NCBI GenBank assembly: GCA_963700315.1
Contig: CAVOXC010000011.1
Coordinates: 288,308-352,307, forward strand
From: an uncultured Acidobacteriota bacterium
Lineage (GTDB): Bacteria > Acidobacteriota > Thermoanaerobaculia > Multivoradales > JAGPDF01
Direction of reading: 5' to 3'
Length of the DNA: 64,000 nucleotides
Below are positions 1 through 64,000 of this stretch, piece after piece. Positions within the stretch are counted from its first letter, which is position 1. Each line of letters begins with the position of its first letter. The notes under the pieces are model-generated. The model saw only the letters and a list, made by a program, of their open reading frames with translations. It did not search any database and was not told the DNA's origin. Both the position numbers and the translations under genes were made by a program.

Positions 1-865
1 CGCCCAGCTCGGCGAGCGTGATCGAACGCTCCGGATAGGTGCGCCGAGTCGAGTAGTGGACGACGAAGCTCCGGCGCGTCGACTCGGGGTCGGTGACGGG
101 TGCGCCGCCGTGGGTGAGCGAGGCGTGCCAGAGCAGCGCCTGTCCCTTCTTCGGCGTGAACCGCCGCGGCGCGAGACCCCGCTCGCGCTGGAGCCGGTCA
201 TTCCAGTCGAGTGCCGCGCGAACCTCGGCCTCGCCCATGCGCGAGCCGTCGAACTGCCACTCGCCCGGAGTGAACTCGAAGTAGGGGAGACGATGCGAGC
301 CGGGCACGTAGACCAGGGCGCCACAGTCGGGCGTGATCTCCTCGAGCGCGATCCAAGCCGCGACCATGTGCCCCGGGGCGCCCGTCGGCACCACCATCGG
401 ATCGCGATGGAGCGTCTGCTCGCTGCCGAACTCGAAGCAGAGCGACTGGATCGCGACCGCCTCCTCACCGAGGATCCGCTCGACCCAGCCGTGAAGCTGG
501 CGGTCGAGGTAGAGCGCGAGCGCCTCGGCGAGGTGCGAGTGCGGATCGTGGATCCGGTAGCGCCGCTTGCGCTCGCGCGCCTCGTCGGCCCGCGGCAGGC
601 GCCGCGCCGGTCCGTCGTAGGCGTAGGCGAGATCGTCGGGGCGATCGCTCCAGAGCCGAGCGACTCCGGCGACGAGGCCATCGAAGATGCTCTCGGGCGC
701 CTCGAGGTCGAGCACCAGGTAACCGTCGGTCGCGAAGCGGCGAAGGGACTCGGCGGCGGACGGATCGAGCTCGCCGGCGGCGCGCTGGGCCGCGATCGTC
801 TCGAGCACATCGGGGCGGTCGATCCAGAGCCCGGAGTCGAGGTGGATGCCTGCAGGCTCGCCCAT
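1..865 (-). CDS. Phytanoyl-CoA dioxygenase (PhyH)-family Fe(II)/2-oxoglutarate oxygenase; C-terminus cut by window edge
   Basis: Absent from the ORF track because it runs off the left edge. Manual reverse-strand translation from the ATG (complement of 863-865) gives MGEPAGIHLDSGLWIDRPDVLE...QTLHRDPMVV...ALVYVPGSHRL...LLWHASLTHGG, an HxD...H context typical of PhyH proteins. The + strand ORFs 56..928 and 93..284 are Arg/Pro-rich shadows. Confidence 0.6.
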   Translation of the reverse strand, partial: MGEPAGIHLDSGLWIDRPDVLETIAAQRAAGELDPSAAESLRRFATDGYLVLDLEAPESIFDGLVAGVARLWSDRPDDLAYAYDGPARRLPRADEARERKRRYRIHDPHSHLAEALALYLDRQLHGWVERILGEEAVAIQSLCFEFGSEQTLHRDPMVVPTGAPGHMVAAWIALEEITPDCGALVYVPGSHRLPYFEFTPGEWQFDGSRMGEAEVRAALDWNDRLQRERGLAPRRFTPKKGQALLWHASLTHGGAPVTDPESTRRSFVVHYSTRRTYPERSITLAELG

Positions 866-954
866 CGCGCCGGGAGCGTAGCAGGGTGGCGCCGCCCCGG
901 GGCGGACGTGGGCCCCGTCGTAGACTGAACTGTCGCAGCGCACGAGGAGGCCGC

Positions 955-2190
955 ATGAAGCCACTCCATCTCGCCATCGTCGGCGCCGGGCCGACCGGCC
1001 TCGAGGCCGCGCTCGCGGCGGCCGAGCACGGCTTTCCTTTCACCCTCTACGAGCGGGGCGACGCCGTCGCCGAGCACCTTCGCCGCTTCGGCCACGTTCG
1101 CCTCTTCACCCCCTGGTCGCTCTCGGTCTCGCCGCGCATGCGCCGCCTGCTCGAGCGGGCGAGCCGGCCCGCTCCCACTGCGACCGACTCGACGCCGACC
1201 GCCGGCGAGCTCTACGCCCGGGTCTTCGCGCCGATCGCCGAGCTGCCGGAGATCCAGGCGCACTTGGCGCTCGCGACGCGCGTCGTGGCGATCGGCCGCG
1301 CGGGTCTGACCAAGGAGCAGGAGATCGGCACGCCCGCGCGGGCGGGCCGCCCTTTCCGGCTGCTGCTCGCCGACGTTGCCGGCCACGAGCGGATCGAGCA
1401 TGCCGATGTCGTCATCGACGCCTCCGGCGCCTACGACCACCCCAACGCGCTCGGCGACGGCGGCATCCCCGCTCCGGGCGAGCGCGAGCTCGCGGCGCGA
1501 ATCGTGCGCTACCTCCCCGATTTCGGCGCCGAGCCCGAGACGTGGGCCGGCAAGACGACGCTGCTCGCGGGCTCGGGCCACTCGGCGCAGACGGCGGCGC
1601 GCGAGCTCGCGGCGCTCGCCGAACGCGCGCCGACAACGCGCGTCCTCTGGGTGCTGCGCGCGGCGAGCGCTCCCTTCGCACCGGTGGCGAACGACCCGCT
1701 CCCCGAGCGGGCGGCGCTGGTCGCGCGCGCGCGCGGCCTTGCCGCGGGCGTTTCCACCGCCATCGCGGCCCTGCCCGGCCGCCACGTCGAGGCGCTGGCT
1801 CGCGCCGGCGAACGGATCAGGGTGACGCTCGGAACGCTCGCGGGCGTCACGGAGCACGTCGAGGTCGACCGCATCCTCGCGCTCACCGGCACTGTCGGCG
1901 ACGCCGCGCTCCACCGGCAGCTGCAGTTTCACGAGTGCTACGCCACCCTGGGGCCGATGAAGCTCGCGGCCGCGCTGCTCGGTGCGGGCGCGAGCTCGGA
2001 CTGTCTCGACCAGTCCAGCCAGGGCGCCGACACCCTGGTCAACCCGGAACCGGGCTTCTTCGTGCTCGGCGCCAAGTCCTACGGGCGTACCACCAGCTTC
2101 CTGATGCGGGTCGGCTGGGAGCAGGTCGAGGACGTCTTCCGGCTGCTCGCCTCGACGCGCGCCGTCCCGGCCCGCGTCGGCTCGCTGTAG
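955..2190 (+). CDS. FAD/NAD(P)-binding oxidoreductase (flavoprotein, unknown substrate)
   Basis: Internal ATG at 955 preceded by GAGGAGG. N-terminus MKPLHLAIVGAGPTGLEAALAAAEHG is a Rossmann GxGxxG dinucleotide-binding fold. A second nucleotide-binding stretch is TTLLAGSGHSAQTAAREL. Confidence 0.7.
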   Translation: MKPLHLAIVGAGPTGLEAALAAAEHGFPFTLYERGDAVAEHLRRFGHVRLFTPWSLSVSPRMRRLLERASRPAPTATDSTPTAGELYARVFAPIAELPEIQAHLALATRVVAIGRAGLTKEQEIGTPARAGRPFRLLLADVAGHERIEHADVVIDASGAYDHPNALGDGGIPAPGERELAARIVRYLPDFGAEPETWAGKTTLLAGSGHSAQTAARELAALAERAPTTRVLWVLRAASAPFAPVANDPLPERAALVARARGLAAGVSTAIAALPGRHVEALARAGERIRVTLGTLAGVTEHVEVDRILALTGTVGDAALHRQLQFHECYATLGPMKLAAALLGAGASSDCLDQSSQGADTLVNPEPGFFVLGAKSYGRTTSFLMRVGWEQVEDVFRLLASTRAVPARVGSL

Positions 2191-2194
2191 CGGC

Positions 2195-4033
2195 TCAGGC
2201 GCTCTCGCGCCGCGCGGTCGGAGCGGGTGCCGGCGGGCGGTAGAGCGCGTCGATGCGCTCGGCGTGCTTGGCGGCGATCTCGGCGCGGCGCAGCTTCATC
2301 GTCGGTGTCAGCTCCCCCGCCTCGAGCGAGAGCTCCCGCGGCAGCACGTCGAAGCGCTTGATCGTCTGGTAGGAGGCGAGACGTGGGTTGACGTCATGCT
2401 CGATCCGCTCGGCGAGATGGGCCCGCAGCCGCGGCTCGTCGGCGAGCTCCGCGGGCGCGAGCGCGGCGAGACCGAGCGCCTCGGCGAGCGCTGGTGTCGC
2501 CGCGGGATCGAGGGTGAGCAGCGCCGAGAGATAGGGCCGGCCATCTCCGACCAGGACCGCTTGCGACACGCCTGCGATCTCCGTCAGCAGGGGCTCGACC
2601 TCGGCTGGCGCGACGTTCTTGCCGCCCGCCGTGATCAGCAGCTCCTTCTTGCGCCCGGTGACGCGCAAGCTGCCGTCGGCGTCGAGCCTGCCGAGGTCGC
2701 CGGTATGGAGCCAGCCGTCGGCATCGATCAGCTCGGCGGTTTCGGCGCGGTCGCCGCGGTATCCGCTCGTCAGGTTGGGGCCGCGGTAGAGGATCTCGCC
2801 GTCGGCGGCGATCGCGAGCTCGCCGCAGGGCAACGCGGGGCCGACCGTGCCCGGGCGGGGGAGCCCGGGTCGCACGTGCGAGATCACCGCGGCGCTCTCG
2901 GTCATGCCGTAGACCTCGAGGATGCGGATTCCGAGCGAGCCGAAGAAGCGCAGGGTCGCGAGGCCGATCGGCGCGGCGCCCGAGATCGCCAGGCGCACGC
3001 GGTCGAGCCCGAGCGTCGCGCGCAGCTTCGCAAGGACCAAGCGGTCGCCCAGCGCCCGCGCCGCCGTGCGCGGCGCCGGCTCGCCCCGGCTCTCCCGCTC
3101 GTAGGCGGAGCGCTCGGCGGCGACCGCCCAGCGCGCGAGACGTCCCCTGGCGCCCGTCGCCGCGTCGAGCCGCGCCGACACCGCGACTTCCACCTTCTCC
3201 CAAATGCGCGGCACGCCGAGGAAGACCGTCGGGCGCACCTCCGGCAGGAGCTCACGTAGCGCCTCGAGACGCGGGCAGAAGAAGACCTCGCCTTCGAGCC
3301 AGAGCGGTGACACCGCCGACATCATCTGCTCCGCGATGTGCGAGAGCGGCAGGTAGCTCACCACGCGGTAGCGGGTCCCTTCGAGCAGCGGTTGGATGAA
3401 CGCCACGACGTCGGTCGCGACCGCCGCGACCGCCGCGTGCGAGAGCTCGACCCCTTTGGGACGACCGGTCGTACCGGAGGTGTAGATCAACAGGCAGAGA
3501 TCGTCGGGCGCCACCGTTGCGGCGCGGCGCCGCGCCTGCTCGAGCCGGCCCGCGCCGCGCCGCGCGAGCTCGGCGAGCGTCAGCGCCCCGGACGCTGGCG
3601 CATCCGCCGCCGGCCCGAACGCGATCGTCGCGCCGATCTCGTGCCCGGCGCGCCGCGCCCCCTCCACTCCGCGCTCCAGCCGCTCGGCGCTATCGGCCGC
3701 CAGGACGCGCGCGCCCGCATGGGCTAGGACGTAGCCGGTCTGCTCGGCGGTGAGCGTCGTGTAGATCGGCACCGGCACGGCGCGCGCGAGCTGGATCGCG
3801 AGCTGCAAGAGCACCCACTCGGCGCGGTTGTCGCCGGCGAGAGCGACCGACTCGCCCGGCTCGACGCCGAGCTCGATCAGCCCGCCGGCGATACCGAGCG
3901 CTTGCTCACGCACTTCGCCCCAGGTTCGCGCGCTCCAGACCCCGGCGGCGTCGCGCTCGTGGAAGGCGGGCAGGTCGGGGCGGCGCTCGGCCAGGTCGAG
4001 CAGGCACTCCGTCACCGTCGTCGGTCCGGACAT
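2195..4033 (-). CDS. Long-chain acyl-CoA synthetase (AMP-forming), FadD-like
   Basis: AMP-binding signature LIYTSGTTGRPKGV, plus GWLHTGDLG and the C-terminal TPTMKLRR motif. The likely start is MSGPTT (ATG complement at 4031-4033), 33 codons inside the track ORF. Confidence 0.85.
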   Translation of the reverse strand: MSGPTTVTECLLDLAERRPDLPAFHERDAAGVWSARTWGEVREQALGIAGGLIELGVEPGESVALAGDNRAEWVLLQLAIQLARAVPVPIYTTLTAEQTGYVLAHAGARVLAADSAERLERGVEGARRAGHEIGATIAFGPAADAPASGALTLAELARRGAGRLEQARRRAATVAPDDLCLLIYTSGTTGRPKGVELSHAAVAAVATDVVAFIQPLLEGTRYRVVSYLPLSHIAEQMMSAVSPLWLEGEVFFCPRLEALRELLPEVRPTVFLGVPRIWEKVEVAVSARLDAATGARGRLARWAVAAERSAYERESRGEPAPRTAARALGDRLVLAKLRATLGLDRVRLAISGAAPIGLATLRFFGSLGIRILEVYGMTESAAVISHVRPGLPRPGTVGPALPCGELAIAADGEILYRGPNLTSGYRGDRAETAELIDADGWLHTGDLGRLDADGSLRVTGRKKELLITAGGKNVAPAEVEPLLTEIAGVSQAVLVGDGRPYLSALLTLDPAATPALAEALGLAALAPAELADEPRLRAHLAERIEHDVNPRLASYQTIKRFDVLPRELSLEAGELTPTMKLRRAEIAAKHAERIDALYRPPAPAPTARRESA

Positions 4034-4132
4034 CGCTCGGGCCCTCCGCTCCTCGTGCGCTTCGTTTCTTGCCGCGCATTCTCTACGACCGCGCGCCCGG
4101 AACCAAACTGCCGCCTCGCCCACTCCCTTCAT

Positions 4133-4232
4133 GTCGTCCTGAGCGTAGCGAAGGACCTGGCGTGGCGGGTGGGGAATCGCTGTCGGAGCTGCTTCAGGCG
4201 AGGGCGCAAGATCTTCACTTCGTTCAGATGAC
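4133..4232 (+). repeat. Copy A of a ~100-bp imperfect-palindrome (hairpin) element
   Basis: GTCGTCCTGAGCGtAGCGAAGGACC...GCGCAAGATCtTCACTTCGTTCAGATGAC. The arms are reverse complements of each other, and the same element recurs at 35578-35679 and 56338-56439 in the same orientation. Confidence 0.8.
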
Positions 4233-4461
4233 GGGGCGGCGTTCCGGCTGAGAGCGCGGGCCTGCGGAAGAAGTCAGCCGAACCGACGGCTGGCACCGGC
4301 GGGCGCGCCAGCTGACTCGGCCTGCGGCGCGCGTCGAGCGGATCTGGCTGCAGAGGCGAGGGCGCAAGATCATTCACTTCGTTCAAGATGACGGGGGCGG
4401 GCGTTCCGGGTGAGAGCGCGGGCCTGCGGAGAGACGTCGAGCCGAACCAATGGCTGGCACC
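4196..4461 (+). repeat. Two ~105-bp direct repeats (4196-4297 and 4354-4461)
   Basis: Each unit runs AGGCGAGGGCGCAAGATC.TTCACTTCGTTCA.GATGACGGGG..CGTTCCGG.TGAGAGCGCGGGCCTGCGGA...GCCGAACC..GGCTGGCACC. The second unit is the right arm of the hairpin element without its left arm. Confidence 0.8.
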
Positions 4462-5235
4462 GAGCGCTGTGTCCCGGGCGAGCGGCGGCTCTGCCTGCGC
4501 GACGGCCGCTTCGCGGTCGAGGGCGCCTGGCGCGACTTTGCCGGCCACGCCGGCGCGGCCAACGCGATCCCGCGTGGCGACGCCTCCGGCGCCTTCTGGT
4601 TCTTCGATTCGACCAACATTGAAGCGGTGATCAAAATCCTCGACGGCGGCCCGGTCAACGATCGCATCTGGCTCTACTACGCCGCGCTCTCGAACGTCGC
4701 CTACGACCTCCAGGTCACCGACACCGCGGCGCGCGTCACCAAGCGCTACTCGAACCCGGAGGGGCGCTTCGCGTCGGTCGGCGACGTCGAGGCCTTCGAG
4801 GTCGGAGCCGGCGCCCCGATGACGACGGCGACGCCGCCGGTGCTCGCGGGCGCGGCATCGAGCCTCGCGCCCGCCGCCACGAGCGAGACCTCGAGCGGCC
4901 TCTGCGCGCCGACGGCGATCCGCCTCTGCTTCCAGCAGGAGCGCTTCGCGGTCGAGGCGCGCTGGCGCGACTTCCTCGGCAACGAGGGCGTCGCGCAGGC
5001 GGCGCCCTGGACGGCGGACACCGGCCTGCTCTGGTTCTTCGACGCGGCCATCCCGGAGCTCGTCGTCAAGGTGCTCGACGGCGGCGCCGTCAACGGCCGC
5101 TTCTGGGTCCTCTCGGGCGCGCTGTCGAACGTCGAGTACACGATTACCGTCACCGATCTGCTGACCGGCGCTGTGCGCGAGTACTTCAACCCCGCCGGCA
5201 CGTACGCCTCCTTCGGCGACATCGACGCGTTCTGA
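4450..5235 (+). CDS. Uncharacterised protein made of two tandem ~105-aa repeats of a conserved beta-rich domain; no signal peptide
   Basis: Internal duplication: CLRDGRFAVEGAWRDFAGHAG..AFWFFDSTNIEAVIKILDGGPVNDRIWLYYAALSNVAYDLQVTDTAARVTKRYSNPEGRFASVGDVEAF versus CFQQERFAVEARWRDFLGNEG..LLWFFDAAIPELVVKVLDGGAVNGRFWVLSGALSNVEYTITVTDLLTGAVREYFNPAGTYASFGDIDAF. Third-position GC is high. The ATG lies inside the upstream repeat unit. Confidence 0.65.
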   Translation: MAGTERCVPGERRLCLRDGRFAVEGAWRDFAGHAGAANAIPRGDASGAFWFFDSTNIEAVIKILDGGPVNDRIWLYYAALSNVAYDLQVTDTAARVTKRYSNPEGRFASVGDVEAFEVGAGAPMTTATPPVLAGAASSLAPAATSETSSGLCAPTAIRLCFQQERFAVEARWRDFLGNEGVAQAAPWTADTGLLWFFDAAIPELVVKVLDGGAVNGRFWVLSGALSNVEYTITVTDLLTGAVREYFNPAGTYASFGDIDAF

Positions 5236-5316
5236 GTCGCGGCCTCAGGCGGCGCCTCGTCGATTGCTTTTGCCGGGGGGACCGGGGCGAATCGCGCCGG
5301 GTGGGAGAATGGCCCG

Positions 5317-7509
5317 ATGCCGTCTAGCGCACCGGCCCAACGCCCGCTCTCTCTTGCTGCTCGCTGTCGGCGCCCTTCTCGCTGGGTGCGGGCGACGCCG
5401 GAGCCGCTCCCCGCAGGGCGCGTCGAGCTCGTCGAGCTCGCGACGGTGGCGCGCCCGATCGTCGAGACCGTGCGCATCGACGTCGGCGACCCGGCAGACC
5501 GCGAGCATCTCGAGAGCGGTTGGGGTCCCGACGAGAGTGGCTCCGAGGGCACCTTCGCCTGGAGCGGCGGTGAGGCGGCGACGCTCCGCTTCGAGGTCGT
5601 CGACCCGCGCAACGCGACGCTGACGTTGCGCGGCTGGTCCTACCCGCTGCCCGGCGTCGACGAGCAGAGCGTCACCGTACGCTTGAACGGCGCCGAGCTC
5701 GAGACGTTTCCTCTCGGCACGGCGCCCGACACCGTGCGGCTGCCGGTCGCCGCACGGCGCTTCCGCGCTGGCGAGAACCGCCTGGAGCTGCGCCCGGCGC
5801 GGCGCCTGGCGCGCGCCGGCGAGCCGGCGTGGGCCACCGGCTGGGACTTCGTGAGCTTCCACGCCGGCGGGTCACCGGCGCCGCCGACGATCGGCGCCGC
5901 GGGCGAGATCCTGCTGCCCGCGCGCAGCGCGCTCGCCTGGACACTGGACCTGCCACCCGACAGCTGGCTCGCCTGGGACGGGCTCGGCCGCGCGGGCGAA
6001 GCCCGGCTCGAGATCGGCGTGCGCGCCGAGGGCGGGGTGGAGCGGGCGCAGCGCTTCGACGGATCGGGCCAGCTGCGCCTGACCGGAGCCGCTGGTGCCC
6101 TGGTCGAGCTCTCGCTGCGCTCGCGCGGCGGCTCGGGGCGGCTCCGTCTCGCGGGCGCGCGCTTGCACCAGTCGCTCGCGCCCGCGGCGGCCGCGGCGGC
6201 CGCGACTCCCGAGAGCCTGCGACCCAACCTGATCGTCTACCTGATCGATACGCTGCGCGCTGATCACCTCGGCTGCTACGGCTATCCGCTGCCCACCTCG
6301 CCGCGCATCGATGCCTTCGCGCGCGAGTCCGTGCTCTGGCGCGAGGCGCGCTCCCAGAGCTCGTGGACCAAGCCCGCGGTCGCGACGCTTTTGACCGGCC
6401 TCTACCCGATCACGCATGGCGCCGATCGGCGCGCGCGCGGGCTCGCGCCCGACGTCGTGACGCTCGCCGACAGGCTGGCGGCGGCTGGGTATCAGACCGC
6501 CTTCTTCACCACCAACCCGACGGTCACCGCCAAGTTCGGCTTCGACCGCGGCTTCGACGAGTTTCACTACCTCAGCCATCCGCGCGGGCGCGGGCGGGGA
6601 CGAGGACACGTCGACTCCGCGCAGATCCACCGCCAGGTCGTGGCCTGGCTCGAGCGGCGCGATCCCGCGCGCCCATTCTTCCTGGTCGTGCACACGCTCG
6701 ATCCGCACGATCCCTACAATCCACCGGAGCGCTTCAAGCGGCGCTTCGCGCCCGATGTCGACGCCACGGTCGCCTGCTGCATTCGCGCGCACGAGCTCGC
6801 CGCGCTCACGCCCGGCGCCGCTCGCGCGCGGGCGCAGGAGATGGTCGCGCTCTACGACGGCGAGATCGCGCAGAACGACGAGAGCTTCGGCGCGCTCTAC
6901 GACGAGCTCGCCCGGCGAGATCTGCTCGAGCGCTCGGCGCTGCTACTCACCGCCGATCATGGCGAGGAGTTCTACGACCATGGCGGCTGGCGCCACGCCT
7001 CGACGCTCTACGAGGAAGTGCTGCGGATTCCCCTGATCTTGAGGCTCCCGGGCGGCGCCGAGCGCGGGCGCGCGATCGACGCGCCGGCCGACCTGATCGA
7101 CATCGCACCGACCCTGCTGGCGCTGGTCGGCCTCGAGGTGCCCGCCACCCTGCCGGGTGAGAGCTGGTTGCCGGCGCTCGGCGGGCTCGCGCCGCCGGCC
7201 GGCGAGTCGTTCGCCTGGCTCGAGCACCCCTCCTTCTCGATCGCCTCGGTCCTGCGCGACTCGTGGAAGGGCGTACGCTCTCGCGGCGGGTGGCGCCTGC
7301 CGCTCGAGCGCGGGAGCGACGAGCTCTTCGAGCTCCGCGCCGACCCCGGCGAACGGCGCAACCTCACCGGCGCGAGCTCGCTGCGGCGCAACTGGCTGCT
7401 CGACCGTCTCGCCGCGACCGAGGCTCGCCAGAGTCGCGCGGCGCCCGCCGCCGACGTCGCCATCGAGCCGGAGCTCGAGCGCGAGCTCCGCGCGCTCGGC
7501 TACTTCTAG
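5317..7509 (+). CDS. Sulfatase-like / alkaline-phosphatase-superfamily hydrolase with ~300-aa N-terminal domain; probable frameshift near 5393
   Basis: Core PNLIVYLIDTLRADHLGCYGYP...SQSSWTKPAVATLLTGLYPITHG...LLTADHGEEF is typical of the sulfatase fold. A lipoprotein-type signal peptide (MARCRLAHRPNARSLLLLAVGALLAGCG, ATG 5309) is encoded in a different frame just upstream. Confidence 0.75.
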   Translation: MPSSAPAQRPLSLAARCRRPSRWVRATPEPLPAGRVELVELATVARPIVETVRIDVGDPADREHLESGWGPDESGSEGTFAWSGGEAATLRFEVVDPRNATLTLRGWSYPLPGVDEQSVTVRLNGAELETFPLGTAPDTVRLPVAARRFRAGENRLELRPARRLARAGEPAWATGWDFVSFHAGGSPAPPTIGAAGEILLPARSALAWTLDLPPDSWLAWDGLGRAGEARLEIGVRAEGGVERAQRFDGSGQLRLTGAAGALVELSLRSRGGSGRLRLAGARLHQSLAPAAAAAAATPESLRPNLIVYLIDTLRADHLGCYGYPLPTSPRIDAFARESVLWREARSQSSWTKPAVATLLTGLYPITHGADRRARGLAPDVVTLADRLAAAGYQTAFFTTNPTVTAKFGFDRGFDEFHYLSHPRGRGRGRGHVDSAQIHRQVVAWLERRDPARPFFLVVHTLDPHDPYNPPERFKRRFAPDVDATVACCIRAHELAALTPGAARARAQEMVALYDGEIAQNDESFGALYDELARRDLLERSALLLTADHGEEFYDHGGWRHASTLYEEVLRIPLILRLPGGAERGRAIDAPADLIDIAPTLLALVGLEVPATLPGESWLPALGGLAPPAGESFAWLEHPSFSIASVLRDSWKGVRSRGGWRLPLERGSDELFELRADPGERRNLTGASSLRRNWLLDRLAATEARQSRAAPAADVAIEPELERELRALGYF

Positions 7510-7526
7510 CGTGGCGGCAGGAGCCG

Positions 7527-8234
7527 TCAGCCGCCGGCGGCGGCCGGGATGCGGAGCTCGGCGAGAAAGAGCGGTAGCGCGGTGAGGTCGGGCAGGAGCG
7601 CGAGCGGCGCGCAGAGGGAGAGTCGATCGTGCGGCTGTGCTCCCGAAAGGACGCCGACCGCAGCACAGCCGGCATTGCGTGCCATGTCGAGATCCCACGA
7701 CGTGTCACCGATCATCAGCGCCGCGTCGGGCGCGACGCCGAGCTCCTCGAAGAGTCCTTCGAGCATCCCGGGGTGCGGCTTCGACGGCGCCTCGTCGACG
7801 GTGCGGCTCGCAGCGAACAGCTCGCCCAGCCCGGAGCGCTCGAAGTCGCGCACCAGGCCGCGGCGGCTCTTGGCGGTCGCGACTCCGAGCAGGTAGCCCT
7901 CGGCGGCGAGCGCCTCGAGCGTCTCCCGCGCGCCCGCGAACAGGTGGAAGCGATCCTTGAAGATCTCGACCCATTGCTGCCGGTACGCCTCGAGCACCCG
8001 TGCGTGGAGCTCGGGGCCGGCGTCGGGGAAGAAGTCGTGCATCGTCTCGAGCAAGCCCATGCCGATGGCGTAACGGACCTTCTCGCGCGGCGGCCGCTCG
8101 AGCCCGGGCAGATCGCCGAGCGCGTCGAGCGCGGCGAAGGTGCAGTCGACGATCGCGCCGATCGAGTCCATCACCGTGCCATCCCAGTCGAAAACCAGGA
8201 GCTCGTAGGGTCTCTGTCGCGCGGTGGTCGTCAT
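7527..8234 (-). CDS. HAD-superfamily phosphatase (phosphoglycolate phosphatase-like)
   Basis: The last 235 codons of the 1106-aa track ORF give MTTTARQRPYELLVFDWDGTVMDS (DxDxT motif I), ...GVATAKSRR (motif II) and ...MIGDTSWDLDMARNAG (motif III/IV). The ATG complement is at 8232-8234. Confidence 0.8.
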   Translation of the reverse strand: MTTTARQRPYELLVFDWDGTVMDSIGAIVDCTFAALDALGDLPGLERPPREKVRYAIGMGLLETMHDFFPDAGPELHARVLEAYRQQWVEIFKDRFHLFAGARETLEALAAEGYLLGVATAKSRRGLVRDFERSGLGELFAASRTVDEAPSKPHPGMLEGLFEELGVAPDAALMIGDTSWDLDMARNAGCAAVGVLSGAQPHDRLSLCAPLALLPDLTALPLFLAELRIPAAAGG

Positions 8235-8360
8235 TTCGGGCGAGGGCTCGGGCGCGGGAGCGCGACCCGGAAGCCGGCATGCTATCAGCGCGTCGCGGGG
8301 CGCTCGGGGGTCCGCCGCGGCGCCTGTTGCGCCGGCGCCCGCGCCTCGTAGACTCGCGCC

Positions 8361-10016
8361 ATGTCCACTCCGCGCCGCTGGCCCCGCCGCCTTGCCATCG
8401 CGCTCGGCGTCCTCGTGCTTCTTGTCGCCGTCGTGCTCCTCGGCGGCTGGCTCTGGCTCAAGGGTCAGATGCTCCCCTCGGGCGGTCCGCTCTCGGCGCA
8501 CCAAGCCGCTTACGACGTGCGGCGCTACGACCTCGAGATCGCGCTCGATCCGGCGACGAGGCGGCTCTCCGGCAAGGGCGTCGCGACCGTCGCGGCGACC
8601 GCTCCGCTCGAGCGCTTCGACATCCAGCTCGACGGGCGCCTGGCGGTCGCGAGCGTCGCCGTCGACGGCGCCACCGCCGGCTTCGCCCACCAGGACGGCC
8701 TGGTCAGCGTGCCGCTCGCTCCCGCCTGGCGCGCCGGCGAACGCCACGCCGTCGAGATCGTCTACGCCGGCAAGCCCAAAGTCGCCGCGCGCCCGCCCTG
8801 GATCGACGGGCTGGTCTGGCGCGAGACGCCCTCCGGCGCCCCCTGGCTCGGCGTCACCGTGCAGAGCGACGGCGCCGACGACTGGTGGCCCGCCAAGGAC
8901 CACCCCTCCGACGAGCCCGACGAGGGGCTCGCGCTCGCCCTCACCCTCCCCTCCACCCTGGTCGGCCTGTCGAACGGCAAGCAGACCGGCACGCGCGACA
9001 ACGGCGACGGCACCACGACGACCTTCTGGGAGGTCTCCTACCCGATCAACAACTACCTCGTCACCTTCAACGCCGCGCCCTACCTGCCGGTCGAGGCGAT
9101 CTACCGGGGAATCGACGGCGACCTCGAAGTGCCGATCCTCTTCTGGACGATCCCCGAGCACCTCGAGCAGGCGCGCGAGCTCTGGAAGTGGGCGCCCAAG
9201 ATGCTCACCGTGCTCGGCCGCCGCTTCGGCGAGTACCCCTTCCTCGACGACAAGTTCTGGGTCGCCGAGGCGCCCTATCTCGGCATGGAGCACCAGACGC
9301 TGATCGCATACGGCGCCAAGTTCGAGATGAACCGCTTCGACTTCGACTGGCTGCTGCTGCACGAAACCGCGCACGAGTGGTGGGGCAACAAGATCTCGGT
9401 CGCCGACTGGGCCGATTTCTGGATCCAGGAAGGCTTCGCCGTCTACGCCGAGGCCGTCTACGTGCTCGATACCGCGGGCGACGAGCGCTACCTCGAGTAC
9501 ATGCGCCAAGTGATGCGGCGCATCCGCAACCGGGAGCCGATCGTCGCCGGCCGGGACCTGACGGCCGCCAAGGCCTACAAGGGAGACATCTATCCGAAGG
9601 GCGCGGCCACGCTCCACTCGCTCAAGTGGCTCCTCGGCGACGACGCCTTCTTCGATCTGCTCTACCGCTTCGCCAACGATCCGCGCTTCGCCTACAAGAC
9701 GGTCTCGACCGCCGACTTCGAGCGGCTGGTCGGCGAGGTGACCGGCACCGCGGTTCCCTGGTTCTTCGATCTCTACCTGCGCCGCGCCGCGCCGCCGCGC
9801 TGGACGCTCGCGCGCGCGCCCGCGAGCGCCGGCCTGGAACGAATCGACTTCGCCTGGGACGACCCCGCCTTCCAGCTGCCACTGCCGGTCGCGGTGGCGG
9901 GCGAGGCCCGACGCGTGCCGATGCCGCGCGGCCACGGCTCGATCGAGGTCGCCGCCGGCGCCGAGGTCGAGGTCGATCCCGACGGCCGGATCTACGCCAA
10001 GCCCGCCGCGGAGTAG
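8361..10016 (+). CDS. M1-family zinc metallopeptidase (aminopeptidase N-like), N-terminal membrane anchor
   Basis: HETAHEWWGN-x-WIQEGFAVY gives HExxH-x18-E. A GxMEN-like YLGMEHQT motif lies upstream. The N-terminal hydrophobic segment is LAIALGVLVLLVAVVLLGGWLWL. Confidence 0.85.
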   Translation: MSTPRRWPRRLAIALGVLVLLVAVVLLGGWLWLKGQMLPSGGPLSAHQAAYDVRRYDLEIALDPATRRLSGKGVATVAATAPLERFDIQLDGRLAVASVAVDGATAGFAHQDGLVSVPLAPAWRAGERHAVEIVYAGKPKVAARPPWIDGLVWRETPSGAPWLGVTVQSDGADDWWPAKDHPSDEPDEGLALALTLPSTLVGLSNGKQTGTRDNGDGTTTTFWEVSYPINNYLVTFNAAPYLPVEAIYRGIDGDLEVPILFWTIPEHLEQARELWKWAPKMLTVLGRRFGEYPFLDDKFWVAEAPYLGMEHQTLIAYGAKFEMNRFDFDWLLLHETAHEWWGNKISVADWADFWIQEGFAVYAEAVYVLDTAGDERYLEYMRQVMRRIRNREPIVAGRDLTAAKAYKGDIYPKGAATLHSLKWLLGDDAFFDLLYRFANDPRFAYKTVSTADFERLVGEVTGTAVPWFFDLYLRRAAPPRWTLARAPASAGLERIDFAWDDPAFQLPLPVAVAGEARRVPMPRGHGSIEVAAGAEVEVDPDGRIYAKPAAE

Positions 10017-10032
10017 GTCCGCCGCTGCCGGC

Positions 10033-11028
10033 TCAGCGCTCGATCGGTCGGTCCTCGGCGCCGACGACCCGCAGCAGTCCCTCGAGACGCTCGCCCGCGC
10101 CCGCTTCGGCGCCCGGACCGAGAATCGCACCTCGCAGCGTCGCGCCCGCGCCCACCCGGGCGCCGGGCAGGACCAGCGTGTCGCGCAGACGCGCGCTCGC
10201 GCCGACCGCGGCGCCACTCTCGACGACCACGCGCGCAAGCTTGGCGGTCGGGTCGACAGCGGCTCTCGGCAGGATGCGCGCGCCCCGCGCCGGGAGCCGC
10301 TCGAGGGCCCAGTCGAGAGCGCCTTCGAGGTAGCGCGCGGGAGTGCCGAGGTCGTGCCAGGCCCGCGTGGTCTCGACTGCGGTGAGCGCTTCGCCTGCGG
10401 CGAGCAGCGGCTCGTAGAGCGCGGAGACGATCTCGGACGGCCCCGCGGGCAGGCGGGCGAGCAGCCCCGGAGCGAGCGCCGCCGCGCCGGCGAAGACTCG
10501 CTTCGTGCGGGCGGCGCTCCAGGCGAGGGCGCCCCGGCGGAAGGCGACGATCCGGCCCCGCTCGAGCGCGACGCCACCACCGAAGAAGCTCGGGTCGACA
10601 GTGCGGTGGCAGAGCAGCGTCGCGACGGCGCCGCGACGGCGCTCGCGCCAGTGCTGATCGAGCAGGCGCGCGAGCGGCCAACGGCAGAGGCTGTCGCCGT
10701 TGACGAGCAGGACGATGTCGGCCGCGGCGAAGAACTCCGCGAGGGGCGGCAGCGCGCCGCCGGTCCCCAGCAGCTCCGGTTCCTCCGAGTAGGTGAGCGG
10801 CAGGCCACGGAAGCTCGCGCCGAGCGCCGCACGAATGCGCTCGCCACGGTGGTGGAGGTTGAGCGCCACCCCCTCGACGCCGGCGCGCCGGAGCCGCTCG
10901 AGCGACCACGCGACGAGCGGGCGCCCGGCGACTGGCAGCAGGGGTTTCGGCAGCTCTTCGGTCAGCGGCAGCAGCCGCTCGCCGCGCCCCGCCGCGAGCA
11001 CCAGCGCGCGCACGCGGGGGGGCGCCAT
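10033..11028 (-). CDS. Sugar-phosphate nucleotidyltransferase with C-terminal left-handed beta-helix
   Basis: N-terminus ALVLAAGRGERLLPLTEELPKPLLPVAGRPLV is the NTP-transferase signature. The C-terminus has hexapeptide-like repeats. Confidence 0.75.
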   Translation of the reverse strand: MAPPRVRALVLAAGRGERLLPLTEELPKPLLPVAGRPLVAWSLERLRRAGVEGVALNLHHRGERIRAALGASFRGLPLTYSEEPELLGTGGALPPLAEFFAAADIVLLVNGDSLCRWPLARLLDQHWRERRRGAVATLLCHRTVDPSFFGGGVALERGRIVAFRRGALAWSAARTKRVFAGAAALAPGLLARLPAGPSEIVSALYEPLLAAGEALTAVETTRAWHDLGTPARYLEGALDWALERLPARGARILPRAAVDPTAKLARVVVESGAAVGASARLRDTLVLPGARVGAGATLRGAILGPGAEAGAGERLEGLLRVVGAEDRPIER

Positions 11029-11035
11029 GGTCCCG

Positions 11036-11605
11036 CTACTCCTCGTCGCGGAAGATCATGTCGCGCGGCGCGTCCGGGTGCTCGGCAATGTAGTCCTCAT
11101 AGAGCATCAGGTAGGACTTGCGCACCGCTGTCGCCGGGTCGAAGCCGCAGCGCTTGGCGACCGCCTCGGCCTTCTCCCCCTCGAACTCGACGAAATCGCC
11201 GATCGGTGTGTGGTCGAGGCAGATCGTCTCGGCGCCGAGGCGCCATTCCTCGCGGATCTTCTGGTAGCGCCGCTCGATCTCGTAGCCGAGGGCGCGGAAG
11301 AGCTCGAGCGCGCGCTCGGCGCCCTCGACCCGCATCTCGAGCTCGGCGCGCAGCTTGGCCGCGCCGTCGAAGCTCGCCGGGCCCTTGAACGTGACGACGG
11401 CGTTACGGCCATCCTGGCGGACGCGCAGCACCGACTCGCGCTTGCCGAGCTCGGCCTTGCGGTCGAGCAGCCAATTGTCCTCGTCGGCCGGCGGGCCGAC
11501 CCGCTCGGCCTCGAGCTCGAGCAGGCGGCCGCGCAAAGTGTCGAGATCGACCCCGGCGAACTTGAGCTCACGCTCGATCGCAGGTTTCTTGGGTGACGCT
11601 TTCAC
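11036..11605 (-). CDS. CYTH-domain protein (class IV adenylyl cyclase / triphosphatase family)
   Basis: N-terminal ExExK motif (IERELKF) and a size of ~190 aa. Alternating charged beta-strand pattern VLRVRQDGRNAVVTFKG...ELEMRVE...EIERRYQKIREEWRL. Confidence 0.7.
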   Translation of the reverse strand: MKASPKKPAIERELKFAGVDLDTLRGRLLELEAERVGPPADEDNWLLDRKAELGKRESVLRVRQDGRNAVVTFKGPASFDGAAKLRAELEMRVEGAERALELFRALGYEIERRYQKIREEWRLGAETICLDHTPIGDFVEFEGEKAEAVAKRCGFDPATAVRKSYLMLYEDYIAEHPDAPRDMIFRDEE

Positions 11606-12988
11606 TCAGGCACCGAGCCGATCGAACAGGCGGACGACAGCGCGCGCGCCATCGTGAAAGTTGACGAGATCGAACTTCTCGTTGGGCGAATGCAGACCGT
11701 CGTCCTCGAGACCGAAGCCCATGAGCAGGACCGGCACCTCGAGCACGTCCGCGAAGGTGCCGACGATCGGAATCGATCCGCCGGTGCGGATCCGCACCGC
11801 CTTGGTCCCCCAGACATCCTCCATCGCCGCGAGCGCCGTCTCGGCGATCTCGCCGGTGGCGTCGACGGTGATCGGCTCGGCGCCGTGGAGCGCTTCGACG
11901 CTGACAGTGACTCCGGGCGGCGCGACCTTGGCGACGTGCGCCTTGACGAGCTCGGCGATTCTCGCCGGGCTCTGGCCGGCGACCAGGCGGAAGGAGACCT
12001 TGCAGCCGGCGGCGGCGGGCAGCACGGTCTTCGCCCCACGCCCCTGATAGCCGCTCCAGAGGCCGTTGACGTCGCAAGTCGGCCGCGCCCAGGTGCGTTC
12101 GACGTAGCTGTAGCCGGCCTCCCCGGCGAGCGCCGGCACCTTGAGGTCGGCACGGGTCTCCTCCTCATCCCAACCGAGCGCGGCGAACTCCTGGCGCTCC
12201 CAGTCGGCGAGCGGCTCGACGTCGGCGTAGAAGCCGTCGACCAGGATTCGCCCGCTCTTCGGGTCGCGCAACGACGCGACGATGGTCGCGAGCGCGTTGC
12301 CTGGATTCTCGACGCCGCCCCCGAAGACGCCCGAGTGCAGGTCCCGGTTGGGCCCCTGGACGCGGATCTCGAAGTAGGCGAGGCCTTTGAGGCCATAGGT
12401 GAGCGCCGGCACGCCGGGCGCCCACATCGAGGTGTCGGAGACGACCACGCAGTCGCAACCGAGCTTCTTGCCACGGTCGGCGCGGACGTAGCTGTCGATC
12501 GAGACGCCGCCCGACTCCTCCTCGCCTTCGATCAGGAACTTGACGTTGACCGGGAGCTTGCCGCGCTCGGCCAGCATCGCGGCGACCGCGACGACGTGGG
12601 CATAGCTCTGCCCCTTGTCGTCGGTGGCGCCGCGGGCGACCAGCCGCCCCTCCTCGATCGTCGGCTCGAACGGCGGGTTGCGCCATTCGTCGAGCGGATC
12701 GGGGGGTTGGACGTCGTAGTGGCCATAGACGAGCACTGTCGGCTTGTCGGGGCCGGCGCCGGTCCACTCGGCGTAGACCAGCGGGTGGCCCTCGGTCGCG
12801 AGCTTCTCGGTCGCGAGCCCGGCCTCGCCGAGGCGGGCGAGCAGCCAGTCGGCGGCGCGACCGACCTCCTTCGCATAGGCCGGGTCGGTCGAAATCGAGG
12901 GAATCCGCAGGAAATCGCAAAGGTCGGCAACGGCCTTGGCGCGGCCGCGCTCGAGCCGCGCGAAAACATCTTGGGAATCGGCAGTCAT
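11606..12988 (-). CDS. M20-family dipeptidase (ArgE/DapE/CPG2-like)
   Basis: YGHYDVQPPDPLDEWRNPPFEPTIEEGRLVARGATDDKGQ and FLIEGEEESGG are classic M20 metal-ligand motifs. Confidence 0.85.
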   Translation of the reverse strand: MTADSQDVFARLERGRAKAVADLCDFLRIPSISTDPAYAKEVGRAADWLLARLGEAGLATEKLATEGHPLVYAEWTGAGPDKPTVLVYGHYDVQPPDPLDEWRNPPFEPTIEEGRLVARGATDDKGQSYAHVVAVAAMLAERGKLPVNVKFLIEGEEESGGVSIDSYVRADRGKKLGCDCVVVSDTSMWAPGVPALTYGLKGLAYFEIRVQGPNRDLHSGVFGGGVENPGNALATIVASLRDPKSGRILVDGFYADVEPLADWERQEFAALGWDEEETRADLKVPALAGEAGYSYVERTWARPTCDVNGLWSGYQGRGAKTVLPAAAGCKVSFRLVAGQSPARIAELVKAHVAKVAPPGVTVSVEALHGAEPITVDATGEIAETALAAMEDVWGTKAVRIRTGGSIPIVGTFADVLEVPVLLMGFGLEDDGLHSPNEKFDLVNFHDGARAVVRLFDRLGA

Positions 12989-13109
12989 GGAGTGTCCTCG
13001 GAGTGTGATCCCCGCTCAGCGGGGACGCGCAGTCTAGCAAAGTGGGGCGGCCGGGCGGCCGTCGCGACCGCTTCGGTCACCCGCCGCGGGACGCTGGCCG
13101 GGGCCCGGG

Positions 13110-13772
13110 TCAGGTGCTCGGGTCGGCAGCTGCGGTAGCGGCCCGGGCCGAGCGGAGCATCGCGAGGAACTCTTCGCGCGCGGCAGCGAGCGTCGCGGCC
13201 GGTCCGGTCGCCTTGAAGAACCAGGGGCCCCCGGCGCCCTCGATCACCGCGCCGACGAGCTTCGAGTCGGGCTCGGGCTCGCTGGGGCCGCCCATGCCGG
13301 TCGGCAGCAGCGTGCCCGAGACATCGATCCAGGTGACGCGGAGGGGACCGGCCTCGAAGGCGCCGCGCTCCGGCTCGACGCCCGCCGCGACCTCGACCTG
13401 CCCTACCCAGCGCTCGAGGTTGGCCTCGACCGATCCGCCGCCGCCGGCGCCGAAGTGGAAGACCGAGAGCAGCGCCGGGCCCGCTTCGCCCGGAATCTCG
13501 GCCTGGGCGATCCGCATCGCCGAGTTCGGTGCCTGGCGCACCCAGCGTTCGGGCAGGTCGAAAGCGACGCCGAGCGCCTCGACCCGTCGCCCCTCGGGCG
13601 CCGGTGCCAACTCTCCGGCGCCCCCGTGGGGGGAGAGCATTCCGGGCGATCCGCCGGGCGCGGGGGCGGCCGGCCCGGGCGTGGCGACGGCGAGCGCGGG
13701 GGGTTCCGAAGAGCCGCCACAGGCGACGGCGACGAGCAGTGCGGCGGCTAGGGCGAGCGGTCGTCGGATCAT
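13110..13772 (-). CDS. Hypothetical lipoprotein
   Basis: Signal peptide with lipobox MIRRPLALAAALLVAVAC, followed by a Pro/Gly-rich linker. I recognise no domain. Confidence 0.55.
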   Translation of the reverse strand: MIRRPLALAAALLVAVACGGSSEPPALAVATPGPAAPAPGGSPGMLSPHGGAGELAPAPEGRRVEALGVAFDLPERWVRQAPNSAMRIAQAEIPGEAGPALLSVFHFGAGGGGSVEANLERWVGQVEVAAGVEPERGAFEAGPLRVTWIDVSGTLLPTGMGGPSEPEPDSKLVGAVIEGAGGPWFFKATGPAATLAAAREEFLAMLRSARAATAAADPST

Positions 13773-13816
13773 GGGTTGATGCTATACGCCCGCGCTCCCG
13801 ACCGCCGGCGCCGGGC

Positions 13817-15400
13817 TCAAGCGGCCTCCTTGACGGCCTGGATGATGTCCTGGATCGCCTTCTTGCCGTCCGCGAAGAACATCAGCGTGTTGTCCGCGGC
13901 GAAGAGCGGATTGGGGATGCCGGCGAAGCCGGGCGCGAGGCTCCGCTTGATCACGATCACCGTGCGCGCCTTGTCGACGTCGATGATCGGCATGCCGGCG
14001 ATCGGGCTCTGCGGGTCGGTGCGCGCCACCGGATTGACCACGTCGTTGGCGCCGAGAACGATCGCCACGTCGATCTGCTGCATCTCGCCGTTGATGTCGT
14101 CCATCTCCCGCAGCTTCTCGTACGGCACGTTCGCCTCGGCCAGCAGCACGTTCATGTGCCCCGGCATCCGCCCGGCGACAGGGTGGACGGCGAACTCGAC
14201 GTTGACGCCCTTCTCCTCGAGCAGCTGCGAGAGCTGACGGACGGTGTGCTGCGCCTGCGCCACGGCCATGCCGTAACCCGGCACCACGACCACGCGCTGG
14301 ACGCCATCGAGCATCATGGCGATCTCCTCGGGCGAGGTCGCCTTGACCGTCCTGTAGACCTCCTCGGCGTCCGGGGTCGAGCCGGTCGGGCCCATCGTGC
14401 CGAAGAGCACGTTGGCGAGCGAGCGGTTCATCGCCTTGCACATGATCTTGGTGAGGATGATGCCGGAAGCACCGACAAGCGAGCCCGAGACGATCAGCAC
14501 GGTGTTGTCGATGACGAAGCCCGTGGACGCGGCGGCGAGGCCGGAGTAGGAGTTCAGGAGAGCGATCACCACCGGCATGTCGGCGCCGCCGATCGAGATC
14601 GTCAAGATCACACCGAGCACGCCCGCCACCCCGACCAGCAGCCAGAAGAGCAGGAAGTTGCCCGGGTCGAGCACGACGGCTACGCCCAGCGCGACGCTGC
14701 CGAGCGCCGAGAGCGCCTTGAAGATGTCCATGCCCGGGAAGCGGTCTTTCTTGATCAGCAGGATCCCGGCGATGGCGAGCGTCGAAACGACGATGCCCGC
14801 CGCCAGGGCGCGATCGCTGCCGGCGGTCTCGGCGTCGAGTATTCCCGCGCGCCAGGCGTAGACCAGCCCGCCGGCGAGCGTGACCAGCGAGAAGCCATAC
14901 TTCAGGACCTTCTGGCCCGTACGCAGCTTCCACTTGACGGCGAGGAACTCGGCGAGCTTGCCGAACGCCACCCAGCTGCCGAAGAAGGTGACGGAGCCGA
15001 TCAGGCCCGAGAGGACCGTGGCGACTTTCATCTGCATGCCGGCCGCTTCGCCACGCGCCTGGAGCGCGAGGTAGGCCTCGATCAGCGCGGCGCCGGCGAC
15101 GAGCACCGAAGCCGCGCCGCCGAAGCCGTTGAACAGACCGACCATCTCCGGCATCGAGGTCATCTGCACGCGTACGGCGGCGACGTAGCCGACCAGGGCG
15201 CCGACCGCGACGCCGCCCAGGATGTAGGTCCAGTCGAGCGGCTGGCCGATCAGGGTGGCGGCGATCGCGATCGCCATGCCGAGGGCGCCGATGTAGTTGC
15301 CGCGCACGGCGGTGCGCGGATGGGCCATCCACTTCAGATCGAGGATGAAAAGGACGGCCGCGATGAGATACGCGATGTTGCGCAGATCGTCGACGTGCAT
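13817..15400 (-). CDS. pntB: NAD(P) transhydrogenase subunit beta
   Basis: Multi-TM N-terminal half and a C-terminal dIII domain: VVVPGYGMAVAQAQH...GRMPGHMNVLLAEA...LGANDVVNP. Confidence 0.9.
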   Translation of the reverse strand: MHVDDLRNIAYLIAAVLFILDLKWMAHPRTAVRGNYIGALGMAIAIAATLIGQPLDWTYILGGVAVGALVGYVAAVRVQMTSMPEMVGLFNGFGGAASVLVAGAALIEAYLALQARGEAAGMQMKVATVLSGLIGSVTFFGSWVAFGKLAEFLAVKWKLRTGQKVLKYGFSLVTLAGGLVYAWRAGILDAETAGSDRALAAGIVVSTLAIAGILLIKKDRFPGMDIFKALSALGSVALGVAVVLDPGNFLLFWLLVGVAGVLGVILTISIGGADMPVVIALLNSYSGLAAASTGFVIDNTVLIVSGSLVGASGIILTKIMCKAMNRSLANVLFGTMGPTGSTPDAEEVYRTVKATSPEEIAMMLDGVQRVVVVPGYGMAVAQAQHTVRQLSQLLEEKGVNVEFAVHPVAGRMPGHMNVLLAEANVPYEKLREMDDINGEMQQIDVAIVLGANDVVNPVARTDPQSPIAGMPIIDVDKARTVIVIKRSLAPGFAGIPNPLFAADNTLMFFADGKKAIQDIIQAVKEAA

Positions 15401-15411
15401 GGCCGCTCCCC

Positions 15412-15696
15412 TCAGTCCTTCTTTCGGAACATCTGGAGCATGCGGTGCGTGACGACGAAGCCGCCGACCACGTTGATCGTGGCGAAGGCGACGGCGAAGC
15501 CCGCGATCATCTGGGCCGCGCGCGAGTCGGTGAGCGTGCCGGCGAGAATCAGAGCGCCGATCAACGTGATCCCCGAGATCGCGTTCGAGCCCGACATGAG
15601 CGGGGTGTGCAGGGTCGGAGGCACCTTGGTGATGACCTCGAACCCGATGAAGATGGCCAGTACGAAGACTGTCAGCAGTGCGACGAAACCCATCAT
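15412..15696 (-). CDS. pntAB: NAD(P) transhydrogenase subunit alpha part 2 (membrane dII piece)
   Basis: A 94-aa, 3-TM protein: FIGFEVITKVPPTLHTPLMSGSNAISGITLIGAL. It lies immediately upstream of pntB. Confidence 0.85.
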   Translation of the reverse strand: MMGFVALLTVFVLAIFIGFEVITKVPPTLHTPLMSGSNAISGITLIGALILAGTLTDSRAAQMIAGFAVAFATINVVGGFVVTHRMLQMFRKKD

Positions 15697-15819
15697 CCCT
15701 CCGGTTTGCCGGGACGGCGCGAGAGTGTGGCCCCGGAGCGCGCGCGACGCCGCTCGACGCGGCCCGCGCGGGAAGCTACCACAGGGGTTGCGGGCGCTCG
15801 CCGCCCGCCGGGGCGGGGG

Positions 15820-18318
15820 TCAGTGGATGGTGCCCTGCGGCTCCTCGGCGATCTCGCTCTCGGCCTCGTCGTCGCGCTCGAGGACCTTGGCGATCGCGAC
15901 CAGGTGGTCCTCCGGGTCGAGTCCGATCAGCTTGACGCCCTGGGTCGAGCGGCCGATCTCGCGGATGCCGTCAACGGCGGTGCGAATGATCATGCCGTCG
16001 TGGGTGATCAGCATGACCTGGTCGCCCGGCAGCACCTGGGCGACGCCGACGACCTTGCCGGTCTTCGCCGACACCTTGAGGTTGATCACCCCCTGGCCGC
16101 CACGACCCTGCTCGCGGTACTCGGCGATCGGCGTGCGCTTGCCGATGCCGCGGGCCGCGGCGGTCAGGAGCGCCCCCTCGCGCTCGAGCGCCTCGAGACC
16201 GACGACGCGGTCCCCTTTGCGCAACCTGATCCCGCGCACACCCGCGGTGGCCCGGCCCATCGGCCGGCAGTCGCTCTCCGGGAAGCGGATCGACTTGCCC
16301 TCGAGGGTCGCGAGGAAGATGTGCTTCTCGCCGTCGGTGACCCGAACCGAGAGCAGCCGGTCCTTGTCGGCGAGGTTGATCGCGATGATGCCGCCCGCGC
16401 GCGGGTTGCCGTACTCGGCGAGCGCGGTCTTCTTGATCTTCCCCTTCTCGGTCGCGAACACGAGGTAGCGGTCGGCCGGAAAGTCACGCACGGCGATGGT
16501 GGTCGCAATCCGCTCGTCGGCGTCGAGGTTGAGCAGGTTGACGATCGCCTTGCCCTTGGCGGCGGGACCGGCCTGCGGGATCTCGTGCACCTTGACCCAG
16601 TAGACCCGGCCGCTCTTCTGGGTGAAGACCAGCAGGTAGCTGTGGGCGGAAGCGACGAACAGGTGCTCGATGAAGTCGCCATCCTTGGTGGTCATGCCGG
16701 TGCGCCCCTTGCCGCCGCGGATCTGCGCCCGGTAGAGCGACAGCGGCGAGCGCTTGACGTAGCCCGAGGAGGTCACCGTGATCACCATGTCCTCGTCGGC
16801 GATCATGTCCTCGATCGTGATCTCGTGGGTCTCGGGGATGATCTCGGTGCGCCGGGCGTCGCCGTAGCGCTCCTTGATCTCGAGCAACTCCTTGCGGATC
16901 TCATCGAGCACCAGCTGGTCGGAGCCCAGAATCGCGCGCAGGCGGTTGATTTCCTGCAGCAGCTCCGAGAACTCGTCGACGATCTTCTGGCGCTCGAGCC
17001 CGGTCAGCCGCTGCAGGCGCATGTCGAGGATCGCCTCGGCCTGCACCTGGGTGAAGCCGAAGCGCTGCATCAGGCGCTCCTTGGCCTCGGGCGGCGTCTG
17101 GCTGGCGCGGATGGTCGTGATCACCTCGTCGAGGTGGTCGAGAGCCTTGAGCAGGCCTTCGAGGATGTGGGCGCGCTCCTCGGCCTTGCGCAGGTCGTAG
17201 CGGGTGCGCCGGATCACCACGGTCTTCCGGTGATCGAGGAAGTGGCCGAGCGCCTCCTTGAGCTTCAGGACCTTGGGCTGGTTGTCGACGATGGCGAGCA
17301 GGATGATGCCGAAGGTCGACTGCATCTGGGTCAGCTTGTAGAGCTGATTGAGGACGATCTCCGGCATCTCGCCGCGCTTGACCTCGATGACGATGCGGAT
17401 GCCGTCGCGATCGCTCTCGTCGCGCAGATCCGAGATGCCGTCGATGCGCTTGTCGCGCACGAGGTCGGCGATCTTCTCGATCAGCCGCGCTTTGTTGACC
17501 TGGTAGGGGATCTCGGTGACGATGATCGCCTGCTTCTCGCCGCGGCGCTGGGTTTCGATGGCGGCGCGCGCGCGCATCTGAATGATCCCGCGCCCGGTCG
17601 AGTAGGCCTGGCGGATCCCCTGCAGGCCATGGATGAAGCCGGCGGTCGGAAAATCGGGGCCGGGCAGCACCGCCATCAACTTCTCGAGCGGCGTCTCGGC
17701 GTCGTCGATCAGCAGGCAGAGCGCGTCGCAGACCTCGCCCAGGTTGTGGGGCGGGATGTTGGTCGCCATGCCGACGGCGATACCGCCGGAGCCGTTGACC
17801 AGGAGGTTGGGGACTTTCGACGGCAGCACGACCGGCTCGGTCTCGGTGCCGTCGTAGTTCGGCACCCAGTCGACGGTCTCCCTGCCGATCTCGTCCTTGA
17901 TCATCTCCTCGGCGAGCTTCGCCAGGCGCACCTCGGTGTAGCGCATCGCCGCGGGGTTGTCGCCGTCGATCGAGCCGAAGTTGCCCTGGCCGTCGACCAG
18001 CGTGTAGCGCATCGAGAAGGGCTGCGCCAGGCGCACGACGGTGTCGTAGATCGCCGAGTCGCCGTGCGGGTGGTACTTGCCCATGACGTCGCCGACGATG
18101 CGCGCCGATTTCTTGTACGGCTTGTTCGAAGTGTTGCCCGCATCGAACATGCCGTAGAGCACGCGCCGGTGCACCGGCTTCAACCCGTCGCGCACGTCCG
18201 GCAACGCCCGCCCGATGATCACGCTCATCGCGTAATCGAGATAACTCCGCTTCATCTCCTCTTCGATATCGACCACAATCGGCCGATCGAAGGGCAACAT
18301 CGTGTTCTGGTCGGTCAT
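15820..18318 (-). CDS. gyrA: DNA gyrase subunit A
   Basis: [27 protein letters not shown] and the active-site region [10 protein letters not shown], plus C-terminal beta-pinwheel repeats. Confidence 0.97.
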
Positions 18319-18340
18319 TTCGGCTGTCGTTCTCCGGAGA

Positions 18341-18517
18341 TCAGACGTCGAGGTTGCGGACGTTGAGGGCGTTGGTTTCGATGAACTCGCGGCGGGGTTG
18401 CACCACGTCGCCCATCAGGATGGTGGTGATGTTGTTGGCTTCGACCTCGTCCTGGACCTTGACCTGGAGCAAGCGGCGCTTGGTGGTCCCTTTTGTGGTC
18501 TCCCAAGACTGCTCGGC
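18341..18517 (-). pseudogene. Orphan duplicate of the gyrB 3' end (last ~58 codons plus stop)
   Basis: A 177-nt direct repeat of 19053-19229, with about 22 mismatches by hand alignment. It encodes ...[47 protein letters not shown] and lies 22 nt upstream of gyrA. Confidence 0.85.
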
Positions 18518-18537
18518 AAGCCTGCAGGCTGGGCGCG

Positions 18538-18822
18538 TCATGGTTCGGCGACCTCGGAGGCGTGGCGGCCGCGGGGGGCGGGGGCGCCGCGGAGGAGGCC
18601 TTCGGTCGAGAGGTCTTCGTCGACCTCCGGCCAGTGGATGCCGTAGCCCGCGCCGGCGAGCTCCCAGCGCGCGCGCTGTTCCGGGGTCGCTTGGAAGAGG
18701 CGCGGATACCAGGAGAGCGGCACGCTGATCGTGCGGCCGTCCATCAGGTCGACGATCAGGGAGTCCGCGTCGAAGCGCACGTTGCGCACCCGTTCGTCAG
18801 CGCTGGTAGCCAAAATACCCAT
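18538..18822 (-). CDS. DUF2442-family small protein
   Basis: [61 protein letters not shown] matches the DUF2442 pattern as I remember it. It overlaps the upstream DUF4160 gene by 26 nt. Confidence 0.7.
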
Positions 18823-19039
18823 GCCAGGCCTCCATCAGTTCCTCTCGCCGGCCCTCGACCAGCCGACCGATCTCGTTGAGCTCGTGCGCCGAGAAGCCGC
18901 GGTTCGCCGCGAGCCCCACCGGCGAGAGCCAGAACTTCGCCGAGAAGCGCTCGCGGTCGACGTGGACGTGCGGCGGCTCCGTTCCCTCGTGGCTGTAGAA
19001 GAAGATCCGGTACGGACCACTCCGCAGAAGCGTCGGCAT
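18797..19039 (-). CDS. DUF4160-family small protein
   Basis: MPTLLRSGPYRIFFYSHEGTEPPHVHVDRE...[24 protein letters not shown] shows the typical N-terminal MP..., the PPHxH core and the C-terminal helix of DUF4160. It starts 13 nt after the gyrB stop. Confidence 0.7.
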   Translation of the reverse strand: MPTLLRSGPYRIFFYSHEGTEPPHVHVDRERFSAKFWLSPVGLAANRGFSAHELNEIGRLVEGRREELMEAWHGYFGYQR

Positions 19040-19052
19040 GTTGGCCCGCCCA

Positions 19053-22822
<3,770 letters not shown>

Positions 22823-23850
22823 TGGCTGTTCTCGTCCTTGAGCTCGAGCAACACGTCGTCGGTCTCGACCGCCGCGAGGAACTGTCCGAGGTAGTCGGGG
22901 TTCAGCCCGATCTTGATCGCCGCGCCGCCGAACTGGCAGGAGATGGTCTCCGAAGCCTCGCCCAGGTCGGGGTTGGCGGCCGCGATCGAGATCTCGCCGT
23001 CGGCGAACTCGAGCTTGACGCCCCGGTTGCGCTCGCCGGTCATCAGCGCCACGCGCTGCACGGCTTCGGCCAGGAGGCGGCGGCCGACCGTCACCTTCTT
23101 GTCGTTGCCGCGCGCGATCACCCGTTCGTAGTCCGGGAACGTGCCATCGAGCAGACGACAGATCATCTCCCGCTCGCCGCAGCGGAACGAGAGGTGGTGC
23201 TCGCCACGGCGCAACTCGACCGTCCCCTCGCCCTCGAAGCGCAGCAGCTCTTGCAGCGCCTTGCGCGGCACCAGGATCGAGTCCTCCGCCGCCGCGGCCG
23301 GCAGCGCGACATCGATCAGCGCCAACCGGTGCCCGTCGGTCGCGACCAGCTCGGCGCGCTCTCCTTTGAGGTGCAGGAGCGCTCCCGACAGCTGGAAGCG
23401 CGACTCCTCCGAGGAGACCGCGAACAGGATCTTGCTCACCAGGCGCCGGCAGGTCGCGAGCGGCAGCGTCAGCCGTGGCTTGCCTTCGACCGTCGGCAGC
23501 GTCGGAAAATCGGCCGACGGCAAGCCATGAATGCGAAAGCGTGAACGCCCAGCCGCCACCTTGAGCGAGCGTTCGTCCTCGAACGCCAGGTCGATCTCCT
23601 CGGCCGAGACGGCGCGGACGATTTCGCCGAACTTCTTGGCCTGCACCGCGAGCGCGCCCTCGCCCGTCACCTCGGCCGGAATCGAGGACGTCAACGACAC
23701 GTCGAGATCGGTCGCCGCGATGTGCAGCCGGCCGCCCTTGGCTTCGAGCAGCAGGTGCGAGAGCACCGGAATCGTCGTGCGGCGCTCGACGATCCCCTGC
23801 ATCGGCGCCAGCTCGGCCAGGAGGTCCTCACGCTTCAGGCGAAGTTCCAT

Positions 23851-24093
23851 CGGCTACTCCGATCGCTTGTCGAGACGGAAAAATAACATAGCAGTAGATA
23901 GTCGTAGATGCCTGCGGACAATTCGGAAAAGCGCCTTCGCGTTCGCTTCGACCGGGTCGCTGGCGTTCCGCAATGTGCGGAAAAGCACTGCGGAGAAGGC
24001 CCGGACGAACTGTGGAAAAGCGGGTCGGGAGAGGTTATCAACAAGTTGTCCACAACCGTTTTAGGCAGGGTTTTCCACACCTCGCGACCCACC
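23851..24093. other. Candidate chromosomal origin (oriC): DnaA-box cluster plus AT-rich patch in the dnaA-dnaN spacer
   Basis: DnaA-box-like 9-mers are TGTGGAAAA (24011-24019), TTATCAACA (24035-24043), TTGTCCACA (24046-24054) and TTTTCCACA (24071-24079), with degenerate ones near 23921-23930 and 23974-23984. The stretch GGAAAAATAACATAGCAGTAGATAGTCGTAGATG (23877-23910) is AT-rich in an otherwise ~70% GC sequence. Confidence 0.6.
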
Positions 24094-25392
24094 TCAAGAG
24101 AGGTGCTTGGTCATGTTCTCGAGCGTGCGCGCGAGCTCGGCGTTGCTGGCGCGCAGCTGCTCGATCTTCTCGACCGAGTACATCACCGTGGAGTGGTGCT
24201 TGTCGTTGAACTGCCGCCCGATCTCGGGATACGACAGCTCGGTGAGCTGCTTGCAGAGAAACATTGCGACCTGCCGCGGAAAGGCGATCTGCTTCGAGTT
24301 CGAGCGCGACTTGATCTCGCCGACCTTCAGTCCATAGTGACGCGCGACGAATTTGATGATCTCGGCCGCGCTGGCGCGCCGGCCGTTCTCGGGCAGGATG
24401 TCGCGCAGCGTTTCCTTGGCGAGATCGAGCGAGAGCGGCTTCGCGGTCAAGGAAGCGAATGCGGCCACACGGTTGAGCATCCCTTCTAGCTCGCGCACGT
24501 TCGACTTGACCTGATTCGCGATGAACAGCGCGACGTCGTCGGGCACACCGACACCGTCGAGGTCGGCCTTGCGCCGAAGGATCGCGATCTTGGTCTCGAG
24601 ATCGGGCGCCTGAATGTCGGCGATGAGCCCCCACTCGAAGCGCGAGCGCAAGCGCTCCTCGATCGACGGGATGTTGCGCGGCGAAGAGTCGGACGAAAGG
24701 ATGATCTGCCGCTGGCTGGTATAGAGCGTGTTGAAGGTGTGGAAGAACTCCTCCTGCGTCCGCTCTTTGTTGGCGAGGAACTGGATGTCGTCGACCAGCA
24801 GCACGTCGATCGAACGGTAGCGGTCGCGAAAGGACGGCATCGACTTGAAGCGCAGCGAGTTGATCAACTGATTGACGAACTGCTCGGCGGTCAGATACTG
24901 CACCTTGAGGCCGCGATGCTTGGCGAGAACCTGGTGGCCGATGGCGTGGAGCAGATGGGTCTTGCCCAGCCCCACCGGCCCATAGAGGAAGAGCGGGTTG
25001 TAGCTGCGCGACGGACTCTCGGCGACAGCGCGCGCGGCGGCGTGGGCGAACTGGTTCGAGCTGCCGACGACAAACGTCTCGAAGGTGTATTTTGGGTTGA
25101 GCCGCTCGAGGGTCCGCGGTTCGGCCGCGATGTCGCGCTCCTCGAGGCCGTCGTCGGCGGTGAGGAAAACCTGCAGGAGCTCGTCGGCGACCGCCGCGGC
25201 TTCGCGATCGATGAGGTGCCGGTAGCTCTCTTCGATGGTGTGGACGAAGCGGGCGTTGGGCGCGACCAGGACGAGCTCCTCGGGGGACTCGCTCTTGACC
25301 GCGAGCGGCGCGATCCAGGCCGAGTACTCCTCCGGCGGCAGCGCGCTGCGCAGCCCCTCGGCGATGCGCGGCCAGATGCGAGCTTCCGTCAC
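24094..25392 (-). CDS. dnaA: Chromosomal replication initiator protein DnaA
   Basis: AAA+ core LFLYGPVGLGKTHLLHAIG and DDIQFLANKERTQEEFFHTFN, and a C-terminal DNA-binding domain ELSYPEIGRQFNDKHHSTVMYSVEKI. GTG start. Confidence 0.97.
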   Translation of the reverse strand: MTEARIWPRIAEGLRSALPPEEYSAWIAPLAVKSESPEELVLVAPNARFVHTIEESYRHLIDREAAAVADELLQVFLTADDGLEERDIAAEPRTLERLNPKYTFETFVVGSSNQFAHAAARAVAESPSRSYNPLFLYGPVGLGKTHLLHAIGHQVLAKHRGLKVQYLTAEQFVNQLINSLRFKSMPSFRDRYRSIDVLLVDDIQFLANKERTQEEFFHTFNTLYTSQRQIILSSDSSPRNIPSIEERLRSRFEWGLIADIQAPDLETKIAILRRKADLDGVGVPDDVALFIANQVKSNVRELEGMLNRVAAFASLTAKPLSLDLAKETLRDILPENGRRASAAEIIKFVARHYGLKVGEIKSRSNSKQIAFPRQVAMFLCKQLTELSYPEIGRQFNDKHHSTVMYSVEKIEQLRASNAELARTLENMTKHLS

Positions 25393-25425
25393 GTCGAGTG
25401 CGACCTCAGAGGGCAGTTCAACAAC

Positions 25426-25446
25426 ATTTCCACAGCTTGTGGAAAT
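25426..25446. promoter_or_regulatory. Perfect inverted pair of DnaA boxes upstream of dnaA (probable autoregulatory operator)
   Basis: ATTTCCACA-GCT-TGTGGAAAT, located 34 nt upstream of the dnaA GTG. Confidence 0.55.
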
Positions 25447-25508
25447 CTCCTGGTGGGCGCCCTAGCGGGAGAACCGCGGGAGCCGGAACTATAGCACGCG
25501 GGTGGGGC

Positions 25509-27230
25509 TCAGAACGGGCGCGCCAGCGCCGCCAGCTCGGGCGGCAGTTCGAGCTCGAGAGGGGCACGTGGCGTGGCGAGCCGCTCGAGCGCGGCGCGAA
25601 GGTCCATCGCGAGGCGCGGGCGTGTCGGGCCGGTGAGCCACTCCAACAGGCCCGGCGCCTTCGGCAGCAGCTCGATCTCGCCCGCGCCGGCGTCGAGCCC
25701 GGCCGCCGCCCGCGCCGCCGCGACTGCGTCGTCGAGGCCGCCGAGGCGGTCGACGAGGCCGGCGCCGAGGGCGTCCGCGCCGGTCCAGACGCGTCCCTGG
25801 GCGACCGCCTCGACAGCCACGCGGTCGAGGTCGCGACCGGCGGCGACGTGGTCGACGAAACGGCCATAGGTGGCGTCGAGGCGGCGTTGCATCAGCGCGC
25901 GCTCGCCGTCGTCGAACGGCCGCAGCCCTGAGTAGAGCCCGGCGTGGGCGCCGCGTCGAAGCGGATCGTGGGTCGCGCCGAGCAGCTCGCGCTGGAAGCG
26001 CTCGGTGGCAAGCTTGCCGGCGACGACACCGATCGAGCCGGTGAGGGTGCCCGCTTCGGCAAGGATCTGCTGCGCGCGCGCCGCGATGTAGTAGCCACCC
26101 GAGGCGGCGACGTCAGACATCGAGACGATGACCGGCTTGGCGCGCGCGAGGAGCTCGACCCGGCGCAAGATGAGATCCGAGGCGAGCGCCGATCCGCCCG
26201 GGCTGTCGACGCGCAGGACCACCGCCTTGACGTCGGTGTCCTCGGCGAGGTCCTCGAGTGTCTCGACGAGATCGTCCGAGCCGAGATAGAGCTCGCGGCT
26301 CCAGGGGTCGACGCCGGAGGCGCCGCGCACGATCGTGCCCTGGGCGAAGACGACGGCAACGCGCTCGCCCGAGCCTCCGCGCCGGCGCTCGGCACGTCGC
26401 CCGTAGGTGAGCAGGGACAAGCGCCGCGGGTCGTCTGCCAAACTCGCGAGGCGCTCTTCGAACTCGTCCGGGTAGGCGATCTGATCGATCAGGCCGGCGG
26501 CGACCGCTTCGTCGGCCGAGAGCGGGCCCCGATCGAACAGGGCGCGAACGCTCTCCCCGGGCAGGTGGCGGCTCGCGGCGATACCCGCGACCAGCGCGTC
26601 GAAGTAGCCGTCGAGGACGCTATCGAGCGCTTCGCGCGCGGCGACAGAGTGGCGCTCCTCGGTATAGGTCTCGGCCGCACTCTTGAACTTGCCGGCGGTC
26701 AAGAAGCTCGGTTCGATCTTCAACTTGTCGAGCGAGCCGCGCAGGAAAGCCTGGTCGAAAAAGAGACCGAGGAGGGCAACCTCGCCGGCGGGCGCCAGCG
26801 AGAGCACGGAGCAGGCCGACGCCACGAAGTACTCGAGCGTGCCGTTCGAGCCCTCTCCCGTGGACTCCAGGTAGCACTCGACCGGCTTGCCCGAGGCGGC
26901 GAAACGCTCGAGCAGGCGCCGCAGCTCCTGGGCCTTGGCGAGCCCGAAGCGGGCGTCGCGCACGTGCAGGGCGAGGCCGACCACCCGGTCGTCGTCGCGG
27001 GCGGCCGCGAGCGCCGTCCAGAGGCCGGCGAGACTCGGCTCGGGCTCGAGGCCGGGCAGCGGCAGTGGCGACGCGAGCGGAAAATCGGGCAACGGCGCAT
27101 CCAGCCGGTAGGTGAGCAGCGTCTCGCCCCCGGGCAGACCGCCCCGGCCGGCGGCGCCCACGAGGCCGAAGCCGGCGATGAGGGCGCCGACGAGAACGGT
27201 GGCGAGGAAGAGGAGAAATAAGCGGCGCAT
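25509..27230 (-). CDS. sppA: Signal peptide peptidase SppA (two S49 domains, 67K type)
   Basis: Start MRRLFLLFLATVLVGALIAG (ATG complement 27228-27230, GGAGG upstream). The S49 motifs are VVLRVDSPGGSALASD and a degenerate first copy. The 81 codons upstream in the track ORF cross a low-GC noncoding region. Confidence 0.85.
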   Translation of the reverse strand: MRRLFLLFLATVLVGALIAGFGLVGAAGRGGLPGGETLLTYRLDAPLPDFPLASPLPLPGLEPEPSLAGLWTALAAARDDDRVVGLALHVRDARFGLAKAQELRRLLERFAASGKPVECYLESTGEGSNGTLEYFVASACSVLSLAPAGEVALLGLFFDQAFLRGSLDKLKIEPSFLTAGKFKSAAETYTEERHSVAAREALDSVLDGYFDALVAGIAASRHLPGESVRALFDRGPLSADEAVAAGLIDQIAYPDEFEERLASLADDPRRLSLLTYGRRAERRRGGSGERVAVVFAQGTIVRGASGVDPWSRELYLGSDDLVETLEDLAEDTDVKAVVLRVDSPGGSALASDLILRRVELLARAKPVIVSMSDVAASGGYYIAARAQQILAEAGTLTGSIGVVAGKLATERFQRELLGATHDPLRRGAHAGLYSGLRPFDDGERALMQRRLDATYGRFVDHVAAGRDLDRVAVEAVAQGRVWTGADALGAGLVDRLGGLDDAVAAARAAAGLDAGAGEIELLPKAPGLLEWLTGPTRPRLAMDLRAALERLATPRAPLELELPPELAALARPF

Positions 27231-27300
27231 CGTGAGCCTCCGGACCGCAAAGATACCCTGCCCGGCGGGGTGGCGCGGGCGGCGACGGGGAATGAGACCC

Positions 27301-27318
27301 TTGGCACAGGCGTTGCTA
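27301..27318 (+). promoter_or_regulatory. Sigma-54 (-24/-12) promoter-like element
   Basis: T-TGGCAC-AGGCG-TTGC-TA. The GG at 27303-27304 and the GC at 27315-27316 are exactly 12 nt apart, matching the TGGCAC-N5-TTGC consensus. Confidence 0.5.
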
Positions 27319-27327
27319 CTGACAGTT

Positions 27328-27542
27328 GCAGGTAGAACGACTGCGTATGTGGGGAGGTTCCGCACTCCAGAACGTTTCCTACCTGAAGTAGGGGATCCGA
27401 GAGGATCCCAGCCCACTGACAACTCGCCAACCCCCCCTAACTTACAGGGGTAGAGCCACAGATCCCAACCCAAAGAAGGAACCTCCCCCCTACGGATTTT
27501 TCAAGATCGGCCCCGGGCATGTCCCGGGGCCGATCCTTGTTT
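27328..27542 (+). ncRNA. Candidate structured small RNA (~215 nt), family unknown
   Basis: A lower-GC noncoding island between divergent sppA and mutY. An 11-bp closing stem GGGGAGGTTCC (27351-27361) / GGAACCTCCCC (27478-27488) can be extended by CGTA/TACG. Internal hairpins lie at 27378-27392 and 27393-27408. The segment ends in an intrinsic-terminator-like hairpin. Confidence 0.4.
27505..27542 (+). terminator. Intrinsic-terminator-like hairpin
   Basis: GATCGGCCCCGGG-catgt-CCCGGGGCCGATC (13-bp perfect stem) followed by CTTGTTT. On the opposite strand the hairpin is followed by only TTGAAAAA. Confidence 0.55.
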
Positions 27543-27623
27543 GGGGCGCGGTTTGGGGCGGTCGCTCTGGCGCCGCGGGCAGCGCAGCGGCGCCAGAACG
27601 ACCCGATCTAGACTCCCAGCGCG

Positions 27624-28742
27624 ATGACGACGACCCTCGAGCCGGCCCCGAGCGGCAACGAGACCACGCCCCGGCTGCTCGCCTGGTATGACTGCGCCCG
27701 CCGGGACTTGCCGTGGCGGCGTCGGCGCGACCCCTGGGCGATCTGGGTCTCGGAGGTGATGCTGCAGCAGACCCGCGTCGAGGTGGTCGTCCCCTACTTC
27801 GAGCGGTTCCTGGACCGGTTTCCAGATTGCGCATGCCTCGCCGCCGCTCCGGTCGAGGAGGCGCTCGCGCTCTGGTCCGGTCTCGGCTACTACCGGCGCT
27901 GCCGGCAGCTGCACGCGGCGGCGGAGCGGGTCGTCGCCCTCGGCGGGGCGCTTCCGCAGCGCGCGGCGGCGCTCGAGCGGCTGCCGGGAGTGGGTCCGTA
28001 CACCGCCGCGGCGATCGCCTCGATCGCGTTCGGAGAGTCGGTGCCGGTGCTCGACGGCAACGTCGCGCGGGTGATGGCGCGGCGGCTGGCGCTCGACGCG
28101 GAGGTCGCGAGCGCGGCCGCGCGCCGTGAGCTCGCGGCCGCCGCCGCGACGCTGCTCGATCCGCGGCGCCCGGGCGATTCGAACCAGGCGTTGATGGAGC
28201 TCGGAGCGACGCTGTGTACGCCGCGCGCGCCGCGTTGCGAGGCCTGTCCGCTCGCCGAGGGCTGCCGCGGCCACGAAGCCGGGGAACCCGAGCGCTACCC
28301 CCGGCCGCGTCGCCGGCCGGCCGAAGTGGCGGTCACCCAGACCGCAGCGTTGGTGGAGCGCGGCGGGCGCCTGCTCTTCGTCCGCCGCGGCGCCGGCGAA
28401 GCTCAGCTTGCCGGGCTCTGGGAGTTGCCGACCGTCGAGGCGGAGAACGTGGCGGCGGAGCAGGCCTTTGCCGCCGCCTTCGGCGGGCGCTGGCGGCTCT
28501 CAAGCGAGCGGGTGCGGATGGCGCACGCGATTACCTTCCGCCGCATCTCGCTGTCAGCGCGCGGCGCCAGCTTCGAAGGAGAGGGGGTCGGCGAGGGGCG
28601 CGAGGCCGCGTGGCTGACACCGGCCGAGGCGCGCTCACGCCCGCTGACCGGGGCGAGCCGCAAACTGCTCGACCGGTTGGCGCCGCTCGCGCCGATCAGA
28701 GCGCGAAGCCGCCCGCGGGCCAGTTCCCGCCGGCGAGGATGA
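27624..28742 (+). CDS. mutY: A/G-specific adenine DNA glycosylase
   Basis: LLAWYDCARRDLPWRRRRDPWAIWVSEVMLQQTRV, an HhH-GPD region LPGVGPYTAAAI, an Fe-S cluster CTPRAPRCEACPLAEGC, and a C-terminal NUDIX-like domain. Confidence 0.92.
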   Translation: MTTTLEPAPSGNETTPRLLAWYDCARRDLPWRRRRDPWAIWVSEVMLQQTRVEVVVPYFERFLDRFPDCACLAAAPVEEALALWSGLGYYRRCRQLHAAAERVVALGGALPQRAAALERLPGVGPYTAAAIASIAFGESVPVLDGNVARVMARRLALDAEVASAAARRELAAAAATLLDPRRPGDSNQALMELGATLCTPRAPRCEACPLAEGCRGHEAGEPERYPRPRRRPAEVAVTQTAALVERGGRLLFVRRGAGEAQLAGLWELPTVEAENVAAEQAFAAAFGGRWRLSSERVRMAHAITFRRISLSARGASFEGEGVGEGREAAWLTPAEARSRPLTGASRKLLDRLAPLAPIRARSRPRASSRRRG

Positions 28743-29745
28743 ACCAGCCGACCAGCTTGTCGTCGATCTCACGCAGCCGCTTGGCGACCAGCCCGCAGAG
28801 TATGTGGAGGAGGCGCATCGAGGAGACCTTGCGCATGTCGAGCAGACCCTCGACGACGTCCTGGGGAATCGCGAGCACCACGGCGCCGCCGTCGTGCGCC
28901 TTGGCGAGGGCCGAGCGGGGCTGCCGGTCGATCAGCGCCATCTCACCGAAGTAGTCGCCACGTTCGAGGATAGCGAGCGCCTCTTCGCCGGCGCCCGGGA
29001 TCATCTTGCTGATCCGCACCCGCCCATCGAGCACGACGTACATCGCATCGCCCGGGTCGCCCTCGCGAAAGAGCACCTCGCCTGGCTTGAGCTTCTTCTC
29101 GCGCGACAGCGAGGTCAGGAAGTTGATCTCGAGCGAGGAGAGTTTCTGTTCGGTGAACAGATTGCGCTTGGCCGACAGATCGATGCGGAACTCGCCGCTC
29201 GGCGGCCGATCGCCCGGCCCGCCGGTGCGGGCCTCGGGGGGGCCCTGCGCGAAGAAGCGGACGAGCTTCTCGTTGGTGCGCCGCAGCTTGATCGAAAGCG
29301 CGCGCCAGAAGGCCCAGTAGAGCGCCATCGCCAGGCGCGGATCGCGCTCGAGGGCCTCGGCGATGGCTTCGTAGCCGAGAACGAGGAGCGTGCAGCGAGT
29401 CGTCGCCACCGCATTGCCGGCGCGTGCGGCGGCGTCGACGAAGCCGGCCTCGCCGAACAGATCGCCGGCGTCGAGCTGGGCGAGCGGAAAGAGACCGTAG
29501 GGGGTCGAACGCTGGATGCGCACGTGGCCGCTCTCGACGATGTAGGCCTCGCGGCCGGTCTCGCCGTGGCGCAGCACCAGCTCGCCCGAGGCGACCTCGC
29601 GGACGTCGAGGGCGGCCGCGAGCCGCTCGAGCTGCTGCGGGGCGAAATGCGAGAAGAGCGGGAAGCGAGAGATGCGATCAGGATCGACCACGGGAGGGGA
29701 GTCTAACGCCACTCTGGGGTGGACGGCGTCGCGCTCGCGTAGCAT
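28696..29745 (-). CDS. Protein with two cyclic-nucleotide-binding (CAP-effector) domains and no recognisable output domain
   Basis: The motifs GDLFGEAGFVD...RAGNAVA and GDYFGEMALIDRQPRSALAKA are two FGE...R(S/A)A phosphate-binding cassettes. The likely start is MLRERD (ATG complement 29743-29745). The upstream 74 codons of the track ORF would overlap truA. Confidence 0.75.
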   Translation of the reverse strand: MLRERDAVHPRVALDSPPVVDPDRISRFPLFSHFAPQQLERLAAALDVREVASGELVLRHGETGREAYIVESGHVRIQRSTPYGLFPLAQLDAGDLFGEAGFVDAAARAGNAVATTRCTLLVLGYEAIAEALERDPRLAMALYWAFWRALSIKLRRTNEKLVRFFAQGPPEARTGGPGDRPPSGEFRIDLSAKRNLFTEQKLSSLEINFLTSLSREKKLKPGEVLFREGDPGDAMYVVLDGRVRISKMIPGAGEEALAILERGDYFGEMALIDRQPRSALAKAHDGGAVVLAIPQDVVEGLLDMRKVSSMRLLHILCGLVAKRLREIDDKLVGWFILAGGNWPAGGFAL

Positions 29746-29778
29746 GCCGGCCGGCGAGCGAGGACAAGGGGGGCCGGC

Positions 29779-30699
29779 ATGCCCAGCTATCGGCTGACCG
29801 TGGAGTACGAGGGGACGCGCTACAGTGGCTGGCAGGAGCAAAAGAACGCGCGCACCGTAGCGGGCGAGCTGCGCCGCGCGCTCGAGGCGGCGGCGGGCGA
29901 GGCGGTCGAGCTCGGCGGTGCCGGCCGCACCGACGCCGGCGTTCATGCCGTCGCGCAAGTCGCGCATCTACGCGCGACGCGCCGCCTCGACGTCGACCGG
30001 GTCCGCTGCGCGACCAACGACGCCCTGCCTCCGGATATCCACCTGCTCTCGATCGCCCCGGCCGACGAGCGCTTTCACGCGCGCCACGGCGCCGCGTCGC
30101 GCGCCTATCTCTACCAGGTGGCGCGCCGCCGCACCGCCTTCGGCAAGCGCTTCGTCTGGTGGGTCGAGCGGCCGCTCGACCCCGGCGCGATGGCGGCAGC
30201 GGCCGCGCGCCTGCCGGGCCGCCACGACTTCGCGCGCTTCGCCGACAAGCGTGGCGAGGGCTCGACTCTCGTGGTAGTCGAGAGTGCCGAGATCGCCGCG
30301 GCGGGAGATCTCATCCTCTTCCGTATCGTCGCGTCGCACTTCCTCTGGAAGATGGTGCGACGCCTGGTCGGCGCGCTCGTCGAGGTCGGCGCCGGCGCGC
30401 TCGAGGTGGCGGCCTTCGGCGCGCTCGTCGAGGAGCCCGACGCCACGCACGGCTTCGAGCCGGCGCGCTCGACGGCGCCGCCGTCGGGACTCTTCCTCGA
30501 GCGCGTGCTCTATCCGGACGAGGACGCTCTCGGCGCGCTGGCGCCGGTGGTGCCGGTCGTCACGCCGGCGGGAGCAGCTCGAGCTGCGGCGAGCCCACCC
30601 GCTCCCAGGCGGCCGCCTCGACCCGGTCGAGCCAACCGTCGCGGTGCGCGGGGTCGAGGTGCAGGACCGGCAGGTCGCGCGCCGCGAGCTCGGCGCTGA
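29779..30699 (+). CDS. truA: tRNA pseudouridine(38-40) synthase
   Basis: YRLTVEYEGTRYSGWQEQ...GAGRTDAGVHAVAQVAHL contains the catalytic Asp motif RTDAGVH. The last ~45 codons are Arg/Pro-rich and run antisense to the next gene. Confidence 0.88.
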   Translation: MPSYRLTVEYEGTRYSGWQEQKNARTVAGELRRALEAAAGEAVELGGAGRTDAGVHAVAQVAHLRATRRLDVDRVRCATNDALPPDIHLLSIAPADERFHARHGAASRAYLYQVARRRTAFGKRFVWWVERPLDPGAMAAAAARLPGRHDFARFADKRGEGSTLVVVESAEIAAAGDLILFRIVASHFLWKMVRRLVGALVEVGAGALEVAAFGALVEEPDATHGFEPARSTAPPSGLFLERVLYPDEDALGALAPVVPVVTPAGAARAAASPPAPRRPPRPGRANRRGARGRGAGPAGRAPRARR

Positions 30700-31135
30700 G
30701 CCGCAGGTCGACGGCGCGCTGGAAGCCGGGATCGGCGGCGCGCACGCCGTCGGGCGACGGCGTCTCCAGCACCGGAACGTGAACGAGCAGGTCGTAGCTC
30801 GCGAGCCAGCCCTCGACCAGCGGTTCGAACTGCGGATCGCGCCCGGCGGCGAGCAGTAGGTAGACATAGTTGTCGAGCACGCTCCGATCGGTGAGCACGA
30901 CCGGATAGCGCGCCGCGGCGACAAGCTCCTCGGCGATTTGCGCCAGGAGGATCCAGCGCTGCGCCGCCACGGTGGTCGCTTCGTTGATTGGCAGCGGTGA
31001 TCGCCGGGCGACTTCGTGGACGATCTCGAGCGCGACGTCACGCCGCTTGAGGCGCGAGGCGAGGCCATAGCAGAGCGTGGTCTTGCCGACGCCGTGGCTG
31101 CCGACGAAAGCGATCTTGGCGCGGTTCTCAGGCAT
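30560..31135 (-). CDS. P-loop NTPase (AAA_28/NadR-C-terminal-like small ATPase)
   Basis: MPENRAKIAFVGSHGVGKTTLCYGLA carries a Walker A motif and VVLTDRSVLD is Walker B-like. The ATG complement is at 31133-31135, 8 nt inside the upstream aminotransferase gene. Confidence 0.65.
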   Translation of the reverse strand: MPENRAKIAFVGSHGVGKTTLCYGLASRLKRRDVALEIVHEVARRSPLPINEATTVAAQRWILLAQIAEELVAAARYPVVLTDRSVLDNYVYLLLAAGRDPQFEPLVEGWLASYDLLVHVPVLETPSPDGVRAADPGFQRAVDLRLSAELAARDLPVLHLDPAHRDGWLDRVEAAAWERVGSPQLELLPPA

Positions 31136-32444
31136 CGGCTTCTGGCCTCGTTGGGGAGTCGAGCCGGGCGAGCTCGTCCGCGACCAGGGCGAGCGCCGTG
31201 GCGAGCTGCGCCCGGTCGATCGTGAGCGGCGGCGCGATCTGCACGACATCGCCTCGAGCGCCGCCGGCGAGCGCGAGAATGCCGCGCCGGGCGAGGCGCT
31301 GCGCGAGTTGCCGGGCGCGCGGGCGCGCCCCCAATGCCAGCCCCCAGAGCGCGCCGCGACCGCGCAGCGCGGCCGGCGGCACGAGCGCGGCAACGGCCGG
31401 CGCGAGCGCCGCGTCGATCTGCGCGCCGAGCGCCAGCGCACGCTGGTCGAGCCGTTCTCGCTCCAAGAGCTCGAGGGTCGCGAGCGCGGCGGCGCAGGCG
31501 AGCGGGTGGGCGACGAAGGTGCCGGTATGGAGCGCCTCGCCGTCGACCCGGAAGGGCTCGAACAGCTCGGCGCGACCGATCGTCGCCGCGATCGGCAGGC
31601 CGCCGCCGAGCGCCTTGCCGCAGCAGAGCAGGTCGGGCCGAACGCCCTCGGCCTCGATCGCGAAGCGCGTCCCGGTGCGGCCGAAACCGGTCAAGATCTC
31701 GTCGACGACAAGCGCCGCACCATGGGCGCGACAGAGCTCGGCGAGCTCGGCGAGCCACCCCGGCGGCGGCAGCAACACGCCTTCGCGGCCGACGATCGGC
31801 TCGACGATCGCCGCGCCGATCGCGGCGCGGTCGAGCACCGCGGCGATCCGTTCGGCGGGGGCGCCGAACGGCAAGCGCACGACGCCCGGGCGCAGCGCCG
31901 CCGCGAAAGGCGCGCGGAAGGCGTGGCGCGAGGTCACGGCGAGCGCTCCCAGCGTCAGTCCGTGATAGGCGGGATCAAAGGCGAGGATTCCGGCGCGGCG
32001 GGTCGCAGCGAGCGCGGCCTTGAGCGCGATCTCAACGGCGTCGGCGCCTGAGACGGCGAAGTGGACGCGGGCGTCGTCGACCGGCGCGAGCGCGGCGAGG
32101 CGCTCGGCGAGCTCGACCCGCGCCGGATGCGCGGCGACGTCGCCCAAGCCATGCACGAGGCATTCGGCCTGATGCGCCACCGCGGCGAGGACCGCGGCGG
32201 GGCGGTGGCCGACCGCAGCGGCGCCGAAACCGGAGGTCAGATCGACGTAGACGTTGCCGTCAACGTCGAGGACGTTGGCGCCCAGCGCTTCGCGCCAGAC
32301 GATGGCCGGCTCGCCACGCGGACCGACGGTGGAGATTCCGGGCGCCTCCGCGCTCTCGAGCCGCGCCGAGAGGCGCCGGCTCTCCGGACCCGGTGGCGGG
32401 GCGAGGATGCGGGGTGGCAGGTCCCCGCGCACGAGTGTCTCCAT
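31128..32444 (-). CDS. Class-III PLP-dependent aminotransferase (acetylornithine/GABA aminotransferase-like)
   Basis: VDLTSGFGAAAVGH, DEILTGFGRTGTRFA and CCGKALGGGLP (PLP lysine). Confidence 0.85.
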   Translation of the reverse strand: METLVRGDLPPRILAPPPGPESRRLSARLESAEAPGISTVGPRGEPAIVWREALGANVLDVDGNVYVDLTSGFGAAAVGHRPAAVLAAVAHQAECLVHGLGDVAAHPARVELAERLAALAPVDDARVHFAVSGADAVEIALKAALAATRRAGILAFDPAYHGLTLGALAVTSRHAFRAPFAAALRPGVVRLPFGAPAERIAAVLDRAAIGAAIVEPIVGREGVLLPPPGWLAELAELCRAHGAALVVDEILTGFGRTGTRFAIEAEGVRPDLLCCGKALGGGLPIAATIGRAELFEPFRVDGEALHTGTFVAHPLACAAALATLELLERERLDQRALALGAQIDAALAPAVAALVPPAALRGRGALWGLALGARPRARQLAQRLARRGILALAGGARGDVVQIAPPLTIDRAQLATALALVADELARLDSPTRPEADA

Positions 32445-32461
32445 CGGCTCGCGGCGCCGGG

Positions 32462-33052
32462 TCAGCCGCCGATTTCGCGGCGGCCGGCGAGCGAGCGGCC
32501 GAGAGTGACCTCGTCCGTGTACTCGATGTCGCCGCCGACCGGCATGCCGAAGGCGAGGCGGGTCAGGGTGAGGCCGCGGCCGCCGAGCAGCCGGGCGAGG
32601 TAGAGCGCGGTGGCTTCCCCCTCGACGTTGGGGTTGGTCGCGAGCACGACCTCGGTCACCCCTTCGAGCCGCGCCAGCAGGCCGTCGATCGCAAGCTCGT
32701 CGGGGCTGATGCCCCGGTGCGGCGACAGTGCGCCGAGCAGCACGTGGTAGAGGCCGTGGTACTCGCTGGTGCGCTCGAGCGGCTGGATGTTGAAAGGTTC
32801 CTCGACGACACAGATTCGCGTTCGGTCGCGTGCCGGGTCGGCGCAGATCGCGCAGGGGTCGACGTCGGTGATCGCGTTGCAGGTCGTGCAGTGGAAGAGC
32901 TTCTCCTTGACCTCGACGATCGCGCTCGCGAGCTCCTCGGCGTCGCGTTTCGAGACGCGCAGCAGGTGGTGGGCGAGACGGGTCGCGGTCTTCGGGCCCA
33001 CGCCCGGCAGCCGCGCGAGCTCGGTGGTCAGTCGGCGCAGCGGATCGGGCAT
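32462..33052 (-). CDS. recR: Recombination protein RecR
   Basis: LARLPGVGPKTATRLAHHLL (HhH), a C4 zinc finger CTTCNAITDVDPCAIC, and a Toprim domain. Confidence 0.95.
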   Translation of the reverse strand: MPDPLRRLTTELARLPGVGPKTATRLAHHLLRVSKRDAEELASAIVEVKEKLFHCTTCNAITDVDPCAICADPARDRTRICVVEEPFNIQPLERTSEYHGLYHVLLGALSPHRGISPDELAIDGLLARLEGVTEVVLATNPNVEGEATALYLARLLGGRGLTLTRLAFGMPVGGDIEYTDEVTLGRSLAGRREIGG

Positions 33053-33062
33053 CGCGGCGGCG

Positions 33063-33356
33063 TCAGCCCAGGCCGGGCAGGCCGCCGGCCATCGAGCCGA
33101 GGCGGCTCTGGAGCGCTTCGTCGACCTTGCGGCAGGCCTCGTTGACGGCGGCGAGAACGAGATCCTGGAGCATCGCCGGGTCGCTCGGATCGATGGCCTC
33201 GGGGTCGATCTCGACCGAGAGCAGATGCTTGTGGCCGCTCATCGAGACCTTGACCATGCCGCCGCCAGCGGCGGCGTCGACCACCAGGTCGCCGAGCTCG
33301 CGCTGCATACGCTCCTGCATCTGCTGCGCTTCTCGCATCAGTTTCTGAATGTTCAT
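33063..33356 (-). CDS. ybaB: Nucleoid-associated protein YbaB/EbfC
   Basis: [24 protein letters not shown]...[29 protein letters not shown]. Lies between dnaX and recR, as is usual. Confidence 0.9.
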
Positions 33357-33366
33357 TCGGGCTCCC

Positions 33367-35106
33367 TCAACCGGCAGGTTCCTCTTCTTCGTCGACCGCG
33401 GCGACGTCGCCACCGAAGATCTCGAGCACCGCTTGGACGCGCGGATGCTCACGCGCGGCGACCTTGGCCCGCTCGGCCGCCTTGGCCGACGCCGCGCTCA
33501 CTTCCTCGGCCGGCGCCGCGACAACGGCGGCCCGGCTCTCCCGGGCGAGCCAGGTCGCGGTGGGGCCGAAGGCGGCCGCCACCGCGCCGTCGATCACGTC
33601 ACGGTTGGCGGGGCGAGCGAGCGAGGCGTTGAAATACTCGGCGTCGGCGGTGTAGACGATCTCGAGCCGGTCGCCGTCGAAGGTCAGCTCGGCCGCATCG
33701 AAGTGGCCCGCGAGCGCGGGCCGGCGCAGGGCGAGCTCTTCGCGAAAGCGCTCGATCGAACCGGCCGGCGCGCGTGACTCGGGGACGGCTGCCGGGGTCG
33801 GCGCGGGCGCGCTGGGCGGGGCCGACGCGTGGCGCTCCGGGGCCAAGTCGGCTACCGCGCGCTCGGTTCGGGCGGGCCTCTTCGCCGTGACGCCGACGAC
33901 CGGCGCGACCGGCGGCGTCTGGGCGGGAACGGTCCGGTCCGCGACCAGGGGCGCAGCGGGCCGCCGGCGCGTCGCGTCGCTCGCCGCGCCGCCTTCGAGC
34001 AGCGTTTCGATGCGGAGCAGCTTCGGCAGCTCGGCGGCGCGCAGCCAGGCGATTTCGAGGGCGAGCGCGGCGGCGTCGCTGCGGCGCACCGCGGCCTCGC
34101 TCGCGAGCAGGTGATGAAGCAGGCGCAGGAGCGTCTCGTAGCCCGAGGCGCCGACGCGTGCCGCCAGGGCGCCGCGCTCTTCTTCGGGCAGCTCGAGCGC
34201 CGCGCTCTCGCCGCCGAGCACGAGGTGGAGAGCATCGCGGCAGTAGGCGAGGAAGTGGGCGTGGACCTGGCGCGGATCCCAGCCGTTCTCCTCGACCTCG
34301 CGCGCGAGGGTCGAGACCGTGGCGGCGTCGCCGCCCAGGATGGCGCCGAGCAGGCGATCGAACAGCGCGAGGTCGAGCCCGCCCAGCAGCCGCGTGGCCT
34401 CGGCCTCGTCGACCCGGCCGTTGCCGAAAGTGGCGAGCTGATCGAGCAGGGCGACGGCGTCGCGCACGCTGCCCTCGCCGGCTCGCGCGACCAGAGCGAG
34501 CGCGCGCGGCGTCGCCGCGATCGACTCGGCCTGGCAGATCTCGGCCAGGTGCGCCGCGAGCTCGACGCTCGAGACGCGGCGGAAGTGGTACTCCTGGCAC
34601 CGCGAGAGGATGGTCGCCGGGACGGCGTCGATCTCGGTCGTGGCGAAGATGAAGACGAGCCGTGGCGGCGGCTCCTCGACCAGCTTGAGCAGGGCGTCGA
34701 AGGCCTGGCGCGAGAGGCGGTGGACTTCGTCGAGCACCACGACTTTGTAGCGGTCGTGCGCGGGGCCGTACTTGAGGCTCTCGACGAGCTCGCGCACCTG
34801 CTCGACCTTCGAGTAGGTCGCGGCGTCGATCTCGAGCACGTCCAAGTCGGAACCGGCGGTGATCTCGGCGCAGGCCGCGCAGTCGTTACAGGGGCCGAGC
34901 TCGGGCCCCTGCTCGCAGTTGAGCGCCTTGGCGAAGATGCGCGCGGCGGAGGTCTTGCCGACGCCGCGGATCCCGGAGAAGAGATAGGCCTGGGCGACGC
35001 GCCCGTCGCGGAGCGCGTTGGTGAGCGCGGTCACCACCGCCTGCTGGCCGACCAGGGTCGAGAAATCCTGGGGTCGCCACTTGCGTGCGAGGACTTGGTA
35101 GGTCAT
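33367..35106 (-). CDS. dnaX: DNA polymerase III subunits gamma/tau
   Basis: [65 protein letters not shown]. The ATG complement is at 35104-35106. The 186 upstream codons of the track ORF read through the repeat region. Confidence 0.93.
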
Positions 35107-35118
35107 CTCTGGAAACGG

Positions 35119-35246
35119 CGAGCCGAGAACGAAGGGCTCCGGCACCCCTGCGGCACCCGGAGCGAGGACCTTATCGCTGCTCCCTTCCGGGCCTGACGAG
35201 GTTCGGAACCGTCCGATGCACAGGACCCGAGCCCTTCGTTCGCGGC
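35119..35246. repeat. Long-range inverted repeat (about 18-bp arms, ~85-nt loop) upstream of dnaX
   Basis: GCCGAGAACGAAGGGCTCCGG pairs with CCGAGCCCTTCGTTCGCGGC. Confidence 0.55.
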
Positions 35247-35293
35247 TCGCGCTCGGGGCATCGTATCGCGCTCTGGCGCCGTCGTGGACTGTC

Positions 35294-35543
35294 GGGCTCG
35301 CTCCGCTCGTTTTGGTTCGTGCTGATTCGGTTGTTGGGCGTCTCTGGTGGCGGGGCGGTGTGGGTGGGTCCCTTGCCTGCGGAACCGCCGTCCGCCTGGA
35401 GTCTCTTGGAGCGGCCGGCTGCGTTCGGTCTCGCGGCTCGCGCCTGCGGCGCTCGCATCGTTTCGCATGCGAGCCCTCAAGCTTCCTCCGGCAAGGGACC
35501 CACCCACGCCGCGTCTCGTTCCTGCCAGGGACCGACACAAGCC
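35294..35543 (+). repeat. X element, forward copy (~250 bp, contains a long internal stem-loop)
   Basis: About 90% identical by eye to the reverse complement of 56539-56788. The internal arms GTGGGTGGGTCCCTTGCC / GGCAAGGGACCCACCCAC enclose ~115 nt. Confidence 0.8.
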
Positions 35544-35577
35544 ACGAGGACTTGCGAGCTGGCCCTGCAACCCCCCT

Positions 35578-35679
35578 GTCGTCCTGAGCGCAGCGAAGGA
35601 CCTTGCGTGAGCGGCGAGGAACCGCCCTCCTCGCTTCTTCAGGCGAGGGCGCAAGATCCTTCACTTCGTTCAGGATGAC
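35578..35679 (+). repeat. Copy B of the ~100-bp hairpin element
   Basis: GTCGTCCTGAGCGCAGCGAAGGACCTTGCG...CGCAAGATCCTTCACTTCGTTCAGGATGAC with an inner hairpin GCGAGGA/TCCTCGC. Nearly identical to 56338-56439. Confidence 0.85.
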
Positions 35680-35712
35680 ACGCGAAGGCGCTCACGCTGA
35701 CAAGGCACGGTG

Positions 35713-35937
35713 AGCCTGTGTCGCTCCCTGGCACGAACGAGACGCGTGGAGCGGTCCCTTCTCTGCGGAGGAAGCTTCGTAGCCCGCCCCCCAGGCAAGA
35801 CGAAGCGAGCGCCAGCGAGCTTCGCGGGCGGGCGGAGCGCAGGCCCGAGCAGTCCCGCCCAACCGAGGGCCGGTTCCTGCGCAGAGAAGGGAGCGCTCCA
35901 CGCACCGCCACCAGAGACGCCCACCAGAGAATCAGCA
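35713..35937 (-). repeat. X-family element, diverged copy in inverted orientation relative to 35294-35543
   Basis: It shares both termini with the 56.5-kb copy (TGTGTC.C.CCCTGGCA.GAACGAGACGCG ... CCGCCACCAGAG.CGCCCA.CA...GAATCAGC). Its internal stem uses different, mutually complementary arms (GTGGAGCGGTCCCTTCTCTGCG / CGCAGAGAAGGGAGCGCTCCAC). Confidence 0.7.
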
Positions 35938-36049
35938 CGAACCGGGAAATCGCGGAGCGAGTCGCCCACCCGGGGGCCGGTTCCTGCGCAGAGAAGGGAA
36001 CGCTTCTCGCATCGCCACCGGAGACTCCCGGCGGCTGAATTCGCAGGAC

Positions 36050-36592
36050 GTGGACAAGCGGGTGCCACAGCGTTGGCAGAGTCGGCTAGAATGCGGCGCC
36101 TTGGTGGGCCGGGGTGCCGATTCGGAGGTCGATCGGCGGTGGATGGAGGCCGCCCTCGAGGAGGCGCGCGCCGCTGCCGCCAAGGGCGAAGTGCCGGTCG
36201 GCGCCGTCGTGGTTTCGGCCGAAGGTGAGTTGCTCGGCCGCGGCCGCAACCGGCGCGAGACGGATCAGGACCCGCTGGCGCATGCAGAGTTGCTTGCGAT
36301 TGCCGCGGCCGCGCGCCGCCTCGGCAGCTGGCGGCTGGTCGGCGCGACGCTCTATGTGACGCTCGAGCCCTGCGCGATGTGCGCGGGGGCGCTGGTTTCG
36401 AGTCGAGTCGAGCGGCTGGTCTACGGCGCCGCGGACCCGAAAGCGGGGTTCTGTGGCTCGTTGGGCGACCTGGTGCGGGACCCGCGGCTGAATCACCGGT
36501 TGGCGGTGACCGCGGGGGTCGCGGAGGAGGAAGCCGCGGCGCTGCTTCGGGAGTTCTTCGCGGGGCTCCGGCGCGGCGGTGGAGTTCTTTGA
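36050..36592 (+). CDS. tadA: tRNA-specific adenosine deaminase
   Basis: WMEAALEEARAAAAKGEVPVGAVVV, HAELLAI and TLEPCAMCAGAL form the CDA zinc motif. The true start is probably TTG 36101, GTG 36104 or ATG 36143 rather than GTG 36050. Confidence 0.88.
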   Translation: MDKRVPQRWQSRLECGALVGRGADSEVDRRWMEAALEEARAAAAKGEVPVGAVVVSAEGELLGRGRNRRETDQDPLAHAELLAIAAAARRLGSWRLVGATLYVTLEPCAMCAGALVSSRVERLVYGAADPKAGFCGSLGDLVRDPRLNHRLAVTAGVAEEEAAALLREFFAGLRRGGGVL

Positions 36593-36604
36593 GAATCTCG
36601 TCGT

Positions 36605-36696
<92 letters not shown>

Positions 36697-36733
36697 AATC
36701 GCAGTCTGAGTTGGTCGCGGGGTGCCGGGCGAC

Positions 36734-36823
<90 letters not shown>

Positions 36824-36946
36824 ATACCCCCGCTTTGACGGCGTCTCGACCAGTCGGCTAGAATTCGCTGCTCGGCCGGATCCCGGCTCGCTGCGTGCGA
36901 CCGGGCCAAGGCCCTCCGGAATCAACCGAAGGAAAGGCGGACCGAA

Positions 36947-37081
36947 GTGAAGCGGACTTTCCAGCCGAACAATCGTCGGCGCAAGAAGACTCACGGTTTT
37001 CGTGAGCGGATGAGCACGAAGAATGGTCGCAAGGTGCTCTCGCGGCGTCGGCGCAAAGGGCGCAAGCGCCTGACCGTCTGA
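36947..37081 (+). CDS. rpmH: 50S ribosomal protein L34
   Basis: Not in the track (44 aa, GTG start). Manual translation gives [51 protein letters not shown] lies upstream. Confidence 0.92.
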
Positions 37082-37092
37082 GCGCTGCTGCC

Positions 37093-37479
37093 GTGCCTCC
37101 GGCGCCTCCAGCCGACCAGCGGCTGCCGCGGCAAGAAACGCTGCGGAGGAGCGCCGACTATCGACTTTGTTACCGCACCGGCCGGCGTCGCTCCGGCTCG
37201 TTCGCCCAGCTGCACGTCCGGCCCAACGACGCCGGCGGGCCGCGGCTCGGCATCACCGCGAGCCGCAAGGTGGGTGGCGCGGTCGTTCGCAACCGGCTGA
37301 AGCGTTGGGTGCGCGAATGCTACCGTCGCTCCGCGACGCGCGCGGCGCTGCCACCGGTCGATCTCGTCGTGCACCTGAAAAACGAGGCGGCTCGCGCCGC
37401 GTTCGCTTCGCTTTGCGCCGAGCTCGAACGCGAGCTCGCGCGGCTGGCGCAAGTGCAGCAAGAAGGCGTGCCGCGATGA
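37093..37479 (+). CDS. rnpA: Ribonuclease P protein component
   Basis: [23 protein letters not shown] is the RNR-type motif. Lies directly after rpmH. Confidence 0.88.
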
Positions 37480-37682
37480 AGCGGCTCCTGGTTGCCGCGC
37501 TCGCCACCTACAAGCGATATCTTTCACCGCTCCTGCCTCCGGCCTGTCGATTCACCCCGACCTGTTCGGAGTACGCTCGTCTCGCCCTGCTCAAGCATGG
37601 CGTCGCCCGCGGCGGCGCTCTGGCGCTCTGGCGCCTGGCGCGATGTCAGCCGTTCGGGCTGGGCGGCGTCGACGTGCCCTAG
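37476..37682 (+). CDS. yidD: Membrane protein insertion efficiency factor YidD
   Basis: [42 protein letters not shown]. Its ATG overlaps the rnpA TGA (ATGA). Confidence 0.88.
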
Positions 37683-37718
37683 TCACCCAGCGCTCGTAGC
37701 GATCCCAGCGGAGGCTTC

Positions 37719-39455
37719 CTGGACAACCGCAGACTCTTTCTCGCCGCCGCCCTCTCCCTGGGCATCCTGCTCGGCTGGCAGATTCTTTTTCCGCCGGCCG
37801 AGCCGCCGCAGAACCGCCCGGCGCCGCTTGCGGCGAGCGAGGCGCCGCCGCCAGCCGCGACCCCGACCGCCACCGCGGAGCCCGCGGCGCCGGCCCCGCC
37901 TCCCGAGCTCGAGGCGCTGCCAGCCGTCGAGGGAGTCGCGGAAGAGCTTTTCGTTCTCGAGAACAACTCGGCCCGCGCGCGCTTCTCGAACCGTGGCGGC
38001 GTGATTGTCTCCTATGTCTTCAAAGGGCAGGTGGGGGCCGTGGGGGGCGAGCTCGAGCTCATTCAGGCGCGCGTGGCGTCCGCCTACCCGTTCACCCTGG
38101 TCGACGAGCGGCTCGCCCCGATTGCGACCGAAGGCGCGCTGTTTGCCGTCCAGCCGGAGGACGATCCGGCCGGTCGGGCGTTGCGCTTCACCTATCGCGG
38201 GCCGCAGGGCAGCGTCGAGAAGTGGTTCCGCCTGCGTGCCGACGGTCGCCTCGATGTCGAAGTGAAGGGCCCCGCCGGCTGCGGTCTACTGTTCGGACCC
38301 GGCATTCGCTCGCGCACGCGCGAGGAGTTCGACAACCGGTTCGATCGGCGCTCGGGCGTCTACCTGGCGGCGGGCGAAGCCGAGACCGTCGATCCGGTCA
38401 AGACCAAGGACCCGCTGGTCCTGCCGGGACCAGGTCTCGGCTGGGTCGCGCTCGAGGACACCTACTTCCTGGCCGCCGCGGTGCCGACAAAGCCGGTCGA
38501 GCGAGCGGTCTTCGAGCCGGTGCTGCTCGATCCGGCCGACGAGGCGCACGGCTTCGACGCGCGCCCGGTGCCGCTGGGCGGGGAGCTGGCCGAGGGGGAC
38601 AAGAAGCTCGCGCGATCGCTGCGGGTCTATCTGTTTGCCCGCGACGGGGAGCTCGAAGTGACCACGGTGTGGGGCGCCAAACAGTACGATCGGCTCGCCG
38701 CGCTCCCCTACGGCCTCGAGAAGACCGTCGCTTGGGGCTTCCTGGGCTTCCTCGCGTTGCCGCTGCTGGGCGCGCTGCAGTGGATCCACGGCAACATCGT
38801 CGCCAACTACGGATGGGCGATCGTGCTGTTGACGACCGGGCTCAAGGTGCTGCTGCTGCCGCTGTCGCTCGCCGGTTTCAAATCGATGCGCAAGATGCAG
38901 AAGCTGGCGCCGCGGATGCAAGCGATCCGCGAGCGCTACCGGCCGAAGCTGCGCGGCAAGGACGGCAAACCGAACCTCGACGTGCAGCGACAGATGAACG
39001 AAGAGGTGATGGGGCTCTACAAGAGCGAGGGGGTCAACCCGGCGGGCGGCTGCTTGCCGCTGCTCGTGCAGCTGCCGATCTTTCTCGCCTTCTACCACAT
39101 GCTCGCCAAGGCGGTGGAGCTGAAGTGGGCGGGCTGGGAGCTTTGGATCCACGACCTGGCGTCACCCGATCCCTACTACGTGCTGCCGATCGTGATGGGC
39201 ATCTCGCAGCTGGTCCAGCAGCGCATGACGCCACCGCCACCCGACCCGGTGCAACGGCGCATGATGCAGCTGCTGCCGATCGTCTTCACCGCCTTCTCGC
39301 TCGGCTTCCCGAGCGGGCTGGTGCTCTACTGGATGACGAACAACATCCTGACCATCGGTCAGCAGATGTTCTACAACTCGATGCGGGACAAGGCCGAAGC
39401 GCAAGAGGCGGCGGCCGCCGCGCCCGCGAAGAGCAAGCGGGGTAAGAAGCGATGA
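37719..39455 (+). CDS. yidC: Membrane protein insertase YidC (start codon uncertain; CTG 37719 proposed)
   Basis: The conserved C-terminal core is ...GWAIVLLTTGLKVLLLPLS...NPAGGCLPLLVQLPIFLAFY...LYWMTNNILTIGQQ. The N-terminal TM (DNRRLFLAAALSLGILLGWQILF) is encoded upstream of the first ATG/GTG/TTG (GTG 38001), in frame and with no stop back to the yidD TAG. GGAGG lies at 37710-37714. Confidence 0.85.
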   Translation: MDNRRLFLAAALSLGILLGWQILFPPAEPPQNRPAPLAASEAPPPAATPTATAEPAAPAPPPELEALPAVEGVAEELFVLENNSARARFSNRGGVIVSYVFKGQVGAVGGELELIQARVASAYPFTLVDERLAPIATEGALFAVQPEDDPAGRALRFTYRGPQGSVEKWFRLRADGRLDVEVKGPAGCGLLFGPGIRSRTREEFDNRFDRRSGVYLAAGEAETVDPVKTKDPLVLPGPGLGWVALEDTYFLAAAVPTKPVERAVFEPVLLDPADEAHGFDARPVPLGGELAEGDKKLARSLRVYLFARDGELEVTTVWGAKQYDRLAALPYGLEKTVAWGFLGFLALPLLGALQWIHGNIVANYGWAIVLLTTGLKVLLLPLSLAGFKSMRKMQKLAPRMQAIRERYRPKLRGKDGKPNLDVQRQMNEEVMGLYKSEGVNPAGGCLPLLVQLPIFLAFYHMLAKAVELKWAGWELWIHDLASPDPYYVLPIVMGISQLVQQRMTPPPPDPVQRRMMQLLPIVFTAFSLGFPSGLVLYWMTNNILTIGQQMFYNSMRDKAEAQEAAAAAPAKSKRGKKR

Positions 39456-40312
39456 GCGCGCCGCGACGGTTCTTCTCTGGCAACAGCCTCGCCCAGGCGA
39501 TGATGGCGGCGACCCGCCACTATGGCCTTCCGCCCGAGCAACTCGCCTATGCGATCCACGAGAAGCGTCACGGCTTCGTCCGGCGCACGCGCAACGTCGT
39601 TATCGAGGTCGATCCGGCGGCGCCCCGCCGCGCGGCCGGGGTCGAGGCGGCCACCACTGTCGCCGAAGCGCGGCGAGCGCCGGCGCCAGACGCCCCAGCG
39701 CGCCCACAGCCTGGCCGCACCGGCCAGGGCGCACGTCCGGGGCGCCGCGGTTCGTCGCCGCCGGAAGAGCCGCGTGGAAAGGGAGCGGCGGGGGCAGAGA
39801 AGCGGCCGGCGCGCCGGCCGCACGAGCGGCGCGAGATCTGGTCCGAGCCGGACGAGGAGGCGCTTCTGGCGACCGCGGAGGCGGCGCGCGCGGTCGTCGC
39901 GCTCTCGGGCCTGGAGCTCGAGGTCGAGGTGCGCGCGGGCGAGGGGCGGGTCGAGGTGGAGCTCTCCGGGGCCGCCGAGGCCGAGGTTCGCCGCCACGGG
40001 CTGCCACTGCTCGGTCAGATGGAGTTGCTGATTCCGCGGGCCGCGCATGGCCTGTCCGGCCGGATGGCGCGCTGCCGGGTCGATTGCGGGGGTCTGCACG
40101 GGGCGCGCGAAGCGCGGCTGCGCGAGCTGGCGCGGATCGAGGTGGACGCGGTGCGGGCCACCGGCGAGGCGAGGCTCACCGAACCCCTCTCGCCCGGCGA
40201 CCGGCGGATCATTCACCTCGAGCTCGCAGACGTACCGGACGTCGAGACCGCGAGCCTTGGCGACGGGCTCGAGAAGCGGGTGCGGATCTCGCCTCGCCTC
40301 GCCCCCACCTGA
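39452..40312 (+). CDS. jag: Jag/KhpB-type RNA-binding protein (Jag_N, KH, R3H)
   Basis: N-terminus FSGNSLAQAMMAATRHYGLPPEQLAY and C-terminal R3H region LSPGDRRIIHLELADVPDVETASLGDG. Its ATG overlaps the yidC stop. Confidence 0.8.
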   Translation: MSAPRRFFSGNSLAQAMMAATRHYGLPPEQLAYAIHEKRHGFVRRTRNVVIEVDPAAPRRAAGVEAATTVAEARRAPAPDAPARPQPGRTGQGARPGRRGSSPPEEPRGKGAAGAEKRPARRPHERREIWSEPDEEALLATAEAARAVVALSGLELEVEVRAGEGRVEVELSGAAEAEVRRHGLPLLGQMELLIPRAAHGLSGRMARCRVDCGGLHGAREARLRELARIEVDAVRATGEARLTEPLSPGDRRIIHLELADVPDVETASLGDGLEKRVRISPRLAPT

Positions 40313-40318
40313 GCGGGA

Positions 40319-40334
40319 CGTTTCACGTGAAACC
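40319..40334. other. parS centromere-like site
   Basis: CGTTTCACGTGAAACC matches 14/16 of the consensus TGTTTCACGTGAAACA, and the 14-bp core is a perfect palindrome. It lies just upstream of parAB and overlaps the proposed rsmG GTG start. Confidence 0.7.
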
Positions 40335-41007
40335 CGAGGGGCGGCAGGGCGCTCGGGGGGTCGGTGGCGGCATCGCTCCAATCGACCTGGACAGATTCGC
40401 CGCGCGGCTGCTCGGGGCGGCGCCCGGGGCCGGTCTCGAGCCTCGCGCCATCGCCGCCCTGCACGCCCACTACCTGGAGCTCGGCCACTGGAGCGCGCGT
40501 ATCGACCTGATCGGGCCGGGCGCGGCCGCGGAGCTGTTCGAGCGGCACTACGCCGAGTCGCTGGCGGCGCTGCCGTTCCTGCCCGGCGCGCCCGCGCGCC
40601 TGGTCGATCTCGGCAGCGGCGCCGGTTTCCCCGGCTTCGTCCTGGCGGCCGCCCGCCCCGACCTCGAGGTCATACTGGTGGAACCCCGGCAGAAGCGGCG
40701 GGCTTTTCTCGCTGCCGCCGCCCGCCGGGCCGCGTTGTCGTGCCGCTGCCTCGATGCTAGAGTCTCGCCGAACGCCCCCCCGGAGCTTCCCGATGGCATC
40801 GACATGGTGACAATGCGAGCGTTGCGCCTCGAACGGCCCGCGCTGGAGCGGCTTCTGCCGCACCTCTTGCCCGGCGGCCGGATTCTCGCCTGGTGTGGCC
40901 GGGACGGCCTCGATCTTCCCACCGGCCTGCGCGCCGGGCGAGTTCTCCCGCTCCCCCGGAGCGACCACCGATCGATCCGAGAGTACGAACGGACCGACGC
41001 GCGATGA
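40327..41007 (+). CDS. rsmG: 16S rRNA (guanine527-N7)-methyltransferase
   Basis: ELFERHYAESLAALPFLPGAPARLVDLGSGAGFPGFVLAAARPDLEVILVEPRQKRRAFL. GTG 40327 is the first start after the jag stop. The track ORF from 40084 overlaps jag. Confidence 0.85.
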   Translation: MKPEGRQGARGVGGGIAPIDLDRFAARLLGAAPGAGLEPRAIAALHAHYLELGHWSARIDLIGPGAAAELFERHYAESLAALPFLPGAPARLVDLGSGAGFPGFVLAAARPDLEVILVEPRQKRRAFLAAAARRAALSCRCLDARVSPNAPPELPDGIDMVTMRALRLERPALERLLPHLLPGGRILAWCGRDGLDLPTGLRAGRVLPLPRSDHRSIREYERTDAR

Positions 41008-41762
41008 GCCGAATCCTGGCGATCGCCAACCAGAAGGGCGGGGTGGGCAAGACGACCAGCGCGATCAATCTCGGGGCGGCGCTCGCCGCGCTGGAGCGCC
41101 GGGTACTCCTCGTCGACTGCGACCCCCAAGGCAACGCCACGCGAGGGCTCGGGCAGGAGGCGACCCCGCCCCATCTCTACCAGGTGCTCACCGGCCAGGC
41201 CGACGCGGGCGCCGCGGTTCGGGCGAGTGGCTTTCCCAACCTGGACTTGCTGCCGGCAAACCGCGAGCTTGTCGGTGTCGAGATCGAATTCGTCGGCCTG
41301 GAGCGGTGGCAGACCCGCCTCGCCGAGGCCCTGGAACCGGTCGCCGCCGCCTACGACTGGGTCCTTCTCGACTGTCCGCCATCGCTCGGGCACCTCACCG
41401 TCCTCGCGCTGGTGGCGGCTGGCGGCGTCCTGGTGCCGCTCCAGTGCGAATACTTCGCGCTCGAAGGCGTCAGCGAGCTCGTTTCGACAGTCGGTAGGGT
41501 GGGTGCGAGTCTCAATCCCGGGCTCGAGATCGTGGGGATCCTGCTGACCATGTACGACGACCGCATGAACCTGACCAAGGACGTCGAGCGCGAGATCCGC
41601 CGACATTTCGGCCCCAAGGCGCTCGAGACGGTCGTGCCGCGCAACGTGCGCCTGGCCGAAGCCCCGAGCCATGGCCTGCCGATCCTGGGCTACGACATCC
41701 GGAGCCGCGGCGCCGAGGCCTACCTCGCCCTCGCGCGTGAGCTCGACGGAGGCTCGTCATGA
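41004..41762 (+). CDS. parA: Chromosome partitioning ATPase ParA (Soj)
   Basis: MSRILAIANQKGGVGKTTSAINLGAALA carries the deviant Walker A motif. Its ATG overlaps the rsmG TGA. Confidence 0.93.
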   Translation: MSRILAIANQKGGVGKTTSAINLGAALAALERRVLLVDCDPQGNATRGLGQEATPPHLYQVLTGQADAGAAVRASGFPNLDLLPANRELVGVEIEFVGLERWQTRLAEALEPVAAAYDWVLLDCPPSLGHLTVLALVAAGGVLVPLQCEYFALEGVSELVSTVGRVGASLNPGLEIVGILLTMYDDRMNLTKDVEREIRRHFGPKALETVVPRNVRLAEAPSHGLPILGYDIRSRGAEAYLALARELDGGSS

Positions 41763-42619
41763 CCGACAAGCGCCGGGGCCTCGGTCGCGGGCTCTCCGCG
41801 CTGCTGCCCGCCGACGAGGGCGTGCGCGCGCTGCCCATCGACAAGCTCCAACCGAGCCGGCAACAGCCCCGCTCCAGTTTCGACGACGGTGGCCTCGACG
41901 ACCTCGCGGCGTCGATCCGCGCCCAAGGAGTCATCCAGCCGCTGATCGTCACCCCTTCCGGCGCCGGGGGCTACACGATCGTCGCCGGGGAGCGCCGCTG
42001 GCGGGCGGCGCGGCGCGCCGGGCTCAAGGTTGTCCCGGTCGTCGTGCGCCAGGTGCGCGACGACCGCCAGCAGCTCGAGCTGGCGCTTGTCGAGAACCTC
42101 CAGCGAGCGGACCTCAATCCAATGGAAGAGGCCGAGGCGTTTCGATCGCTTCAGGAGAGCTTTGGCCTCTCCCACGAGGAGATCGCCGAGAGGGTCGGGC
42201 GTGCGCGGCCGGCGGTGACCAACACACTGCGCTTGCTCAAGCTGCCGTCCGCGGTCCAGGACATGCTTCGGTCGGGCCAACTGACCGCCGGTCAGGCCCG
42301 CCCCATGCTTGCTCTTGACGATCCCGAAGCGATCCTCCGGATGGCTGAGCGTGCGGTTACCGAGGGGCTCTCGGCGCGAGCGCTCGAGGCGCTCGCCGGC
42401 GCTGCGCTGGCGCGGACCGGCGTGCGCAAGAAGCGCAAGCCGAAACCGGCGGAGCCGCACGCTGCGGCCGCCGCCGAGCGCCTGACCCAGCTGCTCCAGA
42501 CCAAGGTCGCGATCGACCGCCGGCGCAGAGGCGGCCAGATCCGTATCCAGTTCCACTCCGAGGAGGAGTTGATGCGCCTCTACGACCTCCTCGCCGCAAC
42601 CGGAGAGCACCGACGATGA
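41759..42619 (+). CDS. parB: Chromosome partitioning protein ParB (Spo0J)
   Basis: [13 protein letters not shown], the GERRWRAA box and an HTH region. Confidence 0.93.
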
Positions 42620-43044
42620 GCTTCCGAATCAAAGGCAGCGCAGGAGAGCTGAACGGGATCCTCGACTCCGGCAGCCACCTGACCGGCGAGCTCCACTTCG
42701 AGCAGACTTTCCGCGTCGACGGCCGCATCACCGGCAAGGTGATCTCGAACGGCGACCTGGTGGTGGGCGAGAGGGGGGAGATCGAGGGTGAGATCCTGGT
42801 CGGCCGGGCTTTCATCGCGGGCACGGTACGGGGCCGGATCGAAACCCGGCGCCGACTCGAGATCTCCGCCGGGGGCAGGGTCTTTGCCGACCTCGTGACG
42901 CCCGCGCTGCTGATCGAGGACGGTGCGCGCTTCGAAGGCAAGTGCGCGATGGAGCGCCCGGAAGAGACCGCGCCTTCCGCCGCGATGGCCGAAGAGCCGG
43001 GGGCGAAAGTCGTCGGTAGGATCGCCGCGGTCAAGGAGCGCTAG
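42616..43044 (+). CDS. Bactofilin-family cytoskeletal protein
   Basis: Repetitive beta-helix pattern FRVDGRITGKVISNGDLVVGERGEIEGEILVGRAFIAGTVRGRIETRRRLEISAGGRVFADLVTPALLIEDGARFEG. Its ATG overlaps the parB TGA. Confidence 0.8.
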   Translation: MSFRIKGSAGELNGILDSGSHLTGELHFEQTFRVDGRITGKVISNGDLVVGERGEIEGEILVGRAFIAGTVRGRIETRRRLEISAGGRVFADLVTPALLIEDGARFEGKCAMERPEETAPSAAMAEEPGAKVVGRIAAVKER

Positions 43045-44698
43045 CGGCGGCCGGTCCCGGCAGTCCGTCGTACGAGGGTACGAAGGTGAGCGGCCGGCGC
43101 TGCAATAGCGCTGGCTCGAAGGCTCCCGCCAGCACCTTGCCATCCGCGTCGCGCGGCACCGGCAGAGCCAGCGCGTAGAGCAGGGTCGGCGCGACATCCG
43201 AGATCGAGCCTCCCTGCAGCTGCACGCCGGGCCGGATGCCTTCGCCGCGCAGGAGCAGGAAGCCGTCGGCCGCGCCGCCGATGCGTCCCCTCAACCGCGG
43301 CCGGCCGGCGAGATCGAGCAAGATCCGCTCGAGCCTGCTCGGCGCCGAGACCCCATAGGCCGAGGCCACCGCCAAGAGCCGCGGCTCGGGCAGCTCCGCC
43401 CAGAGCTCGGCGATTGCCTCGTCGAGGCCGGCGTAGTAGGCGATCAGGGCGTCGGCGGCACGGCGCGCCGCCGACGAGCGCTCCCCTTCGAATTGAGCCG
43501 CCTGGAAACCGCCGTAGAGCTCGAGCGAGGCGCGCTCGAGGCCATCGAGGCGAACGAACAACAGTCGATCGTCGGCCGCGAGCTGCGCGTTCGCAGCGGC
43601 GAGTCGCGCACGGTCCGCCGCGAGCGGCGCCGCGAGCTCTTCGGCGCCGACGAGCTCGAGCTCCCGCTCCGCGTTGGAGCGAGGCAGCGCGACCCCAGGC
43701 CCTGCGGGGGGCGGGCCGAGCGGCGGTCGAAAACCGACGGCCAAAGCGCCGCGGCCGAGCCGGAGCAGCAGCGTCCAGAGCGGCAGAGCGGCAAGGTCCT
43801 CCGGCGACTCCGCACGGGAGCGTCCGCCCGGAACGCCCCAGCTGCGGAAGCCGAGACCGATCGGAAGGAGTCGCAGAGGCTCGGTCCGGTCCTGCCAGGG
43901 AGCGACCACGACGTCGGTGCCGACCAAGCGGTGCCGGAACGGCAGCTTGCCGGTGGCGAGGGTCGCCTCCAGCGCGGTCGGCCGGGCCGGCGCGAATACG
44001 GCGAGGCGTCCGCGCGCGCCGCGCGCGAGCGAGTCGGCGAAGAACGGGAGCCGCCCCTGCTGCGCCAACGGCAAGATCACGTCGAGCGTCGCGGTCGGCA
44101 GCACCACGACCACGAGCCGCGGCGACCCCTCGCTCGCCAACCCGATGAAGCGTGGCAGCGCCGGCGCGATCGGCCGGAAGCTCGTCCGCCGATCGAAGAG
44201 CGCATAGACAGTGCCGAGCGCGACCAGCAGGAGCAGCACTCGGCTGCGCAAGCCATAGCGGCGGCGGTGCAGCGTGTGGAGCAGCGCCGTGTAGAAGAAC
44301 AGGAGAGCGCCCAGCGTCAGCCAGAGGGCGGTCTTGATCAGCTGGACGTTGATGCCCGGCGGCAGGTAGTAGGTGTAGTACGAGGCGTGCACCCAGTCGC
44401 CGAGCGCGCCCAGGATGGCGACCAGCGAAAGGCTCCACGGCACCAGTCGGCGCACCTCGACGCGGCGCCAGCGCGCGATTCCCAGGTGGGCGGCGAGCGC
44501 CAACGGAGCGAGCAGCAGGCTGTAGATCGCGGTGCCTGAGAGCAGCGCGGTGATCGTCAGCGGCAACTCGGGGTTGAGGAAGAGCAGCAGCCCCTCGAGA
44601 TGCGCGCCGGCGAAAACCGCGGCGACAAGGGGAAGGCCCCAGGCCTCGAGGCGAGCCCAGCCGGCACGACCGAGGCCGAAGCGTCTGTTAGAGTCCAC
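43031..44698 (-). CDS. Polytopic membrane protein with C-terminal alkaline-phosphatase-superfamily (nucleotide pyrophosphatase-like) domain
   Basis: About 5 N-terminal TM segments, then LVVVVLPTATLDVILP... and the C-terminal ...GGSISDVAPTLLYALALPVPRDADGKVL typical of type-I phosphodiesterase/sulfatase folds. Confidence 0.6.
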   Translation of the reverse strand: MDSNRRFGLGRAGWARLEAWGLPLVAAVFAGAHLEGLLLFLNPELPLTITALLSGTAIYSLLLAPLALAAHLGIARWRRVEVRRLVPWSLSLVAILGALGDWVHASYYTYYLPPGINVQLIKTALWLTLGALLFFYTALLHTLHRRRYGLRSRVLLLLVALGTVYALFDRRTSFRPIAPALPRFIGLASEGSPRLVVVVLPTATLDVILPLAQQGRLPFFADSLARGARGRLAVFAPARPTALEATLATGKLPFRHRLVGTDVVVAPWQDRTEPLRLLPIGLGFRSWGVPGGRSRAESPEDLAALPLWTLLLRLGRGALAVGFRPPLGPPPAGPGVALPRSNAERELELVGAEELAAPLAADRARLAAANAQLAADDRLLFVRLDGLERASLELYGGFQAAQFEGERSSAARRAADALIAYYAGLDEAIAELWAELPEPRLLAVASAYGVSAPSRLERILLDLAGRPRLRGRIGGAADGFLLLRGEGIRPGVQLQGGSISDVAPTLLYALALPVPRDADGKVLAGAFEPALLQRRPLTFVPSYDGLPGPAAASAP

Positions 44699-44705
44699 GG
44701 CTCGA

Positions 44706-45500
44706 ATGGTCGCGCGAGACGGAGAGGCCCGGGTCGTCGCGGTCGTCGCGCGTCCGCTGCCCTACTACACGATCGAGCTCGAGGTTCCGGAGGCGTACGC
44801 CGCCACCGAGCCAGGTCATTTCGTCATGATCGAAACCCGGCCCGGGCTCGAGCCCTATCTGCGCCGCGCCTTCTCCATTCACGATGTTAGCAGAGGGCCG
44901 GAGGGCGTCCGGATCGAGCTCATGGCCAAGATCGTCGGCCGCGGCACCGCGGCGCTCGCCGTGGCGCGCCCGGGCGACCGGCTGGCGCTGCTCGGCCCCT
45001 TGGGGAATCCCTTCCCGAACCCGTTGGCCGGCACCGTGGCGCTCGTCGCCGGCGCTGTCGGCTCGGCGCCCCTGCTGCTCGATGCCCGTCGCCTGCTCGA
45101 CCGCGGCCAGCGCTTCGACCTCTTCTACGGCGGTCGCTCCGCCGTCGACCTGCCGCGCCTCGACGACTTCCGCGACCTCGCCGAGCGCTCGGGTGGCGAG
45201 ACGATCGCCACCACCGAGGACGGCAGCGCCGGCGCGCGCGGGCTGGTCACCGAGCCGCTCGCCGAACGGCTCGCCGCCGGCGGCTACGCGACGCTGCACG
45301 CTTGCGGACCGATGGGCCTGCTGGCGCGCCTCGCCGCGCTCACCGCCGATCGCGACATCGCCGCGTTCGGCGCGCTCGAGACCGAGATGGGCTGCGGCTT
45401 CGGCGCTTGTCTCGGCTGCGCGGTGCCGCATGTCTCGGGTCGCTTCGCGCTCTGCTGCAAGGAGGGCCCGGTCTTCGCGCTCGACGAGGTGCGTTGGTGA
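44706..45500 (+). CDS. pyrK: Dihydroorotate dehydrogenase B electron-transfer subunit
   Basis: FAD/NAD ferredoxin-reductase fold (RRAFSIHDV, LLGPLGNPF) and the C-terminal 2Fe-2S motif CGFGACLGCAV...CCKEGPVF. ATG 44706. Confidence 0.85.
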   Translation: MVARDGEARVVAVVARPLPYYTIELEVPEAYAATEPGHFVMIETRPGLEPYLRRAFSIHDVSRGPEGVRIELMAKIVGRGTAALAVARPGDRLALLGPLGNPFPNPLAGTVALVAGAVGSAPLLLDARRLLDRGQRFDLFYGGRSAVDLPRLDDFRDLAERSGGETIATTEDGSAGARGLVTEPLAERLAAGGYATLHACGPMGLLARLAALTADRDIAAFGALETEMGCGFGACLGCAVPHVSGRFALCCKEGPVFALDEVRW

Positions 45501-46429
45501 GCGCTGCCCCTTCGCTCGCGGTACGTCTCGGCCCGCTCGAGCTAACCAACCCGATCCTGACCGCGAGCGGCACGTTCGGCTACGGTCTCGAGTTCGCTCA
45601 CTTGGCGAACCTCGAGCTGCTCGGCGGGCTGGTGACCAAGGGCCTGTCGCTCGAGCCGCTGCCGGGCAATCCACCGCCGCGCATCGGCGAGACGCGCGGC
45701 GGCGTACTGAACTCGATCGGCCTTCAAAACATCGGCATCGAGCGCTTCCTCGCCGATGTGTTGCCCGGCCTCGCGCATCTGCCCGGGCGCATCGTCGTGA
45801 ACCTTTTCGGCTACGAGCTCGACGACTACCCGCGCCTGGCGGAGAGGGTCGAGTCGTCCGCCGGCATCGCTGCGGTCGAGCTGAATGTCTCCTGCCCCAA
45901 CGTCAAGAGAGGGGGGATCGAGTTCGGCCACGACCCGGAGGTGCTCCACCGCCTGGTCGCCGCGGTGCGCGCCGCGACCTCGAAGCCTGTCATCGTCAAG
46001 CTCTCGCCCAACGTCGCGCGCCCGTGGGAGCTCGGCGAAGCGGCCAAAGCCGGCGGCGCCGACATCCTCTCGGCGATCAACACCGTGCTCGCCATGTCGA
46101 TCGATCCCTGGACCCGGCGGCCCCGCCTCCACACCGGGCGCGGCGGACTGTCGGGCCCGGCGATCCGGCCGATCGCCGTGCGCGTGGTCTATGACGTTGC
46201 TCGCCGCGTCGGCTTGCCGGTGATCGGCATCGGCGGCGTCGAGACGGTGGACGACGTCGTCGAGTTCCTGCTCGCCGGCGCCTCGGCGGTTCAAGTCGGC
46301 ACGGCGCTCTTTCGTGATCCACGCGCCGCCGAACGGCTGGTCGCCGGGCTCGGCGAGCGACTGATCGCGCTCGGTTGCGAGCGCGTCAGCGACCTCGTCG
46401 GGGCGGTGCGCCCCTGGGAGGAGGGATGA
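45497..46429 (+). CDS. pyrD: Dihydroorotate dehydrogenase B catalytic subunit
   Basis: LTNPILTASGTFGYG, ELNVSCPNV, GGLSGPAIRPIA and IGIGGV. Its GTG overlaps the pyrK TGA. Confidence 0.9.
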   Translation: MSAAPSLAVRLGPLELTNPILTASGTFGYGLEFAHLANLELLGGLVTKGLSLEPLPGNPPPRIGETRGGVLNSIGLQNIGIERFLADVLPGLAHLPGRIVVNLFGYELDDYPRLAERVESSAGIAAVELNVSCPNVKRGGIEFGHDPEVLHRLVAAVRAATSKPVIVKLSPNVARPWELGEAAKAGGADILSAINTVLAMSIDPWTRRPRLHTGRGGLSGPAIRPIAVRVVYDVARRVGLPVIGIGGVETVDDVVEFLLAGASAVQVGTALFRDPRAAERLVAGLGERLIALGCERVSDLVGAVRPWEEG

Positions 46430-47124
46430 GCGCGCTCGAGCGCGTCGCGGTGGCGCTCGATACCGCCGACCGCCGTGAGTTCGGCGCGTGGGCCGAGCGC
46501 TTCGGCCCGCGGGTCGGCGCGCTCAAGGTCGGCCTCGAGGCCTTCGTGCGCTGGGGGCCCGACGCGGTGGTCGAGGCGCGTCGTCACGCGCGCGCCCTCT
46601 TTCTCGATCTCAAGCTCCACGACATTCCCAACACCGTCGCCGGCGCGGTCGCCGCGGCGCGCGATCTCGGGGTCGACCTGCTGACGATCCACGCCGGCGG
46701 TGGAGCGGCGACGATCGAAGCCGCCGCGCGCGCGGCCGAGGGGGGCCCGACGATCCTCGCCGTGACGGTCTTGACCCACCTCGATGAGGACGAGCTAGCT
46801 CGACTGGGGCTGCCCGGCTCGCCCGCCGAGCGGGCTCTCGCCTGGGTCCGGTTGGCGCGCGCGGCGGGAGCCGGCGGCGCCGTCTGCTCGCCACGCGAGC
46901 TCGCCACGCTGCGCGCCGAAGCGCCCTCGCCGTTCCTCCTGGTGACGCCCGGGATCCGCCCCGCGGGGGCCTCGGCCGACGACCAGCGCCGCACCGCGAC
47001 CCCGGCTGCGGCGATCGCGGCGGGCGCGGACCTGCTCGTCGTCGGGCGGCCGCTGACGCGTGCCGCCGACCCGGACGCGGCGCTGGCGGCGCTCGAATCC
47101 GAGCTCGCGGGCGCGGTCCGCTAG
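46426..47124 (+). CDS. pyrF: Orotidine 5'-phosphate decarboxylase
   Basis: VALDTAD..., ALFLDLKLHDIPNTV and LLVVGRPLT. Its ATG overlaps the pyrD TGA. Confidence 0.9.
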   Translation: MSALERVAVALDTADRREFGAWAERFGPRVGALKVGLEAFVRWGPDAVVEARRHARALFLDLKLHDIPNTVAGAVAAARDLGVDLLTIHAGGGAATIEAAARAAEGGPTILAVTVLTHLDEDELARLGLPGSPAERALAWVRLARAAGAGGAVCSPRELATLRAEAPSPFLLVTPGIRPAGASADDQRRTATPAAAIAAGADLLVVGRPLTRAADPDAALAALESELAGAVR

Positions 47125-47137
47125 AACGACAAGTCCG

Positions 47138-47506
47138 CTAGAAGATGTAGATCGGTCTCTCGACCTGCAGGTCGAAGTCCCAGTTGTAGGTGTAGCCGGG
47201 GAATTCGAGCGGCACGGTGAAGGTGGCGCGCATGCGCAGCCGCCCGCCGCCCTTGGTCGCTTCGACTTTACGCCGGTCGACCGGCAGGTTGAGCTCCGTC
47301 GCCTTGCTGAAGATGCGATTCTCGATCGTCTTGGCGTCGGTGCCTCCCGCCCACTTCGCCTGCTCGACCATGAAGTCGTAGAGCTCGGAGGTCGCGATCT
47401 TGACCGGGATCGCTTTCCAGCCGATCAGAATGCCGATCGCGAGCAGGAGGCCCCAGAGGATGCATCCGAGCTTGCTGTCGCCCGCTTCGCCCCGCCGTCT
47501 CCTCAT
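47138..47506 (-). CDS. Hypothetical single-pass membrane protein
   Basis: The N-terminal anchor is LGCILWGLLLAIGILIGW. Lower-GC codons and a plausible coding pattern. No domain recognised. Confidence 0.5.
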   Translation of the reverse strand: MRRRRGEAGDSKLGCILWGLLLAIGILIGWKAIPVKIATSELYDFMVEQAKWAGGTDAKTIENRIFSKATELNLPVDRRKVEATKGGGRLRMRATFTVPLEFPGYTYNWDFDLQVERPIYIF

Positions 47507-47541
47507 AGCGCCCCCACAATCGGTTCCGATGACGAGAGAGT

Positions 47542-48057
47542 CTAGCGCAACGGCTGCAGCCAGCGCGTGAACCGCGCCCCACCGCCCGGGGCGCGCGACC
47601 AGAGCACCAGCGCGGCGCGGCCGGCGAGAGCACTCCGCTCGACCGGACCGAAGGCGCGCGAGTCGTGCGAGCGTGCGGGCGCGTCGCCGACGAGGGCGAG
47701 AGTGCCGGCGGGCACCCAGGCCTCACCGAAGCGCTCGCCGCCGAGCGCGACGCAGCGCTTGACCAGCAGGCGTCGCCGATCCTCGGGCGAGCGGAAGACG
47801 AAGATGTCGCCGACTGCCGGCGCGCGCACGGGCAGGAGCGCCGCGAGCGGACGGGGCAGGCCGCGCGGGTCGAGCCAGCGGGTCACCAGCACCTGGTCGC
47901 CGGCCAGCAGCGCGGGCGCCATCGAGTCGCTCGAAATCGCAATCAGTCGCAGCGCGAAAGTGCGGATGAAGAGACCGGCGAGAGCGGCGACGAGCGCGAT
48001 CACCAGCGCCCGCCGCGCCGCCGGAATCAGCGCGGCAGATGAAAGGTGCGCGCCCAC
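47542..48057 (-). CDS. Signal peptidase I-like (S26), short divergent paralog
   Basis: SSDSMAPALLAGDQVLV (Ser box), LLVKRCVALGG (Lys box) and GDAPARSHDSRAFGPV. Confidence 0.7.
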   Translation of the reverse strand: MGAHLSSAALIPAARRALVIALVAALAGLFIRTFALRLIAISSDSMAPALLAGDQVLVTRWLDPRGLPRPLAALLPVRAPAVGDIFVFRSPEDRRRLLVKRCVALGGERFGEAWVPAGTLALVGDAPARSHDSRAFGPVERSALAGRAALVLWSRAPGGGARFTRWLQPLR

Positions 48058-48734
48058 CGGGTCTCGGTGGCGAAGCCCACGACCGTATTCAGGATCTCAC
48101 CCGCTTTCTGCCGCAAGCCGCGCCAGGTGCCGTCCGAAGTGCCGCCACCGAACGACCAATAGACGACCGATGCCCGACCCTTGAGATAGCGCGCTGGCAC
48201 CGTGCCCCAAAAGCGCGAATCGTAGGAGAAGTCCCGGTTGTCGCCCATGCAGAAGTACTCCCCTTGCGGCACCGTGAAGGGGCCGAAATTGTCGCGCAGC
48301 CGCCGCTGCTGATCGAGGAAGGGGAGGTTGGGATAGGTCCGCGGGTCTTTGTGCACGACGTAGTCGTCGTCCGAGACCTTCTGGCCGTTGACGTAGAGCT
48401 TCTTGTTGACGATCTGCAACGTGTCGCCGGGCAGACCGATCAACCTCTTGACCAGATCGACGGTCGGCCGCTCGACCGAGCGGAAGACGACGATGTCGCC
48501 GCGCCGCGGCTCGCGCAGCGGCAAGACCGCGCGCTCGAGGCCGCTTTCGGCCGCGCCGAAGATGAAGCGGTTGACGAACAGGTGGTCGCCGACCAGGAGC
48601 GTGTCCTCCATCGATCCGCTCGGGATGAAGAAGGTCTTGATGACGAAAGTATTCGAGAACCCGAGGAAGAGCGCGGCGATCAGCAGCGCTTCGAGGTACT
48701 CGCGGGCGGTGGAACGGGCGGGAGCCTCCGACAT
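48027..48734 (-). CDS. lepB: Signal peptidase I
   Basis: IPSGSMEDTLLVGDHLFVNRF, DLVKRLIGLPGD and GDNRDFSYDSRFWG. Confidence 0.9.
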   Translation of the reverse strand: MSEAPARSTAREYLEALLIAALFLGFSNTFVIKTFFIPSGSMEDTLLVGDHLFVNRFIFGAAESGLERAVLPLREPRRGDIVVFRSVERPTVDLVKRLIGLPGDTLQIVNKKLYVNGQKVSDDDYVVHKDPRTYPNLPFLDQQRRLRDNFGPFTVPQGEYFCMGDNRDFSYDSRFWGTVPARYLKGRASVVYWSFGGGTSDGTWRGLRQKAGEILNTVVGFATETRWARTFHLPR

Positions 48735-49152
48735 GGCCGGCGGAGCTTAACGCACGCGGCGTGCCAGCGTCGGCGCAAAGAATTCTGCGCGCGTCGAGTT
48801 GATTGGACGTCGCAGGGCGCGCCCCTTTCGCCGTCGCCCCGCCACCAGCCGGGCTCGGCCGTCCCCGCGGACGTCCAATGCCTTTGCCCGCCGCGCCGCT
48901 GCGGCAAAGCCCTGCCGACAGCACAAAACCATTGTGTTCAGGCACTTACGCTAACGCTTCGGATTTGGCAGGGGTCTTGATCTCGGTTCGGGCAACAACC
49001 ACCGGAGAGGAGGTGGCGGCGCCCCAGAGAGAAGAGACCGCAGTGCCCCGTCGGAACCGCAGTGAAGAAGTCGCCGGATCGGCCCGCCCCGTGGGCGGGC
49101 CGCCCAAACGCACGGCGGGTCGCCCCGCCATCGAAAGGAAGAGGAGATTGCA

Positions 49153-49494
49153 ATGAAGAGTCACGTCCATCGCAAGACCGCGCTTGCCCTCGCGCTCGCT
49201 TTCGCCTTCGCCGCCCTGCCGGTGGCCGCGGCGGGCGCCCAGAGCGTCAACGTCAACACCGCGACCGTCGAGCAGCTGCAGCTGCTGCCCAACGTCGGCC
49301 CCGCCGTCGCCCAGCGCATCGTCGAGCACCGCGAAGCGAACGGCCAGTTCAAGGCGAGCGAGGACCTGATGCTGGTGCGCGGCATCGGCGAGAAGTCGTT
49401 CGAGAAGCTGCGCCCCTATGTCTCGATCTCGGGGCCGACGACGCTCACCGAGAAGGTGCGCCTGCCCAAGGCCGGCGCGGAGTCGAAGGACTGA
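49153..49494 (+). CDS. comEA: ComEA-like exported helix-hairpin-helix DNA-binding protein
   Basis: Signal peptide ALALALAFAFAALPVAAAGA, then VNVNTATVEQLQLLPNVGPAVAQRIVEHREANGQFKASEDLMLVRGIGEKSFEKL. Confidence 0.8.
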   Translation: MKSHVHRKTALALALAFAFAALPVAAAGAQSVNVNTATVEQLQLLPNVGPAVAQRIVEHREANGQFKASEDLMLVRGIGEKSFEKLRPYVSISGPTTLTEKVRLPKAGAESKD

Positions 49495-49560
49495 GCGGAT
49501 GGGCCGGGGCGGGGGCGTCGAGTCCCCGCCCCGCCCGTCCCTTCGGTCCGGAGAGAGCCC

Positions 49561-50157
49561 ATGACCGCTTCCGAGCGAGGGATCACGCTCGTCGAGCTGT
49601 TGGTCGTCGTCGCGCTCGCCGGGTTGCTGCTGGCGATCGGCTTGCCGCGCTTGTTCGCCGCGGCCGGCGGCGTCACGGTGCGACTCGCCGCCGACGAGGT
49701 GATGATGGCGCTGCGCGAGACACGCATCGTCGGCCTGCGTCTCGGCACGTATGTCGGTGTCAAGTTCCGCACGGCCGCCGACGGCACGGTGACCTACACG
49801 CTCCATCGCGACGGCGATGGCGACGGCATCCGCACCGCCGACATCGAGTCGGGCGTCGACCCGGCGCTCGGATTGCCGCGCCAGCTCCAGCACTTCGGCG
49901 CGACGGTGCGCTTCGGCTTCCCCCCTGGTCCACCGCCGCGCGACCCGGGAGATCCGAGCCGCCGGCTCGATCGCCTCGACGACCCGATCCGTTTCAATCG
50001 TTCGGACATCGCCTCGTTCTCGCCGCTCGAAGGCGCGACGCCGGGCACTGTCTATCTCACCGATGGCGCGCGGCGCCTCGCCGCCGTGCGGGTCACCGGG
50101 CGCACCGGGCGGGTCCGCATCCTCGTCTACGATCCGGACCGGCAGACCTGGCGCTAG
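49561..50157 (+). CDS. Prepilin-type N-terminal methylation-domain protein (GspH/FimT-like minor pseudopilin)
   Basis: ERGITLVELLVVVALAGLLLAIGLP is a class III signal and hydrophobic helix. The size and the C-terminus ...RVTGRTGRVRI resemble GspH/FimT. Confidence 0.7.
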   Translation: MTASERGITLVELLVVVALAGLLLAIGLPRLFAAAGGVTVRLAADEVMMALRETRIVGLRLGTYVGVKFRTAADGTVTYTLHRDGDGDGIRTADIESGVDPALGLPRQLQHFGATVRFGFPPGPPPRDPGDPSRRLDRLDDPIRFNRSDIASFSPLEGATPGTVYLTDGARRLAAVRVTGRTGRVRILVYDPDRQTWR

Positions 50158-50237
50158 CAGCCTGCGGCGTGGGCGCCGCACCGGCCGGCCCGGCAGCCGT
50201 TTGACTCGCGCCGCCCGCCTCCAGTACTTTTCGCGCC

Positions 50238-50609
50238 GTGGGCGGTCTCGTCGTGGTCACCACCGTCGGAAACGAGGAGCAGGCCAACCTGCTCGCCTCG
50301 GAGCTCGTCTCGCGCCGTCATGCCGCCTGCGTCAATATCGTCCCGGGTCTGCGCTCGGTCTACCGCTGGCAGGGCAAGATCTGCCGCGACACCGAGTTCA
50401 TGTTGATCGTCAAGACCAGCGAGCGCGAGTACCCGCTGGTCGAGCAGGCGATCCAAGAGCTGCACAACTACGAGCTCCCCGAGATCCTCGCCTTCAAGGT
50501 CTGCAAGGGGGAGAAGAACTTCCTCGCCTGGATCGAGGGCTCGCTCGACAAGGACGCCCCCTTCTCCGACGAAGAAGAGCGCGACGGCCTCGACGAGACG
50601 AATTACTGA
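50238..50609 (+). CDS. cutA: Divalent-cation tolerance protein CutA
   Basis: VVVTTVGNEEQANLLASELVSRRHAACVNIVPGLRSVYRWQGKI...YELPEILAF. GTG start. Confidence 0.88.
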   Translation: MGGLVVVTTVGNEEQANLLASELVSRRHAACVNIVPGLRSVYRWQGKICRDTEFMLIVKTSEREYPLVEQAIQELHNYELPEILAFKVCKGEKNFLAWIEGSLDKDAPFSDEEERDGLDETNY

Positions 50610-51166
50610 AGCGCCCTGCCCCGTAATCGCAGCCGAAGCCTCGCGAGCGCACGCGTGAGGATCTTCTTGGCGTTGGCGTGCGAGATACCCATCCGGGTCG
50701 CAACCTCGAGCACTGTGCAGCCATCGATGTAGCGCAACCGAAGAGCTAGCGCGGCGGTAGGCGTCAGCAAACGGATCGCTCCTTGGGCGGCGATGCGAGA
50801 AACGATGGGAGTGTCGCGCCCCCGCAGGCGATGGAGCAAAGCGGCATCGAGAGCCAGCTCGCGCCGCCGAGCCACCGCTGCGCGCACTAGCTTCCTGCGC
50901 ACCACGGCGACAAACCAAGCGACCGGGTTCTCGATTCCGGCCTGTCGTTCGATCCAGAGAAGGTAGGTCGACTGGACAGCGTCTTCGAAATCGGGATCGG
51001 AGGCCGAGATCCCGAATCCACGGATCGAGGCGGCGCAGCGGGCGACGACATCGGCGCAGCCGGTCCGGTCGATCGACTCGAGCGCGCACTCGAGCGAGCC
51101 TCCTGCGCGCGGAGAGACCTCGCCGCTCGAGGCCAAGCAGTCGAGCTTCTCGTTCCTCCCCGTCAC
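50603..51166 (-). CDS. ECF-type sigma-70 family RNA polymerase sigma factor
   Basis: The region 2-like segment is DFEDAVQSTYLLWIERQAGIENPVAWFVAVVRRKL and the region 4 HTH is LRLRYIDGCTVLEVATRMGISHANAKKILTRALARLR. The proposed start is GTG 51166, with AGGAGGA about 9 nt upstream. The stop overlaps the cutA stop. Confidence 0.75.
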   Translation of the reverse strand: MTGRNEKLDCLASSGEVSPRAGGSLECALESIDRTGCADVVARCAASIRGFGISASDPDFEDAVQSTYLLWIERQAGIENPVAWFVAVVRRKLVRAAVARRRELALDAALLHRLRGRDTPIVSRIAAQGAIRLLTPTAALALRLRYIDGCTVLEVATRMGISHANAKKILTRALARLRLRLRGRALQ

Positions 51167-51357
51167 GCCGGAGCATCCTCCTGTCCCCGAAAGGTCCGCT
51201 GCCGGCACTATAAGTACGGGTGGCCGGAGTTGTCTATCGAGAGCGTCTTCTCGGTCCGGCCTGGAGAGTCGATCGTCACAGGTTCGCTTCGTCACGCCGG
51301 TGCCTTTCGGGAGCTTGCTGAGAAACTGAAGCAGAGAAACTAGAAAGGAGAGCAAGG

Positions 51358-51552
51358 ATGAGAGTCAAGTTGAGCTGGTCGGGTATCGCTTTGACGTTGC
51401 TCGCGTTGGCGAGTTTGGTCCTCGGGGCGCCGTCGGGTGCGAAGCCACCGAGCTGTGGTTCGTGCCGCGACGGCACGCTGAACATGCAGCAGCAGAGTTG
51501 TCCGGGGTCGGCTTCCGACTGCACGGAGTGCACGGTCTGCGAGCCGGGTTGA
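51358..51552 (+). CDS. Small exported Cys-rich peptide (64 aa precursor, 7 Cys in ~37-aa mature part)
   Basis: AAGGAG lies 7 nt upstream of the ATG. The Sec-type signal is MRVKLSWSGIALTLLALASLVLGAPSGA and the mature part is KPPSCGSCRDGTLNMQQQSCPGSASDCTECTVCEPG. The codons have clearly lower GC than the flanks. Confidence 0.6.
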   Translation: MRVKLSWSGIALTLLALASLVLGAPSGAKPPSCGSCRDGTLNMQQQSCPGSASDCTECTVCEPG

Positions 51553-51593
51553 GGATGACGTAGCGGAGCTCGCGACGGCTACAGGGTATCGGT

Positions 51594-52736
51594 GTGACGA
51601 GCCGAATTCTGCTTGTGATCCTCGCGTGGGGAGCCCATGCGGCGTGGCTGCCCGCCACCTGTGCGGGCTCCCGGCGCGCGGCGGCCGCACCCTGCCGTGG
51701 GGCGAACCTCGACCCGCCACCGGGTTACTTCTTCACGGGCGCCTGGCTGAGCGATGGCGAGGCGCTGGTCCTTCCGGACGTGGCGGATGGAGCGCTCGCG
51801 ATCTACGCGGCCCCGACCGGGGTGCGCACCGAGCGGAGGATCCGGCCCGGCCGGAAGCTCTTCGACTACTCCCGTCCGGGCAGGATCGCTCCGCGTCCGG
51901 GGGGGTACTTGCTGGAGGACGGCAACCTGCGCTTCCTGAAGCTCGACCCGAGACTGGAGCCCGGAGGCCTATTGGATCTCGCGACGACGTTGGAGCGGGG
52001 AGTGGACTGGGAGGCCGCGCCGTTCGCGTGGGCACCGTACCGTGGCGCTCTGGCCGGCTTCGGGGATTTCCGCAGCGCCGGCGGAGAGTGGAAGACGGGG
52101 GTCTTCGTCGTCCGAGATGGACCGCGGCTCGAGCTCGACGTGCTTCTCGAGACGCCCTCGACGCGTGCCCGGATCGTCCCGTACCTGAGCGATACGCCGC
52201 TCCTCGCCTCGGATGGCAAGACCCTCTACTTCCTCGACCTGCTGGATCGGCGAGCCATCCTCCGCTTCGAAGACGGCACGGTCGAAGAGACCTTCCGACT
52301 CGACCCCGCCTTCGCGGATTCCAGCCGCCTGCCCCCCCCGGGGGGAAGAGCCGCGATCGAGCAGATCTACGCGGCGCTCTCGCGCTCGAACCTCGCCGTT
52401 CAGCTCCATGCCGCGGACGGGCTCCTCTTCCTTCTGCTACGCGCGCAGGGATCGCTAGGCGAGCGGCTCTGGTTCCTCGAAGTCGTCGATCCCGCGCTCC
52501 GCCGAAGCCTCGGCCGCCTCAGGCTCCCCACCGACGCGGACCACCTCACGATCGTGCCCGGGCGCAACGCTTGGGCGCTGCTCGAGAAGGGCCCGGTTCG
52601 ACCCGGTCCGCGCTTCGAGTGGGCGCGTCTCCGTCTTGTTCCCGGGAGCCGGATCCAGGGCGCGCTCAGCGAGCTCCGTAGAGGAAAGGGCGGCGAGCTC
52701 GCGCCGTGCGACGCGCAGTCGCTTACTTCGCGCTGA
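51594..52736 (+). CDS. Exported hypothetical protein (~380 aa), beta-rich
   Basis: N-terminal signal-like MTSRILLVILAWGAHAA. Repeated short beta-strand/turn pattern (LVLPDVADGALAIY, YLLEDGNLRFLKLD, LLASDGKTLYFLDL, LLFLLLRAQG). No motif recognised. Confidence 0.55.
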   Translation: MTSRILLVILAWGAHAAWLPATCAGSRRAAAAPCRGANLDPPPGYFFTGAWLSDGEALVLPDVADGALAIYAAPTGVRTERRIRPGRKLFDYSRPGRIAPRPGGYLLEDGNLRFLKLDPRLEPGGLLDLATTLERGVDWEAAPFAWAPYRGALAGFGDFRSAGGEWKTGVFVVRDGPRLELDVLLETPSTRARIVPYLSDTPLLASDGKTLYFLDLLDRRAILRFEDGTVEETFRLDPAFADSSRLPPPGGRAAIEQIYAALSRSNLAVQLHAADGLLFLLLRAQGSLGERLWFLEVVDPALRRSLGRLRLPTDADHLTIVPGRNAWALLEKGPVRPGPRFEWARLRLVPGSRIQGALSELRRGKGGELAPCDAQSLTSR

Positions 52737-53206
52737 CGGTCTCATGGGTCGCCGTAGGCGCCTGTTCCGGGCCCGCGACGCGATCCACGAGAGCCGGTCT
52801 CTTTCCTGACTCGCATTCCGCCGAGCTCGAAGCGAGGCTGACGCTGGACGAAGAGCTCGCGGTCTTCTATTGGCCCGCGGTCGAGCTATGCGATCCCGCG
52901 GCGGTCGCGGCGGCAGTCGCGCTCGAGAAGCTCGCCCGCGAGGAGCAGACCATTCGCGTAACCACCATAGTGCCGAAGGGCACGAGAAATGCGATCGAGC
53001 GCCTCGGCGTCCCCTACCCGGGGGAGACCCTCGAAGTTCCTCCGCGCCAATACCACGCGGCGGGTTGGCTCGTGCCGCTTCCTCGGGTTGAGGTTTGGAG
53101 TCGCGACGGAAGATTGATGCTGCTGAAGGCGATTCCGCCCAACCCGAATCAAGCCACGCAGCTCGGGGAGGAGATCCGATGGTTTCTCGCCATTCCCGTC
53201 ATGTGA
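52706..53206 (+). CDS. Lipoprotein, possibly a degenerate thioredoxin-like fold
   Basis: Lipobox ALTVSWVAVGAC. VFYWPAVELCDP sits where redoxins carry WCxxC, and only one Cys is present. It overlaps the neighbouring genes at both ends. Confidence 0.45.
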   Translation: MRRAVAYFALTVSWVAVGACSGPATRSTRAGLFPDSHSAELEARLTLDEELAVFYWPAVELCDPAAVAAAVALEKLAREEQTIRVTTIVPKGTRNAIERLGVPYPGETLEVPPRQYHAAGWLVPLPRVEVWSRDGRLMLLKAIPPNPNQATQLGEEIRWFLAIPVM

Positions 53207-55962
53207 AGCGAATCCACCGTGCCCTCCTGTGGTTCGCTCTTGGTCTCGCACCTCCGCTGGTCCCGGGAGCCGATGCGCTCGGAGGTCCCGTCTTCGTGGA
53301 CCGTCGTGGCGATCCGGTCGCTGGCGCTCGGATATTCTTGTTCGACCGAGTGGAGGAGAACGCAAGCCTGATGGCACGTTCCGAGGCCTACTTCGAGACT
53401 CGAACCGGATTCGACGGACGCCCCGTCGATCGACTCCCGATCTCGGAGGGCGTCCTCGTCGTGGTGGATGACGGGCGACACGCACCCTGGGAATGGCGCG
53501 AGCGCGAGGATCTGCCGGAACGGGTCGTCTTCCGCGAAGGAGCATCTCTATCGGGTACCTTTCGGCTCGTCGCCGGTCCAGAAGGCTCGATCCCGCTGCT
53601 CGCGGCCTGCGCGAGCTGGGAGAAGTCCTATGAAGAGTGGCGGAGAACGGTCAGGTTCGAGCGCTGTCGTTTCGAACAGGAGAAGAATCGGTTTCGATTG
53701 TCCGGAATACCCGAGACGCCAGTCATGGTCGAGCTGCGCGCACCGCTGGCGTTACCGTGGCGACGCGAAGCGCGAGCCAACGAAGACCTCCAGGCTCTGC
53801 TGGAGCCTGGAATCCTGATTCAAGGCCAAGTCGAGGACGGTCGTGGGGCGCCCATCGCCGGAGCCGAGATACGCGCGGCCAGCGGAGAGGCCGATGGCAC
53901 CGCAATCTCGAATCACAACGGCGCTTTTGCGCTCGCCGTGCGCAGCCTGCCGATAGAGATGGTTGCTCAGGCGGATGGGTATCGCCGCCTGAGCCTGGTT
54001 GCCCAGGCCGAGCGCCTCGACCGCGAGAAGAAGATCCGGATTCGACTCGATCCCGCATTCGTGGTCCGGGGCGAGCTGCGGGCAACGTGCGGCCACTTAC
54101 CCGACCCCATTCGGCTCGACCTGGGCTCGGTCGAGGGGGGTACGAGCCCGAAGTCCCAGGCGCTGTCGCTGACGGCCGAGCAGGGGAAGCTTCGCCTCGA
54201 GGTCGAGCGCCCCGGCCGCTACACGGTCAGAGTCGGCGGAAGAGGGGTTCGCTGGAGCGACCCGATTCCATTCGAGGCGGAAATGCAAGGGGTCTGGGAT
54301 CTCGGACTCATCGAGCTCGGATGTGGTGCCGGGGTTCGCGGCCGCGTCGTCTCGGCCGCATCCGGCGAGGCGTTGCCGCGAGTACGTCTCCTTCTTCGCC
54401 CGAAGGGAACAGGCATCCTGGAGCAGCTGCGATTTCACGAGGCCCATCGGACCTCGACGGGCGCGAGCGGCGAATTCGAGATCCTCGGCGCGCGCTCGGG
54501 AGCGTATGTCCTCAGAGCGGCCGGGCCGGGAGGTCTCCGGCGCGACGAGCCTATCGAGCTGGAGCAGGACGAAGTCGTCGATCTGGGAACGCTCCGCTTG
54601 GCACCCCCGGTCCTCGTCTTGGGGCGGGTCGAGTCCAGGTCCGGGAAACCAAGATCCGGCGTCCTCGTCGAAGCGCTGGATTCTCAAGGGACGCTCCTTG
54701 AGCCCTTGGCCCTTGCGACGAGCACCGACGACGGGAGCTTCGAGTTTCCCTTGTCCGCCGGAAGATACCTCCTGCGAGCGCGAAGAGGGCGAACCCTGGT
54801 GGCCCAGGAGGTCGATGTCCCCGAGGGCGAGGAATCGATCGAGGTCGCCCTGACTACCCGGGAGGTACGCCTGCTCGGAATTGTCCGGTCGGCGGGCGAA
54901 GCGGTACCCGGTGGCTGGGTGGAATGGGTGGATGCCGCCGATCCGGGCCTGCGCCGGGGGAAGCTCGTCCTGCAGTCCGATTCCGCCGCCGCGGGCGGAT
55001 CGTCAATTCACGGTCTGCCGGAATCTCGGACGGGAACCGAAGTTCGGGCGGACGGGACATTCGAGATCGAAGAGGCCGCCGCGGGCCGCGGGTGGCTCGA
55101 CTACGAGAGCCGGGCGGGGAGGAGACACCGACAGCCGGTCGACCTTCTGGACGTGACCGAGACATTCGTCGTCGTGGACCTCGACGCCCCGCCCCTCGAG
55201 GGCCTCGTCGTGGAGGAAAGCTCGGACTCAGGAATCGAGGCGACCGTTGCCCTTCTGTCGGAAAGCGGCGGGCGCGTTGCCGCATCGCCCTCGAGCCCGT
55301 TGTCGGGCTTCTCGTTCGAGAATGTGGAGTCGGGAAAGTATCGAATCGAGGCGCGCGCGGAGGACTATGCAACGGGCTCTTGGCCGATCGAGCTCGCCGA
55401 CGAGAGGTCGCCGCTCCGGCTGGCTCTCGAGAGGGCAGAGAGCGCGTCGATTCGAGTCCGTTTGCGACGAGAGGGAGGGGAGCCCGTCTCCTGGGCGGCG
55501 GTCGCACTGCTGACCGAGTCCGGCGCGGTCGTGCGGTCGCTCCACACCAATCCCGCGGGGGAGATCAAGTTCGTTGAGCTCGCGGCTGGACGCTACCTTG
55601 TGGCGTGGTCGGATGCCCTAGCCGGTGCCGGTGCGTCGGGGCCGTTTGCGGTGACCGCCGGGGAGCCCGCAGAGGCGGACCTTCTCCTGGGGCGAGGAAG
55701 TGACCTCTTCGTCGAGTGTCCGGCCGAAAGTTGTGGAGGCCACCTACTGCAGTGGGCTCAGGTGCTGACGAGCTCCGGAGTGGACATCGGCTTTCTCCTG
55801 AGTGGCCTGGGCTCGGCGCGAAGCGTGTCGTCCAACGGGGCGTTGCGGCTCGGGAGGCTCTCTCCTGGTGCCCCCTACCGGGTGAGGCTCTCTATCGGGG
55901 ACTACCAGGGCGATTTCACGGTGATGCCGGGCGGCGGCGCGATCACGCTTCATCTTCCGTGA
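53179..55962 (+). CDS. Large exported protein built from ~8 carboxypeptidase-regulatory-like (Ig-like beta-sandwich) repeats
   Basis: ATG 53179 after GGGGAGGAG. Signal-like ALLWFALGLAPPLVPGADA. Recurrent G.V.D..G.P..GA.V...........G.F.L..L..G.Y.L repeats (for example IQGQVEDGRGAPIAGAEIRA, VRGRVVSAASGEALPRVRLLL, VLGRVESRSGKPRSGVLVEAL). Confidence 0.7.
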   Translation: MVSRHSRHVKRIHRALLWFALGLAPPLVPGADALGGPVFVDRRGDPVAGARIFLFDRVEENASLMARSEAYFETRTGFDGRPVDRLPISEGVLVVVDDGRHAPWEWREREDLPERVVFREGASLSGTFRLVAGPEGSIPLLAACASWEKSYEEWRRTVRFERCRFEQEKNRFRLSGIPETPVMVELRAPLALPWRREARANEDLQALLEPGILIQGQVEDGRGAPIAGAEIRAASGEADGTAISNHNGAFALAVRSLPIEMVAQADGYRRLSLVAQAERLDREKKIRIRLDPAFVVRGELRATCGHLPDPIRLDLGSVEGGTSPKSQALSLTAEQGKLRLEVERPGRYTVRVGGRGVRWSDPIPFEAEMQGVWDLGLIELGCGAGVRGRVVSAASGEALPRVRLLLRPKGTGILEQLRFHEAHRTSTGASGEFEILGARSGAYVLRAAGPGGLRRDEPIELEQDEVVDLGTLRLAPPVLVLGRVESRSGKPRSGVLVEALDSQGTLLEPLALATSTDDGSFEFPLSAGRYLLRARRGRTLVAQEVDVPEGEESIEVALTTREVRLLGIVRSAGEAVPGGWVEWVDAADPGLRRGKLVLQSDSAAAGGSSIHGLPESRTGTEVRADGTFEIEEAAAGRGWLDYESRAGRRHRQPVDLLDVTETFVVVDLDAPPLEGLVVEESSDSGIEATVALLSESGGRVAASPSSPLSGFSFENVESGKYRIEARAEDYATGSWPIELADERSPLRLALERAESASIRVRLRREGGEPVSWAAVALLTESGAVVRSLHTNPAGEIKFVELAAGRYLVAWSDALAGAGASGPFAVTAGEPAEADLLLGRGSDLFVECPAESCGGHLLQWAQVLTSSGVDIGFLLSGLGSARSVSSNGALRLGRLSPGAPYRVRLSIGDYQGDFTVMPGGGAITLHLP

Positions 55963-56064
55963 CAAGCGGACGTGTTCCAGTTGAACAGAAGCAACGACTA
56001 AAGGTGGCCGAGGCGCTCTCCCATCTCGTGGCACTGGCGCAATGCCGCGCGGAGGCGACTCGAG

Positions 56065-56254
56065 CGAGCCCGAGCGCGAGGCGATCGGGCCGGCGATCCA
56101 CGAGCCGCGCGTCCACGAGCTCCCCGAGATCCTCGCCTTCAAGGTCTGCAAGGGGGAGAAGAACTTCCTCGCCTGGATCGAGGGCTCGCTCGACAAAGAC
56201 GCCCCCTTCTCCGACGAAGAAGAACGCGACGGCCTCGACGAGACGAACTACTAG
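56065..56254 (+). pseudogene. Orphan duplicate of the cutA 3' end
   Basis: 56115-56254 equals 50470-50609 with 5 mismatches (the stop changes from TGA to TAG). More diverged homology continues upstream to about 56065. The N-terminal two thirds of CutA are missing. Confidence 0.85.
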
Positions 56255-56337
56255 AGCGCCTGCTCGCCGATCGTGGGTGCCCCCGCGCCAGCTTGCCTGG
56301 CGTTCTGCCGGCGGCGCCCTCTCCGCGCCCCATTCAT

Positions 56338-56439
56338 GTCGTCCTGAGCGCAGCGAAGGACCTTGCGTGATCGGCGAGGAGCCACCGTCCTCGCTTCTTC
56401 AGGCGAGGGCGCGAGATCCTTCACTTCGTTCAGGATGAC
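56338..56439 (+). repeat. Copy C of the ~100-bp hairpin element
   Basis: Nearly identical to 35578-35679. Confidence 0.85.
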
Positions 56440-56535
56440 AGTGGGCAGGCGTTCAGGGTGACAACGGGCGCAGTTCCGGCTGACATCGGGGGGCGTTCAG
56501 GCTGACGTCGGAGGGCAATCAGGCCGACATCGAGC
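56440..56535 (+). repeat. Four tandem ~23-bp units
   Basis: The units GGCGTTCAGGGTGACAACGG, GCAGTTCCGGCTGACATCGG, GGCGTTCAGGCTGACGTCGG and GCAATCAGGCCGACATCGAG. Single related units follow hairpin copies A and B. Confidence 0.65.
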
Positions 56536-56538
56536 AGG

Positions 56539-56788
56539 GGCTTGTGTCTCGCCCTGGCAGGAACGAGACGCGGTGTGCGTGGGTGCCTTGCCGGAGGAAG
56601 CTTGAGGGCTCGCATGCTGAAGGATGCGAGCGCCTGAGTAGCGGCCGCGAGACCGAACGCAGCCGGCCGCTCCAAGAGACTCCAGGCGGACGGCGGTTCC
56701 GCAGGCAAGGGACCCACGCACGCCGCCCCGCCACCAGAGGCGCCCAACAACCGAATCAGCGTGTATTCAGAACGAGCGCAGCGAATCC
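56539..56788 (-). repeat. X element, inverted copy
   Basis: Reverse complement of 35294-35543 at about 90% identity by eye. Confidence 0.8.
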
Positions 56789-56806
56789 GCAGCGCCCCCC
56801 TTCGGC

Positions 56807-57367
56807 TTACTTCTCCGCGGTCCTCGAATCGCTGTCCGCTGCGTGGGGCGGAGTCACCGTGCCGGTCTGCGCGTCGAGCGTCTTGGTGTCGTAGTAGACG
56901 TGCTCCTCGGCGAGCTTGCCGCCGGCGATGCGCCACATCGTGGCGCCCGAGACGTCGACCTTCGCCGGCTCCGCGCCTTCGGCCGTGAAGGTGCCCGTGA
57001 CCGTCCACTCGGCGAATGCGACGTCCTTGCCGTAGGCGGCCTGGTTCATGACGATGTGGAAGTCGGGATAGGTGGCGTGGACCTGCTGCATGAACGCCTT
57101 CAGCTCGTCGATGCTGTCGGCGTTCTGGTCGGGGGCGCGGCGGACGTAGTTCGCGGCCAGCAGGCCGTCGAGCTTGGCGTAGTCTCTCGCGTCCCAGACC
57201 TCGAACATGGTGTCCATCATGGGCGCGTACTCGGCGGCGTAGTCGGGAGCGGCCGGAGCGGCGGGCGCCGGCGCCTGGGCCTGGCAGGCGGCGAGCGACG
57301 AGAAAGCGACGGCAAGTACGGCGAGACGGGCGATGCGTGAGCCATTGCGCATGCGTTGCTCCTTCAC
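56807..57367 (-). CDS. SnoaL/NTF2-like lipoprotein (ester-cyclase-like fold)
   Basis: Lipobox LAVAFSSLAAC. FEVWDARDYAKLDGLLAANYVRRAP...FMQQVHATYPDFHIVMNQ...VAFAEWTVTGT resembles SnoaL-like domains. Confidence 0.55.
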   Translation of the reverse strand: MKEQRMRNGSRIARLAVLAVAFSSLAACQAQAPAPAAPAAPDYAAEYAPMMDTMFEVWDARDYAKLDGLLAANYVRRAPDQNADSIDELKAFMQQVHATYPDFHIVMNQAAYGKDVAFAEWTVTGTFTAEGAEPAKVDVSGATMWRIAGGKLAEEHVYYDTKTLDAQTGTVTPPHAADSDSRTAEK

Positions 57368-57546
57368 TGGGTTGCTGGAGAGAGGGGTTCACTCCCGGCG
57401 CGCGGAGCGCTGGGCGGAACTCGAGACGCCTGGAATCAGAGGTGCAGAAATCAGGGTATCACGGCGAGCGGCGAGCGGGCGGGCGGGCCTGCCGTTCCGG
57501 CGCGAGCGGTGACAGGTGCAGAGCGGCAGCTGTCACCGGCGCAATC

Positions 57547-58707
57547 TCAGACCGCGGCGAGCGCCTGCTCGACGTCGGCGAGGAGGTCCTCGACGTCCTC
57601 GATGCCGACCGAGATGCGCACCAACCCGTCGGTCAAGCCGAGCTCGGCGCGGCGGTCGGCGGGGACCGAGGCGTGGGTCATCGACGCCGGGTGGCAGGTC
57701 AGCGTCTCGACGCCGCCCAGGCTCTCGGCGAGCGAGAGCACCTCGACCCTGTCGAGGAAGCGCTTCGCCGCGTCGTAGCTGCCGAGCTCGAAGGCGACCA
57801 GTGCGCCGAAGCCCGAAGCCTGGCGCTTCTGCATCGCGTGTCCCGGGGAATCCGGCAGCCCAGGATAGAAGACCTTCTCGACCTTGGCGTGCCCGTCGAG
57901 CAGCGCGACCAGCGCATGCGCGTTGGTCTCGTGCCGTTCCATGCGCACGCCGAGCGTCTTGATGCCCCGCAGCGTCAGGAACGAATCGAAGGGCGAGAGG
58001 ATCGCCCCTTCCGACTTCTGCAAGAAGTAGAACCACTCCCCCTGCTCGGCCGACTTCGCGATGAGCGCGCCGCCGATCGAATCCGAGTGGCCGTTGAGGA
58101 ACTTCGTCGTCGAGTGGATGACGACGTCCGCACCGAGCTCGAGCGGGCGCTGGAAATAGGGTGACAGGAACGTGTTGTCGACCGCGAGCAGCAAGCCGCG
58201 CGCGTGCGCGAGCTCGGCGGCGCCCGCGAGGTCGGTCACCTCCATCATCGGATTGGTCGGTGTCTCGACATAGATCATCCGCGTCGTCGACCGGATCGCC
58301 GCGCGGACGTCGTCGAGCTTCGTCGAGTCGACCCAGCTCGACTCGACCCCGTAGCGGTCGAGCACCTGCGTCATGAAGCGAAAGGTGCCGCCGTAGACGT
58401 TGCGCGAGAAAACCACGTGCTCGCCGGTCTTGACCAGCGTCATCAGCGTCGCGATCGCCGACATGCCCGAGGCGAAGGCGTGCCCCGAAGAGCCGCCTTC
58501 GATCGCCGCCAGATTCTCCTCGAGCGCGAAGCGCGTGGGGTTCTGCACCCGCGCGTACTCGAAGCCCTTGTGCACGCCGAGCTCGTCGAGGACGTAAGTC
58601 GACGTCGCGTAGATCGGCACCGTGACCGAGCCGGTGGTCGGATCGGGGTGCTGCCCGGCATGAATCGCGCGGGTCGAGAATCCTCGGGACTTCCAATCGC
58701 CTTTCAC
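57547..58707 (-). CDS. Cys/Met-metabolism PLP enzyme (cystathionine gamma-synthase/gamma-lyase family)
   Basis: The last 386 codons of the 973-aa track ORF give FSTRAIHAGQHPDPTTGSVTVPIYATSTY, ASGMSAI and IHSTTKFLNGHSD (PLP lysine). GTG 58707 has GAGGAG 7 nt upstream. Confidence 0.88.
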   Translation of the reverse strand: MKGDWKSRGFSTRAIHAGQHPDPTTGSVTVPIYATSTYVLDELGVHKGFEYARVQNPTRFALEENLAAIEGGSSGHAFASGMSAIATLMTLVKTGEHVVFSRNVYGGTFRFMTQVLDRYGVESSWVDSTKLDDVRAAIRSTTRMIYVETPTNPMMEVTDLAGAAELAHARGLLLAVDNTFLSPYFQRPLELGADVVIHSTTKFLNGHSDSIGGALIAKSAEQGEWFYFLQKSEGAILSPFDSFLTLRGIKTLGVRMERHETNAHALVALLDGHAKVEKVFYPGLPDSPGHAMQKRQASGFGALVAFELGSYDAAKRFLDRVEVLSLAESLGGVETLTCHPASMTHASVPADRRAELGLTDGLVRISVGIEDVEDLLADVEQALAAV

Positions 58708-59004
58708 GCGGGAGCTCCTCGCTCGAACGGTCCCGAAGGACCCCGGAAAGCGGGCAGTGTAGCAAGGGCGCGCCCAGTCTCCAGCCGAAGGAGCGCACGA
58801 TGCCGGCGCGCAACCCCACCCAGAACCTGGATCGCGACCTCGGGCGGTGCGTGGGGTTCGATGCGCAGACGGCGGGGGGTCCCCATTCCCTGATTGGCTG
58901 CGATCATCATGGGGTTCCCCGCAAGCAGCGAGCCCCACGTGCCGCACGAGGCCAGCGCCGCGGCGTGGCAACGGGGCCACCGCCGTGAGCGCTAGGATCG
59001 ACCC

Positions 59005-60081
59005 ATGACGGCGACGAAGGAGTTCACCCCCCTCGAATGGCGCGACGATGGCCTCGCCCTGCTCGACCAGACGAAGCTCCCGGCCGAAGAGGTCTGGCTG
59101 CATCCGACGCGCGTCGAGGAGGTCGCCGACGCGATCCGCCGCCTCGCCGTCCGCGGCGCCCCGGCGATCGGCGTCGCCGCCGCCTACGGCCTGGTCGTCG
59201 CGCTGCAAGACGAGCTCGACAGCGAGCCCGACCTCGATCGCCGCTTCGAGCGCGCGTCGCGCCTGCTGCTGGCGACCCGGCCGACCGCGGTCAACCTGCG
59301 CTGGGCGCTCGAGCAGGGCGCCCAGACCTGGCAGTTGCTCGCCGAGCGCCCGCGCGACCGGGCGATCGGTGCCCTGCTCGACTGGGCGCGCGCCCTCCAC
59401 GCCGACGACATGGATCGCAACCGGCGCATGGCCGAGCATGGCGCGGCGCTGTTCGAGCCCGGCGATCGCGCCCTCACCCACTGCAACGCCGGTGCGCTCG
59501 CCACCGGCGGCATCGGCACCGCCGTCGGCGTGCTCGGCGCCGCCTTCCGCCAGGGCCGCCTGGCGCAGGTCTGGGTCGACGAGACGCGCCCGCTGCTCCA
59601 GGGGGCGCGCTTGACCGCCTGGGAGATGGGGCGGCTCGGCATCCCGCACCGGGTCGTCACCGACTCGATGGTCGGCGCGCTGATGAGCCGAGGGTGGGTC
59701 GACCGCGTCGTCGTCGGCTCCGACCGGATCGCCGCCAACGGCGACGTCGCCAACAAGATCGGCACCTACACGGTCGCCGTTCTCGCCCACCGCCATGGCG
59801 TCCCCTTCTACGTCGCGGCGCCGCTGTCGACGGTCGACCCGCGCACCGCGAGCGGCGCCGACATTCCGATCGAGGAACGTGCGAGCGACGAGGTCATCCG
59901 CTTCTCGGGCGTCCGCACCACCCCCACGGGCTCGGAGGGATTCAACCTCGCCTTCGACGTGACGCCCGCCGAGCTCGTCGCCGCCATCGTCACCGAGGCG
60001 GGAGTGCACCGTCCTCCCTACGGCCCGGCGCTCGCCGCCGCGCTCGGCGGACCGGCGGGTGAGCCCGAAGCCGAGCCCTGA
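59005..60081 (+). CDS. mtnA: S-methyl-5-thioribose-1-phosphate isomerase
   Basis: LALLDQTKLP...VRGAPAIGVAAAYG...THCNAGALAT...VGSDRIAANGDVANKIGTY (eIF-2B alpha/beta/delta family). Confidence 0.88.
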   Translation: MTATKEFTPLEWRDDGLALLDQTKLPAEEVWLHPTRVEEVADAIRRLAVRGAPAIGVAAAYGLVVALQDELDSEPDLDRRFERASRLLLATRPTAVNLRWALEQGAQTWQLLAERPRDRAIGALLDWARALHADDMDRNRRMAEHGAALFEPGDRALTHCNAGALATGGIGTAVGVLGAAFRQGRLAQVWVDETRPLLQGARLTAWEMGRLGIPHRVVTDSMVGALMSRGWVDRVVVGSDRIAANGDVANKIGTYTVAVLAHRHGVPFYVAAPLSTVDPRTASGADIPIEERASDEVIRFSGVRTTPTGSEGFNLAFDVTPAELVAAIVTEAGVHRPPYGPALAAALGGPAGEPEAEP

Positions 60082-60097
60082 GCGTCTTGCCGCCCGC

Positions 60098-61774
60098 TCA
60101 GCGCGGCGCGCGAGCGGCGTCGATCTCGCCGCGGTCGCCGAGCAGCTCCCAGCGCTGGAGCGACAGTGGCACGTTGCCGTTCTTCCAGAGCGAGTCGTGA
60201 AAGCCGCGCAGCGAGAAGGCGGCGCCCTGAGTGATCCTGGCGTCGGCGAGAAGCCGGAGGATCTGCAGCTTGCCGATCTGGTACGAGATCGCCTGCCCTG
60301 GCGCCGAGGCGAAGAAGGCGGCTTCGGCGAGCGCGGTCTCCCGGTCCATTGGCACCTGGGTGGCGAGCAGGTCGGCGGCCGCCGCGATCGAAAGGTCGCC
60401 AATCGCCAGGCGGACGTCGACCTCGACCCGAAGGGCGCGCAAGCGAGCGAAGTTGTAGATGACCTCACGCACCCGCGGCCGATCGTCGAAGAGCCCGGCC
60501 TGGAGCATCAGCTCCTCGTTGTAGAAGGCGATCCCCTCGTTGGCGCCCGAGTCGTAGTAGTGGCGGCGGATCCAGTCCTCGTGCGCCCAGGAGAGGACGA
60601 GCTGGAGGTAGTGGCCATGGCTCTCGTGCGCGATCTGGGTACGCGGGTCGGCCGCGTAGGCCCGATAGAAGTAGCCGGCTTCGGGCGAGGGCTCGTCGAT
60701 CCAGGCGGTGCCGTCCTCGCCGAGCCGGGCCGGACCGGTGAAGTCGTTGTTGACCCCGAGCGCGGCGAGCGGCGCGAGGTACCCGGGCTTCGGCCGCAGC
60801 CGATAGAATTTCACCCAGGCGGGCACCGTCTGGATCCCCTCTCGTTCGAGAAAGCGGCGCACGGCGACCATGTCGCGCGCCATCGTCGCGACCTGTTGGT
60901 CGCGGTTGTCGGGCAGCGCGAGCGCAGGACGGCTGCGGTCGCGGTTGGCTTCGAGCGCCTCGAAAGCGACGGCGCGGTCCCACTCTTGCCGGCCCATTGC
61001 GACGAGTTGCTCTGGCGAGAAGGGGTAGAGCGCCACTTCGTGGAGGAAGTAGAGATAGGCGTCGCGGCCGACCGCGGTCTCCGCGCGGAATCCGGGCGCG
61101 GCCTCCCGTAGCCACTCGCGGTAGCGGGCGAGCGCCTCCGCCGCCGCGCGCGCCGCGGCGGGGAGCAACGCGGCGCGCGCGGGCGGCAGCTCCGGCGCGA
61201 GCTCGTGCGCCACGGTCGCGAGCTGGGTCTCGACCTCGGCGAGAGCGTCGAGCGCGAGACGCGCGAACGGGGCGCGGCCGTCCTCGAGGTTGGCGCGTGC
61301 CGCCGCGACCGTCGCGGGCACGCTCGCCAAGCGCGCGAGCACGCTCTCGGCACGGGCGGTGTCGAACGGCGGCGGCGCGAGCAGCGTCTCGAACAGCGCG
61401 CCCAGCGTCTGATCGACGTAGAAGAGGGGGTTGGTGCGCCAGGTCGGAGCGACCACGAGCTCCCAGCGGGCGCGCGCCAGCGCCGAACCGATCAGTCGAT
61501 GGTCGACTCGTCGCGCAATCGAACCGCTCTCGGGGTCGAGCGCGCGGAAGCGCGCCGCGAGCGTCTCGAGCTCGACGATGCGCCCGTCGATTCGCGCGCG
61601 CGACCAGTCCGGCGTCCAACCCGCCGGCCGATCGAGGCGCGGGATGTCGTCGCCGGACACCGGCTGATTCGCCGCGCGCCAGATCCAGAAGTCCCGGGCC
61701 ACCGTCTCGAGGTCTTCGGCGGCCGCGGGTGGGGCAAGGAGCGCGGCGAGGGCGAGAAGCGCGAGTGCGCGCAT
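60098..61774 (-). CDS. DUF885-family exported protein (putative metallopeptidase-like)
   Basis: Signal peptide MRALALLALAALLAPPAAA. IAHESHGHYLQ matches the HE..PGHH.Q-type DUF885 motif. About 560 aa. Confidence 0.7.
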   Translation of the reverse strand: MRALALLALAALLAPPAAAEDLETVARDFWIWRAANQPVSGDDIPRLDRPAGWTPDWSRARIDGRIVELETLAARFRALDPESGSIARRVDHRLIGSALARARWELVVAPTWRTNPLFYVDQTLGALFETLLAPPPFDTARAESVLARLASVPATVAAARANLEDGRAPFARLALDALAEVETQLATVAHELAPELPPARAALLPAAARAAAEALARYREWLREAAPGFRAETAVGRDAYLYFLHEVALYPFSPEQLVAMGRQEWDRAVAFEALEANRDRSRPALALPDNRDQQVATMARDMVAVRRFLEREGIQTVPAWVKFYRLRPKPGYLAPLAALGVNNDFTGPARLGEDGTAWIDEPSPEAGYFYRAYAADPRTQIAHESHGHYLQLVLSWAHEDWIRRHYYDSGANEGIAFYNEELMLQAGLFDDRPRVREVIYNFARLRALRVEVDVRLAIGDLSIAAAADLLATQVPMDRETALAEAAFFASAPGQAISYQIGKLQILRLLADARITQGAAFSLRGFHDSLWKNGNVPLSLQRWELLGDRGEIDAARAPR

Positions 61775-61908
61775 GGGTAAACCTCCAAGAGTGTCGCGCG
61801 ATCCTCTCCGGGGTGGTCGCCCAGGGCAAGCGTGGCGTTCACCGGCCGCAGCCCGGCGTCGGCCGGTGGCGCAGGTCCGCCGCAGCAGCGGCGACGTAGG
61901 ATCCCTTT

Positions 61909-62826
61909 ATGAACGCCGTCGAGGTCGAGGGCCTCACCAAGCGCTTCGGCGAGCTGCGAGCGCTCGCCGGTGTCGACCTCACCGTCGCGACGGGCGAGGT
62001 GCTCGGCCTGCTCGGTCCCAACGGCGCGGGCAAGTCGACGCTGGTACGAGCCTTGGTCGGCCGCGTCCGCGCCGACGCCGGCGAGATCCGTCTGCTCGGG
62101 CGCCGTGCCGACGAGCCCGGCGCGCGCGCCGCGCTCGGCTACGTGCCGCAAGAGATCGCGCTCTACGGCGTGCTGACCGCGAAGCAGAACCTCGCGCTCT
62201 TCGGTCGCTTGATGGGACTCGGCGGCGAGGACCTGGATCGGGCAGTCGCCGCCGCGCTCGCTTTCGCCAACCTCTCGGACCGGTCCGGCGATGCGGTCGA
62301 GCCTTTCTCGGGGGGAATGAAGCGGCGGCTGAACCTCGCCATCGGCATCCTCGCCGAGCCGAAGATCCTGCTTCTCGACGAGCCGACGGTCGGCGTCGAT
62401 CCGCAATCGCGCGAGCGGATCTACGGCATGATCGTCGAGCTCGCTGCGCGCGGTGTCGCGATTCTCTACACCACGCACTACATGGAGGAGGCCGAGCGCC
62501 TCTGCGACCGGGTCGCGGTGATCGACCATGGCCAGGTGATCGCGACCGGCACCCAAGAGGAGCTGGTGCGGTCGACCATCGGCTCCGGGCGGCAGGTTGT
62601 CGTCCACGCCGCGCGCCCGATCGACGGCACCATCTCGGCGAGCTTTCCCGACGCCGAGATCGATGGTGCGACGCTGCGCCTCGCGACCGTCGAGCCGGCC
62701 GTCACGATTCCGCTGCTGCTGACCGCGCTCGAAGCCGCCGGGGTCGGCGTCGCCGACATGGAGCTCCAGAGCCCCGGGCTCGAGAGCGTCTTTCTCCATC
62801 TGACCGGAAGGGGGCTACGCGAGTGA
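61909..62826 (+). CDS. ABC transporter ATP-binding protein (ABC-2/NatA-like)
   Basis: Walker A GPNGAGKST, signature FSGGMKRRL and Walker B LLLDEPT. Confidence 0.9.
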   Translation: MNAVEVEGLTKRFGELRALAGVDLTVATGEVLGLLGPNGAGKSTLVRALVGRVRADAGEIRLLGRRADEPGARAALGYVPQEIALYGVLTAKQNLALFGRLMGLGGEDLDRAVAAALAFANLSDRSGDAVEPFSGGMKRRLNLAIGILAEPKILLLDEPTVGVDPQSRERIYGMIVELAARGVAILYTTHYMEEAERLCDRVAVIDHGQVIATGTQEELVRSTIGSGRQVVVHAARPIDGTISASFPDAEIDGATLRLATVEPAVTIPLLLTALEAAGVGVADMELQSPGLESVFLHLTGRGLRE

Positions 62827-64000
62827 TCGGTACGCTCGTCGCCGCCGGCTGGCGGCAGCTCTCGCGCGATCGCGCGGCGCTCGCGCTCTCGTTCGTCCTG
62901 CCGATCGTCTTCTTCACCATCTTTGCGCTGATCTTCGGCGGCAGCGGAAAGAGTGGCACCTCCAAGCTCCGGCTCTTGCTGGTCGACGAGGACGCGAGCG
63001 CGCGCTCCGCGCGCTTCGTCGCGGCGCTCGAGGCCGAGAGCGCCTTCGATCTGCGCCGCGCGCCGCGCACAAAGGCGGACGAGCCGCCCCCTGCGCCCTA
63101 CGACCGCGGCTCGGCCGAAGCGGCGATTCGCGCCGGCGACGCAGCGATCGCTCTCGTCATCCCGCGAGGATTCGGCGCGGCGGAGTTTTCCTTCGGCCCG
63201 AGCGGCGGTGCGAAGCCGCGAGTCGAGTTGCTGACCGACAGCTCCGATCCGATCGCCGCGCAAATGACCGCGGGGCTGTTGCAGAAGGTGATCTTCACCG
63301 GGCTCCAGGACCTTTTCCTCGAGGGGGGGATCGACTCGCTCGACCAGGTCGCCGCCTTCACGCCCGAGCAGCGCACGAGCCTGGACGCCCTGCTCGAGTC
63401 GGTCGGCGAGCAGAGCGGCGGGCCGATCGCCGGGAGCGCGGCGGGAACGGCAGCCGCGCAACCGATCGAGATCGAGACGCGCGACCTGATGGGCGAGGGC
63501 AAGAAGAATCCGCTGGTCGCCTTCTACGCGGCGGGCCTCGGCGTGATGTTCCTCCTCTTCACCGCGGCTGGCGCTGGCGGAGCGCTGATCGAGGAGCGCG
63601 AGAGCGGCACGCTCGACCGTCTGCTCTCGACGCGCGTGACGATGGGCCAACTCTTGGCCGGCAAGCTCCTCTACTTGGCCTCGCTCGGCTTCGTCCAGCT
63701 GGTGGTGATGTTCGTTTGGGGTTGGGCACTGTTCGGTCTCGAGCTGCCGAGCCACGTCGCGGGGTTCGTGCTGATGGCGATTCCGACGGCGCTCGTCTCG
63801 TCGGCCTTCGGTCTGTTGCTCGCGGCAGTTTGCAACACGCGCAAGCAACTCGTTGCTGTATCTAACTTGGTCATCCTCTCGATCTCGGCACTCGGCGGCT
63901 CGATGTTTCCCCGTTTCCTCATGCCGGAGGTGCTCCAGCAAGCGAGCCTGGCGATGTTCAATGCCTGGGCGCTCGAGGGCTTCCTCGATGTTTTCTGGCG
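62823..64000 (+). CDS. ABC-2 type transporter permease; C-terminus cut by window edge
   Basis: Not in the track because it runs off the right edge. Its GTG overlaps the ATPase TGA. Manual translation gives VIGTLVAAGWRQLSRDRAALALSFVLPIVFF, a large extracytoplasmic loop, then TM-rich ...GVMFLLFTAAGAGGALIEERESGTLDRLLSTRV... Confidence 0.75.
   Translation, partial: MIGTLVAAGWRQLSRDRAALALSFVLPIVFFTIFALIFGGSGKSGTSKLRLLLVDEDASARSARFVAALEAESAFDLRRAPRTKADEPPPAPYDRGSAEAAIRAGDAAIALVIPRGFGAAEFSFGPSGGAKPRVELLTDSSDPIAAQMTAGLLQKVIFTGLQDLFLEGGIDSLDQVAAFTPEQRTSLDALLESVGEQSGGPIAGSAAGTAAAQPIEIETRDLMGEGKKNPLVAFYAAGLGVMFLLFTAAGAGGALIEERESGTLDRLLSTRVTMGQLLAGKLLYLASLGFVQLVVMFVWGWALFGLELPSHVAGFVLMAIPTALVSSAFGLLLAAVCNTRKQLVAVSNLVILSISALGGSMFPRFLMPEVLQQASLAMFNAWALEGFLDVFW

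Follow-up and report, generated by a model that had tools for sequence, protein, structure and literature searches.

How did gyrB and cutA, two housekeeping genes of the same DNA, each come to be followed by cargo genes and then by a displaced, diverged copy of the gene's own 3' end? In the window, by which we mean the whole 64-kb stretch of DNA that was analysed, the first-pass annotation had located both gene-end duplications, which self-BLAST and a repeat search confirm. It had read them as independent events with one architecture and had proposed two mechanisms: trans-acting integration at gene ends by elements carrying a replacement end, or homology-facilitated illegitimate recombination (HFIR), a process reportedly described in 2002 by de Vries and Wackernagel and by Prudhomme and colleagues. 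Our analysis supports independent events of one architecture. The orphan gene ends are most likely scars left at insertion hot spots by homologous recombination of the ordinary, one-sided kind, and a novel type of mobile element is the less likely source.

Gene-end duplications at gyrB and cutA

The gyrB locus lies on the minus strand. Intact gyrB occupies 19053..21563 by its ORF bounds (stop codon 19053-19055; the true start is probably slightly downstream of 21563) within the synteny dnaN-recF-gyrB-gyrA, and its product shares 89% amino acid identity with GyrB of the closest relative, L001. Repeat search and alignments identified its functional 3' end (copy E, 19052..19229, with the encoded end ...NLDV) a second time as an orphan (E', 18340..18517, minus strand, stop codon 18341-18343). 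The duplicated segment comprises 178 nt in direct orientation, is 88% identical, far above chance (self-BLAST E = 8e-59), and its homology stops 1-2 nt beyond the stop codon. Enclosed between the copies is a 534-nt cargo, measured from start codon to stop codon, which consists of a putative DhiTA-type toxin-antitoxin pair on the minus strand: a dhiT-like toxin gene (DUF4160, 80 aa, 18797..19039; PF13711, E = 9.5e-21), whose ATG lies 13 nt 3' of the gyrB stop codon, followed with an overlap of 26 nt by a dhiA-like antitoxin gene (DUF2442, 94 aa, 18538..18822; PF10387, E = 1.8e-26), which has more than 100 homologues at 75-90% amino acid identity across phyla. The pair thus lies inside the gyrB-gyrA unit, where 13 nt leave no room for a promoter of its own.

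Homology with the dhiTA cassettes of relatives ends exactly at the dhiA stop codon. The junction filler between this codon and the orphan (18518..18537, minus strand) contains a perfect 12-nt palindrome, AGCCTGCAGGCT, at 18519-18530, as revealed by an inverted-repeat scan, and the orphan is embedded in a 66-aa ORF (18341-18541) whose start codon overlaps the stop of dhiA (ATGA). Beyond the orphan, a 22-nt spacer (18319-18340), homologous to the empty-site spacer of L001, leads to gyrA (15820..18318, minus strand), the native downstream neighbour according to the ORF list and synteny. The sequence 3' of the orphan therefore corresponds to the empty-allele junction of stop, spacer and gyrA found in L001.

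On the plus strand, intact cutA (50238..50609, 123 aa; Pfam CutA1, E = 8.4e-35; stop codon 50607-50609) follows an HhH protein gene and a pilin-like gene, an order kept in about 45 related loci. Its functional 3' end (copy E, 50418..50615) recurs, again by repeat search and alignments, as an orphan (E') at 56063..56260 on the same strand, with a TAG stop at 56252-56254 and within a 70-aa ORF (56042-56254). This repeat is 198 nt long, 89% identical overall and far above chance (self-BLAST E = 3e-70), and its homology stops 6 nt beyond the stop codon. The cargo is a 5.4-kb sigma-factor/secreted-protein module, comprising a sigma-70 region-4 (ECF-like) factor gene (50603..51355, minus strand; ORF list, Pfam Sigma70_r4 and r4_2), which is convergent with cutA and has its stop codon inside the last cutA codons, and three co-oriented genes on the plus strand (51594..55962; ORF list, Pfam and GC3). 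Two of these, c380 (51594-52736) and c166 (52706-53206), have no Pfam matches, and c955 (53095-55962) contains five CarboxypepD_reg repeats; their GC3 is 0.75-0.83, compared to about 0.9 in neighbouring genes.

The cutA orphan is followed by an intergenic REP/MITE-like repeat copy (56330..56784; other copies at 4125-4462 and 35297-35961) and a SnoaL-like gene (56807..57367, minus strand; Pfam). Both are missing from the cutA loci of relatives, for the gene according to the synteny table, and the SnoaL-like gene is part of the variable content at the cutA hot spot. The native convergent neighbour of cutA is a Cys/Met-metabolism PLP enzyme gene (metC/metB-like; 57547..58710, start approximate), whose frame and minus-strand orientation were set from the codon-position substitution pattern. 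An orphan copy of the end of this gene was looked for and not found, the search for duplicated ends covering the 64-kb window and the fetched loci.

Search for mobility functions

Neither locus has a recombinase, terminal inverted repeats or a tRNA, which agrees with the first-pass annotation. Pfam searches found no recombinase domain in any cargo ORF or in the approximately 48 window ORFs tested, at the borders of the cargo the inverted-repeat scan found no terminal inverted repeats, and the only tRNAs in the window are two tRNA-Ser genes at 36605-36823, near neither locus. Furthermore, integrases were absent from the cargos of both window loci and of the two comparable loci described below. 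Among 68 ORFs directly 3' of gyrB or cutA in relatives, no integrase was found in the 25 listed of 71 families, which include every family with at least two ORF matches, so that an integrase matched by a single ORF may be hidden. No isolated gyrB-end fragment was found beside an integrase in the best 80 viral contigs, and a second gyrB end was found in 0 of 5424 E. coli genomes.

Empty, occupied and duplicated alleles in relatives

In L001 (88% nucleotide identity in gyrB), the site is empty and gyrB is separated from gyrA by a 25-nt spacer. Two other loci (L242 and L243) have the order gyrB-dhiTA-gyrA with a 31-nt spacer and neither repeat nor orphan, and a further one (L250) reads gyrB-kinase-dhiTA-DUF2442-Mrr-gyrA. 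Empty and occupied alleles thus coexist in the clade. The dhiTA cassette was also found 3' of nrdB, thiC and methylmalonyl-CoA mutase, again without repeats.

That the pattern is recurrent, as had been suggested, is borne out by two loci from other genomes. The layout of gene, cargo and orphan is present at gyrB in the isolate genome of Porticoccus sp. W117 (L044), with a single dinD/Bro-N gene as cargo, and, in a metagenome locus (L120), at a pilin-like gene, with cargo consisting of a TetR gene and a membrane protein gene and a duplication that reaches about 40 nt past the stop. The four repeats measure approximately 106, 178, 186 and 198 nt, with end points 1-2, 6 or about 40 nt past the stop codon. 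A further locus (L270) has dinD at the same gyrB site as W117 without an orphan. In other genomes, dhiTA and dinD always begin 2-27 nt past the stop of a conserved gene; flanking repeats were found in none of the other contexts examined, which indicates that repeats are not the usual mode of movement of these cassettes.

The site 3' of cutA is variable as well: L081 has another gene there, and L101, L096, L109 and L133 carry inserts. A sister-strain contig (L248) carries a cutA cargo module that is 97% identical and breaks exactly at the cutA repeat, and a distant homologue of the module was identified in L249. A cargo-free duplicated intermediate was found in none of 160 related loci.

Divergence and polarity of orphan decay

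The intact and orphan gyrB ends of the window have five derived states in common that are absent from L001 and L242. These shared substitutions of the window lineage identify them as sister copies and not as xenologs. After their split, the intact end acquired three changes, all synonymous, and the orphan about 20, mostly nonsynonymous. Between the window and L242, nucleotide identity is 85% for dhiT, 81% for dhiA, 76-82% for gyrB and 83-88% for gyrA, and between W117 and L270 it is 77% for dinD and 78% for gyrB; the two copies of the gyrB end within one genome (window, W117) are 88-93% identical. Since the cargo is as diverged between lineages as its flanks and the gene-end copies are closer, the duplication is younger than the residence of the cargo, a conclusion that covers the two gyrB cases only. 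For cutA, the comparison with relatives yielded no locus that has the cargo but lacks an orphan.

Divergence is unevenly distributed along the orphans. In the gyrB orphan of the window, about 20 private changes fall within the first 120 nt, compared to 0-1 within the last 60 nt; at cutA, the first 60 nt of the orphan contain 16 substitutions and the following 120 nt contain 2. Comparison of the cutA copies gives approximately 70% identity over the first 58 nt, where the changes are orphan-specific and many are AT-to-GC, and 96.5% over the last 141 nt, where they differ only at 3 synonymous sites and in the stop codon (TGA/TAG). This split of the 198-nt repeat accounts for the repeat of 140 nt and about 96% reported earlier at cutA. 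In Porticoccus, the stop-proximal differences are 5 synonymous to 2 nonsynonymous. The skew to the cargo-junction side is strong in 3 of 4 orphans, the L120 orphan showing no polarity. Both window orphans carry pseudogene-type damage at invariant residues. As the variation in divergence along each orphan exceeds the difference between the two, the contrast of 88% versus 96% identity, from which different ages had been deduced, is weak.

Origin of the duplicated gene ends

We favour, with a probability of roughly 55%, the reading that insertion-duplication without an integrase, at recombination hot spots just 3' of highly conserved genes, left the orphans as scars. The starting point would be a population with two alleles, one in which gene X directly precedes its native neighbour and one in which X is followed by cargo. 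DNA containing the 3' end of X and the cargo would enter the empty allele, with one junction formed by homologous exchange inside X and the other, illegitimate, joining the distal end of the cargo to a point 100-200 nt before the X stop codon. A fragment that had circularised could integrate by a single (Campbell-type) crossover, or HFIR could be responsible; entry of an empty-allele fragment into an occupied allele would be equivalent. Inferred here are the illegitimate nature of the second junction, the shape in which the DNA arrived (circle or linear fragment) and its route of transfer. In the product, intact X would be followed by the cargo, then by its own displaced 3' end and finally by the native neighbour. 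Because X and its neighbour are essential or useful, only products with a complete X and nothing deleted would survive, a filter that would make unrelated events look alike, and the orphan would finally decay as a pseudogene. Later homologous exchange with functional alleles of the population is suggested to have overwritten the stop-proximal part of the orphan and kept it near-identical; since any such exchange needs its left crossover inside the orphan, the junction-proximal part would never be refreshed.

Of the two mechanisms proposed at first, recombination anchored on a conserved gene end thus fits best. A dedicated trans-acting integrase that targets gene ends and supplies a foreign replacement end is unsupported, if still conceivable, as the same cargo occupies the same site without an orphan (dhiTA in L242/L243, dinD in L270), dhiTA lacks repeats elsewhere, and repeat lengths and end points vary. 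At gyrB, the sister relationship of the copies and a duplication that post-dates cargo arrival further speak against an element-borne foreign end.

Some observations do not fit the favoured reading easily. Neither an empty allele from the same species nor a circular form was observed in the window and fetched loci. Both gyrB orphans, although from different phyla, start at most about 20 nt from one conserved motif, QLWETTMD, a coincidence of roughly 1 in 25 by informal reckoning that exceeds the expectation for random junctions. A single event with uniform decay does not predict the junction-side skew of substitutions, and two scars within 38 kb exceed the orphan frequency in relatives of roughly 1 per 80 loci, an estimate biased by the choice of loci.

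It is unlikely that the loci represent self-propagating, recombinase-free units of gene end and cargo, for which homologous recombination between copies would excise a circle, and a single crossover would then insert this circle into the empty allele of a close relative together with a replacement gene end. In each cycle, the stop-proximal arm would serve as, or swap with, the functional end, and the junction-proximal arm would never code and would decay over the whole life of the unit. This predicts the polarity, with an old, decayed part and a young part with mostly synonymous differences, as at cutA (3 of 3 coding differences, plus a stop-to-stop change) and in Porticoccus. The empty site of L001 between occupied lineages would fit repeated loss and regain, and the cargo is of a selfish type, unusually conserved across phyla (DhiTA and DinD, 75-90% amino acid identity) and placed just past conserved-gene stops in other genomes too. 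However, no circular form, conspecific empty allele or second genome with the same cargo-orphan junction was observed in the window and fetched loci, the cassettes lack flanking repeats in all other contexts examined, the L120 orphan has no polarity, and ordinary population recombination would yield the same polarity.

Site-specific integrative elements of the e14/phage 21-icd type, decayed or mobilised in trans, are an improbable source. An element with a replacement 3' end would have entered the conserved gyrB or cutA site through a recombinase of the tyrosine or serine type that has since been lost or is encoded at another place, and would later have been mostly deleted, leaving cargo between attL and attR. 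The layout matches icd-e14-icdC (PMC13626634), the start of both gyrB orphans near one ultra-conserved motif in two phyla would be explained, toxin-antitoxin genes would be expected to outlast element decay, and Bro-N/DinD genes are common in prophages. Against this stand the searches for integrases and gyrB-end fragments described above, the repeat-free occurrence of the cargo at the same site in relatives, the differing repeat end points, and the size of the gyrB cargo, which leaves no space for arm sites.

Purely local events, namely tandem duplication of the gene end, alone or with cargo, followed by insertion or deletion but without allele exchange, would account for copies that are each other's closest relatives, close together and in direct orientation. 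We consider them very improbable: two or three precise steps would be required at each of four loci, the 160 related loci contain no cargo-free tandem duplicate, and what follows the gyrB orphan is the empty-allele junction and not a second cassette, an arrangement that tandem duplication of end and cassette cannot yield. An assembly artefact joining strain variants of one locus in series deserves scarcely any weight, since, although the window appears to be part of a metagenomic contig and L248 breaks at the cutA repeat (which a real repeat would also cause), pseudogene-type damage at invariant residues is unexpected in allelic variants of essential genes and the same architecture exists in the isolate genome of W117.

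Comparison with known systems

The DUF4160/DUF2442 pair corresponds to the DhiTA type II toxin-antitoxin system validated in Dickeya dadantii (PMC8198452). The window pair, a putative toxin-antitoxin system matched by domain only, shares its two domains, toxin-first order and overlapping reading frames, but differs in its position within the gyrB-gyrA unit without space for its own promoter.

At rhs, cdiA and T6SS effector loci (Jackson et al. 2009; Kirchberger et al. 2017, PMC5361080), a new 3' end and downstream cargo are likewise acquired by recombination anchored in the conserved upstream part, which leaves the old end further downstream as an orphan; for the Rhs and T6SS ends displaced in this way, HFIR is a proposed mechanism (PMC5361080). 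Those loci have variable toxin ends with paired immunity genes, and diversity itself is selected, whereas at gyrB and cutA the displaced and new ends are homologous housekeeping-gene ends and the cargo is unrelated to the gene.

Integration of e14 or phage 21 into E. coli icd leaves the icdC pseudogene (Hill et al. 1989; PMC13626634). Here too, an intact housekeeping gene, an insert and a displaced C-terminal fragment follow in direct orientation, the replacement 3' end is supplied by incoming DNA, and recombination between the copies restores a chimeric gene. However, e14 has its own integrase and excisionase and a defined att core, whereas the gyrB and cutA loci have no integrase, their cargo measures 0.5-5.4 kb, the gyrB cargo occurs without repeats in relatives, and the copies are sister sequences of one lineage.

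The mechanism favoured here has its parallel in Campbell-type insertion-duplication and HFIR. Conjugation experiments in E. coli with a non-replicating circle that carried a single homologous segment yielded mostly single-crossover integrants with locus duplications of 109-950 bp, true HFIR being far rarer (PMC3240628). As in the window, the insert lies between direct duplications of 100-950 bp of the homologous locus, recombinase, terminal inverted repeats and short target-site duplications are lacking, only one of the two junctions is homologous, and a fragment that includes the stop codon leaves the upstream copy intact. To our knowledge, a polarity of orphan decay has not been described for such events. 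In contrast to these laboratory constructs, the window events are natural, affect chromosomal housekeeping genes and involve toxin-antitoxin and operon-sized cargo, and the exchange seems to have taken place between occupied and empty alleles of close relatives.

The gyrB locus

The window has a G+C content of ~70% and covers the replication-origin region of an uncultured Acidobacteriota bacterium (class Thermoanaerobaculia), with dnaA, dnaN, recF, gyrB, gyrA, yidC, jag, and parB present. Its closest genome match is MAG contig WYBK01000160 (L001; L-numbers denote loci fetched from related genomes and metagenomes for comparison), whose GyrB is 89% identical at the amino acid level. On the minus strand, the gyrB stop codon (19053-19055) is followed 13 nt later by the start of an 80-aa DUF4160 gene (18797-19039, minus strand; Pfam E = 9.5e-21), which overlaps by 26 nt with a 94-aa DUF2442 gene (18538-18822, minus strand; Pfam E = 1.8e-26). 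DUF4160 and DUF2442 make up DhiTA, which has been validated as a type II toxin-antitoxin system in Dickeya dadantii (PMC8198452), and the gene order, DUF4160 then DUF2442, adjacent and overlapping, is that of DhiTA. By domain content, the gyrB cargo is thus a predicted DhiTA-type toxin-antitoxin pair, growth inhibition by the toxin and its neutralisation by the antitoxin having been shown for the Dickeya pair only (PMC8198452). An exact-protein look-up returned no record for the DhiT or the CutA of the window.

Homology of the cargo to the cassettes of relatives ends at the dhiA stop codon. After 20 nt without match follows the orphan, i.e., a displaced second copy of the gene's 3' end: 178 nt on the minus strand (18340-18517), 88% identical to the intact end and with its own stop codon, separated from gyrA by a 22-nt spacer. 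The first-pass annotation had described this plan for both gyrB and cutA, and its observation was borne out in every particular. Both duplications are far above chance (self-match E = 8e-59 for gyrB and 3e-70 for cutA), no recombinase domain was found in the window cargo ORFs, and neither locus has a nearby tRNA or terminal inverted repeats. In a protein-level search with the C- and N-terminal ends of ~49 window genes, only these two orphans came up, and no further, older ones.

Within these 20 nt, a 12-nt perfect palindrome, AGCCTGCAGGCT, lies at window 18519-18530, 2 nt from the gyrB cargo/orphan junction. Such a palindrome could be filler left when the junction formed, or it could be due to chance, the odds of which are roughly 1-3% in a junction region as large as this.

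Allele states and relative ages at gyrB

All fetched Acidobacteriota genome loci that keep both genes have gyrA directly 3' of gyrB and lack dhiTA, and the insert is therefore lineage-restricted. In L001, such an empty allele, the gyrB-gyrA spacer measures 25 nt. The DUF2442 protein has more than 100 homologues at 75-90% amino acid identity in very different phyla. Occupied alleles, in which the gene is followed by cargo, were found in metagenome relatives: two of them (L242 and L243) read gyrB-dhiT-dhiA-gyrA, with only 31 nt from the dhiA stop to the gyrA start, and in a third (L250), gyrB is followed by a protein kinase gene, dhiTA, a second DUF2442 gene, and an Mrr nuclease gene before gyrA is reached. 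None of the three has a second gyrB end. Since empty, occupied, and multiply occupied alleles occur side by side in L001, L242/L243, and L250, the gyrB-gyrA spacer is an insertion hot spot in this clade, and L250 marks it as one for defence-type genes. In L250 (L250:1-5261), the spacer has expanded to 3.2 kb.

When the window is compared with L242, nucleotide identity is 85% for dhiT and 81% for dhiA, next to 76-82% for gyrB and 83-88% for gyrA; by these values, the dhiTA cassette is no recent arrival in the clade. Five derived states, absent from L001 and L242, are common to the intact and the orphan gyrB end. Since the duplication, three substitutions, all of them synonymous, have accumulated in the intact end and ~20 in the orphan, mostly nonsynonymous and some at invariant GyrB residues. 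The two copies are sisters rather than xenologs. Given the five shared derived states and the divergence of the cargo from L242, the duplication is younger than the cassette; it took place within the lineage of the window, later than the divergence from L001 and much later than the arrival of the cassette in the clade.

The downstream junction of the orphan (stop, spacer, gyrA) is of the empty-allele type and homologous to L001, and the locus as a whole looks like an occupied allele whose left part has been fused to an empty allele from 178 nt before the gyrB stop onwards. Local tandem duplication is excluded at gyrB, as a duplicate of gene end plus cassette would leave a second cassette after the orphan. 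We also rejected the possibility that the gyrB 3' end of the window is mosaic or foreign, the window being closest to L001 along the whole gene.

The cutA locus

The cutA gene (50238-50609) lies on the plus strand, with 5.4 kb of cargo after it. A sigma-70-like cargo gene is convergent with cutA and has its stop within the last cutA codons (window 50603-50609; the stop codon is the reverse complement of the cutA AAT-TAC codons); it ends inside cutA, and its last few codons were therefore made by the insertion junction. Three cargo genes are co-oriented, the largest encoding five CarboxypepD_reg repeats. The GC3 of the cargo genes is 0.75-0.83, compared to ~0.9 in the neighbours. Beyond them lies the orphan, a 198-nt copy of the cutA end (56063-56260). 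Its first 58 nt carry 16-18 orphan-specific changes, many of them AT-to-GC, by which conserved codons are destroyed, and its last 141 nt are 96.5% identical to the functional end, with differences at three synonymous sites and a changed stop codon (TGA vs TAG). Relatives are ~20% different from both copies.

Gene order in ~45 related metagenome loci is HhH protein, pilin-like gene, cutA, and a convergent Cys/Met-metabolism PLP enzyme. In the window, this metC-like neighbour (57547-~58710), assigned to the minus strand by its codon-position substitution pattern, is 6.9 kb away from cutA, the distance being taken up by the cargo and the orphan, followed by a REP/MITE-like repeat and a SnoaL gene. 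The plus-strand ORFs at 57337 and 58204 were dismissed as neighbour genes, since the codon-position test identifies them as shadow ORFs, and no orphan of the end of the metC-like gene was found. The site 3' of cutA is variable in relatives, with a different gene in L081 and other inserts in L101, L096/097, L109, and L133. The cargo itself is present at 97% identity in a sister-strain contig (L248), which breaks exactly at the repeat, and L249 holds a distant homologous module. Among the relatives, none was found with the cutA cargo and no orphan, and the age order of cargo and duplication is established for the gyrB cases.

In L081, the closest cutA relative, the gene after cutA (L081:2711-3235) is a homologue of the M20 peptidase gene of the window (12524-13050), which lies 37 kb away from cutA in opposite orientation; L081 has a rearrangement breakpoint ~36 nt past the cutA stop. 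Upstream, at window 47542-48746, two tandem overlapping signal-peptidase (S26) paralogues form a pair that is kept in most cutA-locus relatives.

The repeat downstream of cutA belongs to an intergenic family with copies at window 4125-4462, 35297-35961, and 56330-56784 (80-95% identity between copies) that looks like a REP/MITE-type element. The middle copy is an imperfect palindrome of roughly 665 nt, with the SRP RNA gene on one side and two tRNA-Ser genes on the other, and the last copy starts ~70 nt downstream of the cutA orphan. The match between 35577-35703 and 56337-56464 was considered as a third orphan, of a gene 5' end, and rejected, as it is part of this family beside the SRP RNA gene. 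An internal direct repeat of 435 nt (~70% identical, window 4486-5139) within a 273-aa ORF without Pfam match (4414-5235) suggests a two-domain repeat protein.

Recurrence of the architecture and of the cargo

Self-comparison of 160 related loci yielded two further orphans, confirming that the architecture recurs. The first is from an isolate, the gammaproteobacterium Porticoccus sp. W117 (L044), whose gyrB has one cargo ORF behind it, a Bro-N/DinD gene. Next comes a second gyrB end, 93% identical over 171 nt (about 186 nt at 90% in local alignment), which stops exactly at the stop codon, with an ankyrin-repeat gene 9 nt further on. In the second case, a metagenome locus (L120), the gene concerned is the pilin-like gene upstream of cutA; it is followed by a TetR gene, a membrane-protein gene (a TetR-like regulator and a small membrane protein from reading of the ORF translations only), and, just before cutA, an orphan of 106 nt that is 78% identical and extends ~40 nt beyond the stop.

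For Porticoccus, L270 offers a comparison, in which gyrB is followed by dinD (81% at the amino acid level) and no orphan is present. At the nucleotide level, W117 and L270 are equally diverged in gyrB (78%) and dinD (77%), and the two W117 copies of the gyrB end are 90-93% identical to each other. As in the window, the cargo is an old resident and the duplication younger.

Elsewhere, dhiTA and dinD cassettes sit 2-27 nt past the stop of a conserved gene, co-oriented with it and without repeats: dhiTA also after nrdB, thiC, and methylmalonyl-CoA mutase, and dinD also behind cbiG and a methylase gene. Orphans are therefore by-products that arise now and then, and not the normal insertion mode of these cassettes. 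The dhiTA cassettes at L244:3784-4267, L245:3784-4261, L251:2784-3261, and L242:3446-3947 are 75-90% identical at the amino acid level across phyla and begin 3-27 nt past the stop of nrdB, thiC, methylmalonyl-CoA mutase, or gyrB; their homology spans start codon to stop codon, i.e., a promoterless, ORF-sized unit. DinD (Bro-N) genes (L259:3501-4358, L264:3501-4397, and L270:905-1756), with 75-81% amino acid identity across proteobacteria, share this habit, being found 2 nt past the cbiG stop in a cobalamin operon, 19 nt past the methylase gene in a restriction/defence operon, and after gyrB. On viral contig L187, a 171-nt direct repeat of 94% identity (5392-5562 and 6646-6814, 1.25 kb spacing) might represent a similar insertion-duplication in a phage genome.

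In three orphans, the original frame is open and a start codon has been gained: at gyrB (ORF 18341-18541), where the ATG overlaps the dhiA stop as ATGA, at cutA (56042-56254), and in Porticoccus (L044:7831-7983). From their reading frames, these could be translated as 50-70-aa peptides with the C-terminus of GyrB or CutA.

Polarity of orphan decay

Substitutions cluster beside the cargo junction in three of the four orphans. Counted in 30-nt bins from the 5' junction, mismatches number 7, 3, 3, 7, 0, and 1 in the window gyrB orphan, 10, 6, 0, 0, 1, 1, and 3 (the last bin being 18 nt) in the cutA orphan, 9, 2, 2, 2, 0, and 3 in the Porticoccus gyrB orphan (L044), and 6, 8, 5, and 3 (last bin, 16 nt) in the pilin-like orphan (L120). 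Since the spread of divergence inside each orphan exceeds the difference from one orphan to another, the different ages that the first-pass annotation had read from 88% versus 96% identity do not follow.

Uniform decay after one event does not produce this polarity. The last 70 nt of gyrB vary among species as much as the sequence upstream, which speaks against regulatory constraint there, and this explanation was rejected. So were a structured RNA (z-scores of -0.5 to +1.4) and a terminator (only weak minus-strand stems, in both cutA copies) in the conserved orphan parts. Our preferred candidate is that later homologous exchange with functional alleles of the population would overwrite the orphan, from a crossover point inside it out through the native flank. 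The stop-proximal part would thereby be renewed repeatedly with selected sequence and the junction-proximal part never, which would explain why differences in the stop-proximal part are synonymous only.

Origin of the orphans

We put the probability at roughly 0.55 that the orphans are natural, integrase-free insertion-duplication scars at housekeeping gene ends, the simplest account and one for which no dedicated machinery would be needed. DNA consisting of a gene end and its cargo would enter, from an occupied allele, the empty allele of a close relative. One junction would form by homologous exchange inside the gene, and the other, linking the far end of the cargo to a point 100-200 nt before the stop, would presumably be illegitimate. 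The route could be a single crossover of a circularised fragment or homology-facilitated illegitimate recombination (HFIR). Recombinants with a truncated gyrB, a partly deleted gyrA, or no gene end would be inviable or not kept, and unrelated events would look alike because only products of the type 'intact gene, cargo, displaced end' survive.

In the comparisons that could be run, the data agree with insertion-duplication: the cargos are flanked by direct duplications of ~106-198 nt without terminal inverted repeats, the repeat sizes match experimental duplications of 109-950 bp, and homologous segments point to a close relative, through the five shared states at gyrB and through 96.5% identity over 141 nt at cutA. 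In E. coli conjugation, when a circle unable to replicate shared one homologous segment with the recipient, most integrants were single-crossover products with duplications of 109-950 bp, and true HFIR was far rarer than single-crossover integration in those experiments (PMC3240628). HFIR has been proposed for displaced 3' ends at rhs and T6SS loci (PMC5361080).

Alternatively, recombinase-free units (DhiTA, DinD, or larger modules) might carry a host gene 3' end and cycle via host homologous recombination, with RecA-dependent excision and re-integration at the same gene end in related genomes and with the replacement end keeping the essential gene intact. The polarity of three orphans would follow if the never-coding junction arm decays and the coding arm is refreshed at each integration, and such cycling would also explain the QLWETTMD start common to the gyrB orphans of two phyla; yet population recombination predicts the same polarity, and we hold cycling to be unlikely.

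The strongest argument for a site-specific integrative element with a replacement gene end, of the e14/phage 21-icd type, is this same start, the gyrB orphans of the two phyla beginning within ~20 nt of each other and of the QLWETTMD motif. The direct repeats derive from the end of the target gene, with the upstream copy intact, as in such elements. No exact core shared among the repeats can be defined, and their ends lie 1-2, 6, or ~40 nt past the stop depending on the locus. None of the four cargos and none of ~48 window ORFs tested was found to encode an integrase. In relatives, 68 downstream ORFs gave a list of 25 families without an integrase, a search in which a single match could be missed. 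A GyrB C-terminal profile scan found no isolated gyrB-end fragment in the best 80 viral contigs, and tblastn against the phage collection returned only jumbo-phage gyrases and bacterial contamination. At megablast sensitivity, none of 5424 E. coli genomes had a second gyrB 3' end; the extra matches of the distant mode include parE. Furthermore, gyrB carries cargo without a second gene end in L242, L243, and L250 (dhiTA) as well as in L270 (dinD). A site-specific element is thus a doubtful explanation here. The first-pass annotation had offered HFIR of foreign DNA anchored on a conserved gene end, or trans-acting integration with the element carrying a replacement end. The anchoring fits, as does the recurrence; a trans-acting integrase with a foreign replacement end is not supported, given the cargos without repeats and the sister relationship of the gyrB copies.

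A transposon or insertion sequence (no transposase, terminal inverted repeats, or short target-site duplication), a diversity-generating retroelement (no RT domain in the cargo, repeat differences not adenine-specific), and Rhs/CdiA/T6SS C-terminal displacement (it is gyrB and cutA that are affected, with displaced and functional ends homologous to each other) were rejected.

Implications and comparison with known systems

Most chromosomal gene gain in bacteria takes place at hot spots without recognisable mobile-element machinery, and how the DNA enters is largely inferred. If the orphans are insertion-duplication scars, these gene ends are physical traces of occupied and empty alleles having recombined, with one junction homologous and the other not. 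Such scars, if common, could be counted and would measure the share of integrase-free insertion in gene flow, one part of which is how toxin-antitoxin and defence genes spread into gyrB-gyrA and other essential operons. Flanking direct repeats also render the cargo excisable by RecA, which bears on the stability of the insertion. Moreover, if decay polarity stems from population recombination, it would provide a new internal clock that sets insertion age against last exchange. Should the cycling of recombinase-free units prove true instead, these would be recombinase-free mobile cassettes.

Insertion-duplication itself is already known; new here would be its natural, integrase-free scars at housekeeping gene ends. 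The layout resembles that of Rhs C-terminal displacement, but unlike Rhs, the genes concerned here are not polymorphic toxins. It also resembles icd-e14-icdC (PMC13626634); unlike e14, the loci described here have no integrase, and their cargo is not always bounded by repeats.

What the first reader, a model, noticed from the sequence alone, without database searches (positions are those of the whole stretch)
27301..27542. Candidate sigma-54-dependent structured small RNA between sppA and mutY
The 390-bp sppA-mutY spacer contains a distinctly lower-GC block with three features. First, it has a near-consensus -24/-12 element, TGGCAC-AGGCG-TTGC, with GG and GC exactly 12 nt apart. Second, about 12 nt downstream begins a segment that can fold into an 11-bp closing stem (27351-27361 with 27478-27488, extendable by CGTA/TACG) around several short hairpins (27378-27392, 27393-27408, about 27434-27450). 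Third, it ends in a 13-bp perfect GC hairpin followed by CTTGTTT. The segment stops 80 nt before mutY, which has no known leader regulation. I could not match it to 6S, SRP, RNase P or tmRNA signatures. Sigma-54-driven sRNAs are known in other phyla (Qrr, GlmY, Pxr), so a new family is plausible.
Basis: partly seen in the sequence, partly recalled or inferred. Interest (0 to 1): 0.65.

Follow-up and report, generated by a model that had tools for sequence, protein, structure and literature searches.

The report
New sigma-54-driven small RNA family
The spacer upstream of mutY holds a real, conserved gene for a structured non-coding RNA of about 215 nt with a sigma-54 promoter, the founding example of an undescribed RNA family found, often as tandem arrays, next to the replication-origin genes of Thermoanaerobaculia-type Acidobacteriota; what it regulates is unknown.

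Summary
At 27302-27542 (+) there is an exact TGGCAC-N5-TTGC element (0.07 expected per window), a three-way-junction RNA fold, and a 13-bp terminator. No Rfam 15 family matches it.

A homologous element lies upstream of mutY in 4 Thermoanaerobaculia MAGs. A search pattern taken only from the RNA body found about 35 more loci in metagenomes. A covariance model then found 68 copies, including tandem arrays of 2-3.

The promoter was in neither the pattern nor the model. Even so, 63 of 64 non-redundant copies carry GG-N10-GC 22-33 nt upstream of the model start (43 nt in one copy). Stems P1 and P2 covary (96.6% of cells paired, 12 of 18 pairs with double changes, 0 of 500 shuffles as good). G-U pairs fix the strand.

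The context is always recF-dnaN-dnaA-(sppA, rimK genes or nothing) | RNA(s) | mutY. mutY has its own -10 box just before its start codon, so the RNA is not its leader.

Best reading: an enhancer-binding-protein/sigma-54-controlled, trans-acting sibling sRNA with C-rich, G-poor single strands. The activator, the signal and the targets are unknown. Neither rpoN nor an activator gene is in the window.

This is a new member of a known kind, of moderate to high interest.

The parts
27302..27317 (+). Sigma-54 (-24/-12) promoter, TGGCAC-AGGCG-TTGCT
   Evidence: Only exact match in the window, 0.07 expected. The same element (GGCAC(G)-N4-(g)TTGCA) sits 22-33 nt upstream of the model start (43 nt in one copy) in 63 of 64 non-redundant family copies.
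27327..27330 (+). Predicted transcription start (conserved GCA, 12-14 nt after the -12 GC)
   Evidence: GCA is invariant in the 5-genome alignment, and a gGnCA signal appears at this distance in the 55-copy promoter alignment. The start is inferred, not mapped.
27344..27361 (+). 5' strand of closing stem P1 (GGGGAGGTTCC, 27351-27361) plus outer extension CGTA (27344-27347)
   Evidence: Pairs with 27478-27494. P1 has 5 of 8 modelled pairs with double changes. The extension covaries among the Thermoanaerobaculia loci.
27362..27391 (+). C/A-rich, G-poor single-stranded linker holding CCUACC (27378-27383)
   Evidence: CCnaCC is conserved in the family consensus. Unpaired interior columns are 13.5% G, 36.5% C and 31% A.
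27392..27409 (+). Hairpin P2 (GGGATCC-GAGA-GGATCCC)
   Evidence: All 6 modelled pairs show compensatory changes; 96.5% of cells are paired.
27410..27433 (+). Second C-rich single-stranded linker
   Evidence: Family alignment.
27434..27450 (+). Hairpin P3 (CCCCT-loop-AGGGG)
   Evidence: Invariant stem. This is partly by ascertainment, because it was in the search pattern. It is also invariant in the 5 loci found through mutY.
27444..27459 (+). Most conserved box, ACAGGGGTAGAGCCAC (3' strand of P3 plus its 3' flank)
   Evidence: ACAGGGGTAGA-N-CCA (27444-27458) is invariant across the 5 genomes found independently of it, and ACAGGGGTAGAnCC is kept in most of the 68 copies.
27460..27477 (+). Third C/A-rich linker with CCAACC (27465-27470)
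   Evidence: CCAACC is nearly invariant in the family consensus.
27478..27494 (+). 3' strand of P1 (GGAACCTCCCC, 27478-27488) plus TACG (27491-27494)
27505..27542 (+). Intrinsic terminator (13-bp stem, loop CATGT, tail CTTGTTT)
   Evidence: Terminator hairpins differ in sequence but are present in the 4 genome relatives and in 30 of 63 copies under a strict test.
27560..27603 (.). Inverted repeat between terminator and mutY. It contains a degenerate copy of the family-wide palindrome GCCA-N3-TGGC (27592-27602). Not part of the RNA.
   Evidence: Sequence. The motif is concentrated in the RNA-mutY spacer of relatives. Its role is unresolved.
27609..27614 (+). Putative mutY -10 box (TAGACT), 9 nt before the ATG at 27624. 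It marks the RNA and mutY as separate transcription units.
   Evidence: TAGACT, TAGAAT, TATACT or TACACT lies 6-12 nt before the mutY start in most related loci, and no Shine-Dalgarno sequence is seen. This is an inference.

Best explanation
The region 27302-27542 (+) is a free-standing gene for a non-coding RNA of about 215 nt.

RNA polymerase with sigma-54 would bind the -24/-12 element and stay closed until an enhancer-binding protein, not yet identified, opens it in response to a signal. Transcription would start near 27328 and stop at the hairpin at 27505-27542.

The RNA folds into a three-way junction: closing stem P1, hairpin P2 and hairpin P3. The arms are joined by long C/A-rich, G-poor single strands that carry recurring CC-N2-CC motifs (CCUACC, CCAACC). 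There is also an invariant ACAGGGGUAGAnCC box.

It most likely acts in trans as a regulatory small RNA. The accessible C-rich strands would pair with G-rich stretches of target mRNAs. In relatives, 2-3 tandem sibling copies, each with its own sigma-54 promoter, would add their doses, as the Qrr RNAs do.

Shown here:
- the promoter motif and its conservation;
- the fold and its covariation;
- the strand;
- the family, its arrays and its fixed genomic position.

Inferred:
- that it is transcribed;
- the transcription start;
- dependence on an activator.

Guessed:
- base-pairing as the mode of action;
- the targets and the signal.
For: Promoter:
- Exact TGGCAC-N5-TTGC, 0.07 expected per window.
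- Homologues were found by synteny and with a pattern taken only from the RNA body.
- The model R1 covers only P1 to P1'. Even so, 63 of 64 non-redundant copies have GG-N10-GC with at least 8 of 11 consensus matches, 22-33 nt upstream of the model start (43 nt in one copy).

Structure:
- 96.6% of cells paired, against 46-72% when partners are slid.
- 12 of 18 pairs have double changes, and 0 of 500 shuffles do as well.
- The independent MAFFT/RNAalifold alignment gives 10 of 18 pairs with double changes.

Strand:
- Many G-U and U-G pairs (for example 42 G-U at one P1 pair) would be A-C mismatches on the other strand.
- Every full-length hit faces the same way as its promoter, its terminator and mutY.

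Independent gene:
- It has its own terminator.
- Each copy in a tandem array has its own promoter.
- A mutY -10 box lies downstream of the terminator, 6-12 nt from the start codon.
- In L099 the RNA is kept although mutY is gone.

Other points:
- Unpaired regions are only 13.5% G.
- No Rfam family, tRNA or tmRNA matches.
- Sigma-54 and its activators are nearly universal in diderm bacteria with LPS (PMC3162934).
Against: - There are no expression data.
- No rpoN gene, activator (GAFTGA) gene or RpoN box was found in the six-frame translation of the window or of any related locus.
- No conserved palindromic upstream activating sequence was found. The divergent sppA start lies only about 70 nt from the -24 element.
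- About half of the copies lack a canonical terminator, including the last copy before mutY in several arrays. Read-through into mutY is therefore possible.
- Nothing shows base-pairing. The C-rich motifs are not a perfect anti-Shine-Dalgarno sequence, and my duplex scan of the window was uninformative.
- The strict adjacency to mutY across relatives whose MutY is 48-70% identical to the window's is not explained by a purely trans-acting role.
Confidence: 0.6

Rival explanations
1. It is a protein-sequestering (sponge) RNA. The transcript and promoter are the same, but the repeated single-stranded CC-N2-CC motifs and the invariant ACAGGGGUAGAnCC hairpin would be binding sites that titrate an RNA-binding protein. 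CrcZ does this with Hfq/Crc and GlmY with RapZ, and both are sigma-54-dependent.
For: Four to six conserved C-rich motifs sit in G-depleted linkers. The most conserved element is a hairpin plus its flank rather than an open seed. Multiple tandem copies would raise titration capacity. That known sigma-54 sRNAs include two protein decoys is from my own knowledge.
Against: No candidate protein is linked to the locus. The repeated motif is short and degenerate (CCUACC, CCCACC, CCAGCC, CCAACC). There are far fewer repeats than in CsrB or RsmZ-type sponges. Nothing here tests binding.
Confidence: 0.2
2. It acts in cis on the downstream gene. The sigma-54 promoter or promoters and the RNA would form a conditional upstream transcription unit. 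Read-through, or promoter occlusion, would tune mutY (A/G-mismatch glycosylase) expression under a particular stress. The RNA body would be a processed or attenuating leader.
For: Of the 36 homologous loci that extend far enough to show the downstream gene, 35 have the RNA directly upstream of mutY and co-oriented with it. The upstream neighbour varies: sppA, rimK genes or dnaA. The last copy in many arrays has no recognisable terminator. Conserved DNA motifs occupy the RNA-mutY spacer.
Against: The window copy has a strong terminator. mutY carries its own -10 box 6-12 nt before a start codon without a Shine-Dalgarno sequence, as in a leaderless mRNA, so a read-through transcript would translate it poorly. 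Each array copy has its own promoter, and most have a terminator. L099 keeps the RNA without mutY. The whole dnaA-to-mutY neighbourhood is syntenic in this clade, so the adjacency may simply be inherited.
Confidence: 0.12
3. It is a ligand-sensing riboswitch-like element: a three-way-junction aptamer with conserved junction nucleotides, followed by a terminator as its expression platform.
For: The architecture is a P1-closed three-way junction with an invariant 14-nt box, followed by a terminator and then a gene.
Against: Each tandem unit has its own sigma-54 promoter. The long unstructured, variable C-rich linkers are unlike a compact aptamer. No alternative pairing between P1 and the terminator is conserved. 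The downstream gene has its own promoter-like elements. No Rfam riboswitch matches.
Confidence: 0.04
4. It is not an RNA gene. It would be a DNA-level element of the origin-proximal region, such as a cluster of protein-binding sites or an oriC accessory sequence, whose palindromes only look like RNA stems.
For: The locus lies about 3.3 kb from a DnaA-box cluster and beside dnaA in all relatives. Its GC content is lower than that of the flanks.
Against: There are no DnaA boxes in the spacer. Stems keep pairing through compensatory changes and through G-U pairs that work on one strand only. The composition has a strong strand-specific C-over-G skew. Each unit is bracketed by a promoter and a terminator in the same orientation.
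Confidence: 0.03

Closest known systems
Qrr1-5 quorum-regulatory sRNAs of Vibrio (my own knowledge; Qrr is an Rfam family)
   Same: Sigma-54 promoter activated by an enhancer-binding protein. Several sibling copies per genome that are thought to act additively or redundantly. Each ends in an intrinsic terminator.
   Different: No sequence or structure match. Qrr RNAs are about 100 nt with four stem-loops, and the copies are dispersed, with qrr1 beside its activator gene luxO. Here the RNA is about 190-215 nt with a three-way junction, the copies are tandem at a single locus, and no activator gene is nearby.
GlmY/GlmZ (Enterobacteriaceae) and CrcZ/CrcY/CrcX (Pseudomonas): sigma-54-dependent protein-decoy sRNAs (my own knowledge; PMC3045617 was listed but not read)
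   Same: Sigma-54-dependent structured sRNAs, some with repeated single-stranded motifs. CrcZ-type genes also occur as paralogues.
   Different: No homology detected. Those genes sit next to their two-component or activator genes (glrK-glrR, cbrB). Their motifs are A-rich (CrcZ), not CC-N2-CC. Their protein partners are known, whereas none is known here.
Pxr sRNA of Myxococcus and other Cystobacterineae (my own knowledge)
   Same: A lineage-restricted sRNA with a predicted sigma-54 promoter, stem-loop architecture and tandem duplicates in some genera.
   Different: No match in the Rfam scans. Pxr is shorter, lies next to an activator gene (nla19), and has no link to dnaA or mutY.
CcsR1-4 ('cuckoo') RNAs of Rhodobacter and other tandem sibling sRNAs such as PrrF1/2, OmrA/B and AbcR1/2 (my own knowledge)
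   Same: Tandem arrays of homologous sRNAs. CcsR RNAs expose C-rich anti-G motifs.
   Different: Those use sigma-70, RpoH, Fur or OmpR-type promoters, not sigma-54. CcsR RNAs are co-transcribed with a small protein gene. No sequence similarity.

Membership tests
Sigma-54 (-24/-12) promoter class | GG and GC dinucleotides with a fixed 10-nt gap, in the TGGCAC-N5-TTGCW context | tested here: met
   Exact match at 27302-27317, 0.07 expected per window.
Sigma-54 (-24/-12) promoter class | Element conserved in position and sequence in orthologues, more than the flanking DNA | tested here: met
   63 of 64 copies carry it, 22-33 nt before the model start (43 nt in one copy). Information content peaks at GGCAC and TTGCA while the flanks are uninformative.
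Sigma-54 (-24/-12) promoter class | The genome encodes RpoN and at least one enhancer-binding protein | not testable with these tools
   No RpoN box or GAFTGA motif in the 64-kb window or in the loci held. The rest of the genome is not available. There is only general support from PMC3162934.
Sigma-54 (-24/-12) promoter class | Enhancer (UAS) for the activator within looping distance | tested here: inconclusive
   No conserved palindrome upstream. A conserved palindrome, GCCA-N3-TGGC, lies downstream of the RNA or array, but its role is unknown.
Trans-acting bacterial sRNA gene | Own promoter and own terminator, non-coding, in an intergenic region | tested here: met
   Promoter and terminator. 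Indels break any reading frame across homologues. The downstream gene has a separate -10 box.
Trans-acting bacterial sRNA gene | Conserved secondary structure supported by covariation | tested here: met
Trans-acting bacterial sRNA gene | A detectable transcript, and targets elsewhere in the genome | not testable with these tools
   No expression data and no full genome. The duplex scan of the window was uninformative.
Any Rfam 15 family (including 6S, SRP, RNase P, tmRNA and whichever of Qrr, GlmY/Z, CrcZ and Pxr the library holds) | Covariance-model score at or near the family's gathering threshold | tested here: not met
   Nothing at gathering score in the region. With E up to 10, only hits of 12-21 bits appear, all far below their thresholds of 45-100 bits. 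They fall on the terminator hairpin, the downstream inverted repeat, a short stretch of the minus strand or the start of mutY, and none matches the RNA fold. Nothing on six array loci. ARAGORN finds no tRNA or tmRNA.
6S RNA | Rod-like fold in which the 5' and 3' halves pair around a central bubble | tested here: not met
   Both halves of the interior are C-rich and G-poor, so they cannot pair with each other. The consensus is a three-way junction.
Riboswitch or 5' leader of mutY | The element lies within the 5' UTR of the regulated gene, transcribed from that gene's promoter | tested here: not met
   The mutY -10 box lies after the terminator, 9 nt from the ATG. Array units each have a promoter. 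In L099 the RNA is present without mutY.

The most novel reading that the evidence does not exclude
The RNA array, the conserved palindrome downstream of it and the mutY promoter would form one regulatory module placed beside the replication-origin genes. A single enhancer-binding protein bound to the shared downstream GCCA-N3-TGGC site or sites would fire all the sigma-54 promoters of the array. At the same time it would sit on the mutY promoter. A stress signal would thus be coupled both to a burst of sibling sRNAs and to a change in 8-oxoG mismatch repair, giving regulated mutation avoidance or stress-induced mutagenesis.
Probability: 0.1. Interest if true: 0.85.

Novelty: new member of a known kind. 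Interest (0 to 1): 0.6.

Why it matters
Acidobacteriota are among the most abundant soil bacteria, yet almost nothing is known about their RNA regulators, and very few sigma-54-dependent sRNAs are known outside Proteobacteria and Myxococcota.

This family comes with unusually clean computational support:
- 68 copies;
- a promoter conserved independently of how the copies were found;
- covarying stems;
- tandem sibling arrays.

It also has a fixed address next to dnaA and mutY. That gives a direct handle on an unknown sigma-54 signalling pathway in a largely uncultured class. The cognate activator can be sought by phylogenetic profiling and the targets by comparative prediction.

If the link to mutY is functional, it would connect a signal-dependent promoter class to mutation avoidance.

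Tried and rejected
- Rfam at gathering score and at E up to 10, on the window and on six array loci: no meaningful family.
- ARAGORN: no tRNA or tmRNA.
- Idea that GGTAGAGC marks a tRNA-like D-arm: no supporting T-arm or acceptor pairing is conserved, and ARAGORN finds nothing. Dropped.
- Idea of a pseudoknot between CCUACC and GGGGUAG: GGGGUAGA is invariant while CCUACC varies (CCCACC, CCAGCC and others) without compensation. Dropped.
- oriC hypothesis: the DnaA boxes cluster in the dnaA-dnaN spacer (24011-24079) and just upstream of dnaA, not in the RNA spacer.
- Search for an activator or rpoN by signature peptides in six frames of the window and the loci: nothing.
- Search for an upstream UAS by aligning promoter-upstream regions: only the divergent gene's -10-like box, plus a GGAAT-N9 motif in some copies.
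- Whole-RNA duplex prediction against gene starts in the window: it gave meaningless global duplexes and was abandoned.
- Recovering the source contig through exact-protein look-ups with MutY and DnaN: not on record.
- Literature searches for the sequence strings and for sigma-54 sRNAs in Acidobacteria: nothing relevant.
- Profile HMM and covariance-model searches of 60 other mutY loci (Terriglobia, Bryobacterales, Planctomycetota and others): no copies.

Full report
**What is in the window**

The spacer 27231-27623 lies between sppA and mutY. sppA is on the minus strand (25509-27230, Peptidase_S49). mutY is on the plus strand (27624-28742, HhH-GPD plus NUDIX_4). The spacer contains a block of 56-61% GC in a 70-78% GC background.

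TGGCACAGGCGTTGCT at 27302-27317 is the only exact TGGCAC-N5-TTGC in the 64 kb. Shuffles give 0.07 expected. With one mismatch allowed the pattern is no longer unusual: 3 found against 2.25 expected.

The + strand from about 27326 to 27545 folds at -88.6 kcal/mol, with z = -3.56. The fold has:
- closing stem P1 (27351-61 with 27478-88);
- an outer CGTA/TACG extension;
- hairpin P2 (27392-27409);
- hairpin P3 (27434-27450);
- a 13-bp terminator at 27505-27535 followed by CTTGTTT.

The reverse strand folds about as well, so the fold alone does not settle the strand. No Rfam 15 family matches at gathering score. At E up to 10 there are only hits of 12-21 bits, far below their thresholds, and none matches the RNA fold. 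ARAGORN finds nothing.

**Relatives found by synteny**

A scan of one genome per GTDB species with MutY returned 64 loci. The closest MutY proteins (55-69% identity) belong to Thermoanaerobaculia MAGs (Acidobacteriota). nhmmer with the spacer hit exactly those four loci (L001, L002, L003, L011), each just upstream of mutY.

In the alignment, GGCAC-N5-TTGCT is invariant. So is GCA 12-14 nt after the -12 GC, and so is a 14-nt box, ACAGGGGTAGA-N-CCA. The stems and terminators differ in sequence but keep their pairing. RNAalifold finds 13 of 37 pairs with compensatory changes.

**Relatives found without using the promoter**

I scanned the JGI metagenome collection with a pattern taken only from P3 and the conserved box (CCCCT-N4-10-ACAGGGGTAGANCCA). 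It returned 49 stretches of DNA.
- About 35 are clear homologues with the same P1, P2 and P3 layout.
- The rest are chance matches: an archaeal-looking group (L068, L102, L105, L106) and a few singletons.

A covariance model covering only P1 to P1' (R1) then found 68 copies in 40 sources. The window has one copy. The model found none in the other 60 mutY loci (Terriglobia, Bryobacterales, Planctomycetota and others).

Fifteen loci carry tandem arrays of 2-3 copies: L066, L067, L069, L070/L089, L083, L091, L092, L094, L096, L097, L098, L104, L109, L110 and L111. Copies are usually spaced about 220-290 nt apart.

**The promoter is a hallmark of the family**

Neither the search pattern nor R1 contains the promoter. 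Of 64 non-redundant copies with enough upstream sequence, 63 carry GG-N10-GC with at least 8 of 11 matches to TGGCAC-N5-TTGCA. In 62 of them the -12 GC lies 22-33 nt before the model start, and in one (L088) 43 nt before it.

In a 55-copy alignment anchored on the promoter, information is concentrated on GGCAC(G) and (g)TTGCA. There is a weaker gGnCA signal where the start site is expected.

In arrays the promoter follows the preceding terminator by only about 30-45 nt. That leaves no room for another promoter type.

**The structure is real and the strand is +**

On the 68-copy alignment, 96.6% of cells form standard pairs. When the partners are slid by 1-3 columns the figure falls to 46-72%. 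Twelve of 18 pairs show changes on both sides, and no shuffle out of 500 reaches any of the five measures.
- All 6 pairs of P2 covary.
- P1 has 5 of 8 pairs with double changes.
- P3 never varies, which says nothing either way. This is partly ascertainment, but it also holds in the loci found by synteny.

That alignment is fitted to the model, so it leans towards the structure. The independent MAFFT/RNAalifold analysis of 37 sequences gives 10 of 18 pairs with double changes.

Frequent G-U and U-G pairs (for example 42 G-U at one P1 position) would be A-C mismatches on the opposite strand. All full-length hits face the same way as promoter, terminator and mutY. The RNA is therefore read from the + strand.

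The interior unpaired columns are 36.5% C, 31% A and only 13.5% G. They carry conserved CC-N2-CC motifs (CCUACC, CCAACC, CCAGCC).

**Genomic address**

In the window the gene order is:
- recF (about 21836-22723, minus strand);
- dnaN (22738-23850, minus strand);
- dnaA (24094-25392, minus strand);
- sppA (minus strand);
- the RNA (plus strand);
- mutY (plus strand).

The same macro-synteny holds in nearly all related loci. Between dnaA and the RNA there is sppA, a rimK-type gene set, or nothing.

Four DnaA boxes cluster in the dnaA-dnaN spacer (24011-24079), and an inverted pair lies upstream of dnaA (25426-25446). There are none in the RNA spacer. The RNA gene is therefore close to the origin (about 3.3 kb) but is not oriC.

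mutY follows the RNA or array on the same strand in the window, the 4 genome loci and the 30 distinct metagenome loci with a MutY match, that is in every locus that extends far enough, with one exception. The exception is L099, where a P-loop ATPase gene and a cNMP-binding-protein gene follow instead.

**The RNA is not the mutY leader**

Most loci have a -10-like hexamer (TAGACT, TAGAAT, TATACT or TACACT) 6-12 nt before the mutY start codon, with no Shine-Dalgarno sequence. That is the signature of a leaderless mRNA with its own promoter. In the window it is TAGACT at 27609-27614, 9 nt before the ATG.

Three further points argue for an independent gene:
- the terminators;
- the one-promoter-per-copy arrays;
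- L099, which keeps the RNA without mutY.

One caveat remains. Only 30 of 63 copies pass a strict terminator test, and the copy nearest mutY in several soil arrays has none. Read-through coupling cannot be excluded there.

**What could not be shown**

- There is no expression evidence.
- No upstream activating palindrome is conserved.
- The only general support for sigma-54 in this organism is that sigma-54 and its activators are almost universal in diderm bacteria with LPS (PMC3162934).
- Mode of action and targets are unknown. My duplex scan was uninformative.

**Interpretation**

The evidence strongly supports a new family of sigma-54-transcribed, structured non-coding RNAs, at about 0.85-0.9 for that part alone. 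How it acts is a guess.
- I rank trans-acting base-pairing through the C-rich strands first. This is by analogy with C-rich sRNAs and with the additive Qrr siblings.
- Protein sequestration comes second, by analogy with CrcZ and GlmY.
- Cis coupling to mutY comes third.

**An unexplained companion feature**

The spacer after the last RNA copy carries a conserved palindrome, GCCA-N3-TGGC. A strict form occurs upstream of mutY in 19 of 36 RNA-bearing loci against 2 of 60 RNA-less mutY loci. Of 49 hits in 271 kb, 38 fall in that spacer.

A second motif, wTGACGCrnyGCGGCA, lies 16-26 nt further on. I saw this motif by eye in the sequences. Both motifs persist in L099, where mutY is gone.

They may be an operator of the downstream promoter. 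Alternatively they may be a shared downstream enhancer for the array, which would also explain the missing upstream UAS and the fixed adjacency. This was not resolved.

**Novelty**

Sigma-54-dependent sRNAs are a known kind (Qrr, GlmY/GlmZ, CrcZ, Pxr). This family has no detectable homology to any Rfam 15 family. I found no paper describing it. I therefore class it as a new member of a known kind. Its unusual traits are the tandem arrays at one fixed origin-proximal locus and the tight linkage to mutY.

Noticed in passing
window 24011-24079 and 25426-25446: Four DnaA-box-like 9-mers (TTTTCCACA, TTATCAACA, TTGTCCACA, TTTTCCACA) lie in the dnaA-dnaN spacer, and an inverted pair (ATTTCCACA) lies just upstream of dnaA. 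The window therefore probably contains the chromosomal origin. Cumulative GC skew has its minimum near 10-12 kb rather than here.
   Followed up: partly
window 27560-27603; related loci, e.g. L066 10367, L096 746, L111 767, L099 345: A conserved palindrome, GCCA-N3-TGGC, lies between the last RNA copy and the next gene. In the window it is degenerate and sits inside a 44-bp inverted repeat. A second motif, wTGACGCrnyGCGGCA, lies 16-26 nt downstream of it. Both are kept in L099, where mutY is replaced. Possible operator or shared sigma-54 enhancer.
   Followed up: partly
window 27609-27624 and the mutY starts of related loci: mutY appears to be leaderless. A -10-like hexamer (TAGACT, TAGAAT or TATACT) lies 6-12 nt before the ATG or GTG, and there is no Shine-Dalgarno sequence.
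   Followed up: partly
about 11-15 nt upstream of the -24 element; window 27289-27293: GGAAT lies 9 nt before the GG of the -24 element in the window and in a minority of the 55 aligned copies, roughly 10-15 by eye (for example L002, L093, L107, L108, L094, L104, L109, L111). Its meaning is unknown.
   Followed up: no
L066 10878-11015, L067 3519-3653, L092 1309-1444, L096 1064-1198, L109 1596-1732, L111 105-244: The first copy (farthest from mutY) in several arrays is a divergent paralogue scoring 32-41 bits. It keeps P1, P2 and a CCCC/GGGG hairpin but lacks the GGGGTAGA box. This suggests subfunctionalisation within arrays.
   Followed up: no
window 35133-35232 (-), 36605-36691 (+), 36734-36820 (+): A small bacterial SRP RNA, and two 87-nt tRNA genes whose length suggests long-variable-arm tRNAs.
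   Followed up: no
window 48752-48766 (-) and 60350-60364 (+): Two one-mismatch matches to TGGCAC-N5-TTGC (both lose a T of TTGC). This number is what chance gives, and their context was not examined.
   Followed up: no
L068, L102, L105, L106 (around the pattern match, e.g. L102 4649-4711): Four metagenome contigs share a nearly identical, lower-GC segment containing GCCCCTGGCGACAGGGGTAGAGCCACTGCGG. It is unrelated to the family (17.5 bits with R1). L068 and L106 were scanned against Rfam at gathering score and gave no match. It may be another conserved element.
   Followed up: partly
window 28696-29967 (-); L099 917-2053: In the window a protein with two cyclic-nucleotide-binding domains (Pfam) is encoded next to mutY. 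In L099 an ORF that looks similar by eye lies about 0.7 kb downstream of the RNA, next to the ATPase gene that replaces mutY.
   Followed up: no

What the first reader, a model, noticed from the sequence alone, without database searches (positions are those of the whole stretch)
35294..35937. Composite palindromic non-coding structure: two ~240-bp X elements in inverted orientation around a 100-bp hairpin element, with apparent compensatory stem changes
The ~940-bp gene-free region between dnaX and tadA contains X (35294-35543, forward), the hairpin element (35578-35679), one 23-bp motif, and a diverged X (35713-35937, inverted). A third X lies at 56539-56788. It is about 90% identical to the first and has the same hairpin, 23-mer and inverted-X order. 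All X copies share their termini. The long internal stem differs between them: GTGGGTGGGTCCCTTGCC / GGCAAGGGACCCACCCAC in two copies and GTGGAGCGGTCCCTTCTCTGCG / CGCAGAGAAGGGAGCGCTCCAC in the third. The arm sequence changed but pairing was kept. Preservation of structure rather than sequence argues for a functional RNA or DNA secondary structure, or for a MITE-like element whose hairpin is needed for mobility. No credible ORF is present.
Basis: seen in the sequence. Interest (0 to 1): 0.6.

Follow-up and report, generated by a model that had tools for sequence, protein, structure and literature searches.

The report
Hairpin-bearing mobile repeat doublet, species-specific
The palindromic structure between dnaX/ffs and tadA is one copy of a non-coding, selfish DNA repeat family found only in this acidobacterial genome; its long hairpins are kept in the lineages that spawn new copies and decay afterwards, and the copies sit in the same intergenic slots that hold an unrelated repeat family in the sister species.

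Summary
X1 (35294-35543, +), a 104-nt hairpin element, one 22-mer and an inverted, diverged X2 (35713-35964) form one composite. A third X (56539-56788) follows a hairpin and a 22-mer array.

The genome holds 35 full X copies plus about 10 fragments, in four subfamilies. All ten doublets pair subfamily A with B or C, 3' ends inward. The outer ~50 nt act as terminal inverted repeats.

Every copy keeps a 30-bp stem. 17 of 30 stem columns changed on both sides between subfamilies and still pair. Copy-specific changes mostly break pairs. That is the pattern of a transposon, not of a host RNA gene.

There is no Rfam hit, no Pfam hit and no promoter. X was not found in 299 other genomes of the order, 185,000 species genomes or JGI metagenomes.

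Relatives have empty sites and no target duplication is visible. No partner transposase with X ends was found.

Unexpectedly, 9 of 12 X slots hold unrelated repeats in the closest relative. Those repeats belong to a tyrosine (Y1/HUH) transposase element.

Best reading: a REPIN- or MITE-like non-autonomous element, probably moved as hairpin DNA.

The scan has noted similar palindromic repeat families in other Acidobacteriota, on other DNA.

The parts
35294..35543 (+). X1, subfamily A arm of the composite. The outer terminal inverted repeat is 35294-35344 (GGGCTCGCTCCGCTCG...GGGCGTCTC). The 30-bp stem arms are 35355-35384 and 35483-35512. The conserved inner block is 35511-35543.
35544..35576 (+). 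C-rich linker that travels with the left end of the hairpin element.
   Evidence: the same linker variants appear in other copies.
35577..35680 (+). HP, a 104-nt nested hairpin with TGTCGTCC...GGATGACA ends. It belongs to its own dispersed family of about 45 loci. 19 of those loci lie within about 100 nt of an X 3' end.
35681..35712 (+). One 22/23-mer, which reiterates the last ~14 nt of HP plus a spacer, followed by a short linker. Other copies carry 1-5 such units.
35713..35964 (-). X2, subfamily B arm, inverted so that its 3' end faces the centre. Its stem arms include 35747-35768 and 35880-35901.
35965..36048 (-). Truncated B-like X fragment (model positions 24-110) abutting the outer end of X2.
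   Evidence: (family D7).
56337..56440 (+). Second HP copy, 95% identical to the first. It is the distal end of a half-element.
56427..56532 (+). Tandem array of 22-nt units (4.8 copies) between HP and the third X.
56539..56788 (-). Third X, subfamily A, 90% identical to X1. It is a singlet without an inverted partner.

Best explanation
The structure is one copy of a non-autonomous mobile DNA family, a 460-755-bp 'doublet'. Two ~250-bp X arms lie in inverted orientation, always one A arm and one B or C arm. They surround a centre made of a 104-nt hairpin element plus 22-mer repeats. In subfamily D the second arm is replaced by a different module (Y) and a short inverted end.

Shown:
- The family has 35 full copies.
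- The outer ~50 nt are inverted repeats.
- Copies are insertions relative to related species.
- No target duplication is visible.
- Each arm keeps a 30-bp, almost purely Watson-Crick stem. Its sequence differs between subfamilies through paired changes. Changes private to single copies mostly break it.

Inferred:
- The doublet is the replicating unit, and singlets and internally deleted forms are its remnants.
- The hairpin is needed in the source copies at the DNA level.
- Given the lack of target duplications and the sharing of insertion slots with the Y1-transposase-associated repeats of the sister species, the element is most likely moved as single-stranded hairpin DNA. The likely agent is a tyrosine HUH transposase of the RAYT/TIRYT kind. 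The genome has one such gene at contig C17:27029-27361.

Alternatively the element lands in or replaces resident repeats of that system.
For: Family and anatomy:
- 35 full copies and about 10 fragments, in four subfamilies.
- 10 of 10 doublets are A plus (B or C). That has a probability of about 1e-3 if arms paired at random.
- The centre lies in either orientation, 5 versus 5.
- Inverted outer ends, and deletion derivatives between two GCGTCTC direct repeats.

Stem:
- 949 of 1050 cells are Watson-Crick.
- 17 of 30 columns have both-side changes that keep pairing, against 4-7 in slid controls.
- 957 cells pair, against a mean of 775 (maximum 850) when 3' arms are swapped among copies.
- Within subfamilies, broken cells far outnumber compensated ones: A 35 versus 3, B 33 versus 3.

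Non-coding and uncatalogued:
- No Pfam match in any crossing ORF.
- No Rfam match.
- No sigma-70 promoter and no terminator signal above chance.

Insertion status:
- Empty sites in relatives at six loci and in the ffs-tadA spacer.
- No target duplication at 13 elements or at the empty-site junctions.

Restricted range:
- No BLAST hit over the X ends or long stem in 40 relatives; two ~50-nt marginal hits (G014, G027) were not followed up.
- The X signature occurs 27 times here and 0 times in 36 other genomes of the family.
- No true match in 185,579 species genomes or in JGI metagenomes.

Slot sharing:
- 9 of 12 informative X slots hold Z and/or GGGGACACGTAC repeats in G011.
- 7 of 9 informative G011 Z loci map to X loci here. 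In most of these, flank homology runs to within about 4-15 nt of the element ends, up to 85 nt in a few.
- Those G011 repeats flank a Y1_Tnp gene in inverted arrays.

Precedent: in REPINs the doublet is the unit, singlets are remnants and compensatory changes are common (PMC3116915). Y1 genes flanked by inverted repeats (TIRtrons) are known in Acidobacteria (PMC3733652).
Against: - No transposase gene carries X ends. The three Y1_Tnp genes, one rve gene, one DDE_Tnp_1 gene and the IS110-family copies all lack X, HP or Y sequences nearby.
- The Y1 gene here is flanked by a different hairpin (AGGGACAGGCAC...). Its likeness to the inner X block (AGGGACCGACAC, 10 of 12) could be chance.
- Arms of 250 bp are about ten times longer than REPs.
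- No movement was observed. Copies differ by 6-26%, no X locus lies in the assembly's strand-variant contigs, and read data could not be consulted.
- The genome is 88% complete, so a partner element may be unassembled.
- Slot sharing could reflect a small set of permissive intergenic sites rather than a shared mechanism.
Confidence: 0.55

Rival explanations
1. X is a classical cut-and-paste MITE of a DDE transposon. The ~50-nt inverted ends are transposase binding sites. The autonomous partner has been lost or was not assembled. Target duplications are very short or have decayed.
For: Clear terminal inverted repeats and deletion derivatives. Multi-copy and intergenic. The genome is only 88% complete and repeats are often unassembled.
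Against: No target duplication at any of 13 elements or at the empty-site junctions. At 6-26% divergence a 4-9-bp duplication should mostly survive. No gene with X-like ends was found, and the only rve and DDE_Tnp_1 genes have none. There are no Tn3 or DDE_3 genes. A DDE mechanism does not explain why a 30-bp internal stem is kept, nor the slot sharing with Y1-associated repeats.
Confidence: 0.2
2. X is a multi-copy structured non-coding RNA gene or cis-regulatory RNA. The stem is kept by selection on the RNA in the host.
For: Strongly structured (z about -4.6). Stem changes between subfamilies are compensated. A.C cells outnumber G.T cells on the + strand, 30 versus 8, so the complementary strand would read them as G.U wobbles.
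Against: No Rfam match, even at E up to 10. No promoter or terminator. Both orientations occur in every doublet. Private mutations break pairs far more often than they are compensated. Only 0.8% of stem cells are G.T, which is atypical of RNA helices. The family exists in one genome only, and relatives lack it at the same loci. Shuffled sequences show the same strand bias in folding energy.
Confidence: 0.07
3. The paired stem changes are not selected at all. They arise mechanically by template switching between the two arms of a quasi-palindrome during replication or repair ('palindrome correction'). The element is still selfish DNA, but the hairpin has no role in its spread.
For: The stem is Watson-Crick on both strands with almost no wobble pairs. 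Several changes are G-C to C-G transversions, which have no wobble intermediate. Hairpin-flanked deletions between direct repeats show that the palindrome does misalign. An earlier follow-up report of this scan reached this reading for another acidobacterial repeat (e1-2202190; unchecked).
Against: If correction were frequent, private mutations in single copies should also be corrected. Yet broken cells outnumber compensated ones by about ten to one within subfamilies. Stem length (30 bp) and position are identical in four subfamilies that differ at half the stem columns. That looks like a constraint.
Confidence: 0.15

Closest known systems
REPINs (REP doublets forming hairpins) with their RAYT transposases (Bertels & Rainey 2011, PMC3116915)
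   Same: An inverted doublet is the replicating unit. Singlets are remnants. Compensatory changes keep the hairpin. The elements are non-coding and intergenic with no target duplication, and the family is lineage-specific.
   Different: Each arm is about 250 bp with its own 30-bp stem and branched interior, not a 20-40-bp REP. The two arms are different subfamilies. The centre is itself a separate hairpin element plus tandem 22-mers and lies in either orientation. No Y1 gene flanked by X was found.
TIRtrons: TIRYT (Y1) genes flanked by long inverted repeats, with moderately abundant gene-less repeat families, notably in Acidobacteria (Di Nocera et al. 2013, PMC3733652)
   Same: Same phylum. 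This genome and its sister species G011 each carry such a Y1 gene flanked by inverted hairpins or arrays. G011's gene-less derivatives (arrays plus the Z core) occupy the same slots as X.
   Different: The X ends do not match the repeats flanking the Y1 gene of this genome. The only likeness is a 10-of-12 match to the inner X block.
Bacterial MITEs such as Correia, ERIC/IRU, RUP and bcr1
   Same: Small, non-coding and multi-copy, with terminal inverted repeats, able to fold into long hairpins, and showing insertion polymorphism between relatives.
   Different: No target-site duplication and no related insertion sequence. Length is 460-755 bp, at or above the usual size. The make-up is modular.
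BIMEs (bacterial interspersed mosaic elements) of enterobacteria
   Same: Mosaics of several repeat types (X, HP, 22-mers, Y) combined in a few recurrent orders, with alternating orientations.
   Different: The units are an order of magnitude larger. No relation to REP Y/Z motifs.

Membership tests
MITE (miniature inverted-repeat transposable element) | Short, non-coding and present in many copies | tested here: met
   35 full copies and about 10 fragments. No Pfam match in ORFs crossing the element. Whole elements are 460-755 bp.
MITE (miniature inverted-repeat transposable element) | Terminal inverted repeats | tested here: met
   The outer ~50 nt (GGGCTCGCTCCGCTCG...GGGCGTCTC) are found inverted at both ends of complete elements, including D-type and deletion forms.
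MITE (miniature inverted-repeat transposable element) | Target-site duplication flanking each copy | tested here: not met
   No direct repeat at the ends of 13 elements, nor at junctions compared with empty sites. Divergence of the spacers limits resolution to a few nucleotides.
MITE (miniature inverted-repeat transposable element) | An autonomous element with the same ends somewhere | tested here: not met
   No transposase gene lies between or beside X ends in this genome. Pattern scans of 185,579 species genomes and of JGI metagenomes gave only chance matches.
REPIN / REP-RAYT system | Inverted doublet of palindromic units that is over-represented relative to singlets and forms a hairpin | tested here: met
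   There are 10 convergent doublets among 28 A/B/C copies, all A plus (B or C). Singlets and deleted partners are present.
REPIN / REP-RAYT system | Units are short REPs (20-40 nt) with a GTAG or CGTC tag | tested here: not met
   Units are about 250 nt. CGTC occurs in the two GCGTCTC repeats that bracket the stem, but the architecture is not that of a REP (PMC3733652).
REPIN / REP-RAYT system | A cognate, usually single-copy Y1 (RAYT) gene flanked by the same repeat | tested here: not met
   The genome has three Y1_Tnp matches, none with X, HP or Y within 3 kb. The C17 gene is flanked by its own 36-nt hairpins.
IS200/IS605-type hairpin elements (PATEs) | No inverted ends, asymmetric left and right hairpins, insertion 3' of a fixed 4-5-nt target | tested here: inconclusive
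   No target duplication, which fits. But inverted ends are present and no conserved flanking tetranucleotide was seen. The X body is bracketed by GCGTCTC repeats, and short forms lack exactly one repeat plus the body. Bodies never occur outside the X context.
Known structured RNA families (Rfam 15) | Match to a curated covariance model | tested here: not met
   Nothing at gathering score in the window. Nothing credible at E up to 10 over 35200-36120. Nothing at E up to 1 in eight other X/Y loci.
IS110-family element or its non-coding RNA end | Sequence shared with the ends of the resident IS110-family copies | tested here: not met
   The IS ends (…CCCTATCAGGCCTCCGTCTGTC / …CAGATCCGTTAGGCGGC) are unrelated to X. 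X BLAST hits do not fall in the IS copies.

The most novel reading that the evidence does not exclude
X doublets are a giant form of REPIN: hairpin DNA replicators served by a Y1/HUH (TIRYT) transposase. On this reading, whole repeat families of this system replace one another in a fixed set of a few dozen intergenic slots. Sister species would then carry unrelated sequences (X here, Z plus GGGGACACGTAC arrays in G011) at the same nucleotide positions. That would be turnover of selfish-DNA 'tenants' in conserved 'landing pads', which I did not find described in the papers I read.
Probability: 0.25. Interest if true: 0.65.

Novelty: new variant of a known kind. Interest (0 to 1): 0.45.

Why it matters
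On its own this is one more family of palindromic selfish DNA, in a poorly studied phylum. Two things make it more useful.

First, it separates cleanly where hairpin constraint acts. Paired changes are fixed between source lineages, while scattered copies decay. This is a simple signature for telling mobile hairpin DNA from true RNA genes in genome scans.

Second, X and the unrelated Y1-associated repeats of the sister species occupy the same slots, in the clearest cases to within a few nucleotides. This suggests one of two things. Either such elements home to resident repeats, or one transposase system can swap its cargo families. Both ideas can be tested with a handful of closer genomes and a laboratory excision assay.

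For annotation, it also explains long spurious ORFs and an 870-nt 'empty' spacer next to ffs and tadA.

Tried and rejected
- Rfam at gathering and permissive thresholds on the window and on eight other loci: nothing. G011's Z and Y copies also gave nothing.
- Degraded coding gene: no Pfam match in seven ORFs crossing the composite.
- Strand call from folding energy: the + strand folds better (-137 versus -123 kcal/mol), but so do its shuffles, so this is uninformative.
- Within-subfamily covariation: not above shuffles.
- Co-phylogeny of A arms and their partner arms: Mantel r 0.33, p 0.12. The tree is star-like and uninformative.
- Autonomous partner. A gene bracketed by X-end fragments (C4:448671-451176) is an ordinary M1 peptidase. 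A 5-kb interval between two X copies holds an RND pump and other genes. The IS110-family copies, three Y1 genes, one rve gene and one DDE_Tnp_1 gene have no X-like ends.
- Strain-level presence/absence inside the assembly: no X locus lies in the redundant contigs.
- Exact-motif scans of genome and metagenome collections: only single chance matches. The X profile either did not recognise them or matched only the ~25-nt motif itself.
- Hidden homology between X and G011's Z: none by profile search in either direction.
- A shared 10-11-nt GCTCCGCTCG motif at the ends of G011 inserts: dismissed as common GC-rich sequence in the wrong orientation.
- Sigma-54 promoter inside the conserved TGGCAC block: by eye, the -12 element is absent.

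Full report
WHAT IS THERE

The spacer between ffs and tadA holds six pieces in order:
- X1 (35294-35543, +).
- A C-rich linker.
- A 104-nt nested hairpin, HP (35577-35680).
- One 22/23-mer.
- X2 (35713-35964, -), 68% identical to X1.
- A truncated third X piece (35965-36048, -).

ffs is the SRP RNA gene (35133-35232, minus strand). tadA starts near 36130. The layout rests.

A second locus in the window has three parts. HP lies at 56337-56440. A 22-nt tandem array lies at 56427-56532 (4.8 copies). An inverted X lies at 56539-56788, 90% identical to X1.

THE FAMILY

The window is contig C11:288308-352307 of a 4.9-Mb, 70% G+C, 17-contig assembly. Earlier notes of this scan place it in the Thermoanaerobaculia-type Acidobacteriota. 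I did not check that myself.

A profile search finds 35 full-length X copies and about 10 fragments. They fall into four subfamilies: A (12), B (12), C (4) and D (7).

All subfamilies share three blocks:
- An outer block of about 50 nt (GGGCTCGCTCCGCTCG...GGGCGTCTC).
- A 30-bp stem.
- An inner block (GCGTCTCGTTCSTGCCAGGGA...ACAAGCT).

The ~110 nt enclosed by the stem differ between subfamilies, and each version forms its own hairpins.

Ten loci carry two X copies in convergent orientation, 44-258 nt apart. All ten combine one A with one B or C. With 12 A and 16 B/C copies, this has a probability of about 1e-3 under random pairing.

The centre (HP plus 1-5 22-mers) lies in either orientation relative to the A arm, five times each way. 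Nearly every A, B or C copy has an HP at its inner end. 19 of about 45 HP loci in the genome lie within about 100 nt of an X 3' end.

D copies are followed by a different ~130-nt module, Y, and then by a short inverted copy of the outer block.

Some partners are reduced in one of two ways. In some, the sequence between two GCGTCTC direct repeats that bracket the stem has been lost. In others, only the last 17 nt remain. Such deletions are expected at a hairpin flanked by direct repeats.

So the outer blocks behave as terminal inverted repeats of a 460-755-bp element, and the whole doublet behaves as the unit.

THE STEM

When anchored on the universal GGAA/TTCC at its tip, the stem has the same length in all subfamilies.

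Over all 35 copies the 1050 stem cells break down as follows:
- 949 Watson-Crick.
- 8 G.T.
- 30 A.C.
- 63 other mismatches.

17 of 30 columns show changes on both sides that keep pairing, against 4-7 when the partner is slid by 1-3 positions. 957 cells pair. When 3' arms are dealt to other copies, the mean is 775 and the maximum 850 over 1000 permutations.

A and B differ at about half the stem columns. By my own reading of the subfamily consensus arms, 11-12 of those are paired changes. B versus C has 4-5 paired changes and C versus D has two. Several are G-C to C-G swaps, which cannot pass through a wobble intermediate.

Within a subfamily the picture reverses. Double changes (A 2, B 3, C 4 and D 7 pairs) do not clearly exceed shuffles, whose maxima are 4, 4, 3 and 8. 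Private changes mostly break pairs. In A there are 35 broken cells against 3 compensated; in B, 33 against 3.

My reading is that pairing was required in the lineages that produced new copies, and that copies decay once inserted. This is the pattern of a mobile element, not of 35 host RNA genes.

The near absence of G.T pairs fits pairing at the DNA level. It could also arise from mechanical arm-to-arm correction. I keep that as a rival for how the stem is maintained. However, the tenfold excess of uncorrected private mutations speaks against frequent correction.

A.C cells outnumber G.T cells on the strand I call + (30 versus 8; about 18 versus 7 distinct events by my own tally of the per-column table). 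The other strand would therefore read them as wobbles. This is weak evidence and may only reflect which variants were propagated. Folding energies give no strand call, because shuffles show the same bias.

NOT AN RNA FAMILY ON RECORD, NOT CODING

- Rfam finds only ffs and two tRNAs in the window.
- Nothing credible appears over the composite at E up to 10, and nothing in eight other loci.
- Seven ORFs crossing the composite have no Pfam match.
- No sigma-70-type promoter was found, and only one weak terminator-like site, as expected by chance.
- The tool for public sequencing runs was closed, so transcription could not be examined.

INSERTIONS, WITHOUT VISIBLE TARGET DUPLICATION

In 11 of the 12 same-genus relatives that match this locus, the ffs-tadA spacer is about 130 nt. 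G011 is the exception and is discussed below.

I joined the two flanks of 12 other X elements and searched the closest relatives. The flanks are contiguous, or carry no insert of comparable size, at these loci:
- C2:108368 in G011, G004 and G013.
- C3:676088, C11:224484 and C1:122933 in G011, each with no large insert.
- C2:396569 in G013 and G004.
- C13:12916 in G013.

Neither the 13 element ends nor these junctions show a direct repeat of the target. Spacer divergence limits the resolution to a few nucleotides.

RANGE

- BLAST with X1 finds nothing beyond two ~50-nt marginal hits (G014, G027; not examined further) in 40 relatives.
- The signature GGGYGTCTC-N155-185-CGTCTCGTYC occurs 27 times here. 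It occurs 0 times in the 36 other genomes of the family. In 263 further genomes of the order it gives 12 single chance matches.
- The 21-nt inner block gives only isolated matches in 185,579 species genomes and in JGI metagenomes. The X profile either does not recognise them or matches only the ~25-nt motif itself.
- Copies differ by 6-26% within the A and partner-arm sets, so the burst is not recent.

NO PARTNER GENE

- No transposase gene lies between or beside X ends.
- A gene bracketed by X-end fragments is an M1 peptidase.
- A 1.73-kb IS110-family element is present in at least six copies. Its ends are unrelated to X.
- The single rve and DDE_Tnp_1 genes have no X-like ends.
- No Tn3-type or DDE_3 genes were found.
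- Three Y1_Tnp matches exist. The one at C17:27029-27361 is a RAYT/TIRYT-like gene flanked by 36-nt hairpins, AGGGACAGGCAC...TGCCTGTCCC.
- That arrangement is the 'TIRtron' described for Acidobacteria by Di Nocera et al. (PMC3733652). None of the three has X, HP or Y nearby.

THE UNEXPECTED PART: SHARED SLOTS

G011 is the closest relative, with flanks mostly 79-92% identical. It lacks X but has its own repeats.

One is a ~170-nt core I call Z. It has at least 15 copies, all but one confined to G011. It is flanked by arrays and hairpins of GGGGACACGTAC. That motif has 64 hits in G011 against 8 here, and 4-5 in G004 and G013. The same arrays, inverted, flank a Y1_Tnp gene in G011 (C203:7820-8140). 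Z elements therefore look like gene-less derivatives of that TIRtron.

Of 12 X slots that can be judged in G011, 9 hold Z and/or these arrays:
- The window's ffs-tadA spacer (Y plus Z).
- C11:186562, C13:12916, C13:603114 and C6:33356.
- C11:224484, C11:3085, C1:122933 and C2:396569.

Of the other three slots, one holds a different 43-nt palindrome and two are empty. This rests.

In the reverse direction, 7 of 9 informative G011 Z loci map onto X-family loci here and 2 are empty. Flank homology mostly runs to within about 4-15 nt of the element ends, though at a few ends the gap is 28-85 nt. At C13:12916 both inserts begin 3-4 nt after the stop codon of the same upstream gene and end at the same point.

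By my grouping of the motif hits, G011 has roughly 35 such loci. Assuming some 3,000 intergenic regions (not counted), chance cannot explain this.

X and Z share no detectable similarity by profile search. G000 keeps one relic Z next to a Y copy (C2:400219-400337). Y itself occurs in five species of the genus. The outgroups G004 and G013 are empty at the three slots where I could check.

There are two possible explanations. The slots may have been filled in the common ancestor of G000 and G011, with their content later replaced. Or both families may be drawn to the same rare feature, most simply resident repeats of the Y1 system.

HOW IT MOST LIKELY WORKS

Shown: X is a non-coding, multi-copy, inverted-end element. 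It is an insertion relative to relatives, has no visible target duplication, and has a hairpin kept in its source lineages.

Inferred: the doublet is copied as a unit. This parallels REPINs, where doublets replicate, singlets are remnants and hairpin changes are compensated (PMC3116915).

Four observations fit the enzymes that act on hairpins in single-stranded DNA, the Y1/HUH transposases:
- The lack of target duplication.
- The structural rather than sequence constraint.
- The mild strand asymmetry.
- The slot sharing with a Y1-associated family.

The inner X block (AGGGACCGACAC) resembles the arm of the hairpin flanking the C17 Y1 gene (AGGGACAGGCAC) at 10 of 12 positions. I estimate a chance probability of about 0.02-0.1 for this, so it is only a lead.

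I put the general statement (non-autonomous mobile DNA) at about 0.85. I put the Y1-driven mechanism at about 0.35, a DDE-type MITE with a missing partner at about 0.2, and a host RNA gene at under 0.1.

COMPARISON AND NOVELTY

X works like a REPIN or a long-armed MITE. However, it fails the defining tests of both families. For a MITE, it has no target duplication and no partner insertion sequence. For a REPIN, it has no short REP unit and no cognate RAYT flanked by it.

It is best filed as a new variant of palindromic non-autonomous DNA. This scan has already reported several palindromic repeat families with compensated stems in other Acidobacteriota, on other DNA. The kind is therefore not rare.

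Three features are unusual here: the 250-bp structured arms of two different subfamilies, the reversible centre, and above all the slot sharing with an unrelated family in the sister species.

Noticed in passing
window 58842-58958 (-); also G000 C13:12972-13092, C14:12594-12802, C2:400312-400504 and others: Y is a ~130-nt structured repeat (GCAGCCGGG...GTTCGATGCGCAGACGACGGGGGGTCCCCA...GGGGTTCCTCGCAAGCAGCGAAT...CTGGCCGGC). It has about 15 copies here, and further copies in G011, G008, G004 and G005. It is therefore older and more widespread than X. It has no Rfam match. It lies next to X(D) here and next to Z in G011.
   Followed up: partly
G011 (L048:1080-1350, L134, L137-L150): Z is a ~170-nt repeat core with at least 15 copies in the sister species. 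It has a hairpin that covaries between copies (GGACCGACAGGTCC versus GGCGCGACAGCGCC). It is flanked by GGGGACACGTAC arrays, the same arrays that flank a Y1_Tnp gene at G011:C203:7820-8140. It has no Rfam match.
   Followed up: partly
G000 C17:26917-27610: A TIRtron: a ~200-aa RAYT/TIRYT-like Y1 transposase gene (HVHLIV motif) flanked by two 36-nt hairpins, AGGGACAGGCAC...TGCCTGTCCC. Only about 12 copies of that motif exist in the genome. Two of them lie at X-family loci: one inside the centre of an X doublet (C6:37064) and one beside an X-fragment/HP locus (C13:636659).
   Followed up: partly
G000 C3:333194-334919, C2:404369-406109, C2:408007-409732, C6:460-2190, C6:6370-8092, C6:8557-10280: A 1.73-kb IS110-family insertion sequence (Pfam Transposase_20) in at least six copies at 86-92% identity. 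Its ends are ...TAAC|CCCTATCAGGCCTCCGTCTGTC and ...CAGATCCGTTAGGCGGC. Several copies are clustered. The reading frame of the C3 copy looks disturbed upstream of the Transposase_20 domain.
   Followed up: partly
G000 C4:448671-451176: X-end fragments in inverted orientation bracket a 769-aa secreted M1-family peptidase gene. The orthologous slot in G011 holds a Z element and no gene. The gene may have been captured between X ends, or inserted into a doublet.
   Followed up: partly
window 56063-56440: The half-element (HP, 22-mers, X3) begins 77 nt after the duplicated cutA 3' end. That duplication marks the right border of the 5.6-kb islet noted earlier in this scan. A repeat slot and an islet junction therefore coincide.
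   Followed up: no
G000 whole assembly (C2:1-18136; C6/C14, C3/C7, C2/C16, C9/C1, C4/C5): The assembly is partly redundant. Several contig pairs overlap at 86-99% identity, which suggests strain variants. The first 18 kb of C2 match themselves in reverse, which is probably an assembly artefact.
   Followed up: no
window 4132-4235 and 4354-4413: A more diverged HP copy (68%) and a solo HP right arm, each followed by a different ~100-nt shared tail. The HP family therefore has variants not linked to X.
   Followed up: no
G011:C279 near 10400 (L155): At the slot where G000 has a D-type X element, G011 has a 43-nt perfect palindrome (GGTGACAGTTACCTGCGAC AAGAA GTCGCAGGTAACTGTCACC) of yet another kind.
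   Followed up: no
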